A DNA stretch of 64,000 nucleotides from Phallusia mammillata (GCA_965637545.1 OZ281497.1:18538001-18602000), one strand, 5' to 3'. Shown: positions 1-64,000, counted from the first letter of the stretch. Numbers and translations: made by a program. The notes: a model not told the origin generated them from the sequence alone.

Positions 1-71
1 CCACTTACTCCCAAGTTCGAATGCGTAGTCACAACAAAACTTTTATTAGTATTTGTTTTGCTTTTTCACAG

Positions 72-1191
72 ATACGTTCTTACATCCTCGGGGCTCTCCG
101 GGATCATTTCTTCCGCCTCTGGCACAACTAATAAGGTCACATTGGTCCAGGAGGCCGGACCCACAGTGTCTCCACAAATGTCCAGAGGCAGCAAACCACG
201 ACCGATCCCACTCGTATTTTCGCCCAGCGCACGAAAACCCGTTACCATGGCGACGTCTGGCTCGGTGCGGGCTCCCTCCTCAACAATGCGGGTCGTGTCA
301 CGTGACGTTTCGAAGCAGCCGACTTCTACCCAGTCATCAACACCGCTCGTTGATTTGATGCTGGGAAGCGCTGCAAGCTCGTTGGCGAAGTCATCGAAAG
401 TTGGAGTTAAAGTTAGTTGAAAGAATTTCGTGCTTTTCAGTATTTTCCATTTCAAACATCTATTCGTAACCGCTAGTTGTATGAAAAACCAGTGCCACAG
501 TATCTAATCAGAGAAAGCGCTGTTTTCAAATCTACAAAACATCGTAAAATGTAAAAGCCAAATTTCAGTTACAGCGTGAGAATCTTTTCTCTCATTTATT
601 TTGGAAATACCATCTCAAAGGTTAAGGCAATAATATAAAACGGAGCAACTAATCTGTGACGTCAAGTGCATGTAATGTCACAATATTCGAAAATTTTCCT
701 GTTTCATAACACTTGACATTTGCTAATTTCTTCCATGCCTAAAAACTATATTTTTACAGATACCACCAGGGAGCCAGGTTCCAGGGCGATCGGCAGTCAT
801 CAAACTGGACGGAGTTTCGACGCGGAAGGAAATGCAGACCGTCACAATATCGAGGCCAATCGCAAAACCCCTACAACATGGCGAGGGTGGGCCTGTGGTG
901 TTTTTACCTGACAACGCGTTGCAAAAGAAGACACAAATTGTCCGGAGTGGGGCTACCGGGGTCTCGACTGGGACCAAGTTTCTGAGCATTGCTCGACCCC
1001 GCGCGGTGTCCACTGGCGCACCTGACGCGAAAAACGCCGCACCCGTGGCGCGTACAAAATCAGATGGGGTCGTTGAAAACCAGTTGGGCTCTGGAGTACG
1101 GATGCCAGCGCTTGTGCTTACGAAGCTCCAGGTCGACTCGCTGGAGTCTTCTACATCTCAAGCTGGAACGTCGAATCGCTCCGACAAATAA
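72..1191 (+). CDS. 3' end (last two exons, 72-411 and 760-1191) of an unidentified gene; S/T/P/K-rich, probably disordered C-terminus
   Basis: Strong acceptor ttttgctttttcacAG at 70-71, open frame YVLTSSGLSG...GVK, donor GTTAGT at 412. Acceptor tttttacAG at 758-759 joins in phase 0 to IPPGSQVPG...MQTVTISRP...SDK* (760 is in frame with ORF 832-1191). AATAAA at 1233. Confidence 0.7.
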
Positions 1192-3173
1192 ACTAGTGTC
1201 GATTTACTGCCGTAACGCTGTCGTTCGTTTCGAATAAACCTTTGTATTGTTGTCGGCGCATATCAATTTGAGTGTCGTTTGCAAGACTTTTACGACCATC
1301 AAAGTGTCACCATGTTGGCGCTCGCGGCAAGGTTGAACGTTTCTTTGTGTCACTTACGACCGGACGCCTCGTGCCATTCTGGTCAGGGCGAGCTCCTGTC
1401 GACCCATGTCAATGCACGCGTCAGTCACACGCTCGTTATGCTGCCTTGAATCTCCCCTCGCTGCCCCTGTCATTCGATGAGCGTAAAATTGAGATGTCAC
1501 CTGGTGTGTGTCTGCCCGAAGGGTCGAGCTGGGGCTTAAGCGGTGGTAGTGCCATTAGAGGCTGCGACGAATTCCGCGTCTTGTTTAGAAGCGAAACAGT
1601 GCATTGCGCAGCGCTGCTTTCGACCACCGAGCCGAGTTTGGGCGACACTCGGCAGAAATCAGCGGATGAGTAACAAAGCGTGGCCTTGTTGTTTCAAGGC
1701 AGGGGTAATTAAAAAAGCAGGCCAACTATGGCGGCTTAAAACTCAGTTCAGGTGTAAGTGCAGTGAACTTTAGTTCCCGCTACATAGAGTTTAGAATGTC
1801 TTCGGCATTTGAGTCTGTATGAAAGCTACCCGCAGTAACCAAACATGTTTTGAAGGAGCTACATTATATGCTCCGAAACCGTTTGTAACTCTATTATCGA
1901 CTTAGGGCTGCATGCATTCAATTTGGCCAGCCATGCGTACATAATGCGCTTAGCGACCCCGCCAGAAATCGGCGTTTCCCCTTGATTCGATACGAGCCGC
2001 CGGTCAATTCTATGCTTAGGTAATGTTAACTGCATTATAGATGCAATTACCGTCTTTATGCCCGCAAAGAGATATTTTCAAGACAGAATGGGACCACCCG
2101 CAGTGTCCAAACCAGCCCAAAAAATACAGACCCACTATACCGACATGAAATCTTGAGCCATCCACGGATGAAGCGCTTTTCCTCCCGTGGACATTTAAAT
2201 GAAGAATAACGCGCCCCACGGAGCCACTCAAGAAGGATTATCTCCAGTTTCCCACGCCAAGCTCCCATTTCCTTGTTTCAACATCTCACTTTTCCTTTGT
2301 TGTCTTTGATCTCTGTGCAGCAGTCGGCGTCTGAAACGTCCCGGGCCTGTTTAGCGACGTGTCTCCCGTTCACTAAAAGACAACTAAATCAGTCATCTTG
2401 CAAGTTTGCGACATAAAGCGTGCCGAGTTGTGTATATTCGCCTGAAATTAGATCCCCGCTATTTTGGGTCTCGCAACAGGCTGTGACTCGCACCTAAAGT
2501 TCGCGACACGCGACGAAACTTAAACTGTGAAGTTTGAACCGGGTTCCCAGCGATCGGAATGGTTTAAATTTGCATACAAATTACGTCTTCGCGTCCTTTT
2601 GATCTCTGCGTCTTTGATTCGGCGACTACTGGTAATTTGCGTTTCGCATTAGGCACGTTTATCGCGAATATGACGCAAGTAGCAGATTTTAAATCACAAG
2701 CTGAATCGGTGCAAAAATTCGCGTTTGCGAACAGTGGACGGTAGCGGTTTTTGCGCGCGCATTGTTTTTAAATGTGATTCACAAAAGAAACAAAAACATG
2801 ACGCATCTATGCTAAGCTGGCATTTGTCGTGGCGGTCGCCAAATCGCCGATTATATGTCGTGTAGAGCGGTCTTTTTTTGAGAGGTCGGCGACGTAATCG
2901 GATTGCGGAACGTAATCTTTCGCCCTTGTTTGTGACTCTGCATCAACAATCTCTATTCTGCGATGCTGCTCCTACTCGAAACGCCGGTGCGCAATGGTGG
3001 GCTGCACAGGAAAAAGGCCGTTAATCAGCGGGAAAAAATCAGCGTCTTGGAAAAAAACTACTTTGGGGAAATTTTTCAATACCCGTTTTTGCATTGGATA
3101 GACTAAAGCTAGGAATTGTGCCTGAGCAAAGCTTAAACGAATTCTCGAACAAGCAGCGGAATGACGCAGCATT

Positions 3174-3190
3174 GGTTCAGCGGGAGGTCA
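3174..3190 (+). promoter_or_regulatory. Perfect DR5 retinoic acid response element GGTTCA-gcggg-AGGTCA
   Basis: Exact RGKTCA-n5-RGKTCA ending 39 bp upstream of the TATA box of the CYP26 distal promoter. Confidence 0.85.
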
Positions 3191-3228
3191 ATTTGAAAAA
3201 ATGGAGGCTAGCATCTTTCGTCTCGCCT

Positions 3229-3263
3229 TATAAAGGCTGAGCTTAGGCGGTGGGAGCTCATTC
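3229..3263 (+). promoter_or_regulatory. CYP26 distal core promoter: TATAAAG (3229) and Inr TCATTC (+1 about 3260)
   Basis: TATA-to-Inr spacing of 31 nt. Followed by donor aag|GTATTC at 3364, defining a non-coding exon of about 3260-3363. Confidence 0.7.
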
Positions 3264-3837
3264 TGAGTGCTGCATTCTCGCCGGACATTCATCCTGACAA
3301 AGTCAAGAGAAGGAAGTTTTTGATCCATATTGTTGATTTTTCTGATATTCAAATCTTCTAAAGGTATTCCTACACTTTTTTAGGAAAGTCCGTTTTTTAA
3401 ATTATGTTTGTTCATTGCCAACTTACACCCATGTATTTTTCGTTAGTTCAAAAACATTTTTATGGGTTTTAAGTTATTTTAGAAATAATAAGTGTGATAG
3501 ATTTCTACTAAAAAAAAATCGGAAACTACCTCAACATTTTTGTGATAAGACATCATAGCGATATTACTAATATTAAAGAAAAATATTGCCAAATACATTT
3601 GTAAATAACAAAATTTTGTTTATATTTATTTTATCATGCAATTTTGTTAGCAACAACTTACCGAATGCTAATAATGCTTACAAAATCTATTGCTGCTTTG
3701 CAAAGATAATAATTTGAAAGGCTTGTTTATTTCTTTGTCCTACTATTGTTGCGTCATACGGATCATTTTCTTTATAGAACACTGGTTTTGCAATAAATCT
3801 TACTTTGAATCAATTATTTCCAGGTGTAAAGGCTGGA

Positions 3838-6800
3838 ATGAACAAATCTATTGTGCCAACATTGGTCTGTCCTAACTCGAAAAACATGATGTGTTATGTG
3901 AGTACAGTGATTAAATATCATTCTTTAACTTTGCCCCATGCATGAAATATTGGAGGTTTCAAATCCCATTAACTTTTACGACATATAACGTTTGGAATCT
4001 TATTATATCCGAGTCCCAATTAAACTAATGATATCCTTAAAACAGGCAATTTCGTGAAGGTTTACTGTTTGATATTGCAAATTTTCAATGATCTATAATT
4101 GTACTTATTGATCAATTTTGCTGTATCAATTTCGTGTAATAATTTTGATACCTTGATGTGTGTTTCCATTATCAATAAAGACTTTACTAAGGCATATAAA
4201 ATGAGGCTTTTAATCCGTTTTATTCTCCCAAAGCGATTTTGGTGAGGTGTTGTAAATTTTTGTGGCATTAAACCTTGTGCCTGGTTAGCTTTTCTGCAAA
4301 TAGTTAAACAAATGAGTGATTGCACAACTATGAGAAATAATTACACTTCAGTCCAGATTATTGCCTACGTAAAACGCAATTATATTTTGTCAAATTTGGG
4401 CATTGACGCGTCGAAGGCCTGTCGGTCGGTACTAAAATTTGAACAACAAACGACTCTTTCTTAACAAATTAAAAAGCAAACCATAACGCAGCTTTTAGGA
4501 AAAACAGACTCTCGGCTTTATCTTGAATCCGCTTTACTTTTTGGCGACAAGTAAATCATTTCAGCAAATAGAGATTATCCAGCGCATACACATCAATGTG
4601 GTTTTGTCAGACAGCTTCAATCTATACTAAAAGCAGTAACTGAGTCAGGATTTTTTATTTGCATTAGACAAATAAACGTATTCTGACCCAGTGATCTATC
4701 TCTTCAAGTTGCCATAAATTCTCTAAAAGTCATTTCGAAATAAAAATATCTCTCGATATTTTTAGTCGACGTAAAACCCGTTAGGTTTGTTTGGACCAAC
4801 CTATATTGATTAGGTCAAACGTTGCTTATAATGTTAAAACTGCGTAAGTTGGAAGGTCAAGTATTCTTACATCGGGCCAGCCTTTACAACTTAAACACCG
4901 CTTATTATAATAATCCATGCGTTCATGTTGGTGCAACCGAAAAGGCCTAAAATAAACTGGTAATACTAAGCGATTATCCTGATACAATCGTGGTGGTCAG
5001 AGCAATTCTCAGAAGTAGAAGTTTATGCAAACGCTGGAAATTCTTCACTTAATGCGGTAAAACAATGCAAGGACATCTATCATCGGAGCATTACCGACGA
5101 CTTTGTGGACAAGAACAGTGCGTGGCCGTTTGGCAAACAAACGCGGAAGCATTGAAAGCAGTTCTCTGTAGTACGTATCGGGTGAGGCGCGGCGACAGTA
5201 ACTTCCCAGTGCTGGCGGCAGCGATTAGTCACTTGCATGCCTTCTGTCTTGTGGAAGAAAGACAAGCGAAGTGTAGTTGTCAACGGGGCGACGAGGCCAC
5301 CCGCGCGCATGACAGCTCGATTGCCGCTTGCTGCTTCGCGGCGACGTGCGCTATTTAAGACCCCAGGCGCGCGCTGGGTTGTCGAGTTAACCCACCACGA
5401 CTTGTCTGGGAACCACCGGCCCTGCCAGACATGACACCCACTAAATGCAATAAAATCCGCCGAATTTGCACTGCTGCACTCCCGGGGACGGCATAATGAG
5501 TGTCCGATTCGTGTCACTCAATCGTGACTGCCCTGACCCTGTTCAGATCGGTGCCCAAGTTAGCGCATATAAACTGACATCCGCGGTCAAACGCCGAAAG
5601 CTGTCCAGGGTCTCTAAATTCCTTTCGAATAATCTCACCCCAGTGACTCTGGCGGTGATCATTTAGGATAATAACTCAAATACCAATGTCATTCCAAGCA
5701 TGGCCCTAATCGCACTTGACCGCAGGCGCGTTTTATCAATCGCTTGCTTTAGCTGGCACTTGTCTTGCCGCGTTACACCCTATCGGGGTATTCAATGGCA
5801 CTTCGTAGGTGTCAGTCAAAACCACACCCTTTGTTTTACTCGCTTGTCAAGGATGCTGCTTGGGCCATTTTCAACAACAGCAATAGGCTTTTCCACTAGA
5901 CTGGTGGAATGACGAAACTAGAGTGTAGATAGCTGTTGACCTTTGTGCCGCAAAATTGATGCATCGTGCTGAGAAGGCGCATTTATACGATTCAGAGCTA
6001 TAGCGTCACCATCGTATTTTGTGACATCCTATAGGAAAATATATTTTTAAAAAATGTTTTGGTTGGGAGAAACTGAGTTGGTTAAAAAATTACGCGATAG
6101 GCGTTTTGTACTATCTGCAAACAGCTGACAATTAAAAAAATGCGTTTGTGAGTGAATTTCTCAGTCGAGGTTTTCTCCGAGTTTTTATTTAGGTAATTAT
6201 TTCAAGCACATAGTGCAATTTTAAGAAAGAATATTTTCTCTTATGGTGTCGTGACCTCAAAAACGTGAATACGAAAACATGTGTATTTGGAAATGTGTTT
6301 ATAGTGGTTTTAAGTGCTTTCCTTTGTGAAACGCCTGGTTACGGCATAAATGGAAGCAATGGTTTACACCTGTAGTTTCATAGTGTGCGATTCTGCTAAA
6401 AAGTCTGTAAATATACATAATGTTTTATTAAGTTAACAGTGTATGCCCAGCAAAACTCCCGAGTATCTGTCATTGTTAGCCGGTCGGTCACGTGCGAGAA
6501 GTCGCTTTGCGTCACGGTGGTCCAGCACCCTTCTGAGTGAACTTTTGATGACCCCCTGTTACCGCTGAAGCTTGGTGCCCGGGTCGACGACATTCTGTGC
6601 ATGTCCGTCAATGCTGTTTCCGACTTGCATGGATGCAAACGGCATTTCTTAGCGGCAAGTCTGAACTTCGCGTGATCGTGATTGACGAGCTCCCTTGCCA
6701 GACGATCCTTTGTTGTTTTTTTGGGATGTGCTGATCCTAATCATCGTTCTCTCGCGATGCTCTGTCTTTTGCTGCTCGCCGGTTGCTTTTATCTTGGCCT

Positions 6801-9800
6801 CAAGTAGTAGCGTGGCTTCAAGTACCCACAATGTGATCAACACGCAACGGTGTTCTGCTGCAAACATCTGCTTTTCAGCAGTGAAAATACGTTGGTTTGG
6901 CTGTGAAACACCCCTTGTAAAAATCCGTTGTAAGGGAGCACAAAATAGGGAGGTAGGCGATCAAGCATTCAAGCAACAAGAAAATTCGGCGATGTCATTA
7001 CTTGTTTACACAAAAATAAAAACAAAAGATTAACTATTTTGCATATAAATCCGCCTGTTTGGATAACGCCCCTGACTCAGTCGTGACTTTTTATGCAATA
7101 AATAGCGTGCAGTGCGTATTATTTTGCCCCGGAAGTAACAACATCCAATAACATATTGCATGAGAATTTTTTTATCACATCTAGAGACTCTATCATTCGC
7201 AAATTAAACAATATTTCCGCTCATTTGCGCTGACTAAGCGTGTAAGATTGACGTCAACTCGTGATCGGGATTTTGTTGGTATGTTTTACGTTTCCGTCAC
7301 ATCACGATGCTTTATATAGATTGCGATGCAAATAATGTGGTCATATCGTTTTTGTAATCAAATGGAAGAATACCATTTTTCGCAATTTTACATGTTCTCT
7401 GGACAACGGGCTTATTTGGTAAATTCGTCACAGCCTTGTAATTCCATATCCCCCTTGATCAGAAACGTTTGAAGGAGATTTCAATCTTAATTCTTAAAAT
7501 ACGCTACATCAGTTCATTTCCGCGATTGTGTAGCAAATTGCTCTTCGAATCGAGTCCGATGATCTACTCTTCGAAGTGACCCCGGAACCATTCGAATTAT
7601 AATCAGCTCTTTGATTCGGCGCACTGCTCGCAGCAGAGCAATTCATGATTGGCCTTTTGCCTTCCACGCGTTTTCGGGCCAAAGTTTAGCGCCCGGCACC
7701 GAGGCAATACACTTGCGGCGCGACTTTCAATGCGCTGTGATAACACCGGCACTGATTTGTTGTAAGTGTGTATCAGTGTGACTTCATTTACTAGTTAATG
7801 GTAAACCCCAAAGCGACGTTGTTCAGGAAAACGAAAAGCGTTTTTCCAGTGGCAGTTTTTTTGTTAATTGCATGCGGTTGAAACGTCGGTGCGGTACAGT
7901 TTGAAGTTGAGCCCTAAAAAGTTAGATGCAGTTGGTTTAAGAATACACAGTTCACTGCAGAAGTCTCGTAGAGACCTCCAGGAACCGCGTTGAAGGTCGT
8001 TCAGTTTCTGATTATTCAAAGCGTCGGAATGCGACCGGGGGAACCGAGTCCCCAGACCGAAAACAACAACAGTTGAGACTTCGCACGCTATATTAGCTGT
8101 GTCGAGTGTCGTCGGTGTGCGCAACAGGCCTTCTTCCGGTAAGAACGTTTGACCCACTGTTGTTCTGGAGAGGGAAGAGGCAAAGGGTCGGGGAGCTCGC
8201 CCTCGTAAAGGCCTACACGACAAAGCAGCCTTTTAAGCTCTGCATGACCGTAACCGAACGGGGTTCAGACCGCGCTTGCTGTCCTCCAGGTGAACTTTCT
8301 GTAATGTTGACTATTTGAGTGTGTCTTTTCTTGACAGCGCCCGTGCGACTTTGCACGCAAGGGAGCGTGAGCCTAATTCGTATTCGACCGGGGTCGTGTC
8401 CTCTAAGGTGCTTTTTGCTGTGGCGTCGTGCTTGTTTGGGGGAGCCGAGGTCGTCCTCCAGCACCGTGCAAATGTAAATGCGAGCATCTCGAACGTTTGC
8501 CCTGTCAAAGAACCGAATTAGTGCCGCAAACTGTATAACTTCGGTTTTCTGGTAAACTCAACGCACTATGCATAGTGCTGAATCATGTTTGATTCGCGTG
8601 TTAGTAGGTTTGTGTATCGTGAACTTGTTGTGCGCATGATGTGGCTGCACATAAATGCAGATGATATTGTATGACGCAACCCAAGTGGCATGCAGTTTAT
8701 TTTTAGACTCGTGCTCTGACGGTCTTATTAAACCGTAATTGAAGAAATGTCGAGCTAATTGAGTCCAGTCAGCGTGCGACCAATGTCTATTGTGGTCTTA
8801 AGCAGCAAACCTCTACATTGTTTGGGTACTTAGCAACGGGGGGTCATTATAAGCCCAAGGTTTTGTTCGCGACTCGGCCGTACCAAAACACGCCTTTGCC
8901 TGATGTCGTGCAATCGTCAGGAGGCAAAAGTTCGCCCATGCACATCTAGGCGTGAAATTGCCCGACCGTCAATTATATCCCTCCGTATTATGACGAGCAG
9001 CAAATCTCTTTCCGCCCGCACTGTCTCAGGATGTCTTTCACATGACTAATGGGTTTCTACCGCGCTTTGTCCGCCCGGCTCTGTTGACGTCAGACTGTGT
9101 TGGGTTGCATCGCGGGTCTTTGTTGGCCAATTCTCGCCCCGCCGCGATTAGGTTACCCAAGCCTGATCGACTTTCGCGAATTCGTCCCAAATGTATAGAA
9201 CTGTGTCGCAGGTAACATGCAACAATGCGGACCACCAGAGGCCTGCGCGGACCGCCCGAGCTCTCGGCCAGGCACCCTTCCGCGTTCGAAGCTTTGTTGG
9301 GCGCGCTCGTGCCTGCTGTCTGATCAATCCTGATTCCGCGTCGCGGCAATACAAGCAAAGTCCCTTCCGATGGGCCACGATCTGATAGAATCGACTGCGC
9401 GCTGAAGTGACGAGTGAAAACATTGCCGGCTCATGTTTTCTTTATTGTGATCGTAACTGACGTTTCACGCGTTTCTGGGTTGATACGGATTGCTGCAAAC
9501 CAAGACAAACGAGGGTGGTCCGACAGCATTCTCTAACCTGCTTATTTCGAACTGGATTAACTACAAAGAAAACGTGTCCCATAATCCGATACATTCCGTT
9601 GGCGCTAAACCTCAACGCCTGGTAATCTTTGTGGATTATATAACTCTCTTGGGTCGAAATAGACCTTTTTTGGTCGTGCTACCTTATTTAAATCGATTAT
9701 TCTATTTGATGCGGCATCTAGTTTGTATCCAATAATCTGCGTTTCAGGAAGTGGTTAAGTGTTGTTGCTATATCTACAATAAACGAATTTTCATTCCGAG

Positions 9801-12800
9801 GAAAATTAATATTGCTATCTGTCATTGTTAGTCGGAAAGAAAACCAAAATTGTGAAGGTTATAAGGCCTATTAACAATTTCACCCGACCTTTGTGAAAGT
9901 GGACCCAATGAGATTGTTCAATCGCTCACGAACTCGTATAAAAACAACCCTCGTATCGACCAGGGCAGGCGCCATTTTGTAGAACGCCCGAACTCCCTGT
10001 ATCTCAACAGCCGCGCAGGTGACTGTAAGGCGATGGTGAACCAATGGGTATTTCACCTTCTACTTGGTTCGTTTACTCACGTTTTTGTGTCTTTTTTGCT
10101 TAACCGACTTCCCATAATACAGGCTCACGTTTCTCCATGCCCCTATCGCGTTATTCCTTCCGATTTCGGCGTGGCTTACTTGCCCTTTTCCTGCAGTCGT
10201 GTTTACGGTTAACAGTCGTGCGCCGACCGCAACAGCACGACGTGTTGCAGTGGTTTTGAGTGGAAACTGGAAAGCACAATGGAGTTTTTTAAGCTTGAGG
10301 TCAGTGAACGGTTTCGTATTGCAATAGATTTATACGAGTGGCCGGAGGTGCTGGTGGACGTAACATGAAAAACTGTTATTCCTCGGTAATCAGCTTATGG
10401 CACTGCGGATTACGGTGACGTGAAATGAAAATATACAAACCTTTCATTAACGTCCGCTAATGGGCGCATTGCATTGATTAGAGATTCATAAGCTGCCTTC
10501 ACCGAAACAACGCAGAATTCGCGTTTCAAAATCGCTTTTGGCAGCTGACACTTAGAAGCAGTAGAGTAAAGCTCGCGCGTAATTTGTCTTTGTTTGTGTC
10601 TTGTGTAAAAGTTCTGCGTAAACTCCCAGCAACAGTGGCGACCGCAAAGCTAATGACACTTGGCGATTTGGGCAGTCATCGTTTGTCGTTGTAAGATACA
10701 CGCGATGATCAAGGTTTGTCATTTTCAAGTGCCGTGGAATCGCGATACACACCCGCGTCGCAAACGGAATTACCCTGTTAAGTTGAGCAGGAGATCGAGC
10801 GTCCTTAAACCGCCGATTAAAGTCAGGCGACCCGCTTGTCCGGCAAACCCAATCTAGTTGGCGGATATATTCATTTTAAACGCGACTTAAAATAACCCGG
10901 GAAGTCTTATTAGCCACGTTTCACGGCGATTACGAGTTCTACGATCTGCGATTAATTGCCTTTCCCTCGATATTGCTTTGTCACGGTTTCCTTTCTGTGA
11001 CCTAAGGGTCGCGTGCTCCAATGAACGATAACAAAGTTGAAGAGGTCACTCAAATTATATTCGTGTACCGATATTGCAGCCTCGTCTGTAACCCTGTAGC
11101 CTTCAAGAGAGGTGGTGCCCTGTCTGTTATTTACCACTTATAGTTTGGTTCGTGTCGATTGAGATGCCGTTGCACGTGTTTGCATTTGTCACCGCGTCGC
11201 ATGCATTGCAGCGCAGCAGCGTCACCTGGTGTTTGTAATCGAGGTACAAAAGTCTTTACGTTCTTAAAATCTTTAAGTTGCATGGAAATTCCAATCCCAT
11301 TGTGGCACCATTGCCAGGGCAACAGGAATCGCATACAAGGTTCAGTCACATGCATCAATTGCGTGTCTGGTTAGTTTCGCGTGCCGATCGAGAGGTCAGG
11401 CGATGGTCAAGCCTTAATTTTCGGGCGTTGTTCTCTCCAGTCGCCCATTTGGACGAAATCATTAGCGGCGAACTGTTCTGTACCGAGCCACGAATATCGA
11501 TTACCTGTTAATTTCGGACAAACTCAAATAAAGCTTTACGCGGAAGACGGTGGCGTAACCTAATGCTGAATGCTCGAGGCCATTCGAATGACCTTGTCCG
11601 GGCCGTTTGGAGGTCATAACAATTTCTCTATAGCTCGTTAAAGTCTACGCAAAGCGGCGCGGATTCTTGGAAGTTTTTTTCCGCTATGGTAAAACTTGTG
11701 GTTTTCTGTGTACGTGACCTAGCTTAACTGCAGACAAACATGGATGTTAATGAGTGCATTAGGCGGGTCGATAAAATGACGTGATGGCCAAGAGGTCATC
11801 AAGTCCTCGCCACGTTTTTGTGCGCTCACGTCTGTTTTCATTTGGATTCGAAGAATGTGCCATAAATAAACATATATATTAAGGCAGCGATAATTGCTGA
11901 ACTTTTCTAAACTAAACTTGGACATTTATGTAATTACGGCGAGAATCGTGAACCTATTTTGGTGCTGTGCCAAAGCGCATTGAAATACATTAATTTTTGA
12001 AATAATGGCGTACAAACCGTTTCATTCACACGATGAATAAATGTTTGATTTGCCATTACAGTTTCTAAAACAAGCGCAGGTTTTTTGCTTTGACTAGAAA
12101 GCTCTTTGCACCAGCAACAGACGCCTCGTCTCTTCGAGAATGCCTGACATTTAAGGGGATTTCCCGTAACAGATGGCATTGTGAATTGCCATGCGCTGTT
12201 GTTTGTGTAGAGTGGAATGACGCACATAGTGTGTAGAAATACATTCCTGTAACTTAGAGTAAACTTTTATTTGATCAGTCCCAAGCTTGTAGCTATTTTT
12301 GTCAGTGTTTCAAACTTTTATTTAAGCTGCTAGGCTAATTTAAGCGCTCTCCGCTACAACTAATAGTTTGCACTCGCGTTTTTTCTGTTCCACTTGTCAA
12401 CAAGTTCACAAGGTCAAACTATAACTGCGCTCGTATACGGGAATTTACGATATGACGTCGGTCGCCACAAGCCAATAATTGATCTTGGTATGTGCGCGTG
12501 ACTATAGCAGTGGTTCCAACCTTTTTTGACGCGACCCAAATACTTACCAAAATGTTTTTTAGTGGTTTCTCGCGATCCATGGACATGCTATTTTAGTTGA
12601 ATTTTTGTCTGTAAATTCGGAAAGCTTTTTAAAAATTATTACGCAAGTTTAGCAAATCAATAACCTTATAACGAACAAATAGTGTTGTTGTTTTCGACCA
12701 AACATTTCCATTTAACCAGGACTTGAGCTGAATCGAAGAATTATTAGCCAGACAACGCTTAACTGTGAGCTAACAAATCACTTTATGACGTCACAAACAG

Positions 12801-15800
12801 TTTTAACCATTATCACGACAAGTTGTGATGAAATTATTGTTGGGCAACAATTTAAAGCCTTGGGAAATATATAAAAATAACGCTACAAGGCGAAATCAAA
12901 AAGTAGATGTTCTTATTGTCACTAAAACAAGCGACCCAACAGAATGTTCAGGCGACCCAACTTTGGGTCGCGACCCATAGGTTGGGAAACACTGGACTAT
13001 AGTGTAATGGGCGTTACTTGGGGTTGGGGCGTATTTTTGCCTAAATTAACTTCAAAACAAAGGGTTTCAACGATGACACGTCTGACAGTATTGGTTTAAC
13101 ATACAAGGGTAACAAATACATAGCAGTTCATTATTTAAAAGCCTAAAAATCAATGTAAACATAAACAGAACGTTGTTAAAATGTGGAAATAAGTGTTGTT
13201 TTATAAGTTCTTGCGGCAAAACGATCTGGAATTATATGCAAATCTATCCCATCTGAAATTAGACCAAAAACACGTTTTCGTCCGAAAATTAAATTTGGGA
13301 TTTTGCTGCTGGTCACATTTTGTGGTCATTAACCGCAACAGTTGACGTCATTGTTTGGGCAAACCCGTCGTTATCTCATTACAAGTCTCAAAACGACGTT
13401 TCTGCGCTGTCAAATTTGCGTTTATGTTCACTTGCTTATCGCCAAATTTGAAAGCACGCGCGTTGGGGCTGTATATAATATATTAACTCTCAATATTCTA
13501 CGGATGAGGTTTTGTTGGTGACGGGTGATTTTCACACTGAACCGCCTTTTCCGCGGAATGGCGGTTTTTCCGTCGATTCCGAGAAATGGCTACATTGCTT
13601 CATTCAGGGATCACGGGTAACCCGATGCGCGTACGCAGGTTCACCTAAAGTGCAGATTGTTGAGGCACTGGTGCCCGAACTCGATTCAAGGACATAGCTC
13701 CCTTGCTTGTGCGCTCATTTCGCCCCCGGAAACTCAGGTGAAATGGTGATGCCACGCCTGAGGTCACACGCAGGTGAGGCGTATTTAACAATATCACCTT
13801 CGCATGAAAGATCTCGGCGGTGGCCGCAAGTTTTGTTTGACTAGCGCATACCTTCGCCGGATTAGGATTATCAAATCCTGGGCAAACATCGTTGCCCTTC
13901 CGACCCCCACCAAAACATTTAATGTCCTCGTGTTGCCCCACACAAGTCAGCGCATTATACGTTTTATTTACCCCCGTATCGTATTGGCTTGTGCTGTGCA
14001 CTTGTGCGATAAGGCGGTGCCCTTCTGGCGAACTTTGTTGCGAGAGTTGTATTCTAGCGGCGCCAATAGTGCACGTTGCTCAAACCTGAGCTATAGTTTA
14101 TTGTTGCCTTGCGCAACATCTGCAAGCAAATCACCGATCTTTGTACTGTTTGACGTTGTGTGAACTCCATAACCTCTGTCTTGTTTACTTTCGAGCCGGT
14201 GGCGGGAGTTTTTCGCCCGCCAGGGGACGCAGGTTCGTTTTCCGGCAGGTTTGACCAAAGAGGTTTTAATTGTCAAATAATAAGACAAAACCCGCGCAAG
14301 AATTTTAATCTGTCTACTGCCAAATCCGTCCAACAGCGAACCTTTATCACAAAGCCCAACATTCCTGTACAAGCGGGATTATTCCAGTTTCTTTGACCCC
14401 AGTGTTGTTGTTTATGCGGCTCACCTGCTCTGCGGAGTGCAAGGAGATTTGACCCGTGATGTAATTACGGGATGTGTTGCCGAAACCATGGTTGAAGTAT
14501 TCGCGGACGAAGAAAAATTACGGGCGTGTTTTGAATGCAGATTAGATCGTTGGAAACACAACATTGTGGGGTAAACGGGAGGTTCTCGTTCTGGGTTTTC
14601 GTGTTCATTATTTTAAAGCCCACACCAAACGTGACCGAGTTAAGGCGTGTCGACGAGCAGCGTGGTTTGTTTGAAAACAATTTTGGATCTTTAATCTACT
14701 TTCCTGTGAATTTGTGGTTCATGACCGATCGTGAACTTTGGGGTCATTGTAAGAATTACATAAAGGGTAAAAAGGGCAAAACTGTCAAAAATTCGAAGTA
14801 AAAAAATCTGAACCCCATTCGTGGAGTCATGACCCCTCCTCCTGGTTTGTCAGCAGCAGTCTCCTTTTGACCGACGAAAATATGTTTTCAGGTTTGCTGG
14901 CGATCAGTTGCAGGTGACCGCGCGTTAACCTCTCCGCTTTCTTCTCTAAAATCACCTTACACGTGCGCATCGTTTAATGATAAGGGCACTTATCTCTCTA
15001 TTGCTCTTATGCCTGAGCGTGCCGCAACAGCAGGTAACAAAACGCGGACTAACGGCGGGTTGTGGACATTTTATAACAATGAACGTTTTCAATGACGATT
15101 GATACGGGGTAATGGGGTCGCAGAGCGGTGAGCAGGTTGTGTTTTGCCGACATCCAGTCAACCAAATCGCCGCCAATTGGCTCCACACTTTCCGCAAGTG
15201 ACCGAAACGCTACGTCGGTACGGTTTTGCCGCAACCGACGAAGACGCAAAGCGGTTACAAACCCGGGGTGAAACTTTTACTATCAAGGGTCAGCGTAAGG
15301 GCGCCCTGGCCATGCACGGCGCCGAAACTTGCTCCAATGTAAGCTGCGTTGATGATGGATCCTCCTCCACGAAGATCGATCCAGATTAGAACCTGGCATT
15401 GCCCTGATGGCCCCGCCGTTCTGTTACTAAAAACTTACATGCCTACATAGACCAAGCGATGCTTCACCATCGATGGGAAGCAAAAGTTCACTTATGACGC
15501 AAGTGATGTGGCTATTAGTGACACAATGACCACACAAAAAACTATTTTTTTAATATTTTAGAGTGATTTCCCTTAACCTTAGATCAAAGGTTTCAATGTT
15601 GTTTATTTTCGTCTTTTGATTATTCGAAGGCTGTTTTATTTCATCCAGTGGTTATGTTTTGTTTGACAAATGACCGGAATTCATTGAACTAATTGCCGCG
15701 CCATGACCCCCCTGCGTTTATATTTACCTGATTTCATTTGCAACGGCACACGTGCGGTTTAGCAATTAAACCTCGACCTCGAGTTCTTGAAAGCCAACAT

Positions 15801-18800
15801 ACAAATTGCGAAATTGGCAAAAAGTGTTCGCGGGGCGAACTACAGCAAAAGATTGTCCTTAAGCCAAAAAAGTAATGTTTACGTTTGATTGTTCCGCTGG
15901 TGCTTTCCTTTTTTGGCAAGGGAAATTCTTTGCTCTTGATCCACTTGAATTTTGATTTTTGGATAATTAGCTTAACGGCTTTAAGATTTCGGGACAACTA
16001 TTTCTGTGCGTGGTTCGGTCATGTCTGTTGCGTCACATGGTGTTGTTTGATGATGTCCAGCAAGCGTTTGACCCTGTTTGGTCAACTGTCGCATGCAGCA
16101 TCGTCCGATACTATTTATGATGTGCCAACCTCTTAAAGCGTTGATGGCGCAGCTTGTTGTAGATGAATTTATAAACCAACAGATGTTCCATTGCAATAGG
16201 TCTCTTTTCCTTCACCTTTCTTGATCTATTTTTTCATTACCGAAAATAAACGCTGTTTGGATGTTGGTAAAGGGATTTTATTTGTGTCCTGGAAAATCCT
16301 TTCTATTCCCTTTCTATCCCCACTGATCCATGCCAAAGTTCGTCCAAAGGTGAACTAAAATTGGTGATAAAAGATAGCAAACAATAACGTTACAAATCGA
16401 GCGAAACAAAGGCCACTAACGAGCGGATTATTAGAGAAGGGAAAAAAGCGCGAGACACGTGCACCGACACTTGCCTAATACCAGCGTCAGACTTTATTTC
16501 TCTTTTTCTTGTCGCTATAAAAGAAGGTCGGCGAATCTGCAGTGTTATTAATTGCCTGCTAGCTGTTACTGACTTTCAAATCGACGAACCAGTTACAAAC
16601 TCAAATCAAGAGGTGTGAAATTCGCACAGTGAAAAGAATATTTTATCAGTGCGGTCAAAAAATTCTCTCGGTCTCACGTTCACAGCCGTAAAAGTTCCCA
16701 CACGAGAGAGGATTGCATCAAGGCGAGGTGACGACTCTAGCTTACAAAGAAAAGAGGAAGAAAAAGGAAGGTTCTTGGCTTGGCCGCTTAGCAGTGGTTA
16801 TATAAAGGCTGATCTGTGGCATTCACCGAAGTAATCTTAACTCACACCAATGTCGCTACCAGTGGACCTGGATATCCACGCTACTTCGCTGCGAGGGTAC
16901 ACATATTTCAGGGTACCGTCAAAGCTTTTGAACGTGATGAACGACAACGAGAAAGAAGAAACACCATCTGTGTGGTCTGGGCTTCCGCATGCCGGGGTAC
17001 GAACGCAGCAATTTTCTCAATGTCGCTTCTATCGCGTTTCCCACTGCCGCATGTTCGGCATGGATGTTAATCGTATTTGAACTCGGCGCGTGTGTGCGTT
17101 CTGGTTTTGCAAAGTGTAAGATTAGCGTCAGGACTTTGACTTCGGCCACTTGATTTTTGTTTGTGAACAAGCAGCGGATATAATTCGACATATCTTAAAG
17201 CTGCAAACCTGGCAACTTTTGTGCTAGAGCGCAGGCACATATGTTTTACCGTTGCAAGATATATGGCGAACTATTTTTTGAGGAAAGCATGATATTTTAT
17301 TTTTTTCTGTTAGTAATGATAGTTTATTAGAGTGCGCGCACCCAACATTTGCATCCGAGATTAGGGATGAACAATCTGAAAACGCGATAATTACTTACTA
17401 TCAAATACTAATATTGTGTGTCTTTTTGCAGGAACAAAACGAGACCGACAATTGGGAGAGAGTTATGGTTTCGATAAACGGAGTTGCTGACAGTTCGGTG
17501 ATAATTTCTGGTCGGGCTGGGGAAGCTGTGGGAAAGACAAGTTATCTACACGCTGTGATTTCTCCACACAACTCTACACCTCTGGATGCGTCTGCAAGAG
17601 GACCAGCCGATGTAGTTGAGGAAACAACCATGTCCAGTGAACCAGGTCTACCCTCTTTGTTGCTGACTGCGATGTGTTGGGCTGTGGTCTATTTCGCAAC
17701 TTTGGTCGTTTTCTGGAAACTTCTGTGCGTGCTGTGGCACAAATGGAACTTGCGCTGCACCAGCGATCCTGCATCAGGACTCTCCCATCTTCCCTTACCA
17801 CCAGGAGACTTTGGTCTTCCCTTCGTTGGAGAAACTCTCTTGTGGTTGGCGCAGGTGAGTCCTTGAGATTTTTTGTTTCCGCCTGTTTTATCGATACGCG
17901 AATGGGGCCAATGACGTGCGTAGTTGGAATCTTAAGGACCCTTAACATTGTCTTTTGGAGCTCAAAATTGGTGTTCTGCTTTGTACAAAAGCTGCTGTTT
18001 GCAGGTCGAGAGGCAACGACGCGCGCCCAAGTGTACACTATCACCTCGCGTGACGTCATTGCCCTCGAGCGGCTGTCAGTCTTGCGCCTCTTTAACCTGT
18101 AGTAACCTGTGTGTTGGTCCGGTGTGTTTTGTAATGTTTATGTGTGTTTTAAAAACGGTCGCCATTTTGTCGGTCAGGGGTCACATACCGAGCAATTTTA
18201 CTCGAGGCACGAAAATTTCGCGCGTGAGAGCGGCTACTTGTTAATTGGCGGGGCGATGAATAGCCACGCGGTCGTGGGCGATGGTTAACTCTCGGCCCCG
18301 TCAAGGCAAAATGCCTCAAGAATTTCCGCCAAAATGTTTTTCACGTCCTAAACATTGTTGCTTTGTCATTTGTGTTACAACGGATGATTGCTCTGACTTG
18401 CATACGAGTTAATTTTAATTAACGCACACAATTCTGAAATTCGATACATATGTAATTTATATAACCAGGAGAATGCGCCTGAAGTTTAAACGTGACTGTG
18501 ATTTAGTCCAGCCAACAGTAATTAGCGCTGAATCGTAACACGAAAAAAAACGACTCTTCAACCTGTGGCCGTTTTAAAACGCAACAACAAACAGTTTTAA
18601 CTCGTAATTATTTGTTCTTTGTTACAACCATCGTTTCATGCCTATGACCCAACGTGTCATTGACTCTTTGGTATATAAGCTAGCGGAATGAAAGAGCGCT
18701 CGTTTAACGGCATTTTGAACCGCTACCTTTGCCCGGCACCTGGTCGACCCCCGCCTGACCCCGTGGTTCTTATTGACACAGCGCGGAAATGGAATGAGAT

Positions 18801-21800
18801 TATTGTACATGATGTTTCCGTTTCATTGTGCACCGTCGCCGCGCGCCAATGCGGGTGAATGATATTTGCTGGGTCACTTAAAGTTCGAGGATGAGGGTTT
18901 CCAAGCGCATGCTAAGATATGTATATTCACACTTCCTTGACATACTGCACTATTCAACAAGCACAGTGGTTTAAATAATCGAACAGGCGTGGCTTCCGTT
19001 GTGGACACCACAAGAACGCAATCACAGATCGCTTATATTGTCAATCATTTAACGTTGCATGTTTGCCGTAACGATGGGAATAATTTTGCGGTATGCGTTA
19101 ATCGAACGCATTGTACATTGAAATATTTTAGGCCCCGGCTAGGCAATAAGAACCATGTGATTGTTGAACCGCAAAACGTTGCGGCGCAGTATTTCACATT
19201 GAAACGTGGGAACAATTAACAAAAGAGGTTTCCGTAAAGCGACAAATGGTACTATTCACACGATCCAGCATTAAATTATCAATCTAAAAGCATGAACTTT
19301 CCAACATACTTTGAGTCGCGAATCAGTCATCTCTTGTTGACCCGGCCGCATGTTCTTTCAAGTGTTTGTTGTTGTTTTTCTTTTTCTGACCAGCAGTGTT
19401 TGTGATTATACCTGCCTGACCTCACGTGCACGGGTCAACTCTGTGCGACCCCGAGCCGGCGACGCGCGGTCATTTTTTGCGCCTTTACGATCCCATTCAA
19501 CAACATTACGATCGCTGATTGGATTAGACCGCCTTTGTCTTATCTCGATCCTTGCGGCTGGATCGCTATGTGTCACCATTCGGTCGTACAATGGAGCTTC
19601 GAGCTTCAATAATGCAGCGGGTTCGAACGTCGGCCGGTTGTTATAGGCTGGCGGGCGACTGCACTTAACGAGCTCTTTAACTGCTCGCCTGTCCGGGTCG
19701 GCAAAGGCAAAGCCAAGGATCCCCCTTGATGTAGCACCCGTGTCCCTTGCGGTGACCCTCGTTAAACTTACACGCTGTATTGTTGCGGACGATCACTCGT
19801 CAGTTCAACACATTTTGCAGAAGGTCGTTGTCACAATTCGCTTAACTTTGTGATGGTATAAAGTAAACTAGCACCATCCTGTGACTTACCGATCACAATA
19901 TATGGCCAAATAATGGTGTCTACATATTAGCGGAATAATAACAAACGTAACACGATGCTGTTGTTTGTTTGCGTAGGGTGGCAAGTTCAACTCAATAAGA
20001 CGTCAGAAATACGGCAACGTGTTCAAGACCAACGTCATCGGCGTTCCTATGGTTCGCGTCACCGGGCATGAGCTTGTAAAACAGGTAAATGTTCGTCGGT
20101 AAACATCACTCTACTTTTTCTACTGAAGTTGTTCACCAATACTATTAATTTGATCGTAACATGTAACCAATATTAATGTTAATTTCAGATTCTCAGCAGC
20201 GAACATGACAAGGTGACGACGATTTGGCCAACTGCGGTCCGAAACATTATCGGTGAAAATGCACTTTCCAACTCCACTGGAGCAGATCATTCCCACAAAC
20301 GCAAACTAACTCAAAAAGTGTTTACCCGTTCCGCGCTAAACAGCTACATCCCAATGGTCAGAGAAAAATGCGTCCAATTGGTAAGTCTATGAACATTCTG
20401 AAAAAATGAATAGATGTAGTAAATGTGGCCACGATCGTGTATAAAGTCGCATCTACTTCTCTGCTTACAACTTCGAAATACCCTATTCGGCATTGTGAAG
20501 CGAATCGCGCTTGAGGCTCGTTGAAATAACCACTGTAGCTCTTTAAAGCGCCGGAAACGTTCATTGAATGTGGAAAAAACCTTTCGTCTTGTCGCTACCG
20601 CAAGTTTTAACTCCTGTAAGTAGCGATACAGGCCTCAATCGTCATTCCATAAGTGGATGTCTTTCAAACTACACCAACGCTTTGTTTCTCCACATTTCGT
20701 TTGAGAGGCTACGATTGAACTTTAATTGTAATTGGGTGAATGGTTTGGCCGATGCATGAGCTGCCTGAGGTAATGCCGAGAAGCTCTTTTTTCACAGAAA
20801 AGCTCTAGCGTTTCTGTGAAATTCGGGATAATCTTAAGTTTGGCGGTAGGTGTGATAAGTTGCGGGAACAGCGACACCTTTACGTGCTTATAATTTTCAA
20901 TGCGGTATCGTAAAGTAGACATGGGTTATGCTCGCTCGTGGGTGCATTCGAGTGCTTTTCGCGAGAACGCGGTTCTCTCACATGGTTAGCTTTCAAATTT
21001 GCACGATTTGTTGTTTACGACCAAACCCGACGCATCCAGCACTAATGATAATAATAGTTCGATTTGGTATGGTTTTCCCGAGCAATTCTATGTGCACGAA
21101 ATTACATTACAAAGAAATGTCTTCTACTGCGTCATCAGTTTTATTTCGCCAAAACGTTTCTTCGTTAAACTCCAGTAACCTGCACGCGCATTAGCCCCAG
21201 TTCTATTTATAGGCCAATTTGGTAACAGTAAATTTATTTGCCTATAACGTCGATGCATGTTTCGAGTTGTATACAACGCCTCGGGAAAGTTCCTTTAAAA
21301 GGCTTTAAAACAAGTTTTGATTATCTGATCAATTTTAAGCTGTTTCCATGGAAGTAATTGATGCAACTAGATCAGTTTCTATAACGTCCAATTTTCATTT
21401 ACAAGTATCGAAACTATTTGGGTATTTTTTGCAGCTTAAGGAATTGGGACAAGTCGACGAGCCGACAATTTTTTCCAGCATGCAGCGCCTTACCGTTTCA
21501 ACCATGTGCACCTTAAGCGGTGTTAACGTTAAATCCAGCGAAGAGTTTGATGAGTTGTACACCACGTTTAGAGACCTTGCCGACAACGTAATGTGCATTC
21601 CGCTCAATATCCCGTTCTTCGCCTACAACAAGGTAAGCCGGGTCCAAAGTGCTGTTTACATGTTTCCTCGAAAAGACTAGCCAAGTTCAGCAGATTATCT
21701 ACTGTTTATACGGTGGCTCAATGCACCACAACAAGCGCAAATCCGTTCTCCACGAACTGGCTACAAAGGCTTTTGGTCATATTTGAGCGGAAAAACGCAA

Positions 21801-24566
21801 TCATGAATTAAATTTGTTAATCCGGGCATATTATTGTTATTTTCAGGCCTTCAACAGCGCGACGTTGGCGTGCACGTTTGCTTATGATGTTTGCATTATT
21901 ATTAATATTTTCTTTGTTTTAACAGGCCTTGCAAGCAAGAAAAAAGATGCTAAAACTGCTGCACACCCACGTTCAAGAAAAAAGACAGTCTCTTATGAAA
22001 ATGTCCCAGACGGGCAACGGCCCTTCGACGGACGAGCTTGACGCCTTTAGTATCATGCAGTTGGAAAATTTAAAGTATCAAGAAAGGTATAAAATCCTAA
22101 AGTTTGCGTTGACTAAGTTTCCTATTTGAGTGTAATGTATTGTTAATGCAGTTGAATCGATTATCAAGTCAAATTGTAAACAAAAACAGAATTCATTATA
22201 CAACATAAATACAATTTTTTGAAGAGACTTTCGTTTTTACCTAAAATGTAATTTTTTTGACAGATGTCAAGCCAGAGCCAACATTAACAACAACAATGTT
22301 GATGTAAAAGAATCATTACCGAAGAACGGCGAAAACGACGCACCAAACACCCCTATGAGCGACATCGCAATGAAGGAAACCATCCTGGAACTGTTTTTTG
22401 CTGGTTATTCTACCACTGCTAGCGTGATTACATCCACTATGTTGGAGCTATCCCGTCACCCCGAGATATTCAGAAACCTTGAAGACGAACTTCTGAGGTT
22501 CGGTCACATGCGAGAAAGCAGCTCCAAAGATGAGGAGCCATTTGAGGAACTGGATCTTGCTAAGTTGCACGAGATGCCATATTTGGATCAGGTTGTCAAG
22601 GAAACATTAAGGTGTCATCCAGCCATTCTTGGTGCTTTCAGGCGCGCAAGAAAAACCTTTCAGCTCGGGGTAGGTTATTGTTAATTTGTAACGACGGTTT
22701 TTGTCATTTAAGTTTTGGGTAATTTAGGATTTATAAATATTATCCTCAAGCCACAATGAAATAGTTTTAAAAAAAAACAACCGTTAACACAAAACAATGA
22801 TTTTTCCCAAACGGTTATTTCTCCCCACTTCGTTGTTGCATGCGCAATAAGCTCTCTCGCATTTTGGCACAAGTTCATGTAGTTTGAGCGCCCGTGGCGG
22901 GATCAGATACCTACTAAGTTTCCGCGAACAAAGCGTGATGCTATGCAACACCGGTGTGGCAAAATTATCCGCTTTAAAATGCAAATCGGAGACAGGTAGC
23001 GCTAACACGTCGCATTATTAACTGCTTTGTGGTCGGCATGTGGCACGTCGTTCTACGCAAATTCGCTGTCGCTGGCAGCGTCCACGTCTTTTCGTGACCA
23101 GCTTAATAACTTTACCGGGCGTGTTAGCCTTATGCAGAACTTCAGTAGCCGGCCCCGTTCGAACTTGATACCTCGGCCAACTGTCGCATGTAAAAAAAAG
23201 TAACCCCGACTTGACACTTGTTTTGTGGCGTCAAGGCGTTCGCTTTTGCAGGGGTCAAGCACCCAAGAGCTATGTGGGTGCGTTGTTGACACTGATCCCA
23301 TTGCCGCGAATAGTACGACACCCTATTGAGAAGCCGCAACGATAACACTGGCCTTGTGTTAAACAGAAGTTTTGGCAATGTCGACCACCGCCTCACCTTT
23401 TCACCTCTTCCCATTGCTTGTCGAAAGGTCTTGTAACCGCACTAGCTTACATGGTAAAGCTATACAGAAGCGCCGTTCTTAAGAGATTGCGCAGTTCGCA
23501 TTGGTAATGAACTAATAACTCTCCCGGCAAGCATACTGATAAATATCTTGACATGGTAATATATGGCTCTTGAAGCGATCGCCGGTGCTCAATGAACAAT
23601 GATAGAGACCGACGCGAGGCTGTAATTACAAATTGCGTTTCGTTGAAAGTAGTGGAGGCGCGTTCCGGGCCGAATGCCTAAGGTTGTGTTTGTGCCAAAT
23701 AAGTCAGTGGAAGCAAACGCTGTACAGCGATTCAAACCGCAGTCCACGCGCAAGCGTGCGCTCAGCTTCTTCAAAAATCTCTGCGGGCAAGACACCGAGC
23801 CACCGAAGCATCTCAAACAAAATACCCTGCATAGCTTTGAAGTTAAACGCCACTTGCGTATATCGTCCAAAATAATTGCATGCCCATGTTTCCTGCTGTG
23901 TCAGCCAACCTAACCGGGTCCCTTTACTGTTGCAGGATTACCGCGTACCCAAAGGCTGGACGATGGTCTACAATATCCGGGACACCCACGATTACGAAAG
24001 CGGTGGCCTGAACGAGTTTAACCCCGATCGATTTGCAAAGAAAACGGACAACAGGGAAAATAAGTTCAAGTGAGTTCCCTTTCGCTTGTAAAAATAACAA
24101 GGAAGGGAAATTTCCCAATCGGTATTTCATAAACCCGATTGCCCCCTTCGTGCTTACGTCATTAACACAAACACTGGGGTGATTTTTTTCTTAACGGACC
24201 TTGGGTTTCAGGTACTCGACAAACACAACTTTTTTGTTGAGTTTGTTTTCCAAGACCCGTAGATAATTTGTTTTCTAATGCATTAAAATTAAGATATACA
24301 ATCAACAAGATCCTTTGTTGCAATATACTTCAACTCATATTTTTCTTTTCAGATATATTCCGTTTGGGTGCGGACCGCGCAATTGTCCGGGCCAGGAGTT
24401 TGCTCGCATGGTGATCAAGCTCGTGGTGGTCGAAATGATCCGCCGTTTCAAGGGTTGGGAACTCACAGGCCAAAATCCTCCAGTCATGCGGGCGATCCCG
24501 ACCTTGAGGCCGGCCGACGGAATGCCAGTGAAACTCTTTCCCAGAAAACGAGCCGGTTTCGTGTAA
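3838..24566 (+). CDS. CYP26: Cytochrome P450 family 26 (retinoic acid hydroxylase-like). Coding exons: 3838-3897 (putative), 17432-17854, 19977-20084, 20189-20380, 21435-21632, 21926-22086, 22264-22669, 23936-24069, 24353-24566
   Basis: All junctions are GT-AG and in frame. TM anchor followed by LPLPPGDFGLPFVGETL; KYGNVFKT; I-helix ELFFAGYSTTAS (CYP26B-like); K-helix KETLR; VPKGW; FNPDRF; heme motif FGCGPRNCPG. The first coding exon is less certain, with alternative ATGs at 17465 and 17630. Confidence 0.9.
6538..6554 (-). promoter_or_regulatory. Perfect DR5 RARE (GGGTCA-tcaaa-AGTTCA on the minus strand)
   Basis: Plus strand reads TGAACT-tttga-TGACCC, an exact consensus match. Confidence 0.75.
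8280..8296 (-). promoter_or_regulatory. DR5 RARE-like element (AGTTCA-cctgg-AGGACA)
   Basis: Plus strand reads TGTCCT-ccagg-TGAACT; one mismatch to consensus. Confidence 0.55.
11393..11409 (+). promoter_or_regulatory. DR5 RARE-like element AGGTCA-ggcga-TGGTCA
   Basis: One mismatch to consensus; nearby DR2 AGTTGA-ag-AGGTCA at 11035-11048. Confidence 0.5.
12403..12416 (+). promoter_or_regulatory. Perfect DR2 RARE AGTTCA-ca-AGGTCA
   Basis: Exact RGKTCA-n2-RGKTCA. Confidence 0.7.
12508..12994. mobile_element. hAT-superfamily MITE
   Basis: TIRs cagtggttccaacc / ggttgggaaacactg; perfect 8-bp TSD gactatag (12500-12507 and 12995-13002); gggtcgcgaccc subterminal motif. Confidence 0.9.
13638..13777 (+). 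promoter_or_regulatory. Pair of DR5 RARE-like elements: GGTTCA-cctaa-AGTGCA (13638-13654) and AGGTCA-cacgc-AGGTGA (13761-13777)
   Basis: Each has one mismatch to consensus; about 120 bp apart in CpG-rich intronic DNA. Confidence 0.55.
16337..16812 (+). promoter_or_regulatory. Probable proximal (alternative) CYP26 promoter: DR5-like AGTTCG-tccaa-AGGTGA (16337-16353), TATAAAA (16516) and TATAAAGGCTGA (16801)
   Basis: Same RARE-then-TATA order as the distal promoter, 0.6-1.1 kb upstream of the 17432 acceptor. The 12-mer at 16801 is identical to 3229-3240. Confidence 0.5.
18745..18887. promoter_or_regulatory. Intronic DR5 pair: CGACCC-ccgcc-TGACCC (18745-18761, minus strand) and GGGTCA-cttaa-AGTTCG (18871-18887, plus strand)
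   Basis: Each has one mismatch (TCG for TCA); both lie in the intron after exon 17432-17854. Confidence 0.55.
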
Positions 24567-25068
24567 TTACATGTTCCACAATATTCCCCTTTCTCTTCAT
24601 CTTGATAAGGCGACATAGCACCATGCGCTAACAGACGTCCAGTTATGAGTAGTCAAGTCAGAGATATCGGTGACTAGCATTTCGTCACGTAAATTCGAAA
24701 CCAAAAGTGATCATAATCATTGCATTTCTGTATTTTTTCCGTTTACCACTCGGCTTTCCGATTATATACGTCAACCTTTCGCGTTCCATCCGCCCGATCT
24801 TACCCCAAACGCTGCTTTTCGTTTGGGTGAGATTACCTATCTTAGCCAGATTTTTTTTTAAATTGAAGTGGATATGTTGTCAGCTAACTCATCAAACAAT
24901 GTACCAAGAAGAGATGTTGCCGTTTTATTCCTTTTTTCGATAATGAAATGCATTTTTGTCCGTTCTTGCCGAAACAGCTCTGTATTTTTCCTATCGCAGT
25001 TTCGAAAAGGTGTGCCGTTGTTCCGTTTGTTTGTTTGTTTTTGTCTTTCCTTTGTGCTTTGTACAGAT

Positions 25069-25078
25069 AATAAATAAA
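25069..25078 (+). terminator. Overlapping polyadenylation signals of CYP26 gene 1
   Basis: aataaataaa about 500 nt after the stop codon. Confidence 0.45.
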
Positions 25079-25745
25079 ACAGACTTAACCGCATTCGACG
25101 GAGTAAATTTACTTGCAAACTAAGAGTAATAAAAATGCTTCGCAACGAATTCAAAACTATCATACTTCATATGATATACACAAATTTTAGATGCTTTTTG
25201 TTAAGTTATTATAATCGAAAACCCAGTGTAAAAAACCCTAGGCTAATCATCGGAAAACTGCGACTCTGGGGGTTGGTTTCACTTCAAACAAGACTTCGTT
25301 TCAGTTTTCACAACAAAAACACATTAGTATGTGTAAACTGTTTGGTAATATACAACTACTGATTTGTCATGCCTATTTTTGATATTATCAGCAACCGGTT
25401 GTAGAACTCAAGAAATGTAACAAGTTTCTTGAAAGCCGGTGCTATCGAGCAGTCTCTTTTCACTGCAGCAAAGCCGTATAATGTTGACTCGGAACATTAG
25501 AATGAATTTCACTGTGTATTTTTTAAAAACGGGTTCTTTGGTTTATTCGACAGAGAAAACAGACGTTTCGGTTGAATTTTACGAGCTGACACGAGCCACT
25601 ACGAACCATTTTTCGCCTTTGAACCAAAAAGGAATCCCACTCCAGCACGAATCCAGATCAGTTGTTTTATCTCTGTGTATCTGCAACATATCGGCCAGTA
25701 TGGCTCCCGTGCGCTACCATATGACAAATGTTTTCGACAAGATTC

Positions 25746-25963
25746 GGTAGAGCTGCTAACGTAAGAACTCACAATAGCCACGTTTGGGAATTTCCGGTAG
25801 GTGACGCAACGGAACATAGACGTTTATGGTGACAATAATTGCTGAGTCAGCATGTTACAAATTGCTGTATTATTGTCACCATAAACGCCTATGCTTTGTT
25901 GCGCCTCCTACCTGAAATTCCCAAACCGAGCGTCTTGTGTGTTCCTGTGTTAGTAGCTCTACC
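25746..25963. repeat. Foldback / long inverted repeat (probable MITE)
   Basis: Imperfect arms of about 95 bp: ggtagagctgctaac...tttatggtgacaataat pairs with attattgtcaccataaa...gttagtagctctacc. Confidence 0.75.
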
Positions 25964-27674
25964 ATGTTAATATGCTGTAAAAATTGGAAAACATAAATAG
26001 CAAATTCCGAAACATCGATTTTTTTGCTATATAGCTTTTATGGCAATACTAATCGTTAGTTATTTTCCGGGGTTTGTTGAGGCCACAAAATAAGTAGTGA
26101 GGAGCCGCATGTAGCCCTGAGAGCCGCGGCTGAAAATCACTGATAAAAGCATTATCTAAAATTTCGTACAGTAGAATTACAACTAATTTCCAATTCCGTT
26201 CAAACGCATCAAAATACTTATGCAAAAGGTTTCATGATAAAAATCTAATGTTGACTATTATCAAAATACCAAGTAAACAATCAAGAAAAATAATCAGCTC
26301 GAACCACATGACTTTCACTATAAGTTTCACTTTCACTTAAAGCTGACCCTAAGTATTTGAAACAGGGAATTCCGAAAATTTAGTTTTTGAATGTTTTAAA
26401 AATTTGGAAATGTCAATTGTTGTATCAGCAAATAAATTAAACACAACACGAAGCACTGTGAACATTAGGCATGCCTGCAGCAAAAACTGGTGTTGTGTAA
26501 TGAGCAAGAAAAAAACCAGAAAGGAACAAACAAATCTGGTGTTATGTAATGAGCAAATTGGGCTTCAGGCAATTGTTGCGCGCTAGTACAAAGTAAAATA
26601 TAAAGAACTTTCTGAACCAGAACATTTTATACAGGCAAGTGATCGATTATAACAGCGGTTTGGTAGCAGATCATAGTTTTCAATTCTATGTGTGCGAAAA
26701 TTGATTAAGCCATGTAAGCCAACAATATAATTCTCAAGTAACATTACAGAGAAAATTTTTCTAGGATGTTTGAAGATAGATACAAAATTATGGTGGTGGT
26801 GGTGTAACAACATCGTGTTGTGAAATATAACGATGTGAAGTACGTAAGCACAAAAGAGTTAATATTTAGACACTAATTTAGACAATGATAGGGGTTCCAG
26901 AATTTTTTACCATTTCAAACAAGACACTATCAAATGATATAAGTTATGCATGTGTAGTGCTGATATACGCCATCGCCCATGGGCATAGATATTTATACAA
27001 TCTACCTGTTTCTTTTATGTTAAACTCCTCCAAAGAACATCCAAACTGACGCCTTACCGGAACGAAACAGTTTATTGTTTTTGCTTTTTCCACGACCTTT
27101 AGTAGCGATTTGAATACTTCGGTAAATGTAAATACCAATATCAAGATACAAGTGTTAGGTGACAACTACTCCGCTTGTTCACTTATGCAAGAAAATATCT
27201 CATGTTTGTTGCAATGCAACAGCCGACATCTTTTTTCCAAAACAAACAGATTTGAACATTAAGATCTTTGTACCTAAAATTTAATCGGCGGCAAATGCGG
27301 CTTAGGTGCTAGTGGTTACAAACCAGCTGTTAATGCAGATCAGAATTTCAGCGGAAATAAATCATGGCGCCCATGCGATTAAAGTGGATAGACCCAACGA
27401 ATTTAAATCCGATACAAATGGCCACATGCAAACCGGATTATTGCCACAATAGGTGCTATATCCAAACAGCTACACTTTCTGACAATTTCTTTTTTAGTTT
27501 TTGTTGTTATTTGGTGACTGACTAGCTGCAGACCGTAAGATTATCCCAATACAAGCATATTCGTCACATGCGTTTCTTACGCTGAATTAAAATGGGCTTG
27601 TAATAAAAATATGCTTAAATTTATACTCGCTTTTTAAACAAATGTAGCCCTGGTCAAGCCGTTACTTTTTAGGA

Positions 27675-28294
27675 CAGTGGTTCTCAAAGTATGGGTCGCG
27701 ACCCAAACATGGGTCGCGCAGGGTCAAAAAATGGGTCGCGCTGCGGTGATTCCATTCTGCCCAAACGAACTATTACTGTATTAAGTAAACACAAACGAAT
27801 TTTCTTAATGTAGTAGTAAAGTCACCTCATTTGACACGTTGTTCAGTAAATGAACCAATCATTACAACATACCGACAATAACCTTTCAATTTTACTGTTA
27901 CGCACATAGCGATTGTAACGTCATAGCACGGGGAATAAAAGGACAAGGTAATCTTGCGAAACTAGACGTGGAGATGTAACAGTTAGCGTTTAAGGATTAT
28001 TAAGTATTCATACAAGGAAACTTTTTAGATTTGGGATTCACTTCTATCAATGATCATGGTGCTGCAAAGCCACAATGTGTGTTTTGTTATGCAGTGTTGT
28101 CAAACGAATCGACCTCGTTAAGCCTGCAGCCATTTAGACATGGGCAGACTCCTATGCGGCGACGGCGTGGCCTCGAAATTGCAGTTCGGCTCGTTAATAA
28201 GAATATTTAAATTTTTTGATGTTTGAGGCTTGGATCGTGAGATATTCATAAAACTCAAATTTGGGTCGCGGTCAAAAAAGTTTGAGAACCACTG
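27675..28294 (+). mobile_element. Internally deleted hAT (Buster/Charlie-type) element
   Basis: TIRs cagtggttctcaaa / tttgagaaccactg; 8-bp TSD ttttagga; transposase N-terminal zinc-finger remnant FLDLGFTSINDHGAAKPQCVFCYAVLSNES at 28022-28111. Confidence 0.9.
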
Positions 28295-29205
28295 TTTTAG
28301 GACAATGTTTTTTCGCTTCACGCAAATTTACCATCCCATTTGTTATGTTGGTGTGAATTCGTACACTGCCAGTAGGAGTTTTAACATTGTTTACTAGTTT
28401 GTGAATATATATATTTTGACAACTATAAGTCTGTCTTCTTTTGGTAAAAGGTTGATTTTATGTTTTTTTATGCTGATTTTTAGTTTATTATATATATAGT
28501 CTATATATAACTTACATTTTAGATCAAATTTCTTGTTATTGTTTCACAACACGTAAAAGAGCAAGCACATACTCTAATTTCATTAACAAATAATTAACCT
28601 TTACGTCCGTTGGATTATTTTACGGGGCGAAATCGATTATTGGAGAGAACACAGAGGTCAACAGGAATCAGAGAAAAAAGTGGGTCAGAAAATTATTTTT
28701 GTCTTTCGCGCCTTCGTAAATAATACGGGCGAAGAGTTGACTTTAAAGTCCTTTCTTTTTAAAAATGTCAAATTAAATGTGGAGAGCTACAGCTTTTGTA
28801 GAACAGATCTGAAAGTTAATTCAGACTTAAATCATGGTTTTGTCTGTAGTGTTTTATTGTTAAAGAAGCGTCATTCTAAAGAATGAATGTTTTTTTTTCA
28901 TTGAAACAGTGCATATCTAGTTGTTTGTCTGCAATTATTGTAAGTGCTAAGTTATAATTAAATATACGGGGCGCAACATAGTGCTGTTTGACTGCATATC
29001 GCGAAGAATTTTACAATAACAAACTAGACTTTATTTTATATTTTTTTTGAAAAGTAAACAATATTTATTTTAACAAAACAACTAAAATATAACAACGTAA
29101 AAGAACGTGATAGTGTTAACTGTCTTTTACCAATTTGTGATAATATTTTACTTAATTTTACAGAAAAATAGTTTAACCGGGATCTGAACTTAATACACAT
29201 AAAAG

Positions 29206-32200
29206 ATGAATGAAGTCTCTCAACATCCAGGCATCAATGCCTCTGAAAACGCAACAGATTTGGTTATGCATTTAGTAGCAAATCTGACACTTCATCCGGA
29301 AATTCTACGATTTCTGGTCGTTTACTTGGTAACTCCTTGTGTGTTGTATTATTCTGCTTGTTATCTGTGGACGATGAAATGGCTGGGAACCAAGGACTCA
29401 CTGTCTTCGCTGCCTTTACCTGACGGAATCATGGGACTTCCTATCATTGGGGAAACGCTTCATTTTCTGTTTGTGGTAAGTCATTTAACAAAGGTTGATA
29501 GCCAAGTCCCATTCTATTACAAATTTTTACATTACAATTTTTATACATTATTACATAACACTTGTTTAAAGGGTGAAAGATACGAGAGAAGACGCAGGAA
29601 ACAGTTTGGAAACGTCTACAAGACTCACCTGTTTGGCAGACCTACTGTTGTTTTAATAGGCGAGGAAAATATTCGGCCTATTCTCCTTGGAGAAGGTAAT
29701 GTTTTGAAACTATAATAGAATTTTCTTTAATAAAGCACAAATATAAACACTACATTGCATTAAACATCTGCGTAATTAAAATTGCATTAAAGAAACTATT
29801 TGGGTAGATTTGGAGCAATGCAACAGATAATTTAAAACTTATGAATATGATGACAAACTAATGTACGTCATAAAAACAATTTCTCTCTTTTAAGTGCCAT
29901 TGTCCTGGTTTGTCACTCTCACCTATTTTATTATAATATTGCAGGGGTCGGCAACCTTTTTTGCACTGCGGACCGCTTTAGAAGGTGAAATTTTATCGCG
30001 GACCGGTCTTCAAAAAACTACAAATATTTAGGGATAAAAACGTTAAATTAGTTTATCAACCCCGGGATACATGGGCAAAATGTTTTGTAGCATTTAACCT
30101 GAAAAATTATACGGCCCGGTAACCAACTCGTCGCGGACCGGTACCGGGCCGCGGACCGGCGGTTGCCGACCACTGTACTATTGGAACGATATATTTTTTA
30201 CGACAGCGGTGAAAAAAATAAGAATTTTGATTTGAAGGAAATTTGGTGGAAGCTGTTTGGCCCGAAACTACCCGGCGCATCCTGGGAACCAACGGAATCG
30301 TTAATGGAGACAAAAACACCCACTCCAAGATAAAGCGCTTGGCCCTTCGTGCCTTTTCGCCAAAATTCATCAATAAATATTCTCCTGTGATGATCAGCCG
30401 AATTGAAAGTCACATTAAGGTCTCGTTTAGTTTTAAAAGAAATATTTCTTCTGTAGTCTTTTAAAAAAACAGTAGCAAAAATTCAATGTTTAAGTTTTTA
30501 ATAAGATGTAACTGAGCCTTTTTCGGTGTTACATGATTTGCACCTCGACTTGTCATAATTACGGCGTCTTTCGTGTAAGGACTGGACCCAGGTAGACCCC
30601 CGCTGGTATGTTCGTTTTTGGTTTCGTCGAAAATCCACGGGTGTTCGCAAACGCTGGGACAAGATAAACGAAAAAGGCGACGTTGACAAATCAACTGCGA
30701 CAATGAAAGCAGCTTGCCACTGAACAACATGGAAGTCACTAATAATTTCTCGCTATGGGTTCTATTCTGACTTCCGTCATATGATTTTTACGATGAAATT
30801 TAGACGGTATATTTCAGAATTCAGACAAACAGTGTCGGACCTTAACAAAACAACACAAAATGGACAGGACAAGTGTTTGAAGGTATAATGTATTGCAGGA
30901 ATGGCAATCGCGTGACTCAATATCTGTCTTTGAGGCTTGCACGCAGATGGTCTCTAAAACGATGATGACGGTGCTGCTTGGTATCTCCCCTGATGATCCC
31001 GATATACAACGTTACATACAAGCTGAAGAAGATATTGTTAACAGCATTCTTTGTTTGCCAATTGCACTTCCCGGTTTCAGCTTCTATAAGGTAAATGACA
31101 AAACTATTCTGGGTTCTCATGCTTTCAGTTTTAATATCTGGTGCAATTTTTTTTAGTATATTTGTTCTGTTAAGGGTCTCAAAGCTCAAGAATTTATCTT
31201 TAAAAAAGTGGAAACCAAATTGCGCCCAAGACTCGAGTCTTCAGTGGAGGACGATTTATCCGACGAGAAAAGTGGAGCTGAAAGTGTCATGGTAAACATC
31301 CTAAAGCTTGCACGGGCGGAACAAAAAACAACTATCACATTGGAGAACTTGCAAAATCTCTCGCTGGAATTCATCTTCGCTGGATCACAGAGCCTACGTT
31401 GTTCCTCGTCACTTCTGATGCTGCACTTATCACAACGACCACAGGTTGGAACGTTCGCTAGTGTTTTTCACATTAAAGTGACACGGAACTATTCTTATAA
31501 CATATTAGAATTGGAGAAAAAACAGTTTACATGGTTTTGTATTATTTTTTGTTGTTTAGATCATTGAACGTTTGCGCCAGGAGATTCGTGAGGTTGGATT
31601 ATGGGACACGCCCTTGGTAAATCTGCAACACGAAAACTTCAATAAACTTCCCTACTTGTGTCGAGTTGTGAATGAAACCATGCGCGTAACACCTACCATT
31701 CCTGGAGCAATTCGTGTGGCACTGAAAACATTTCAAGTTGGGGTGAGCGAAACGAGTTGACAATAGAGATAAAGCTGTTTGCAAACTTGATCTCCTATCT
31801 TCTGCAAAGATTTTAAGGAATTCGATTTTAAATATGTTAAAGTTATGTTTTAACAAATTTATTGTAACTCGACAGAAATACCAAATACCGAAAGGATGGC
31901 AGGTTATATACAGCATTCGGTTTACGCACGAAGAAGCAGCTGGAAAAATTCTTCACAAAGAAGACAAAACGAGATTTGAGCCAGAAAAAGACCTACACGA
32001 TCCCGAAAATGAAATTACTGACAACAACATCGATGGGGCAAAGAGTAAGGCATCTTCCTTCAGTTTTGTTCCGTTCGGAAAAGGAGCTCGAATGTGTGCT
32101 GGAAAAAATTACGGGTTACTCTTCCTTCGTCTCTTTCTGTTCCAGCTTGTTCGGAGCGTCGACATTAACTTGGTCACCAAAGCAAACATTGCAACCAGTC

Positions 32201-32256
32201 CTATGATGAGAGCCCACAAGTCTGTGAAAATTGCCGTTAAACCTTACAGTGAATGA
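29206..32256 (+). CDS. CYP26: Divergent CYP26-like cytochrome P450, tandem paralog. Exons: 29206-29475, 29572-29695, 30238-30419, 30899-31090, 31175-31444, 31560-31742, 31876-32256
   Basis: In-frame GT-AG junctions; LPLPDGIMGLPIIGETL; QFGNVYKTHLFGRPTV (typical of CYP26); K-helix NETMR; IPKGWQVIYSIR; heme motif FGKGARMCAG; AATAAA at 32380. Confidence 0.85.
29942..30175. mobile_element. hAT-type MITE in intron 2 of the CYP26 paralog
   Basis: TIRs caggggtcggcaacc / ggttgccgaccactg; TSD taatattg / tactattg (7 of 8); gcggaccg subterminal repeats. Confidence 0.85.
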
Positions 32257-33030
32257 CTTGTAAAAAAACAAGTTTTAAGTGACTAAATAGATTTTATGTT
32301 TTTGCTCTGTAATGTTTTTTAACGAAATTGAATGAAAAATTTCACAACTGTCTTTGCCCGTCACAAGTCAATGGTATTTAATAAAATTGGCACAAAAATT
32401 TGCTTGTACTTTTTTCCGCTGTTTGTCTGTGGGTGTTTGGCCGTTTAAAAAGGCTTATGTCAGCTCATGCTACGTACAAGATTGTCATAAAGCTTTATCT
32501 GAACCCCCAAAAGCACTGAATACAAAACAAGCAAGTAACAAAGCAGGATTTATAACAGCATCCCTGATTCACTTGCAATCAATTAGATCAAAAATAAAAT
32601 GTGAATGCATAACGCTTATAAAGCTGGTGAGCTAGAAGTTTTTAATTGTTTAGTTTTGACTTTTAAGTTCAATGATACACTTTGCGTCAACCAATTTAAG
32701 TTTCCTTGGGTTGAAATTTCTCACTTTCGGAATTCGACTTAGGTTTGGTGGAGGCTTCTCGCTTAATGACGAAAACATGAACCTTCAACCATTCAGGTCA
32801 TATTTTTATATGTATTGTCAAAAACAGGCCACTTGATTCCGAGACAAACATACCTTACGAACATTACACACCGAGAGTCTGAAAGAAAAGTAATATTTAT
32901 TTTCAGGCAAATTCAAGTGATAACAATTTCCTATTCCACAATTAACTTGCGAATCAATATTCTACCATCCACTCGTTAAAAAACGTAGTTTATATCGTCA
33001 TTCCCACACATCCTTCACTCCTGTTTTACA

Positions 33031-33081
33031 AAAACCTTATCTTTTTTTTTTTTTTTTTTTTTTAAATAAAACCTTATCTTT
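33031..33081 (-). mobile_element. Extremely 5'-truncated retro-insertion (poly(A) tail only) with ~14-bp TSD
   Basis: aaaaccttatc-T22-aaat-aaaaccttatcttt: a direct repeat flanking a 22-nt T tract. Confidence 0.55.
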
Positions 33082-35058
33082 GCGGTACACCGACAAGGGT
33101 CGACTAGTCTGACGCCACCAGAAGGCACGACCACCTGATATTGTGTTTAGTGCGTTTCCTCACTGTAAATGTATGTTTGCTTCGTTGGTTGGACGACTGA
33201 CAGCATGTTTTACTGTAGTATACTGTGGTAAAAACTGACAGAATTTTTACTGTAGCATGTTTTACTGTAATACTCTTCTACAGTATACCCTGATTTTTAC
33301 TTGTTTACAGTAACAAACTGTCTTTATGGGAAAATATATACTGTTGATTCCGTTTAAACATGCTTCTGTATCCTGGATTTTTATAGTTTATAGGCAGAAT
33401 TTTGCTTCTTGTACTTCCAATTTACTTGTCGGTGCCATGCCATAACCTGATCCAGCGGAGGGCGGCAAAGAGGTAAGTGTCGGCTCGGAGACGAGATATC
33501 ATATCTGTAACGCTTTCATCAGATTTTGCGTTTTGTATAAGCCTATATTGCTTTGCTGATAATTTAAAGTCAAACAAAATCTTTTAACGTTTGTTGCCAT
33601 ACAACACTAATTGCCGTATGTCAAAACATTGCTTTGCGTTGACATGAAACAAACAAAGTTTATTTTTAAACCCCGCCGGGCAAACGATGTTCTTGTCCAA
33701 CCACACGAAAAAAGGAACATGAAAAAATACGTCGCAACCTGAAAACTGTTGAAATAATAACAGGCCAACAAAAGGTTAGTTTTAGCATGATCAGAACATA
33801 CTTTTTAACAAAGGTCAAACTGTTAAACACAGTTACAAGTGCAAACGAGGTGAAAAGGATCCGTGACCTGTCAGACACACTACCGAAAAAGCCGGGAGCA
33901 TGTTGTTTTAGTCACGTGACAAGAAGCACTTAATCGGCACATCTTTGCAGAATAAAATATGTTGCATTAAAAGGAGATGCGTGGGCGACTGGGCGCACAT
34001 TGCCGTCTTTTCTTCTTTGGCAAGACCTGTTTATAAAAAAATACCCGCCGCAACCCGCAACTGATAAAAATGAGTTATAAATCTATGTGTTGCGGCTAAA
34101 ATCATTCTGTTACTTTTTCTGGTGGTTTGCAACTAGTTTTTAAGGCGTATTGTAAAATGTGTTACAAGGTTGGCTTAATGGGAGTAAACAACGTTTAATT
34201 TATTTTTTAACGCAAAATGTGAGGCTGGTACAAATTGTTCATTTGGTGAACATCAACGCGTAAACATCATCCATAAGCCGTTTTCCGCAATAACTTTAAA
34301 CAGCATTCATCAAGAATATGTGTTAATCCCAAAACAAAAATCTTGCTCGTTTTCGTAATGTTTGTAAATGCAACAAACATTGCAAAAGACGCGAAGAGAA
34401 AAAGTTAAAAGCTATAATCTTCTCAAATCAGCCATGACTTCGCACTTTGAGATTGTTATCGACTTAGTGGTTGCCTGGGGCAGTTTCGGCCACATTCTGT
34501 CTCACAGCACGACATTTCCGAACCCACAGACAAGGTCATTTGACTTCAACAAGGCAATTGTGGAGTTTTGGGTAAACCACGGGGCAATTATTTGCATTTG
34601 CAGCAAGGGAGGAAACATGTTGCTAAAGGTCACATACTGTAGAGCTTTGCATTAAGGACCTATGTAACATAAAATATGAAAATTAAATTGATATTGTTTA
34701 ATATTATAATATTGCACTTATTTCACAGCATTACCACAAAAGACTGAACAAAAATTTGAATGGTATCGCTTCATGAACCTATTAGACCTGGTAGTTTACC
34801 TATTTGTGAATAATAATAAAAAATTATACCTTATTTGTTTTAACCACTCTGCGGTTTATGCAAGACAAACAGCGGCTTAAAACCGACAAGATGTCGCATT
34901 GCCATGATTAACTCCCTAGTGTTAATTAATTTGTAGTTGTCTGCAACACAGCCAATGCCGAACCATACCGTGAGCAGAAGCAAACTGCGCCCACGGCACC
35001 TTTATCCCACCATATCTATACTTATACCTAGGTGCCGGGCCTGCGGGCGCTTGTTGGT

Positions 35059-35066
35059 TATAAAAA
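35059..35066 (+). promoter_or_regulatory. TATA box of the repeated-domain gene
   Basis: TATAAAAA in a GC-rich context, Inr-like gcAgtg about 32 nt downstream, about 240 nt before the ATG. Confidence 0.55.
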
Positions 35067-35304
35067 CCTGTTTGCTCGTCGCAGAGTAGCAGTGATCAGC
35101 ATTTGCTCCCACGCATTAAAAAACGACGGAGTTTTTGGATTGCTGCTTTCAAAAGTTCAAGAAAAAAGTTGATGTATATATCTGTGGGCGAAAAAAAGTT
35201 TGATCAGAGTTGATTGGAGCGGTGTATGATTGACTAGCACTTGACTGAAAAATTACAAATAGTTTGCTGATATATTTGTTCAAATTTTTCCAGGGTCCAT
35301 AAAG

Positions 35305-38300
35305 ATGTTAGAAAACTACTGGAAATGTGGGTTTGTTGCGGTGCTGATTTTTATCGCCCGAGTCGAAGCCCAAAGTGATGATGGTAAACTGTTGTCCTAA
35401 ATTAGCCATAGTAGTAACAAAAACTCTTACCGTAAATTAATATTGTGCGGCATTGTCTTTGAAAAATATTTCTGGAGGCGTAAAAAAATGTTACAAACAA
35501 AAGCTTTAAACGTTAATACTAATTGTTTACTAACAGATAGGTTTAGCAAACTAAAGTATTTTATTGGTTATTTTGTACTGATGAACTAAAAATGCGCCCT
35601 AAACGTTTGGGTAAAATCGAATATTTGGCCAATTCTGACCTGCCCTAAAGCAACATACCCTACAAATGCTTTACAAGACATGTTTGACACATTTGTATGT
35701 CTCCAACAAAGTGTGCTGTGACGTTTAGAAACACCTTTGAAAATATGAGATGCATGAAAGGTAAAGCATTTTGCAGCCAATTTTAGGGCATTTGTGGGAA
35801 CCCAAAATAGTTACAGGGTTACTTATTAGTAATTGTAACAGAAAAAAACAAATGTTTTTTTTTTGTTTTTGTTTTGTTTAAACTTGACTGAAACCCTTCA
35901 CGTAAAATCAAGTAAATCCCATTGCTCAATGCATCACTAAAATATTGCATTGTTTGCGATCGAATAAATTCCAGGTTATATGCCATATGAATTAAAACAA
36001 TATTTGGCGGTAGAAACTGGCACAATATTTTTTGTGTTGAAAACATATCTTGGCTTCAATAACAATTAAAATCTGCTGGTGAAAATCTAACGGTAAAAGT
36101 TTTTCGTAACTTACATTGCAACTTGCAAACAAATTATCGCTTTTAGAATTTAAAATGTTGAATATGTTAAACTCGTTTTTCACCTTCTCAAGTGACTTTT
36201 CTGGTGCCTGAATGTATTTTTCACCAACAAAATTTCCATATCGTGCACATTTCCACTGCAATTTGAAGTTAAAAACTTGAAATCGCTATTTTGTGGCGAA
36301 GTATGATAATATAATCTGTCGTCGTGCGCCTGGGGGAACCTGTTACCTTTCACGATGTATTTACATACGTACCTCACCATGAAATAAAAAAACATGTCAA
36401 ATTTCTCAAGTTTAACGATTGTTTTATCGCTTGTATTTTATTGCATACAGACTCGTTTGACATTGATGACGCTATGGCTTCGATTGTTACAAGTGCGGAT
36501 GAGATTTCAGCTCAGATTGCAAACTTTCACAACTATTCATACGATGATCCAATGAACATGATGATATACGATAGTGGCTCGGGAATGTACGTAAAAGGAA
36601 ACGAGGTAAATCCTTCTCTTGTACCATTATCTTCGCTTCGTTTTAATAACCAAAGCAATCGGACGTACAAGCTATCACTTAGGTATTGAGATATACTTGT
36701 TTACTAATAAATTGAACACACTTCTTGCGTGAAGAATTTGATGTTGCAAAACGGTATCAAAGAGTTCGCCGAAATAATTAAACCATTTTGTCATGTTAAA
36801 AAATGTTTATGTACAAAAATATTTCAGATTAAACTATTGGTGAACGGCAGCACAACGGAGAAAGTCATGTATGGACAAACTTACAGGTAGATGCCATGGT
36901 ACGATGTTGTGAGACAGCTTGTAAGTTTAGACAAAAATAAATATATTTTAGGGACAAAAATTCCGTTTTCTCATCGGTCGCTATACACCCCTTTGTCGCC
37001 CTCTGGAGGATAGAAAAAAGTTACAACAGCAAATATATTATCCAGGTAAGTTGGTAATATTGTTTCCCCGTCCTTTATGTGTAATACGATTAATAGTTCT
37101 GCACATGGTATTGAATGTTTTCGTTGTCTAAGATGTAGCTTTATGGTATTGAGACAAGGCAAAGCTTTGAATATTCGCCTTGTCTAAAGTAATTGCTGGT
37201 AACAGGACGTAATTTGACTACATTTATAAAAAGATAAACTATCTTGTGCCGGAGGAAACTTGGGTAACCTGTTTGGCGCAAAAACTCTCCATTAATTGAA
37301 AATATTTTTATATTGTACGCAACGCAGAATTAATAAAATGTAAAAAATAATCAGATGTTACTCATTGGGAAATCGAATACACGAAGTTACTTGACTTGAC
37401 ATGCAAATTGAACGTAACTCGGGCGAGTCGTGCTAAACATTTTGCTCGAATGAAGAAAGCAGTTTCGTCGTGTAATGTTGCGCTTTATCTTCAGGTCGTT
37501 TCAGAATTCGGTTCAGACGACTCTACGAAAAACGACAGATTTTACGACACTTTGGAGATTGGTGATTCACTTGTTGATCTTGTTGGATTTCAATTATTAC
37601 ACGCAAACTACGCACCATCAGTTTGTGAAGTGTTTTTTCTAGTGAGAAATCTTACGACAGAAGTAAGAGTGACGTTTTACATAAAATCTAATCGAGTAAA
37701 GCTTACTTCAAACACCCATTTAAACACAACAGTTGCCTGCTGGTAGTGGTCCAAGTCTAACCTCATCAGAATACTCAGAAGAGTTTTCACCAAAGTCTGT
37801 CGTCCATCAAGGGATTGTGTATGGAGAAGTTTTGGAGCGAATTTTGTTGGGTTACACGCTGTTGTCAAAGTCAGTAAAATCTGTTTTACAGAAACGTAAG
37901 CTCTTGAGGTAAATTTTTGACAACGTTATTTTTTTACAGAAAAGACGGAGTTGAAGTTACAAAGTTGGAAATAAGAAACACGATCAACAAACTACTAGGA
38001 AGTTTTTTGACCAAACAACAGAAACGTAAGTGCTTTCTAGGGTAGGCTACTATTAAATCCATACTTTACTATATAGTGTACAACATTAAATTATGTAAAC
38101 ACTGACTTTATAAGTTGTGACGTATTTGCCGAAGACCAGCAACCTGCAACAAAACTCTCTTTTACAGCAACATCTGAGATCACACCGACGAAAGAAATAA
38201 CTGAAACTACTTCCGATCCACCAACTTCAGCTACAAAAACGACGGAAGCATCAACTGAAACTACTTCCGATCCACCAACCTCAGCTACAACAACGACGGA

Positions 38301-41300
38301 AGCAACAACTGAAACTACTTCCGATCCACCAACTTCAGCTACAACAACGACGGAAGCAACAACTGAAACTACTTCCGATCCATCCACTTCACCTACGACA
38401 ACGACGGAAGCAACAACTGAAACTACATCCGATCCACCAACTTCGGCTACAACAACGACAGAAGCAACAATTGAAACTACATCTAATCCACCAACTTCAG
38501 CTACAACAACGACGGAAGCAACAACTGAAACTACATCCAACCCACCAACTTCAGCAACAACAACGACGGAAGCTACAACTGAAACTACATCCGATCGACC
38601 AACTTCAGCTGCAACCACGACAGAAGCAACAACTGAAACTACTTCCGATCCACCAACTTCAGCTACAACAACGACAGAAGCAACAACTGAAACTACTTCC
38701 GATCCACCAACTTCAGCTACAACAACGACGGAAGCTACAACTGAAACTACTTCCGATCCACCAACTTCAGCTACAACAACGACGGAAGCTACAACTGAAA
38801 CTACTTCCGATCCACCAACTTCAGCTACAACAACGACGGAAGCTACAACTGAAACTACTTCCGATCCACCAACTTCGGCTACAACAACGACGGAAGCAAC
38901 AATTGAAACTACATCCAACCCACCAACTTCAGCTACAACGACGACGGAAGCAACAACTGAAACTACATCCGATCGACCAACTTCAGCTGCAACCACGACA
39001 GAAGCAACAACTGAAACTACTTCCGATCCACCAACTTCAGCTACAACAACGACAGAAGCAACAACTGAAACTACTTCCGATCCACCAACTTCAGCTACAA
39101 CAACGACAGAAGCAACAACTGAAACTACTTCCGATCCACCAACTTCAGCTACAACAACGACAGAAGCAACAACTGAAACTACTTCCGATCCACCAACTTC
39201 AGCTACAACAACGACGGAAGCAACAACTGAAACTACTTCCGATCCATCCACTTCACCTACAACAACGACGGAAGCAACAACTGAAACTACATCCGATCCA
39301 CCAACTTCGGCTACAACAACGACGGAAGCAACAATTGAAACTACATCTAATCCACCAACTTCAGCTACAACAACGACGGAAGCAACAACTGAAACTACAT
39401 CCAATCCACCAACTTCAGCTACAACAACGACGGAAGCAACAACTGAAACTACATCCAACCCACCAACTTCAGCAACAACAACGACGGAAGCTACAACTCA
39501 ATCTACGTCCAACCAACCAACTTCAGCTACAACAGCGACGGAAGCAACAACTGAAACTACATCCGATCGACCAACTTCAGCTACAACAACGACGGAAGCT
39601 ACAACTCAATCTACGTCCAACCAACCAACTTCAGCTACAACAGCGACGGAAGCTACAACTGAAACATTAACATCAGGCACAACAAGGACAGGCGTGGCAT
39701 CTACCACTACATCAAATCCACCTGTAACAACCACGACAAGGATGGAAGCAACAACTGATACTTTGTCAAAAACACCAGGTACAACACCGAGCAGTAAAAA
39801 CTACATACACAATCAAAATATGAAAAAAAAATATTTTTTTTTGCTTTGAATCAATTTCTTAAATTGTTACACATTTCCTTAATTTTAAAAAAAAAATTTA
39901 ACCAAATTTTCAATCAACTTTTAGCTGCGATAAGAATGGATGAAATCCGGCAATTGTTGCAGTCAACTAGTTTTACCAACATCGTGGATGGATTTTTTCC
40001 TTATTCTTACGACAATTCTGACTCAAACATGATTCAAGATGGTGGAAATGACATGTACGATGATGGAAACAAGGTTTGTAGGATTGCATAGGTTAGAAAT
40101 CAAATGAATTAATTTTTATCTGAATTTGGCAGGTTTATTTCACCGTAAATGGAAACCAAACCAGGGCGAAGTATGACCAAACTTACAAGTAAGTAACTAT
40201 TATGTCACGTTTTGATTTTGCAACAAACAGTTTGCCTGCAAAGTATTTTGAGTCATCAACTTTCATTTGATACTTTCCTGTCCTTTTTTACACAGTTGGC
40301 CAAAATCTTCTTTTTCGACAATCGCAAGTCACCCATTTTTTGCAATCTTTACCATTGACAATAATATGGAAGGCGCTGAACCGAGAAACTTCTCCATACA
40401 AGTGGGTATACTGTCCAGATGTCATTGATAAGATCGACGCCAGTTTCATCTATAGGATCCGTGAATGCTTTTCCAAAATATAGAAGTGCTTTGACTTTTG
40501 CAGGTTGTGTCCAACCTCGGAGCGGATGGAAATGGAGAGTATTCTAACGAAACTGGTTTAATTACTAGCAACAATTTCACATTGTCTTACCACGTAGCTC
40601 AGGTGTACGGAACCCAAGATCCCAGTGTCTGCGAAGTGTATTTTCACGTTTACAAGGTAAAATTTGACAAAAACACTTATACTTGTTTGATGTGTAAAAA
40701 TATTGCCTGAAGAGCGAAGATTAACAATTACAATGTTGAAATGTTTGTTTTTTACTTTCCACTAAACCACAAATATTTAGATTCCAAGCGGAGAGTTGTC
40801 CTTTACGTCACCCCAACAAGATAGTGAGGGAATGGCCAACTTTGTAAACCTCACGGATATCACTGATAGTGCATATCTGGGATATACGTTGTTATCCAAG
40901 TAAGTCTCATCTAAAAATTGCTGGGCATAATTTGTAGCAGCGTGATTGTTTATAACTTACTAACTATTCAAATATTTTAAATTTTCAGACCGCTTGGAGT
41001 CAAATTGTCTTCAACCGAAATACTAGAAACTATGGAACTATTGTTGGAAACAGTCACGATCAGAAAAATTAATACAGAAGGTCAGATTGATTTATTACTC
41101 TCTCTTATTACTCTCAAGTCGGTTTAATATGGATTAACCAGCAATCATGAGAGACAAACGACTTTTGTTTGTACAGTTTTTCTACAAACTGAAGCCATGC
41201 TGGATAGACTTGGGGCAGTTAATTTGACAAGCCATTTGCCAGACTTTCACAAATATTTTTATGATGATACCACTGACCCTGTTAACTCGATTGTGGATGG

Positions 41301-44300
41301 AGACAGTGATATGTATGATGAAGGCAATAAGGTACACTCGGTCACTGATGTGTAAAGTGAATCATTTTTTTCTTTTTCTTGAAATCAATTTGAAACATTG
41401 AAAAACTAGCTTACCTGTTTAATTAACTTTTTTAATTTTAGGTTATTTATAGTTTATTGCTTTAAATTAGCTTTGTATTTTAGGTTTATTTTGGTTTAAA
41501 TGGAAAGAAGTTGTTTGCCGAATACAACAAAACTTACAAGTATGTTTTCTTTGTAAAACGCAAGGCCATAGGTAACGTTCAAAATGTTTATTCAGGCGAG
41601 CGGACTTCTCCTTTTCCACACTTGCTACTCACCCCTTCATAGCATTTTTCAACATAGATGCCGCAGAACAAACCAACAGAAACTATTCTATAGAGGTATA
41701 AATATCATTTAGGACAGCGGTTCTCAAACTTTTTGTCATAATGGCCCCTTCGCATTTTTTTCGAGAACCCACAGTGTAAGCTAAGTATATTCATAAAATT
41801 TAAAATACCTTGGCAAAGTAAAACTGTCGAGTTACCAACCTAAAATTTTATTCCTTCCGTCCGAAAGCATTCCCAAAACAAAATACAGAATGAATTTAGT
41901 TTAGTTTCGTTAGAACACTTTGCGTGGGAATGTTTTAACGGCAATTTATTGCGTCACAATCAAGACCAAAACAATATAAACATAGTGCGCGAACAATCGC
42001 CTCTGATCGCTACTTTAAAATGAAGTAAAGAACCACTTCTTGTCATTCGTTTGACACTTGACACTCGTTTGTCTATCTCATTTTTGCTCACACACTCGCA
42101 AGATCTCATTTTACATAAGATTGTAGAAATACTTTAGGCTCCTCGCGGTCCTTCTGAAATCGCGTGGAGGACTCTGAATGGACCGCGGACCCCAGTTTGA
42201 GAACCGCTGAATTGTTATGGTGTGATTGGGAAATGTTTTGTATCTCAACGCGAATTAGACTGAGTTTACTGTAACCTAACTGGATTTTTTTTATAAAAGC
42301 ATGAATTGTTCAGGTAACTTCAAATCTTGGAGCTGATGGATTCGGATTTATTCAGAATTTTTCTGGATCTGTGTTCAACGGCGGATACAGTCTTTTTTTC
42401 GAAGGTATCCAGGTTTACGAAGCCCTTGATGCAAGCGTGTGTGAAGTGTTTTTCTATATCTCTCAGGTAAGTTTTCGCCAGTTTGGTCTTACAGCTTAAA
42501 GTAACAAATAACTGAAAAAAATGTTTTTTCAATGAATAACTGCATACATGTTTGATCTTACAATTGCAAAACTGTGTAGTATTTTTTTAGTTTACACACA
42601 ATAAACTTGCAGAATCAAACTGGAAAAGAGTTTACCTTTTCTTCTCCGTTGCGCGGACGGCGCAGTCTCCGCAGTGAAGCTTTCTTAAGTGGAAGAATCG
42701 ACAGTGCTGTGTTTGGTTACATGCTGCTTTCGACGTAAGATTGGCAAATTGTAAATTTTTGCAAATAACAAGTAATCCCCTGCTGATGAACTTGAACAAA
42801 ATAGTTTTTTTCATGAATTTATGAGCGAAATTTATTTGTACAGCAATGCTCCTGGTCGTCAAATAACGCAAGCGGAACTTGAAACAACAATGTTGAAAAC
42901 ACTTGCTGTGATAACAGACACTGGTAAGGGTAAAGCGTTTTCCAGTCTTAAAAACCTTAAACCTTGTACAAACAACAAAATGTCTTTAGATTTACCCATT
43001 GATCAAAACGTCAATTCAGCAACCACCACCAAAACTGATGACACAACAACAGCTACCCCAAGTTTGACGTCACCTACTAGTCAATCAAGTATGTCATCGT
43101 TTCGTTTACCACACATAATTACGTCAGAAATTTTTTAATTGTTTTACATTTTTGTTGTTAGTCGGTATAACCGTCACAACTACTTTAAGCACTGCCGATC
43201 AAACCAGCACCACAGGTAAAAACTTATATTGTTTAGTGGGTATTGCCTTTGCAAGTCTTTGACACATTCAAACAAAGATAGCATTTTCAATTCCATTTTT
43301 GAGTTACTGATAAGTAAAAAGGGCCTCATATATATAATCCAAGTATTAAACTAGTGTCAGAAAAAACTACGCCGTTACAGGTACAACCAATGTGACATTG
43401 ATGACTGGAACTTCTTAAGCGTTGTTTATTGGTATATTTTTTCGACTTGTTTGCAACTCGATTATGGATAATCTAAAATGTTAAATAGATTTGGTTTCTT
43501 TGTAGCTGTCGAAACAGTAGCCCAATCTTCTATTTAATCTTCCTTCAACATAAAATTATGTAAACGCTGACTTTATAAGTTATGACGTATTTGCATTTAT
43601 AGAAGCAACCTGCAACAAACATATCTTTTACAGCAACATCCGAGATCACGCCGACGGAAGCAATAACTGCGGTTACATCCGGTCCAACGACTTTAGCTAC
43701 AACAACGACGGAAGCAACAAGTGAAACTACATCCGATCCACCAACTTCAGCTACAACAACGACGGAAGCTATAACTGAAACTACATCCAACCCACCAACT
43801 TCAGCTACAACAACGACGGAAGCAACAACTGAAACTACATCCAACCCACCAACTTCAGCTACAACAACGACAGAAGCAACAACTGAAACTACATCCAACC
43901 CACCAACTTCAGACACAACAACGAAGGAAGCAACAACTGAAACTACATCCAACCCACCAGCTTCAGCTACAACAACGACGGAAGCAACAACTGAAACTAT
44001 ATCTGATCCACCAACTTCAGCTACAACAACGACGGAAGCAACAACTGAAACCACATCCAGTCCACCAATTTCAGCTACAACGACGACGGAAGCAACAAGT
44101 GAAACTACATCCAACCCACCAACTTCATCTACAACAACGACGGAAGCAACAACTGAAACTACTTCCGACCCACCAACCTCAGCTACAACAACGACGGAAG
44201 CAACAACTGAAACTACATATGATCCACCAACTTTAGCTACAACAACTGAAACAACACCGAGTACATCAACTCCAGATACAACAACGACGGAAGCTACAAC

Positions 44301-47300
44301 TGAGGCAACATCAAATCAATTAACACCAGGTACAACAAGGGCCGGAGTGGCGTCTAGCAATATATCAAATCCACCTATAACAACCACAACTGATACTTAA
44401 AAACAGTTGTCAAAAACACCAACTATAAGTACAACATCGAGCAAAGTCCATGTCCACATACAGATTCAATATAGTAAAAAATAAATTTGTGTTTATGGAC
44501 CAAGTTTTGTATAATATCAATTTCACTATCTATACAAAAACCTTTAGCTGCTATAAGAATGGACGAAATCCGGCAATTGTTGCAGTCAACTAGTTTTACC
44601 AACATCGTGGATGGATTTTTTCCTTATTCTTACGACGATTCTGACTCAAACATGATTCGAGATGGTGGAAATGACATGTACGATGATGGAAACAAGGTTT
44701 GTAGGATTGCATAGGTTAGAAATCAAATGAATTAATTTTTATCTGAATTTGGCAGGTTTATTTCACCGTAAACGGAAACCAAACCAGGGCGAAGTATGAC
44801 CAAACTTACAAGTAAGTAACTATTGTGCCACATTAACTTTGCAACATACAGATTTGATATGAAAATATTTTATGTCATCAACTTTTATTTAATACGTTCC
44901 TGCCCTGTTTTATGCAGTGGGCCAAAATCTTCTTTTTCGACAATTGCTGGTCACCCATTTTTTGCAATCTTTACCATTGACAATAATATGGAAGGCGCTG
45001 AACCGAGAAACTTCTCCATACAAGTGGGTATACTGTCCAGATGTCATTGATAAGATCGACGCCAGTTTCATCTATGGATCCGTGAATGCTTTTCCAAAAT
45101 ATAGAAGTGCTTTGACTTTTGCAGGTTGTGTCCAACCTCGGAGCTGACGGAAATGGGGAGTATTCTAACGAAACTGGTTCAATTACTAGCAACAACTCGA
45201 CATTGTCTTACCACGTAGCTCAAGTGTATGGAACCCTAGATCCCAGTGTCTGCGAAGTGTATTTTCACGTTTCCAAGGTAAAATTTGATGAAAAGATTTT
45301 TACTTGTTTGGGTGTAAAAATATAGCTTTAAGAGCGACGATTAACAATTATACAACGTTAATATGTTTTGTTTTTTACTTTCCATTATACCACAAACATT
45401 TAGATTCCAAACGGAAAATTGTCCTTTACGTCACCCCAACAAGATAGTGAGGGAATGGCCAACTTTGTAAACCTTACAGAAAGCACTGATAGTGCATACC
45501 TGGGATATACATTGTTGTCCAAGTAAGTCTCATCTAAAAATTGCTGGGCATAATTTGTAGCAGCGTGATTGTTTATAACTTAATAACTATTCAAATATTT
45601 TAAATGTTTAGACCACTTGGAGTCAAATTGTCTTCAACCGAAATAAGAGAAACTATGGAACTATTGTTGGAAACAGTCACAATCAGGAAAATTAATACAG
45701 AAGGTCAGATTGATTTATTACTCTCTCTTATTACTCTCAAGTCGGTTTAATATGGATTAACCAGCAATCGTGAAAGACAAACGACTTTTGTTTGTACAGT
45801 TTTTCTACAAACTGAAGCCATGCTGGATAGACTTGGGGCAGTTAATCTGACAAGCCATTTGCCAGACTTTCACAAATATTTTTATGATGATACCACTGAC
45901 CCTGTTAACTCGATTGTGGATGGAGACAGTGATATGTATGATGAAGGCAATAAGGTACACTCGGTCACTGATGTGTAAAGTGAATAATTTTTTTCTTTTT
46001 GTTGAAATCAATTTGAAACATTGAAAAACTAGCTTACCTGTTTAATTAACTTTTTTAATTTTAAGTTATTTATAATTTATTGCTTTAAATTAGCTTTGTA
46101 TTTTAGGTTTATTTTGGTTTAAATGGAAAGAAGTTGTTTGCCGAATACAACAAAACTTACAAGTATGTTTTCTTTGTAAAACGCAAGGCCATAGGTAACG
46201 TTCAAAATGTTTATTCAGGCGAGCGGACTTCTCCTTTTCCACACTTGCTACTCACCCCTTTATAGCATTTTTCAACATAGATGCCGCAGAACAAACCAAC
46301 AGAAACTATTCTATAGAGGTATAAATATCATTTAGGACAGCGGTTCTCAAACTTTTTTAACTTTTTGTCATAATGGCCCCTTCGCATTTTTTTCGAGAAC
46401 CCGCAGTGTAAGCTAAGTATATTCATAAAATTTAAAATACCTTGGCAAAGTAAAACTGTCGAGTTACCAACCTAAAATTTTATTCCTTCCGTCCGAAAGC
46501 ATTCCCAAAACAAAATACAGAATGAATTTAGTTTAGTTTCGTTAGATCACTTTGCGTGGGAATGTTTTAACTGCAATTTATTGCGTCACAATCAAGACCA
46601 AAACAATATAAACATAGTGCGCGAACAATCGCCTCTGATCGCTACTTTAAAATGAAGTAAAGAACCACTTCTTGTCATTCGTTTGACACTTGACACTCGT
46701 TTGTCTATCTCATTTTTGCTCACACACTCGCAAGATCTCATTTTACATAAGATTGTAGAAATACTTTAGGCTCCCCGCGGTCCTTCTGAAATCGCGTGGA
46801 GGACTCTGAATGGACCGCGGACCCCAGTTTGAGAACCGCTGAATTGTTATGGTTTGATTGGGAAATGTTTTGTATCTCAACGCGAATTAGACTGAGTTTA
46901 CTGTAACCTAACTGGATTTTTTTTATAAAAGCATGAATTGTTCAGGTAACCTCAAATCTTGGAGCTGATGGATTCGGATTTATTCAGAATTTTTCTGGAT
47001 CTGTGTTCAACGGCGGATACAGTCTTTTTTTCGAAGGTATCCAGGTTTACGAAGCCCTTGATGCAAGCGTGTGTGAAGTGTTTTTCTATATCTCTCAGGT
47101 AAGTTTTCGCCAGTTTGGTCTTACAGCTTAAAGTAAAAAATAACTGAAAAAAATGTTTTTTCAATGAATAACTGCATACATGTTTGATCTTACAATTGCA
47201 AAACTGTGTAGTATTTTTTTAGTTTACACACAATAAACTTTGCAGAATCAAACTGGAAAAGAGTTTACCTTTTCTTCTCCGTTGCGCGGACGGCGCAGTC

Positions 47301-50300
47301 TCCGCAGTGAAGCTTTCTTAAGTGGAAGAATCGACAGTGCTGTGTTTGGTTACATGCTGCTTTCGACGTAAGATTGGCAAATTGTATTTTTTTGCAAATA
47401 ACAAGTAATCCCCTGCTGATGAACTTGAACAAAATAGTTTTTTTCATGAATTTATGAGCGAAATTTATTTGTACAGCAATGCTCCTGGTCGTCAAATAAC
47501 GCAAGCGGAACTTGAAACAACAATGTTGAAAACACTTGCTGTGATAACAGACACTGGTAAGGGTAAAGCGTTTTCCAGTCTTAAAAACCTTAAACCTTGT
47601 ACAAACAACAACATGTCTTTAGATTTACCCATTGATCAAAACGTCAATTCAGCAACCACCACCAAAACTGATGACACAACAACAGCTACCCCAAGTATGA
47701 CGTCACCTACTGGTCAATCAAGTACATTATTATTTCGTTTACCATCCATAATTACGTCAGAAAAATTCTAATTGATTCACATTTTTGTTGTTCGTAGGTA
47801 CAACCGTCACAACTACTTTAAGCACTACCGTTCAAACCAGCACCACAGGTAAAAACTTATATTGTTTAGTGGATGTTGCCTTTGCAAACCTTTGACACAT
47901 TCGAACAAAGATGGCATTTTCAATTCCACTTTTGAGTTACTGATAAGTAGCCTAAAAAGGGTCTTGGATTTACAAATAAAGTTTTTGACCAGTACCAGAA
48001 AAAAACTACGCCGTTACAGGTACAACCAATGTACCATTGATGACTGTAAAAGCGTTGTTTTTTTAGTATTTTTTTTCGATTAGTTTGCAACTCGATTATG
48101 GGTAATCTAAAATGTTAAATAGATTTATTTTCTTTGTAGCTGCCGAAACAGTAGCCCAATCTTCCATCCAATCAACCTTCTTCGACATTCCAAGTAAGCT
48201 TTGCCTAAACTGTGTTTGCAAATTAAACTAATTTGCTGTTTTTAACAACACAAAGATTTAAAGTTCATGAGTGCAATTGTTTAGCATAAAATAATTACGT
48301 TTCTGTATGACAACGTTAAATATGGTTCATCATTATCTGAAATTGGTTTTACTTGGTAGTACCACGTACCAAGTTGGTACCATTACAATATGTATATTTG
48401 GTTTAACTGACAGTTGTATGGAGGGGCGACTACCTGTTGGAATGGTTTCGAACAGGCAACCTCACTGACCATATTTTCCGATACCGTGACTATCTATACG
48501 ACAGTTCGGACTTGTTAAAGATAACAGATGGAGGAAATGACATGTTTGATGATGGTAACATGGTACGTATCAAATAAAGAAAATCTAACGCCAGGAATTC
48601 GCGCTGGCGTCACACTATGAGTCCAATGGCTGGAAACGCGTGAATTTTATACATTCACGTCAATCATGTGGCTTACGTTAACACGGTTTTCTGCGAAGAA
48701 AACATACACTCAAAATGGGAAACAGAAAATAATTTTATGCCGGCAAAAGAAAAGCTTACTAGAGTTTTGGGGTTATCACAGATATACTTAGTTTGATATC
48801 ATCAGAAAGCATTCTACAAATATAAAAACGTATATTTCAAATGTAAGGCAAATTGAACAGCTATACTGCAAAATCAAGCTCACCTTGTAAAAGCAACATT
48901 ATTTCTTTCGTCACAGTTATAAATTTAGCATTACGATCTATTAATGACAAACAAATATTATTTAGCCTAGGTACCTTCGATTGCCTTATCTAAAGTTCGC
49001 AAATTCAAGTCATCAAGTAACGAACTATACACCTGGTCTAAACCAATGCTCTTCAACCTCTTTTGGTTTGGTGAACCCTTAAAGTTGTTGTGACAAACTC
49101 ATGCACCCTGCATTTTTGATAAAAAACGTTTGACGTAGTTAACGTCAATCCGCACTCTGCGCAAAACGTCTTTTGACGTAGATATACGTCAACCGGACGG
49201 AAAGTCTTAGACATCAGCGTTTAAAAAAAATACAGAGGTTCATTCATACATCAGTTGAAACCTACATCTTTTTTATAATATCCCGAAAGTCAAATATTGA
49301 TAGTCCATTATTTAAAAGTTTCTGATGCACCCATATGTACCTTTTCGTACCGGTGCACCGTGCACACCGGTTGAAGAGGACTGCAATCTAAACTAAACTC
49401 ATATTAAATGGCCAAATGCACATCAGAGAAAAAGAAACTACAAGGGTATTGTTACGTCATAGGGGATTCTAGCATTGTGGTGCAACCACGCCATAAGAGA
49501 TGTGACGTATATATACGGTTGAGTGATTTACGATGTTGCAATATATATATGTATGAGCTGATCGTTTGAAAGTTCTTGGTTAAATTTTTCTTGTTTTTAG
49601 GTGTACTTTACCGTGAACGACAACCGAACGTTAGCAAAGTACAACACCGAATATGTGTAAGTTGGTTTATAATCTAGAAGTAGATTTTTCCACTGTCCTT
49701 GTAAGCGTTTTGTTCATAAAAAAATTAATTGCCAAACAAGATAGTTATGTTTTTGTGCTTTTCGCTGGTTTGCAGGCATCTTTAACCAGTGGTGGGACTA
49801 AATTTTTTGTCAGCCGGTTCTACAAATAACCTTTTATATCAAAGTATTATATTCAACAACAATAAAAGTAATAGTATCATTTAAAAAAACACTTTTTTTC
49901 TACAGCGGTTCGAGTTACACGTTTACATCGACTGCAGTTCAACCCTTTATTGCAGTTTTTAACTTGGACAAAATCGACGAAAACTCAGAACCGATGAACT
50001 ACTCGATTCAGGTGTTAAAATAAATAAGTTTAAACACTCTAATTTCCATGTTTAGTAATGCAATTCTACCAAAATGGAAGATTATCTTGCTGTCTTTGAC
50101 TCTAGACGTAAAAACTATTACAGTCACATGTTTGATTTTTGTGTTTCGTTGATAAAAATGTTGAGCAATATGTGGAAACCTGATGACATGTTAGACAATA
50201 ATTACCAACTCTCAACAATGTTGTGTCTACACAGCGAAACAGCAAAATCCGCAGACAAGTTTATGATATCTTATGTTAACAGGTGTTGTCTGCACTTGGA

Positions 50301-53300
50301 TCAGATGGCAGAGGAAACTTTGCTAGCGACTCGGGAACGATAACTAATGGCAACAAAACATTGTCGTACTACTCCGCTCAAGTGTATGGAGCCGGTGACC
50401 CGAGCATATGCGAAGTATACTTCCACATATACCAGGTAGAAAATGGGCTAAAATTTTAGTATTACTAAAATTTTAGGTTCTCGACTTGTTTCAGCCCATG
50501 GACCACCAGCCTAATGAAATATATATCGGGGACCAGTCATGGGCGCCGCCACGTAGGGGCAAGAGGGGGCACTTGCCCCCCTTGGAATTTCAGTGTACCT
50601 CAATTTAACATATTTAGCAGCAAACCTAATTAAAGTAGCAGCGCGGGGAGTCGTGACATGGTTTAATGCTTTAACTTTTAGGCAACTCAATTGTGAAGTA
50701 CACGATTTATGGCTTCATATGTAACAAATTCTTGATGCGGTAAAGGATCAGCCAAAATTTGCCCCCTCTTGCAAAATTTTCTGCCGGCGCCCATGGGACC
50801 AGTCCATTGTTAAATAAGGATAAAAAAAGCATTCACAACAAGCATGGAGGCTTGATATATATTCTTTCAATACAGAATTTAATGTTAGGGGAGATAACAG
50901 ATAACAACAAATTATCAATAACTTGGGTAGGGTTTTTTCGTAATATGCAATAATAGCCTATTTCCAACTAAATACAAAATATAATTAATGTCCTGTGGAC
51001 CATCCAAAAAGTAATCATGGACCACTAGTGGTTCATGGACTACCAATTGAGAACCACTGACTTATACCGCCTTAATTTGCTACTGAACTGATATCTAAAT
51101 AATGTTTTTACTTGGTGTATTAAACGTCGTTTTTTCGCTAATAATTATGGGTCCCCTTCCCTGAAGGGGACACATATTGGTTTTACTCGAATTGTTTTGT
51201 TTTTTTTGTTTTTTTTTCTTGTTTTTTCTTCCTTTTTTTTCTTCCCAAAGTTTGTCAGATTCGTTCTTCCATCAAATGTTTGATGGATTTGGCTGAAATT
51301 TACACAGATGGTAGATATAGTTATGTAGATGTGCATCCCACTTTGTTTTTGTTGATAACCCCAGTATTTACCCCGCTAGCCCCCTAAAATGGGTATTTTC
51401 CCCCCGAAGTTTGTCCGACTCGTTTTTCCATCAAATGTTTGATGGATTTGGCTGAAATTTACACAGATGGTAGATATAGTTATGTAGATGTGCATCCCAC
51501 TTTGTTTCTGTTGATAGCCCCAGTATTTACCCCGCTAGACCCCTAAAATGGGTGAGTTTTTAAACAGTGTCAGAATTGGCTGAAATTTAGATTTCTTGTA
51601 TGCCATTTATAGGTGTCGATTGTTGTGTTGAACCCTGTAGTCCTAACATTTACCCCACAAGCCCCTAAAGTGTAAAACGTATTTGTATGTTACTGGGCAC
51701 CACAAACGAAAGATTTCTTTCGGGCAATAGTGTTACAAGGGCAACCAGTTGTATGTTGCTCGTTGGTGGGTTGCTTGGTGGTCGTTTTTGCGCCATGGCA
51801 GTTAGGGGCTTGTTCACAGCCCTATGAAGTCAGAAACATTAACGGTTGTTGCTTAAAACACCTCTAGTGGTTGAAATTTTAAACATTGGCGGATTGGGCT
51901 AAAATTTTGCAATACTATTGATTGAGTCATTGTGGTTTTTATATATTTTTTAATTTGTGTGTCGAACCCAATTAGTTGCCCTACTAGCCCCCTAAAATGG
52001 GCCAGTTTTTTAAAAGGTTAAATAGGACATACTTCAAACAATATCTGGGGTGAATCTAATTTTATAGTTTGTATTCTACATAGTATTATTATTTAAGCCC
52101 AGTGCCGATCACTGTGTTTTACCTTACAACACCCGACTTTCTGATGGTTATCTCTTGAATTGCATTATTTTCAACTTTGCATGTGTGGGGACCAATGAGT
52201 TTTTGCCTGCAGAAACGACTAAAGTTATAAAAGACGATGGCTAATATAGGACCCAATACAAAATAAGCATAGAAAGTATATTTATGTTTTAAAATAGGTT
52301 ATAGTGTATATGCAAGGGCAATATGTGCTAGTCCACCCTTCTAGTTTTAGAAAGATTTTTTTGATTTATTCGGTTTGTTGTTGTTTTAATTGTTTTGCTT
52401 ACCCAATATATAAATATATATAATTTTGTCGCCAGGAACCGAGTGGTGAGTTTAGTTTTGCAACTCCGAAGCAAGATCAACACAACATGCATAACTACGT
52501 AAATCTAACTGGAAGTAGAGAAACCGCCATTTTAGGATACTTGCTCCTGTCAAAGTAGGCTTCACTTAATCAACGTTTATGATGTGTGGTGAAAAGAAGT
52601 TTGTAGAGCCTTTCTTCCAAATGTAATAGCTTATATATGTGGTGAAATGGTTTACGATAATTTGTGTGCATTTTAAAGTAATGCTTTTGAAACGACAGTT
52701 TTATGACAGCTATTGTTTTATTCTGCGCCCTGTACTGTTTGCTTTGAATGTAATTAAAAACGAAAGCCGCGTTAAATCAAAGCCTTTGATTTGACAAAAA
52801 TTAAAACTGGTATAACATAGACTCGTTGCTCTTAAAGTTTACCGATAAACTGTTAGATGGTATAACTATAAATTACCTGTACAAATTGTATTGTTTCTTT
52901 AGAGAAGCTGGCCTCCAAGTATCCTCAATCGAAATTCGAAAAACCATGGAAGAGTTGTTGAGGAATGAATTGGTTCCTATTAACCTCGCAGGTTAGTTTC
53001 TCGGCTTATGAAACTTTTGCCTCTTCGACTTAAATGCGTATTTTGTATGTTTGCTTTTTGACTTTAAGTTTGCGTGACAGGCATAATTATATTATAAAAG
53101 TTTTTTAGTGGCCTAGATTTTTATTTGGCCTTTTCGTTTACAAAATCTTATTTGTGTTGCTTAATTAGCGTTTAAAGCAACCGATATCATACAAAACCGT
53201 ATTCGCCGGGCGAATTTGACAAAACACTTGACGGATTTTCATCCATATGCTTATGACGATAGAACTTTTCCGGTAAACTCGATACAGGATGGTGGAAATG

Positions 53301-56300
53301 ACATGTATGATTATGGAAACCGGGTGAGTTTTTAAATAAATCCTAATTTGTTTTACTGTTTTATGTGTTTAATCTGTTTTGCATGCCTAAAAATTGTTAA
53401 CTATTCGGTTTTATTCTCTTTAGATATATTTTGCGGCGGATGGTATCGATACTTTTGCTGAATATAACCACACCTACAGGTTTGTACAGGAGTACAATGT
53501 CACCTAATATCAATTACAATAGTGATAAACTTTTCCTAATTGTTTTAAAGACGAGCTGACCATTCGTTTTCCGTGCTAGCAAGTCATCCATTTGTCGCCT
53601 TCTTTTTTATTAACTCCACTCAGAAAACCAATAGAACATTTTCGATACAAGTAAGAGGAAAGAAATCTAATCTTCGACAAGAAACCTTTGTAAACAATTG
53701 TACATCCTCTGTGTCAACTAACAGGTTGTTTCGAACCTTGGCGCCGATGGAACTGGATCGTTCGCAAACTTCTCTGGATCTGTATCTCTTGGGGATTACG
53801 AATTAACATTTAAAGGAGTTCAGGTTTATGAAGCACGAAGTGACGCGAGCGTTTGTGAAGTGTTTTTCTACTTGTCAAAGGTAAAGTGTACAATTTTACT
53901 GTTCGCCTCGTATTTAGGTTGCATTGTACATCAATATCGCCGAGCAAACCGTTAAAACGTAAACTTTTGACATCCCTATTGTGAAAATTGAAAATAATTG
54001 TGAGAATTACTGTAGGTTAAGATTCTATAGACGTTAAAATGTCGGACATATTAGCAGTGCTTTTAAAGATTTTTCGGACACAGATTTTATGCCGAAATTC
54101 CAAACATGTCCCAGCCCTGTCATCCTGCCCATTTAAAGACGCGTATTCCTCTTTTTTATTTTAACAGATTCGGCTCTACTAGTTCTTTTCTTTTCGTCAT
54201 GCATAAAATACCTTCCGCGTAAACTTTTGTTTTTTTTGTGATCCTCATTCGGAAATGAAAATTTAGCTCATACTTTTTTATCAAAACAACCCACAGAATC
54301 AAACCGGGGAGACATTTTCATTGTCCTCACCGGACCAGAGTCGAGGTAATATAGCAAGTAAAGCCGAATTAAAAGGAGAAGTCGACAATGCTATCTTCGG
54401 CTACATGCTGTTATCAACGTAAGTCGAGTTTACATCTAAAGATATAGCTTATTAGACTATATATCGAGTAAATACATTTAAGCTATTCTTCAGTTCATTT
54501 TGCCATCATAAAATACAAACTCGCAAAAGTAGTTTTACTTGCTTTGAGAAGAAAGGCATACCAATAATACAAAACGATTGATTATTTTCATTGTCTTTGG
54601 CGTTCATTCGATTTAGTTGTAATTTATTAAGATACGCATGTTCATACAAAAAAAACGTGCGTTTATTTTTGCGGAATGGCACAACTTCTGAGGCTTAATA
54701 GTTTTTTAAATTGTACCCACAATTGTATCCATTTTATTACAACTATTTTTCCAAATAAAGTATCTATTTGCTTAGAAAATCTCCTGGTCGACAAATTTTG
54801 CAAGATGAGTTAGAAGCCACAATGCTAACTACGCTGAGTGTGATGACAAACCAGGGTAAGAAAAGCTTCATCTTATACGTTTTGTGTAATGCGTGAAAAA
54901 GTCTTAATCCTGAAACAAACCATGTTTATGATGGCTTTACATTTTTACACAAATACATCCACTATTTAGTAGAAATTCAGAAAAAAAACGTAAGTTGTTT
55001 AATTTATTCACTAAGAACAAAATTGCCAGCGTTGTAAAATAAAACGTAGACATTTTATTGGTCAAACGTTTAAAACTACCTTTCGAATCTGGGTCTTTGT
55101 GTACTTATGTTTAGTTTATGTTTTGACAGAAGTACCACAGGTTTCCACATCGGAACCGACTGTAACTACGCTAGAAGATACAACCACGACTTTAACTACA
55201 CCAGGTATTTTGAAATTCACTTACCTTGAAAAACACAAATACTGAAGATGACCTTGAACCTTTATTTTTGTAGTAGTGACGACTACAGTTATAACTACCA
55301 CAACTTTGGTTCCCGACGGTAAGAAACATTACGTTCGGTAAAAAATGTTGATTGTATGATATTACGGTAAATGATGCTAACAATAAAAAACTCTTTTGAT
55401 TGATTTCGTTTTTACAGAAATTTTTTAAACAGCACGTTTAAACTAAAAAAAGTCAAAAAAGTCAAAAACATTTATTTACATTGTCACTTTATCCAATTAT
55501 CATTGATAAACAGTTTCGTAAAAAAGCAAGGACACCGAAAAAACTATTGGTTTGGTTAAAACTTAAAATTTTCTTTTACGATAGCGGCGGCGGAGGCTAT
55601 GAAAGTATTGAAAACGTTGCAATCTGCCCCTTTAATACAACATATAAGGGGGTTTTATTATTATAAATACGATGATTCAAATCTCAAGATGATTGATGAC
55701 GGCGGAAAAGACATGTATGACGAAGGAAATAAGGTTTGTCGACTTGTAAAATTTGTAATATTTTTCTGCACTAATATGAATGTCAATGACTTAATTTGAC
55801 CAGTGTGGTTTGAACAGGTTAATTGACCCGTTTGTTGCTTCGGCAGGTTTTTTTCACTGTAAACGGAAATGAAACGCAAGCAAAGTATAACCGGTCATAC
55901 AGGTAAGGGATATTAATGTTACAGAAAAAAACACATTAAGTTTGTTGTTCCGGACTATTTGTTTTTTACTAATTTACTCTACTTTACTCAGTGGTCCCAC
56001 ATATGCTTTTACCTTAAATCTTGGTCACCCGTTTATTGCGTTCTTTTCTATTGGAAAAATCCAGGACGATGCAGAACCAATGAACTATTCCATTCAAGTT
56101 AGTTGCGTTTTTAGATCTAAGAATTAAATATTTTTATTGTTTTGTGTGATTAGGCAACTATTGTCAGAACGCATTTCACAAAAGTTGCTCACACAAGGGT
56201 ATGTATCACAATTCGGGAACAATTTTATTGGAAAAAAAATTAAGAAAAAACTGTACATTATAAAACCGCAGCGATTATTCTATTCCTCAAATGTTGTGAA

Positions 56301-59300
56301 AACGCATGCTCAGTAGAGCTTCAACAACTGGCATGTGGTATTTAATGCTGGGCCCAACAATGGTAGTTCTATTAATAGCGTAAACACGTCAATGAATTTT
56401 GCAAATTTAAGGTGAAGTCAAATCTTGGAACTGATGGAATTGGGATTTATCGTAATGAATCTGGTACAATAACAAGAGGCAACTTCACACTAAAATACTA
56501 CGCCGCACAAGTGTATGGTACCAATGACCCGAGCATATGTGAAGTGTATTTCCACATATTCCAGGTAAAACTCAGAAACCGCACAAAGATTTTTACACTT
56601 TGTTTTTCGGTATACCTAAGTTATATTTTGTTGGCGAAACCTTTACGGCACCTTTTATAACATGTTTGCGAAATCCGCCATTCAAAATACGTTGACTTGT
56701 CTAGTCGTGGCCTCTTATAATCCAGTCGCTTAACTTAAAAGTAATGATTTTTCTCACCCATTGCAGGAGCCCAGTGGAAAGTTAAGTTTCTTCTCACCAA
56801 ATCAGGATTTCCAAACCATGGAAAACTTTGTAAACTTAACGGCAAATAGAGGATTCGCTGGCCTGGGATACTTATTACTTTCAAGGTAACTGAGCGAAAA
56901 TTAATAAATTTAGGTAAACTATCAAGTGGATATGATTTTAAAACACGAGTCTATAAAATGGTTATTTGAGTATAAGGGTCGTTTGTTTATTTCGCTACCA
57001 CTGCAAATCTATCTTTGATAATAGTTCGCTACCAACACGATGTATTGTTTTGTTCTAGGGATGTTGGAATGCAAGTTTCATCATATGACATACGTTTTAC
57101 ATTGGAACAAGTGTTGGGGACGCACTTTCCAGGTATCGTCGCTCTTGATGGTAAGTAAACTTGGTTTGGATGTACGCACAAAACTGATCAAGATTGTGAA
57201 ATAGAGGTGCTCCGAAAAAATTGTTTACTGTAACATTATCTTATTTGGAATATTTTTGGCAGAAACAAACATGTTGATACAACGACTTCAATCAACAAAC
57301 TTGACACAACACGTGATCAATTCTAATCGGTACACGTATGACGATACGTCTTATCCTATTAATTTTATTAATGATGGAGAAGGTGATATGTACGACGGTG
57401 GAAATCGGGTAAATTTGTCTTTATTTTTTCCTGAAAGTTTGTGATTTTGACTTTTTCGTGCATTTTATCGTTTTCATATGCTTCCACATACAAAAACTGT
57501 TTTAATTTAGGTGTTTTTCATCGTTGACGGACTCGAGCAACAAGCTCAATACAACGAGACATACCGGTACATAAATTAGGTAATTACTGGAAAATGATTA
57601 GTTACTTTAAGTCGATATGATTATTTAGACGCGACAACTTTACTTTTGTCACTCTTGCTACCCAACCTTTCATTGCATTTTTCAACATCGACGACCCACA
57701 ACAAGTTGAGGGCAACTATTCAATAAAGGTATGGGCTGATTTAACCTGAACACCGTGCATTTGGATTTTAGAAGAAAAACAACGTAAATAATTTCTTACT
57801 TGAAATAAATTTGTTCCCGCAACAACATAGGTGACTTCGGATATCGGAGCGGATGGAAATGGAATATTCGAGAACTTCTCAGGTTCAGTGTCTCAGGATG
57901 ATTACGACTTGTTCTTTGAAGGAAGTCAGGTTTTTGGCGCTAATGATCCAAGTGTATGTGAGGTGTATTTCTACATTGCACAGGTAAAAAAATTTTTGGT
58001 AAATTACATTGTGGTTAGTAATGTCATATTTAATTCAGTGAACATTGTGACTAAGGATATATAAACCATTGTGACCAAGGACTAGGGATTTATCCAAATA
58101 ACTTAAAATGTAGTTTTATGTGCATTATTATTAAAAAACTTGTTTTGTAGAATTCAAGTAACCTCAAATTCACATTTTCTTCGCCAATTCGCGACCGAAG
58201 TAACTTGCGAAATCAAGCCAGCTTACAGGGAAAATTTGGCAAAGCCATTTTGGGTTTTATCCTGCTATCAACGTAAGTTTAGATTGTTAACGTTTTGACA
58301 GGCACTATATGTGGGTGTGAATCAAGTATTTATATTTCCGCAGTAAAACTCCCGGACGTAGAATCAGTCAAGAGGAACTGGAGGCGACAATGCTTACAAC
58401 ACTTGGTGTTTTTATCGACCAAGGTAAACACTGGAAAATAACGAAATATCGTAAAAATAAAATTTTCTGAGAACGCTACTTGCAACATTAAAACGATCGC
58501 TGTTTGTCCGCAACAGCTTGTGATCACTACATACAAACTCTTTAACAGTAACGATTGGAATAAACTACTAACTTATATAAGCAGGGTTCAGTGTTCTTTT
58601 ACAACTAAGTTGTGGTGATTAATATAAGGCTGATAAAGTTTACGACTCGCCTATTTATTGTGACAAATAAAGCTAACCATAACGATTTGTACGTAATTGA
58701 ACCTAAATATTTTGTTTTCAGTGTTGCTTTGAAATAAACTCTTATAAAAAAAAACTTATCAAAGTTGTAAATTAAACGCAAACTTCGCAAAAAAATTAAC
58801 TACACATCGAAACACATTGTATAAAATTTTAAAACTAACTTATCAATTAAATACCCAATTTTTCATCAATCAACAGAAATTCCAAACAATTCTACCGTGC
58901 CACCAATAACAACGTCAACAAGTAAAGCAACGACAGCAATATCTACAACTTTTGCAACAGGTATGCTACAAACGACACAGTTTATGGAGTGTGGTTGGTT
59001 GTTTTCAAAATTTTATGGTTGAAAAACATTCTTGTTTAAAAAAAATTTAAAAAGTTCAGTAAGTCAAATTTTGTTTGCTGTAATTTACAATAATTAGTGT
59101 TTATCCAAACCTTTTTATAGTTCCATCAAACACAATATTATCACAAACAACACGCAAACTTTTACATAATATGTGATAAAGTGGACTTATTCATGCAATT
59201 TCGTTGAAGACATTAAAAATGTTTTTTTCTTACATTAGTAAACACAACAGTTGCCACGACCTCCCAACTTGAAACTGTAACCGCTACTGCAGGTTGGTAT

Positions 59301-62300
59301 TTGCAAATATTTGTGTTCTGCGTTCTCCGCTCTTCGCAAGTTGGCAATTACTAGTAACCTTTAAATTCCATCTGAACAACTCTCATTGTCAACTTAGTGC
59401 CTGACGTGGAGTTGTCTGAAGTGCTACGGTCCGCTTCTTTGAGAGGTCACATAAACAAATTTTATTTTTATCGATACGATAATCCAAATCTTATTACCAT
59501 CCGCGACGGAGGAAGGGACATGTATGATGGAGGAAATTCGGTTGGTGGAGTTGTATTTCGGAAGTTTTACTCGCAAACTGATTAACCTTTGACTTTTGCA
59601 GGTATTTTTTACGGTGAACGGATATGAAACTCGAGCGGTTTATAACGAAACCTACAAGTAAGTTTCGGTTGAAAACTGTTCCGAAAACTTTATAGTTGCT
59701 TTGTCACGGCCAGTATTTATTTTTTATCTTGCATAGTGATGAAACCTACTCCTTCTCTTCAATTATTGGTCATCCCTTTATCGCGTTTTTTACAATCAAA
59801 AAAGTCCTGGGCGATGCACAGCCAATGAACTACTCCATCCAGGTGTGTAGAATGTTTTGCACGTGAGGCGCACTTTTAATTTGACTGACTTTCATGTGAT
59901 TTGGAAATCAAACTAAATTTATAAAATAAAAATCAGTCAAATGAAAAGTCAAGTCACTTAGCTCTCAACTTTTAAACCTTCTATATTTTAGGTGAAGTCA
60001 AACCTCGGAGCTGACGGATCTGGAAGTTATCGTAACGAATCTGGAACGATATCTCGGGGCAATTATACATTGAATTACTACGCCGCACAAGTGTATGATG
60101 CCCCAGACCCGAGCGTTTGTGAAGTGTATTTTCACATATTTCAGGTAAAATTATGAAATACTGTTAGGCCATACTTGTCCCTCCCGAATTGATTTGCTTG
60201 TCTAATCAATTGTAGATAATCAATTGTTTCATTAAAGCCCAATTGACGTTCTATTAAGAGTCTTTGCCTTTACCAAGAGTCGAACTCCTACTGACTTGAC
60301 TTGACTTGACTTGAGGCTCGACTAATAGGACTCGTTACCCAACCCTGCCAAGAACTGTTGCATTTGTATTACTTCTATTGCAGAAACCCAGCGGAGTATT
60401 AAATTTCACCTCGCCAAAGCAAAATCGCGAAAGCATGGAAAACTTTGTAAACTTGACAAATAGTAGGGAGTCTGCTACCCTGGGTTACCTGTTACTATCA
60501 CAGTAAGTTTTTTTCCGATAAATTAGTTACCGCAAATATATGTGCTATTTAAAACGAAAAGCAAGGTTACCAAAAAACGTCCACTTAAGTCAAATAGTAA
60601 TATTTTAGATCACTGCTTATTCGGTTTGTTTTTAGTTTTAAAATTACTTAAAAAAATAGATAACCATAGTAAGTGTAAGTTTTTTTACAGGTTTCCTAAT
60701 AATCGAGTGTCATCAGATGACATTCGAGTTTCAATGGAAAGACTTTTGGAAGCTAAGATTTCAAACACCATAACACCTGATGGCAAGTTTACATACAATA
60801 AACCTCTAATTTTTGTAAGATACATAATCGGATATTTGGTTTGCTTTGGCAGAAACGACCGTATTGTTGGATCGACTTCGATCGGCAAACTTGACAAAAT
60901 ATGTGATTAATTCTTATCAGTACGTCTATGACGATCGTTCCGATCCAATTGACTCAATTCAAGATGGAGGTAACGATATGTACGATACAGGAAACCAGGT
61001 TTTTGAATTCATTGCATTTTTATTTTCATTCACCGTTTGAGTTGCAATTGTAACGTTACCTCACATTTCTTAAGGTTGACTTCAGGGTAGATGGCTTTAA
61101 AAGACGTGCTCAATATAACCAGACCTATAAGTAAGCATAGTTGTTTGTCAATTAAGGCACAATATAACAAATTGAGACTGTTTGATTTATACTTATTCAG
61201 ATTCGACGATTTTACTTTTGCCACACTTGCTGTTCATCCTTTCATCGCTCTTTTCAATATAAACGCTTCTGCGCCAATAAACAGAAGCTATTCAATAGAG
61301 GTATGGAGTAAATCATCTTAGATCTTGACATTCAGTAAATTTCACAATTTCATTTAACCTACTTTTCGGTCGTAATATTAACACAGGTGTTGTCAAATCT
61401 TGGAGCCGACGGAAGAGGAAACTTTCAAAACTTCTCTGGATCTGTGTCTCTGGATGATTTTTATTTGTTCTTCGAAGGAAATCAAGTTTATGAAGCCAAT
61501 GACCCGAGCGTGTGCGAAGTGTATTTCTACATTGCAAAGGTAAAATCACGTTATATTTCTATTTGTATTTTAATCAACAAGTTGAGTGAATTAATGATAT
61601 TTTTTTACATTACTCTCAGATCTAATTAATTAGTTGAAACTTTAAAATGTTTTATTTTTATCATTGCATAAGTTTCCATCGATTGTTGAATTGTTGTAAT
61701 AAAACTGTGCTATATAGAATGAAACTGACATCAATTTCTCGTTTTCTGCTGCAACTCGTGATCGAACGGGCTTACAAAATCTAGCTACTATACAAGGAAA
61801 TTTCACAAAAGCGGTGTTCGGTTTTATCCTTCTATCGACGTAAGTGTAGTTAAATAATGCTGTTTTAAAACACTGTGTTTTCTGCTATAATTACCACGTA
61901 CATGTTGTGAAAAGTACAATAACAAGACAACATGCATGTGTGTAAACCAACTGTTTCTATTTTTGTAGCAAAACTCCCGGACGTAGAATCAGTCAAGCGG
62001 AACTGGATGCCACGATGCTTGCCACACTTGGTGTGATTACAGATAAAGGTAAAAATCGATATTATACCTAGTTCCAAACACTAAAGAAAAAAGTTGATTG
62101 AAAAACGAATTCCAGATCTTCTATGGCTTGCAACAAATGCGTGTTATGACATAAAGCTGTTTCTCAAAACTACAAATTAAAACAATGTGTATCCATATTT
62201 GCAAATGACGCGACTGGTATAATATTTGAATTTACATCAATCAACAGAAATTCCGGAAATATCTACAGTTATACCAATGACAACATTACCAGTTAATACA

Positions 62301-64000
62301 ACAACCACAACCGTCACAAAAGGTAACATGAAGAATTTAATTTGTAATTTTCAAAACTAAATTGCATGGAGTCAATTGTTTGCATAAAAGGGCATACTAA
62401 TTAAATACCATTAAAATCTCATTTTCAAAACTAGAAACACCTGGAGTATCTCCAACAGTGCAAAACACAACATCACCAACTACAGCAACAACGATAACGT
62501 CGACAATAGGTATGATAACTGCAGGCTTTTTTTATCCAATTTTATGTACGAGGTTAAAAAATTGTCTTCATACACGCCAGTACATCTTACAGAAGCGCAG
62601 ATCGGCAATCTGAACTGTAACTTCGATTACTGGCAATCATACTTTGCTGTGAACATTTGCTTTGATGCAGCGGAATAAGATCGGATTATTTTCTTGTTTT
62701 AGTGCCTGAAACGAAATCGGGTTTGTTAGATGCCACGCAGGCCAATCTTCTAATAAGTCACATAAACGGGTTTTATTCATATCGATATGATAACCCAAAT
62801 CGTCTCGCTATTCGCGATGGTGGAAGTGACATGTATGATGGAGGAAATCAGGTCTGTAAACGTTTTTATGATGTGGCCACTTTTCCTTTTTATAGATTCA
62901 CAAATACTGTTTTGCTTTGCAGGTTTATTTTACTGTAAACGGAAATAGAAGCCAAGCGAGATATAATCAAACTTACAGGTAAGTTTTTGCGCAAACTTTA
63001 GTAGCCTGTCGTTTCAATGCCTTGTCCAAGGATGGCAAACTCTAAACAAGCTGCCTCACTACAACCAGCTTATTCGAAATGAAAGGTGCAGCGACAATGT
63101 ATAATTTTCAACAGCATGTTTCTTAAAATCATTGCTGCGAAAGAGACAACAACACTAGCTCGCTGTTTCAACTAACTTGAGAATCAATTACAAATCTCTG
63201 TTCTTGACATGTGGGCATTTTAATAATAGGCCTGCCCTACAGTGCGTGTAACCCTCCTTTTGCATAGGGGTCAGCCCGCAAGCACTAAATATTTAGCAGT
63301 GACGTCACAAACTTTTTTGAGCACTATTTTGGTACAGGGACATTGTGATGAAATCATATAATAAATAACTTAAATTCCAGTTTTAGAAAATTTTGATATT
63401 ATCTGCAAATGGTAACGATGCAAAAATGACCGTTTAATAAACATTTATTATGCGTACCAGTACGGTGATACGGTACGCTTTTGGTACGGTGGTACGCTCT
63501 ATAGTGAAGAACCGTACCCGTACCTCAGCTTTCTTTGCGTACCGAACCTACGTACCGTACTTTTTGATGAAATTAGCTGCCTTGTGAAGGTTTCGTTATT
63601 ATTTTTTTCTGCTTCTATGCAGTGATGCAACCTACTCTTTCACTACCATTGCTGTTCATCCATTCATCGCATTTTTCACTATTGAAAAAATCCTGGACGA
63701 TGCAGAACCAATGAATTATTCTATAGAGGTGCTTTGACATAACTGCATTTTGCATGTTAATAAATGACAAACATTAATGAAGACATTGTATCAACAACAA
63801 AAATTGAAAAAAAACAGTCATTTGCTAACAATAGTATACGGTTGTTAGGTGTCTTTTGTTTGAAACGTTACTTGTAATTTAGGTGAAGTCGAACCTCGGA
63901 GCTGACGGATCTGGAAGTTATCGTGATGAATCTGGAACGATATCTCGGGGCATTTATACATTGAATTACTATGCCGCACAAGTGTACGATGCCTCAGACC
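35305..64000 (+). CDS. Giant multi-exon secreted or cell-surface glycoprotein: signal peptide, at least 12 copies of an uncharacterised ~225-aa module, Thr-rich mucin linkers; 3' end lies beyond the window
   Basis: Signal-peptide exon 35305-35383 (MLENYWKCGFVAVLIFIARVEA-QSDD). Modules at 36451-38025, 39925-41080, 41177-42923, 44548-45703, 45800-47556, 48414-52991, 53169-54855, 55585-57150, 57263-58423, 59398-60782, 60853-62048 and 62703->64000 (partial). Complete modules have six exons with intron phases 1-0-2-0-0-2-1 and shared motifs. Confidence 0.85.
38203..39660 (+). repeat. Coding VNTR, 27 x 54 bp (ETTSDPPTSATTTTEATT), in mucin-like exon 38168-~39778
   Basis: Exact 54-nt period. The Thr/Ser/Pro frame is open from acceptor ctctcttttacAG (38167); it is absent from the ORF track because it has no start codon. 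Confidence 0.95.
41715..42209. mobile_element. hAT-type MITE (copy 1)
   Basis: TIRs cagcggttctcaaact / agtttgagaaccgctg; no clear TSD. Confidence 0.8.
43669..44245 (+). repeat. Second 54-bp mucin VNTR (about 10.5 units) in exon 43634-44329
   Basis: Same unit as 38203-39660, open Thr-rich frame. Confidence 0.9.
46338..46841. mobile_element. hAT-type MITE (copy 2, carried along by the segmental duplication)
   Basis: Near-identical to 41715-42209, with identical flanks. Confidence 0.8.
49044..49383. mobile_element. hAT-type MITE
   Basis: TIRs caatgctcttcaacc / ggttgaagaggactg; TSD-like gtctaaac / atctaaac, offset by 2 nt. Confidence 0.65.
50476..51059. mobile_element. hAT-type MITE with eroded left TIR, host of a nested element
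   Basis: ggttctc...atggacc motifs at the left end; right end ttgagaaccactg with atggacca subterminal repeats. Confidence 0.65.
50538..50795. mobile_element. Nested MITE with 8-bp TSD
   Basis: TIRs catgggcgccg / cggcgcccatg; perfect TSD ggaccagt at 50530-50537 and 50796-50803. Confidence 0.9.
51145..52226 (+). mobile_element. Helentron-associated non-autonomous element (HINE/DINE-like) with internal ~160-bp tandem repeats
   Basis: 5' ttatgggtcccc plus stem-loop, T-rich simple tract, 160-bp repeats at 51248 and 51408 with decayed copies, 3' ggggacc subterminal inverted repeat, hairpin gtttttgc-ct-gcagaaac, ends in TT; no TSD. Confidence 0.65.

Follow-up and report, generated by a model that had tools for sequence, protein, structure and literature searches.

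A DR5 cluster in the 5' domain of an ascidian CYP26 gene as a probable retinoic acid feedback switch

The CYP26 genes of amphioxus and mouse are under the control of multiple retinoic acid (RA) response elements (RAREs) (PMC5247814, PMC13738024). In amphioxus, the three-gene CYP26 cluster carries 16 conserved DR elements, and 12 of 13 DR5s, together with the one DR2, bound RAR/RXR in vitro by EMSA, the validated consensus being RGKTSA-NNNRV-RGKWCA (PMC5247814). That study (Carvalho et al. 2017) left tunicates out of its RARE screen (PMC5247814). Mouse Cyp26a1 combines promoter RAREs with a two-RARE distal enhancer (PMC13738024). Among ascidians, Ciona cyp26 is strongly upregulated by RA, and its expression is lost with DEAB (PMC3458022); the assayed paralogue may be either of two neighbours. 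We describe here a CYP26 locus in a window of 64,000 nucleotides from Phallusia mammillata, whose initial annotation reported a dense set of RA response elements. Its statement that the set far exceeds the handful of RAREs usually reported for a CYP26 gene overlooks the 16 amphioxus elements (PMC5247814). Our preferred reading, to which we assign a probability of about 0.75, is of a 5' regulatory domain that belongs to an ascidian CYP26 and carries a DR5 cluster, with a classical RA feedback loop as its most likely function.

The identification of the gene as CYP26 in the initial annotation is borne out at the protein level. A P450 domain (Pfam PF00067) lies on two exons with E values of 6e-20 and 5e-12, the haem motif FGCGPRNCPG is present, and the exons are 92-100% identical in tblastn searches to Phallusia mammillata "Cytochrome P450 26B1" (P0001). 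This protein in turn matches ascidian CYP26B1-like proteins first and then vertebrate CYP26C1 (E 1e-84), well before plant CYP families, and by these matches the gene is a CYP26. Its upstream neighbour matches the last exons of Clavelina KANSL3 in tblastx (Pfam KANSL3_1st); a GT..AG joint 411>760 links its exons in spliced contigs of three of the four RNA runs, while in the fourth the two exons appear on separate contigs. The end of this KANSL3-like gene is the 5' limit of a gene-free domain. The putative regulatory domain, about 16 kb of gene-free, CpG-rich DNA, lies between the KANSL3-like gene and the P450 coding exons, and is entered by transcription both from a distal site no later than 3.07 kb and from a proximal TATA promoter near 16.8 kb (Table 1).

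A single RNA contig joins 3069-3363 and 3824-3897 to the CYP26 exon at 17432, the distal exons being found in one of the four runs. For exon 1, the evidence is a 388-nt contig of run X1 that covers 3069-3361/3 and is then spliced; as contigs are blind to transcript starts, the true distal start lies at or before 3069. For exon 2, it is the joint 3361>3822 (cut +2) together with a loose end, AACAAAACGAGACCGACA, whose sole match within the window is 17433-17450. An in-frame ATG at 3838 in exon 2 would give an alternative 20-residue N-terminus. The proximal first coding exon, with its ATG at 16850, maps residues 1-49 of P0001. Since the contig joins the distal exons to 17432, the DR5 region is inside the transcription unit and most of its sites sit in the 13.5-kb 5' intron; and since the contig contains the DR5 at 3174, this site is transcribed in at least some RNAs and is not upstream of every start. 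The earlier claim that the sites span the CYP26 gene is therefore correct as to the transcription unit, but they occupy the 5' exon/intron domain together with the first coding intron, and are not spread across the coding body at 17432-24563. The intron at 3898-17431 has a CpG observed/expected ratio of 1.18 against a genome background of 0.85, and zero called genes or repeats.

Table 1. Coordinates of genes, transcript features and DR-type sites in the window (scores from the three-species PWM)
Feature	Position	Strand	Details
KANSL3-like upstream neighbour, last two coding exons	69-411 + 760-1188	+	Intron 412-759; stop at 1188
Distal 5' exon 1, CYP26 transcript	3069..3363	+	Donor GTATTC after 3363; TATA-like ttataaagg at ~3230
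Perfect DR5, GGTTCAgcgggAGGTCA	3174..3190	+	21.2 bits; inside distal 5' exon 1
Distal 5' exon 2	3824..3897	+	Acceptor ATTTCCAG; donor GTGAGT
5' intron of distal-promoter transcript	3898..17431	+	13.5 kb; doubles as upstream flank of proximal promoter
Perfect DR5, GGGTCAtcaaaAGTTCA	6538..6554	-	19.0 bits
Two-mismatch DR5	6662		10.8 bits; 124 bp from 6538 site
One-mismatch DR5, AGTTCAcctggAGGACA	8280..8296	-	17.2 bits; matches amphioxus EMSA-validated consensus
One-mismatch DR5, AGGTCAggcgaTGGTCA	11393..11409	+	15.8 bits
Perfect DR2, AGTTCAcaAGGTCA	12403..12416	+	
Densest module, four DR5-type sites in 400 bp	13638..14034		13638 (+), 13761 (+), 13923 (-), 14018 (-); 14.0-16.3 bits
Weaker DR5-type sites	15115..16353	+	15115, 10.9 bits; 15287, 14.1; 16337, 14.3; within 1.7 kb upstream of proximal promoter
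Proximal promoter and first coding exon, long isoform	16798..16996	+	TATA tatataaagg at 16798; ATG 16850 (MSLPV...); donor GTACGA after 16996
CYP26 coding body	17432..24563	+	Stop at 24563
Common exon	17432-17855	+	Membrane anchor and PPGxxGxPxxGE motif
First coding intron	17856-19966		Holds 18745, 18871 and 19435 sites
One-mismatch DR5 pair	18745; 18871 (up to 18887)	-; +	19.0 bits; 16.0 bits; 126 bp apart; first coding intron
Further DR5-type site	19435	-	13.3 bits; first coding intron
Later CYP26 exons	Starts 19968, 20189, 21435, about 21.9-22.7 kb, 23930, 24348	+	
Gene B, divergent CYP26-like paralogue	29203..32253	+	

Taking RGKTCA as the half-site and counting mismatches against RGKTCA-N5-RGKTCA, we find that all 15 sites reported initially carry the motifs described for them: two perfect DR5s, one perfect DR2, six DR5s with exactly one mismatch each and six "weaker" ones with two each. 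Between 3174 and 18887, eight DR5s occur at ≤1 mismatch, against a dinucleotide-shuffle mean of 0.76 and 1.25 expected from the genome-wide total of 19,145 (Poisson P(≥8) = 5e-5); the counts for DR0 to DR10 are 0, 2, 3, 2, 3, 8 (DR5), 0, 1, 1, 2 and 2, and none of 1000 shuffles reaches eight at any spacing. The limits 3174-18887 were drawn by the initial annotation on the sites themselves; over the unbiased interval 1189-19966, 1.5 such DR5s are expected and P = 1.7e-4. Two perfect DR5s stand against 0.032 from shuffles. The earlier figure of 0.03 holds under equal base frequencies, whereas the genome-wide rate (1062 sites in 240.3 Mb) gives 0.069 for the region, with P(≥2) = 2.3e-3. At ≤2 mismatches there are 29 DR5s versus 10.6, so that roughly half of the two-mismatch DR5s are expected from chance. 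A sample of 20 random 10-kb pieces from this genome (200 kb) holds 10 DR5s at ≤1 mismatch, with at most two per piece and DR5 not favoured over other spacings, and zero such DR5s are found in the ~40 kb of the window from 24.6 to 64 kb. The DR5 excess is real and specific to the 5-bp spacing.

A position weight matrix (PWM) trained solely on the sites of Ciona, Clavelina and Styela and then run on Phallusia returns 13 matches at ≥13 bits in 1189-19966, versus 0.28 expected, and when its half-site scores are combined at varied spacer lengths, DR5 yields 23 against 1-10 for other spacers. It also separates the six weaker sites, recovering those at 6662, 15115, 15287 and 16337, while 10017 and 14915 are indistinguishable from chance. 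The lone DR2 at 12403 is barely above chance expectation. The domain and first coding intron together hold a cluster of roughly 13-17 DR5-type sites (two perfect, six with one mismatch, the others weaker), arranged by the PWM in groups at 3.2, 6.5, 8.3, 11.4, 13.6-14.0, 15.1-16.3 and 18.7-19.4 kb.

Could a GC-, CpG- and half-site-rich stretch simply yield functionless DR5 matches? The region is richer in GC and CpG than the genome, it carries 3.66 half-sites per kb where about 1.6-1.9 are found elsewhere (~2x), and other spacings are mildly above shuffles, so part of the raw excess is compositional; moreover, DR5s were sought initially because the gene is CYP26. However, neither the shuffles nor the genome-wide rate accounts for the count, and DR5s outnumber other spacings 3-5 times, independently in four species. 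In the 5' domains of the CYP26 orthologues, DR5s number 12 in Ciona (shuffle mean 1.09, other-spacing mean 3.2), 16 in Clavelina (1.44 and 3.1) and nine in Styela (0.47 and 1.7), while the remainder of each locus holds one DR5, which is chance level. No clear DR5 excess is seen at a second Styela paralogue or at gene B, which serves as an internal negative control. The initial annotation had named both a spacing scan against shuffled and genome background and conservation in relatives as checks on its proposal, and the DR5-specific excess appears in both. Together with a half-site polarity and spacer bias beyond chance, described below, these results leave chance and composition strongly disfavoured as an explanation.

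The non-coding DNA at CYP26 does not align among the four ascidian species, and a repeat check found that the DR5 sites are not repeat copies, which argues that the DR5 excess has been maintained through sequence turnover. What is conserved is site number and class only, not positions, and site-by-site orthology is beyond reach. The retention of 8-16 sites in all four species suggests that the number itself is maintained.

Across 45 ascidian DR5 sites, the two halves differ. The 5' half keeps strictly to a GGTTCA-like form, while the 3' half is AGGTCA-like and looser: there are eight mismatches in the former and 28 in the latter (p = 1e-3; background 6:4), and at positions 1 and 3 the preferred bases are G and T in the 5' half but A and G in the 3' half (Fisher 2e-6 and 6e-3). 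Spacer position 4 is a purine in 34 of the 45 sites and position 5 in 37. These shared half-site and spacer features are beyond chance expectation, and the polarity, as read from the motifs, is that of a heterodimer element. Exact fits to the amphioxus EMSA consensus number three in Phallusia, four in Ciona, five in Clavelina and zero in Styela; no intact copy of the vertebrate conserved AGTTCA-N5-AGTTCA element is present at the Phallusia locus.

Candidate receptors are encoded in the genome. A DNA-binding-domain exon at C8:7.755 Mb has RAR alpha, beta and gamma as its top matches (E 2e-19, against 1e-14 for the next family), and another at C8:17.455 Mb has RXR (E 2e-25); both assignments rest on these exons, not full genes. 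Other RXR partners can bind DR5 elements too, which means that the receptor is not identifiable from sequence alone. RXR-NR4A heterodimers use DR5, the genome has about 18 nuclear-receptor genes whose DNA-binding domain belongs to this class, and the purine-rich spacer beside the 3' half-site (AAAGGTCA-like) resembles extended NR4A-type monomer sites. The cluster might be functional but serve chiefly a different nuclear-receptor pair, for instance RXR with an NR4A-type or some other orphan partner, or COUP-TF-type repressors, giving tissue-specific or RXR-ligand-dependent CYP26 expression and not RAR feedback. We consider this improbable, given the CYP26 gene context, the published RA induction of Ciona cyp26 (PMC3458022), the presence of a RAR-type receptor and the resemblance of the site set to DR5s validated for amphioxus RAR/RXR (PMC5247814).

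In the RAR feedback loop that we favour, RAR/RXR heterodimers would sit on the DR5s, and RA binding would switch them from co-repressor to co-activator recruitment. CYP26 transcription would presumably then rise, and the enzyme would degrade RA. Receptor occupancy, RA inducibility in Phallusia, the assignment of sites to promoters and any part that site number plays in dose integration are inferred. The ~10-fold DR5 excess, with the same excess in three other ascidians that share no sequence with it, makes a working feedback switch very probable. Regarding the number of sites, the graded-affinity dose sensor proposed initially is an interpretation; any motif scan yields a continuum of scores. 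A stronger form would be that ascidians keep an unusually large, turnover-tolerant RARE cluster (about 10-17 graded sites over 14-22 kb, with two promoters) on a single CYP26, whose number and quality set the threshold and gain of RA feedback. We hold this proposal tentatively and think it rather unlikely; if true, it would make the cluster an analogue integrator of RA dose, with a denser RARE array than any other described on one gene. Somewhat better placed, though still short of an even chance, is the alternative that these are true RAREs whose number has no quantitative role, with separate tissue- or stage-specific enhancers and redundant "shadow" sites, one or two per promoter, as in mouse Cyp26a1. 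The discrete site groups between 3.2 and 19.4 kb, the two promoters and the mouse arrangement of promoter RAREs plus a two-RARE distal enhancer (PMC13738024) agree with this alternative, whereas the maintenance of site number across the four species speaks against it. It is a refinement of the feedback explanation and contradicts solely its dose-sensor part.

The closest known system is the amphioxus CYP26 cluster, in which many DR5s and one DR2 are likewise spread across introns and intergenic DNA around RA-inducible CYP26 genes (PMC5247814). The two site consensuses are almost the same, down to the A that is tolerated at position 4 of the 3' half and the R and V that follow each other at spacer positions 4-5. 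However, the amphioxus sites are common to three tandem genes (about four per gene), with positions conserved among three congeneric species, whereas in ascidians 8-16 candidate sites serve one gene of a pair and are concentrated in its 5' domain, and it is number and class, not position, that are kept across ascidians of different orders. Vertebrate Cyp26a1 shares the negative-feedback logic and has a DR5 near a TATA-type start with distant RAREs cooperating for full RA induction (PMC5247814, PMC13738024), but it has a handful of sites. In Phallusia, the 3174 DR5 falls inside a distal exon known from a single contig, and most sites occupy the 5' intron between two promoters. Another ascidian intronic element, the Ciona Hox1 intron-2 enhancer, drives a reporter that responds to RA and DEAB (PMC3458022), which shows RAR-dependent cis-regulation at work in the embryos of ascidians; this enhancer is one compact element of a Hox gene and not a multi-kilobase homotypic cluster at an RA-degrading enzyme. 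With precedents in both amphioxus and vertebrates, this type of feedback switch is already known, and the Phallusia cluster would be a further instance of it.

Direct repeats of the RGKTCA half-site with a 5-bp spacer (DR5s), candidate retinoic acid response elements (RAREs) for RAR/RXR, are concentrated at the Phallusia CYP26 gene. We scanned both strands for spacers of 0-10, mainly at up to one mismatch, and the motif assigned to each site in the initial annotation, which had proposed a dense retinoic acid (RA) response landscape over 3174-18887, is present at every coordinate. The counts for DR0 to DR10 in this interval (≤1 mismatch) are 0, 2, 3, 2, 3, 8, 0, 1, 1, 2 and 2, and inverted and everted arrangements of the half-sites are as low as the non-DR5 spacings. 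The enrichment thus holds against other spacings (8 versus 0-3), against dinucleotide-preserving shuffles (0.76 expected, with none of 1000 reaching eight whatever the spacing) and against the genome rate (1.25 expected in 15.7 kb). This rate comes from pattern counts over 240.3 Mb (1062 perfect and 19,145 ≤1-mismatch DR5s), which also predict 0.069 perfect sites, giving Poisson probabilities of 2.3e-3 for the two perfect DR5s and 5e-5 for the eight ≤1-mismatch sites. Since the limits of 3174-18887 had been picked on the sites themselves, the test was redone on an annotation-defined interval, 1189-19966, bounded by the KANSL3 stop codon and the 3' end of the first coding intron, where eight DR5s stand against 1.5 expected (P = 1.7e-4). 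An empirical background of 200 kb of own-genome DNA (twenty random 10-kb pieces), used beside the whole-genome counts, contains 10 DR5s at ≤1 mismatch in total, at most two per piece, and 8-20 of each other spacing, so the genome shows no general preference for DR5. The remaining 40 kb of the window contain no DR5 at ≤1 mismatch. The single perfect DR2 is marginally above chance, and no DR2 enrichment was seen in the other species.

The same scan (≤1 mismatch) on the orthologous loci of Ciona, Clavelina and Styela replicates the DR5 excess in all three ascidians (see table), although their non-coding DNA does not align: blastn and tblastx of the Phallusia 5' domain against these species matched KANSL3 and CYP26 exons only. 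The rest of each species' locus, neighbouring paralogue included, holds exactly one DR5, which is chance level, and neither the second Styela paralogue (L004) nor gene B, the divergent CYP26-like paralogue of Phallusia, has a clear DR5 excess. As in Phallusia, the Ciona and Clavelina orthologues lie between KANSL3 and a second P450 gene, and five of the Ciona DR5 sites fall inside the last KANSL3 introns.

Annotated features of the Phallusia window and DR5 counts (≤1 mismatch) at orthologous ascidian CYP26 loci
Feature	Position	Strand	DR5s	Shuffle mean	Mean of other spacings	Perfect DR5s	Remarks
KANSL3-like gene, last exons	69-411, 760-1188						upstream neighbour
First P0001 exon (MSLPV...)	16850-16996	+					tatataaagg at 16798 upstream; spliced to acceptor TTTTGCAG followed by G at 17432
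Ciona locus (L002)	1-25277		12	1.09	3.2	2	
Clavelina locus (L003)	1-30260		16	1.44	3.1	3	
Styela locus (L001)	10 kb upstream		9	0.47	1.7	2	

Pooling and orienting 45 sites from the four species reveals an internal polarity. Mismatches are rarer in the 5' half (8) than in the 3' half (28; p = 1e-3), against 6:4 in background sites; at positions 1 and 3, the 5' half favours G and T and the 3' half A and G (Fisher 2e-6 and 6e-3). Purines occupy spacer position 4 in 34 of the 45 sites and position 5 in 37. Since the search pattern is symmetric, it cannot have produced this polarity, which is expected of a heterodimer element. The sites also resemble the consensus of amphioxus DR5s bound by RAR/RXR in EMSA (PMC5247814). 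As an exact pattern, the amphioxus consensus finds 3, 4 and 5 matches in three species and none in Styela, so it is too stringent to serve as a rule for all ascidians.

A weight matrix (PWM) trained on the 37 Ciona, Clavelina and Styela sites only, with Phallusia left out, yields 13 matches at ≥13 bits in 1189-19966 versus 0.28 expected from the own-genome background. When the same half-site scores are applied at varied spacer lengths, DR5 gives 23 matches and the others 1-10, while the background is flat. The scan adds sites at 10987, 11600, 13923, 14018 and 19435 and places the densest module at 13.6-14.0 kb, with four sites in 400 bp. At ≤2 mismatches, 29 DR5s are found in 3174-18887 versus 10.6 expected, so that weaker sites are enriched as a class, though each one is uncertain; four of the six weak DR5s of the initial annotation are supported by the PWM and the other two are not. 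Copies of a repeat were considered as the origin of the sites and rejected: a repeat search and an alignment of three site pairs about 124 bp apart gave no homology between sites, and no tandem repeats occur in 1-26 kb of the window, indicating that the DR5 sites are independent. These DR5-type pairs (6538/6662, 13638/13761 and 18745/18871, separated by 124, 123 and 126 bp) lack sequence similarity, and Clavelina has one DR5 pair 118 bp apart; this distance may be preferred or simply coincidental.

The genome contains about 18 nuclear-receptor loci, in which one DNA-binding-domain exon has RAR alpha, beta and gamma as its best matches and another has RXR. The best-supported reading is an RA feedback loop through the DR5s at CYP26, in which rising RA would lead RAR/RXR on the DR5s to activate the gene. 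Ciona cyp26 is RA-induced and DEAB-sensitive (PMC3458022), and control of CYP26 by multiple RAREs has been described in amphioxus (PMC5247814) and mouse (PMC13738024). Other RXR partners could also read the DR5s. Within the feedback reading, the cluster may be the “dose sensor” proposed in the initial annotation or several separate enhancers, two ideas that sequence analysis does not tell apart.

The identity of the gene was examined exon by exon, with full-length comparisons made on the database protein P0001 and the 5' leader checked for frame. The P450 exons of the window are 92-100% identical (tblastn) to P0001, the Phallusia mammillata “Cytochrome P450 26B1” (UniProt A0A6F9D9M7), whose next relatives are CYP26B1-like proteins of Ciona, Clavelina and Styela, followed by vertebrate CYP26C1. 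Two exons match Pfam p450, the haem motif FGCGPRNCPG is present, and “P450” is the only label that the protein atlas gives for one exon. The claim that the sites lie across the CYP26 gene holds for the transcription unit, as traced by a spliced contig, but not for the coding body, which occupies 17432-24563. This 388-nt contig, assembled from the RNA-type run X1, covers 3069-3363, leaves out a GT..AG intron, resumes over 3824-3897 and ends in 18 letters unique to 17433-17450. In the distal-promoter transcript traced by its joints, the MSLPV exon is skipped and 3898-17431 (13.5 kb) is intronic. Contigs cannot locate transcript starts, and the distal exons were seen in one of four runs; there were no contigs over them in X5, X9 and X17, an absence that carries no weight. 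As the X1 contig begins upstream of both the 3174 DR5 and a TATA-like sequence at 3230, this DR5 is transcribed in some RNAs at least.

This corrects the gene model, which now comprises two promoters, alternative N-termini and, in the 5' part, an intron of 13.5 kb. Translation from the in-frame ATG at 3838, in the distal exons, would yield a different N-terminus of 20 residues, and the ATG at 16850, in the proximal TATA exon, gives one of 49. Both 5' ends are spliced to 17432, so promoter choice would alter the N-terminus. Ciona and Clavelina have long (~645-663 aa) and short (~540 aa) isoforms, and NCBI models of these orthologues start 12 and 16 kb, respectively, ahead of the first coding exon. 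In Ciona (L002:9648-9720), gctatatata lies 28 bp after a perfect DR5 (AGTTCAggcagAGGTCA) and precedes an initiator-like ttgtCAtttt, ~290-350 bp ahead of the annotated gene start (10001); this may be an unannotated start, the counterpart of the Phallusia 3174 arrangement. The Phallusia, Ciona and Clavelina proteins also carry an extension of ~105-130 residues before the membrane anchor (P0001:1-130, P0168:1-105, P0178:1-125; alignment A2), unusual for a microsomal P450. The extension starts with a conserved MSL, contains an LW motif and an N-x-T site (QNETD/ENATE), and is absent from both Styela paralogues.

The CYP26 domain also differs in composition, with CpG observed/expected of 1.18-1.28 and GC of 0.44-0.48 in 1-24563 versus 0.85 and 0.37 in the 200 kb background. 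The Ciona locus is likewise CpG-rich, and this richness would fit a regulatory domain that is unmethylated. K-mer enrichment recovers mostly CpG-rich words and half-sites, with no clear partner motif. In the 5' domain, the 9-mer GGAATGACG occurs three times (3158, 5906 and 12214; ~0.15 expected), with a variant at 18685; the copy at 3158 lies 16 bp ahead of the 3174 DR5, and the 9-mer may be a partner-factor site. TGACGCA is over-represented as well (9 versus 1.7). Runs X1-X4, from one 2020 study, contain 60-70% of sampled words of 16800-24600, introns included, versus 20-33% in other RNA-like runs, which points to nascent or very strong transcription of CYP26 in these samples; X1 splicing is clean in 1-6000. 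Elsewhere in the window, 54-bp tandem arrays at 38182-39665 (27.5 copies) and 43652-44246 (11 copies), with 89-92% matches, account for the strong GC and AT skew at 38-40 kb. Their unit equals 18 codons, Thr/Ser/Pro-rich if translated in that frame, and they lie within duplicated blocks ~4.6-5.5 kb apart that carry identical DR5-like 17-mers at 40797 and 45420.

Direct RA control of CYP26 via DR5 is on record for vertebrates and amphioxus, and the amphioxus paper does not name tunicates among the genomes screened for RAREs (PMC5247814). In the literature searched, we found RA inducibility in tunicates and no description of ascidian CYP26 RAREs. If true, our reading fills the tunicate gap and makes a multi-RARE feedback architecture common to all three chordate subphyla, shared despite complete turnover of ascidian non-coding DNA. 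Ascidian embryos accept reporter constructs by electroporation, which makes the locus a tractable one for asking if a large number of imperfect sites adjusts the response to dose or is just redundant. The Phallusia arrangement would work like the RARE array of amphioxus CYP26 and like the promoter and enhancer RAREs of vertebrate Cyp26a1.

What the first reader, a model, noticed from the sequence alone, without database searches (positions are those of the whole stretch)
35305..64000. Unrecognised giant extracellular protein built from paired copies of a DGGxDMYDxGN module on mucin stalks
Seen: a signal peptide, one divergent N-terminal module (DSGSGMYVKGNE), then strictly alternating a-type modules (...AEPxNYSIQ, NESG, YAAQVY, YFHI) and b-type modules (NFSGSV, FEGxQVY, FYI, PGRQ/RI). 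Each a-b pair is separated from the next by Thr-rich linker exons. The module is about 225 aa (module 2 is 675 nt), encoded by six exons, and begins and ends in phase 1, the symmetric layout of shuffled extracellular domains. I cannot assign it to any named family. Inference: the Asp-rich DGGxDMYDxGN loop could bind Ca2+, and the architecture suggests a multivalent lectin, adhesin or mucus/tunic scaffold.
Basis: partly seen in the sequence, partly recalled or inferred. Interest (0 to 1): 0.85.

Follow-up and report, generated by a model that had tools for sequence, protein, structure and literature searches.

The report
Sea-squirt mucin with microbial-type binding modules
A sea squirt makes and splices a giant secreted, sugar-coated protein strung with at least twelve copies of an undescribed 220-residue module. 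The same module also occurs in phage proteins that often sit beside tail-fibre genes, in giant-virus bins and in bacterial surface proteins, so it probably binds sugars or cell surfaces and may have entered tunicates from microbes.

Summary
The + strand carries a signal-peptide exon (35305-35383), one divergent module, then alternating a/b modules up to the window end. There are 11 complete modules of 657-699 nt, each six exons with phase 1 at both ends, plus two long Thr-rich repeat exons and short Thr-rich linkers. RNA contigs from two studies are spliced at seven GT..AG junctions exactly as modelled. One contig links modules 8, 9 and 10, so this is one expressed gene.

No Pfam, NCBIfam, PHROG or PDB sequence match covers the module. 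Three corrections apply:
- Relatives are already in databases as "uncharacterized protein" (Phallusia mammillata CAB3263223.1, Ciona LOC104266555, Clavelina, Styela).
- The module is not animal-specific. Clear homologues occur in uncultured phages (several next to tail-fibre genes), giant-virus bins, and giant T9SS surface proteins of Bacteroidota and Verrucomicrobiota. Every named eukaryote with it is a tunicate.
- The predicted fold (pLDDT 88) is a galactose-mutarotase-like beta supersandwich, as in the N-domains of GH65/GH94/GH116 enzymes.

Best reading: a multivalent glycan- or surface-binding mucin-like protein. Calcium binding, ligand and tissue are untested. The scan had not noted this family before.

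The parts
35305..35383 (+). Exon 1: start codon and hydrophobic signal-peptide-like N-terminus (MLENYWKCGFVAVLIFIARVEAQSDD), with a phase-1 GT donor after 35383
   Evidence: Judged by eye, no signal-peptide predictor was run.
36451..38025 (+). Module 1 (divergent; DSGSGMYVKGNE loop). Six exons: 36451-36605, 36828-36886, 36952-37045, 37495-37662, 37733-37869, 37940-38025
   Evidence: It pairs with module 1 of P. mammillata P0001 in the trees (support 100).
38168..39793 (+). Mucin (PTS) exon 1, about 542 codons, holding 27.5 copies of a 54-nt / 18-aa Thr-rich repeat (38182-39665)
   Evidence: The exon ends are inferred from AG/GT sites and phase 1-1, and were not checked with RNA.
39925..41080 (+). 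Module 2 (a-type), six exons, 675 nt
41177..42923 (+). Module 3 (b-type), six exons, 666 nt. It follows module 2 directly, with no linker.
43634..44329 (+). Mucin (PTS) exon 2, about 232 codons, holding 11 copies of the 54-nt repeat (43652-44246). A short Thr-rich linker ORF lies before it, within 42926-43135.
   Evidence: The exon ends are inferred.
44548..45703 (+). Module 4 (a-type), 94% identical to module 2
45800..47556 (+). Module 5 (b-type), 100% identical in protein to module 3. It belongs to a 3.65-kb tandem duplication that is 95% identical in DNA (39916-43546 against 44539-48180).
48414..52991 (+). Module 6 (a-type), with two long introns (48563-49600 and 50436-52435)
53169..54855 (+). 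Module 7 (b-type)
55585..57150 (+). Module 8 (a-type). Four of its junctions are seen in RNA contigs.
57263..58423 (+). Module 9 (b-type). Its exons lie on the same 3,435-nt RNA contig as modules 8 and 10.
58877..58960 (+). Short Thr-rich linker exon between pair M8/M9 and pair M10/M11. A second small linker exon is likely.
   Evidence: RNA depth in bin 58849-59045 and the contig length arithmetic; splice sites
59398..60782 (+). Module 10 (a-type). Its last exon ends at a GC donor (GATG|GCAAGT).
   Evidence: (loose end ...ACACCTGAT before 60852; joint 60502>60691)
60853..62048 (+). Module 11 (b-type). Junctions 60998>61075 and 61130>61201 are seen in RNA.
62703..64000 (+). Module 12 (a-type), exons e1 to e3 only. 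The gene runs off the window end.

Best explanation
This is one large ascidian gene, with about 3,900 codons inside the window and more beyond it. It encodes a secreted, heavily glycosylated mucin-like protein.

Behind a signal peptide come one divergent module and then a-b pairs of a roughly 220-residue module. Each module is predicted to fold as an N-terminal helix, a galactose-mutarotase-like beta supersandwich and a long C-terminal helix. The C-terminal helix of an a module runs into the N-terminal helix of the following b module. The pairs are spaced by O-glycosylatable Thr-rich stalks.

The module belongs to an undescribed family. The same family forms small phage proteins that in several contigs lie beside tail-fibre genes, parts of giant-virus-bin proteins, and single or tandem modules in giant T9SS-secreted bacterial surface proteins.

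The most likely mechanism is inferred, not shown. Each module would bind a glycan or cell-surface ligand through the face that carries the invariant DGGxDM[YF]DxGN, GADGxG and DPS loops. The tandem array on flexible stalks would give high-avidity binding or cross-linking, for example of particles, microbes or matrix polysaccharide in mucus or tunic.
For: Shown:
- Gene structure, intact frames and a/b alternation.
- Expression as one spliced RNA. Contigs from two studies carry seven GT..AG joints identical to the model, while the DNA run is unspliced. A single 3,435-nt contig spans M8 e1 to M10 e1 without a mismatch in most pieces.
- PTS repeats.
- A confident single-module model (pLDDT 87.7, pTM 0.88) and pair model (pLDDT 85.7, pTM 0.70).
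- Fold matches almost exclusively to the supersandwich domains of carbohydrate-active enzymes and aldose epimerases: VIA-align Z 8-9.8 with 170-190 residues aligned, and ESM Atlas TM 0.55-0.58 to GH65-type proteins.
- BFVD matches to uncharacterised phage proteins (TM 0.59-0.70) and to a prasinovirus PA14-domain protein.
- Sequence homology to phage, viral and bacterial proteins. The tunicate profile gives E 1e-23 to 1e-9 against 5.8 billion proteins. A tunicate-only HMM hits 64 of 65 viral and 77 of 77 bacterial loci at E<1e-5.
- Contexts: tail-fibre PHROGs beside the phage gene in L001, L002/L003, L023 and L031. T9SS sorting domain, HYR, FG-GAP, choice-of-anchor D and S8 peptidase in the bacterial proteins.
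- In other tunicate proteins the module is fused to CUB, Sushi, Kringle and collagen plus intelectin-like domains.
Against: - No ligand, metal or binding assay exists, and the fold matches are middling (Z under 10; Foldseek TM 0.2-0.4 against PDB). A shared fold does not show function.
- The supersandwich is catalytic in mutarotases and only accessory in many glycosidases.
- The strongly invariant acidic residues could equally serve catalysis or a purely structural metal site.
- Some phage copies sit next to DNA polymerase or ribonucleotide reductase rather than tail genes.
- The tissue of expression is unknown because the run metadata are coded.
- I could not inspect model coordinates, so the position of the conserved loops on one face is assumed.
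Confidence: 0.5

Rival explanations
1. The protein is a structural scaffold. It would be a matrix component of tunic, test cells or the feeding mucus net, whose modules mainly bind each other or the animal's own polysaccharide (cellulose, sulphated glycans) to build a gel, rather than recognising foreign ligands.
For: - Mucin-type PTS exons and many N-glycan sequons.
- Fixed a-b pairing with a helical connector, and pTM 0.70 for the pair, which could reflect an assembly unit.
- The family has expanded into many tunicate extracellular architectures.
Against: - No polymerising domains (VWD, CK, ZP) were seen in the 29 kb examined.
- There is one Cys per module. It sits in the CEVYF strand, is also present in phage copies, and is replaced in bacterial copies, so it is unlikely to form intermolecular disulfides.
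- The microbial relatives are in host-contact or adhesin-like contexts.
Confidence: 0.25
2. The module is an enzyme or enzyme-derived domain, for example a mutarotase- or epimerase-like or other carbohydrate-modifying activity, and the protein is a tethered multi-enzyme.
For: - The fold class is shared with aldose 1-epimerases (Z about 8).
- D, D, D, N, H/P-F, G-D-G and D-P-S positions are invariant or nearly so across tunicates, phages and bacteria.
Against: - No Pfam or NCBIfam match to Aldose_epim, Glyco_hydro_65N or any enzyme family.
- Twelve or more tandem copies alternating with mucin stalks is the layout of binding modules, not of enzymes.
- In glycosidases this fold is usually the non-catalytic N-domain.
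Confidence: 0.1
3. The array is a decaying or non-functional repeat (pseudogene or assembly artefact), or a set of separate small genes.
For: - A 95% identical 3.65-kb duplicated block could be an assembly duplication.
- The RNA contigs show some module-to-module chimeric joints.
Against: - All 66 exons of the 11 complete modules keep frame and splice sites with no stop.
- Spliced RNA from two studies agrees exactly with the model and links three modules.
- Orthologous or paralogous multi-module proteins exist in four other ascidian genera.
Confidence: 0.03

Closest known systems
Uncharacterised ascidian proteins: Phallusia mammillata CAB3263223.1 (P0001, 1,914 aa, 8 modules) and Ciona intestinalis XP_078491493.1 LOC104266555 (P0002, 1,724 aa, 7 modules)
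   Same: They share the signal peptide plus divergent first module. They have the same a-type and b-type modules, and each window type clusters with the same type in P0001 (support 96-100). They also have Thr/Pro-rich linkers.
   Different: Per-exon identity to the window is only 40-75%, so the window gene is a paralogue, or the orthologue in another ascidian. The public proteins have fewer modules, no long 18-aa PTS arrays, and in P0001 a less strict a/b alternation. None has a described function, and no paper mentions them.
Galactose-mutarotase-like beta supersandwich domains: N-domains of GH65, GH94, GH116, GH15 and GH63, aldose 1-epimerases, and the YidC P1 domain
   Same: The overall fold is shared: Z 8-9.8, 145-192 residues aligned at 3.3-5.2 A, and TM about 0.55 to GH65-type Atlas models.
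   Different: No sequence relationship is detectable. The module adds an N-terminal helix pair and a long C-terminal helix, and it stands alone or in tandem without a catalytic (alpha/alpha)6 barrel.
Small proteins of uncultured T4-like and other large phages (for example P0139, 295 aa) and giant-virus-bin proteins
   Same: The full-length domain is present with the same invariant DGGxDM[YF]DxGN, GN.GADGxG, DPS[IV]C and LLS motifs and the same C-terminal helix. They give a structural match in BFVD at TM up to 0.70.
   Different: They carry a single copy behind a 40-100-residue N-terminal extension and have no mucin stalks. They lie beside tail-fibre genes in several contigs. No cultured phage in the 50,697-record collection has the gene.
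Giant T9SS-secreted surface proteins of Bacteroidota and Verrucomicrobiota (for example Fulvivirga imtechensis AK7, 2,064 aa; Flavobacteriaceae bacterium LYZ1037, 1,630 aa)
   Same: They contain the same domain, sometimes in 2-3 tandem copies, within secreted multi-domain adhesin-like proteins.
   Different: The bacterial clade is the most divergent (branch about 0.9-1.0). The conserved Cys is replaced (DPSVNHLII). The partner domains are S8 peptidase, HYR, FG-GAP, Ig-like and Por_Secre_tail.
Gel-forming and secreted mucins whose PTS regions are interrupted by globular modules (for example CysD in MUC2/MUC5AC; from general knowledge, not tested)
   Same: Both have long Thr/Ser/Pro tandem repeats alternating with small globular modules in a secreted protein.
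   Different: The globular module here is cysteine-poor and of microbial type. No VWD, C8, TIL or CK domains were seen in the part of the gene inside the window.

Membership tests
Undescribed 'DGGxDM[YF]DxGN' supersandwich domain family (tunicates, phages, giant-virus bins, bacteria) | Significant profile match over the whole roughly 220-residue domain | tested here: met
   The exon-3 profile from the window finds 108 proteins, the best at E 4.5e-159. The tunicate profile finds phage-type proteins at E 1e-23 to 1e-9. A tunicate-only HMM hits 77 of 77 bacterial and 64 of 65 viral loci.
Undescribed 'DGGxDM[YF]DxGN' supersandwich domain family (tunicates, phages, giant-virus bins, bacteria) | The invariant motifs DGGxDM[YF]DxGN, (H)PF, GADGxG, DPS and LLS, in this order | tested here: met
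   All are present in the 11 complete window modules and in alignments A2, A3 and A4. Module 1 has a degenerate first motif (DSGSGMYVKGN).
Mucins (PTS-domain glycoproteins) | Long tandem repeats rich in Thr/Ser/Pro within a secreted protein | tested here: met
   The 54-nt repeats occur x27.5 and x11. The containing ORFs are 65% T+S+P.
Gel-forming mucins / VWF family | VWD-C8-TIL assemblies and a C-terminal cystine knot | tested here: inconclusive
   None appears among the exons found between 35305 and 64000. The 3' end of the gene lies beyond the window.
Aldose 1-epimerase (PF01263) and Glyco_hydro_65N (PF03636) sequence families | Pfam match above the gathering score | tested here: not met
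   No Pfam hit for window exons, tunicate modules, phage proteins or the bacterial domain region. Only fold-level similarity was found.
Phage tail fibre / receptor-binding proteins | Membership in a tail-annotated PHROG, or demonstrated virion location | tested here: not met
   The phage homologue itself hits no PHROG. Only the neighbouring genes are tail-fibre families, in 4 of about 7 contexts examined.
Ca2+-dependent lectins | Metal coordination by the Asp/Asn loop and Ca2+-dependent sugar binding | not testable with these tools
   Only conservation of the acidic loop is shown.

The most novel reading that the evidence does not exclude
The module was captured once by the tunicate stem lineage from a virus or bacterium, like cellulose synthase. 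It then spread by phase-1 exon shuffling into dozens of secreted proteins. In this gene it became a mucin-borne array of phage-type surface-binding heads, a host-encoded bacteria- or particle-capturing mucus lectin of a filter feeder. It would be an unreported tunicate HGT family, absent from the 2026 Ciona HGT survey (PMC13390645).
Probability: 0.3. Interest if true: 0.85.

Novelty: new variant of a known kind. Interest (0 to 1): 0.66.

Why it matters
Tunicates are the textbook case of an animal body plan changed by a horizontally acquired gene (cellulose synthase). This looks like a second family of possibly foreign origin that has expanded in tunicates. It has introns, is expressed, is fused to classic animal extracellular domains, and occurs in tunicates alone among named eukaryotes. 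It has no Pfam entry, no paper and no known function.

The finding also gives a first handle on an abundant but unannotated domain of marine and freshwater phages, giant-virus bins and T9SS surface proteins. A ligand found for any one member would annotate all of them.

If the tunicate arrays bind microbes or particles, they would be a new kind of mucus lectin in the closest invertebrate relatives of vertebrates.

Tried and rejected
- **Pfam on ten single exons:** nothing except a chance MGAT2 hit at E 0.19.
- **Rfam on the window:** nothing.
- **PDB sequence search with the domain profile:** only chance hits at E>1.
- **Pfam, NCBIfam and PHROGs on tunicate, phage and bacterial members:** the domain region is never covered.
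- **tblastn of three phage-type members against 50,697 cultured-phage records:** no match.
- **Foldseek against PDB:** only weak matches (TM 0.2-0.4). The VIA-align search was needed to see the fold class.
- **IQ-TREE with the mixture model on 150 rows:** did not finish. I replaced it with FastTree and a 67-row LG+G4 tree. Neither resolves whether the viral or the bacterial clade is nearer to tunicates; the three clades form a star.
- **Literature:** no paper holds the LOC identifiers.
- **Species identification:** not achieved. The run names are coded and the CYP26 exon next door is too short for the length-limited protein search.
- **Intelectin idea:** I considered that the module is a diverged intelectin/FReD domain. 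I rejected it because the FReD-like part lies in a separate N-terminal region of the fusion proteins.
- **Earlier scan notes:** searches by motif word and by sequence found nothing on this family.
Full report
**Method note.** External searches used single exons by window reference, or public homologues by protein id. Exons were joined only inside local scripts that read window.fa, to check frames, lengths and identities and to place the modules in a tree. No assembly gaps (N) occur in the window.

Yes.
- A regular-expression scan of all six frames finds the D[GS]GxDM[YF]DxGN-type motif 13 times on the + strand (36570 to 62816) and never on the - strand. The companion motifs (AEPxNYSIQ, QVY, CEVYF) also occur only on the + strand.
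- tblastn with the exon peptides of modules 2 and 3 recovers every exon type in the same order throughout 36.4-64 kb.
- Codon-level inspection and a constrained search for AG/GT sites give six exons per module, with intron phases 1|0|2|0|0|2|1.
- The 11 complete modules are 657-699 nt long. All lengths are multiples of three, none has a stop, and each has one cysteine and 3-8 N-glycosylation sequons.
- Identities separate the types: a-type (M2, 4, 6, 8, 10, 12) 49-60% among themselves, b-type (M3, 5, 7, 9, 11) 50-62%, a against b 35-42%, and the first module 26-30% to all others.
- The a and b modules of a pair are adjacent, with no linker between them.
- Pairs are separated by Thr-rich exons. 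Two of these are long PTS exons built from a 54-nt (18-aa) repeat, x27.5 at 38182-39665 and x11 at 43652-44246.
- Exon 1 (35305-35383) encodes a hydrophobic signal-peptide-like start and ends in phase 1.
- The block M2-M3 with its linker was recently duplicated. Positions 39916-43546 and 44539-48180 are 95% identical, introns included.

**2. Is it expressed, and as one gene?**

- Five RNA-type runs of the same coded organism, from two studies, hold 20-27% of the sampled words of window:55500-61400. That is roughly the exonic share. Two DNA runs hold 99%.
- Laid on the stretch, the RNA contigs skip seven introns with GT..AG ends at exactly the modelled positions: 55902>55992, 56097>56412, 56564>56767, 56885>57059, 60502>60691, 60998>61075 and 61130>61201, allowing for the stated cut ambiguity. 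The DNA run is colinear.
- One 3,435-nt contig runs from M8 exon 1 through M9 into M10 exon 1.
- The last exon of M10 uses a GC donor (GATG|GCAAGT after 60782). A loose end in the RNA supports this.
- Some back-joints between similar modules in the contigs look like assembler chimeras.

**3. What is the module?**

- Exon by exon, Pfam finds nothing.
- A profile of exon 3 from ten window modules (A1) was searched exhaustively against 1.84 billion representatives. It found 108 proteins.
- The top hits are multi-module proteins: Phallusia mammillata CAB3263223.1 (8 modules), Ciona intestinalis LOC104266555 (7 modules), and proteins of Clavelina lepadiformis, Styela clava and Ciona savignyi. All are named "uncharacterized".
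- The window gene is only 40-75% identical per exon to the Phallusia protein. It is therefore a paralogue, or the orthologue in another ascidian. I could not determine which.
- In other family members the module is combined with CUB, Sushi, Kringle, or collagen plus an intelectin-like FReD piece. One Ciona member is labelled "cortical granule lectin-like".
- An alignment of 39 instances (A2) shows the invariant positions D, M, D, G, N (first loop), P-F and G (GADG).
- This alignment matches no PDB sequence and no Pfam or NCBIfam model.

**4. Fold**

- AlphaFold2 on A2 gives a confident model (pLDDT 87.7, pTM 0.88). It has two short N-terminal helices, a 12-strand beta sandwich and a 25-residue C-terminal helix. 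The DGGxDMYDxGN loop immediately precedes the first long strand.
- Foldseek against PDB gives only weak hits, all to N-terminal domains of GH65, GH95 and GH92 enzymes and PL17 lyases.
- The Foldseek-independent search of 48,161 chains is dominated by the galactose-mutarotase-like supersandwich. It matches GH116, GH94, GH65 and GH15 N-domains, aldose epimerases and YidC P1, at Z 8-9.8 with 145-192 residues aligned.
- The ESM Atlas agrees, with TM 0.55-0.58.
- These Z values are only moderately above the background quoted by the tool. I therefore claim the fold class, not homology.
- A model of an a-b pair (pLDDT 85.7, pTM 0.70) predicts that the C-terminal helix of a continues into the N-terminal helix of b. 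This fits a defined pair unit, but I could not inspect the inter-domain confidence.

**5. The family reaches far beyond animals**

- The tunicate profile finds 250-330-residue metagenomic proteins carrying all the motifs, at E 1e-23 to 1e-9.
- Their contigs are phage genomes with tightly packed co-oriented genes and a T4-type DNA polymerase (phrog_262). A long-tail-fibre-like protein lies immediately upstream.
- A scan of IMG/VR returns 63 loci, on contigs up to 436 kb, including three giant-virus bins.
- BFVD gives structural matches to uncharacterised phage proteins (TM 0.59-0.70) and to a Bathycoccus virus PA14-domain protein.
- Tail-fibre-type neighbours recur in L023 and L031 but not in L008 or L010.
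- No cultured phage in the 50,697-record set has the gene.
- A scan of one genome per prokaryotic species returns 77 loci, mostly Bacteroidota, Verrucomicrobiota and Planctomycetota.
- In bacteria the domain sits inside giant T9SS cargo proteins, sometimes in 2-3 copies. Partner domains are S8 peptidase, HYR, FG-GAP and Ig-like domains.
- An HMM built from tunicate sequences alone hits all 77 bacterial and 64 of 65 viral loci at E<1e-5, so the link is not circular.

**6. Phylogeny**

- Trees of 150 rows (FastTree) and 67 rows (IQ-TREE LG+G4) give three well-supported groups joined almost as a star.
- The groups are all tunicate plus unlabelled environmental eukaryote-like sequences (SH-aLRT 99), viral sequences (95) and bacterial sequences (100, on a long branch).
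- A single origin of all tunicate copies is compatible with the data. The donor cannot be named.
- Every named eukaryote in four independent searches is a tunicate. However, only the short exon-3 profile was searched exhaustively, so "tunicates only" is provisional.
- Introns, spliced RNA and the chromosomal position next to CYP26-like exons exclude contamination.
- The window's a, b and first-module types each group with the same type in the Phallusia protein. The a/b split is therefore older than the split between the two genes.
- The 2026 survey of horizontally transferred genes in Ciona lists eight groups, none of them this family. It states that its pipeline misses low-similarity cases (PMC13390645). 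No paper mentions the LOC identifiers.

**7. Mechanism**

*Shown:* this is a secreted-type, expressed, modular mucin-like protein. Its repeated module has a sugar-enzyme-associated beta-sandwich fold and extracellular, host-contact or adhesin contexts in viruses and bacteria.

*Inferred:* each module binds a glycan or surface ligand through the conserved acidic loops, possibly with a metal ion. Twelve or more modules on glycosylated stalks would then give avidity or cross-linking in mucus or tunic.

Rival readings are given with odds in the fields above: a self-assembling scaffold, a tethered enzyme, and a non-functional array. Calcium binding, ligand and tissue were not testable here.

**8. 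Verdict**

The gene family is catalogued but unstudied. The domain is an undescribed cross-kingdom family with a known fold class, and a single acquisition by tunicates from the microbial world is a reasonable though unproven origin.

Noticed in passing
window 60780-60790: The last exon of module 10 ends at a GC-AG intron (GATG|GCAAGT). The RNA contig's loose end ...ACACCTGAT joined to 60852/60853 supports it.
   Followed up: partly
window 39916-43546 and 44539-48180: There is a 3.65-kb tandem duplication, 95% identical in DNA with introns included. It copies one a-b pair plus its linker, and module 3 and module 5 are identical in protein. It is either a very recent duplication or an assembly duplication.
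   Followed up: partly
window 60228-60424: In the DNA run, summed contig depth jumps to about 3,900 against about 108 elsewhere, and many loose ends occur at 60347-60351. A high-copy repeat, probably a small mobile element, sits in the intron between exons 3 and 4 of module 10.
   Followed up: no
window 48563-49600 and 50436-52435: Module 6 has two unusually long introns. The second holds a 159-bp x2 tandem repeat (51237-51553) and T-rich microsatellites, which may reflect an inserted element.
   Followed up: no
RNA contigs on window 55500-61400: Contig joints go back or jump between equivalent positions of different modules (61302>57909 and 56090>59990, with 5 foreign letters between). These are most simply assembler chimeras between similar modules. 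Module-skipping isoforms are not excluded.
   Followed up: no
P0162, P0053, P0054, P0032 (public tunicate proteins): A tunicate subfamily fuses a collagen stretch and an intelectin-like FReD N-part to one copy of this module. One Ciona member is labelled 'cortical granule lectin-like'. This would be a candidate two-headed lectin.
   Followed up: partly
L002:6241-12204: The phage contig carrying the homologue also encodes HSP20, Cpn10 and a Cpn60 chaperonin, downstream of a T4-type DNA polymerase and a clamp-like protein.
   Followed up: no
L045, L046, L047 (IMG/VR GVMAG bins) and BFVD A0A7S6NY19: Giant-virus bins and a Bathycoccus prasinovirus 'PA14 domain-containing protein' carry the same domain inside proteins of 860 to 3,600 residues. 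The tunicate-only HMM scores these highest per domain (97-100 bits).
   Followed up: partly
L067 and L068 (Nanopelagicaceae chromosome, Aquiluna MAG): Two actinobacterial records carry the phage-type, not the bacterial-type, version of the domain. They are probably prophage or viral contigs binned with the host, which hints at freshwater actinobacteria as hosts of some of these phages.
   Followed up: no
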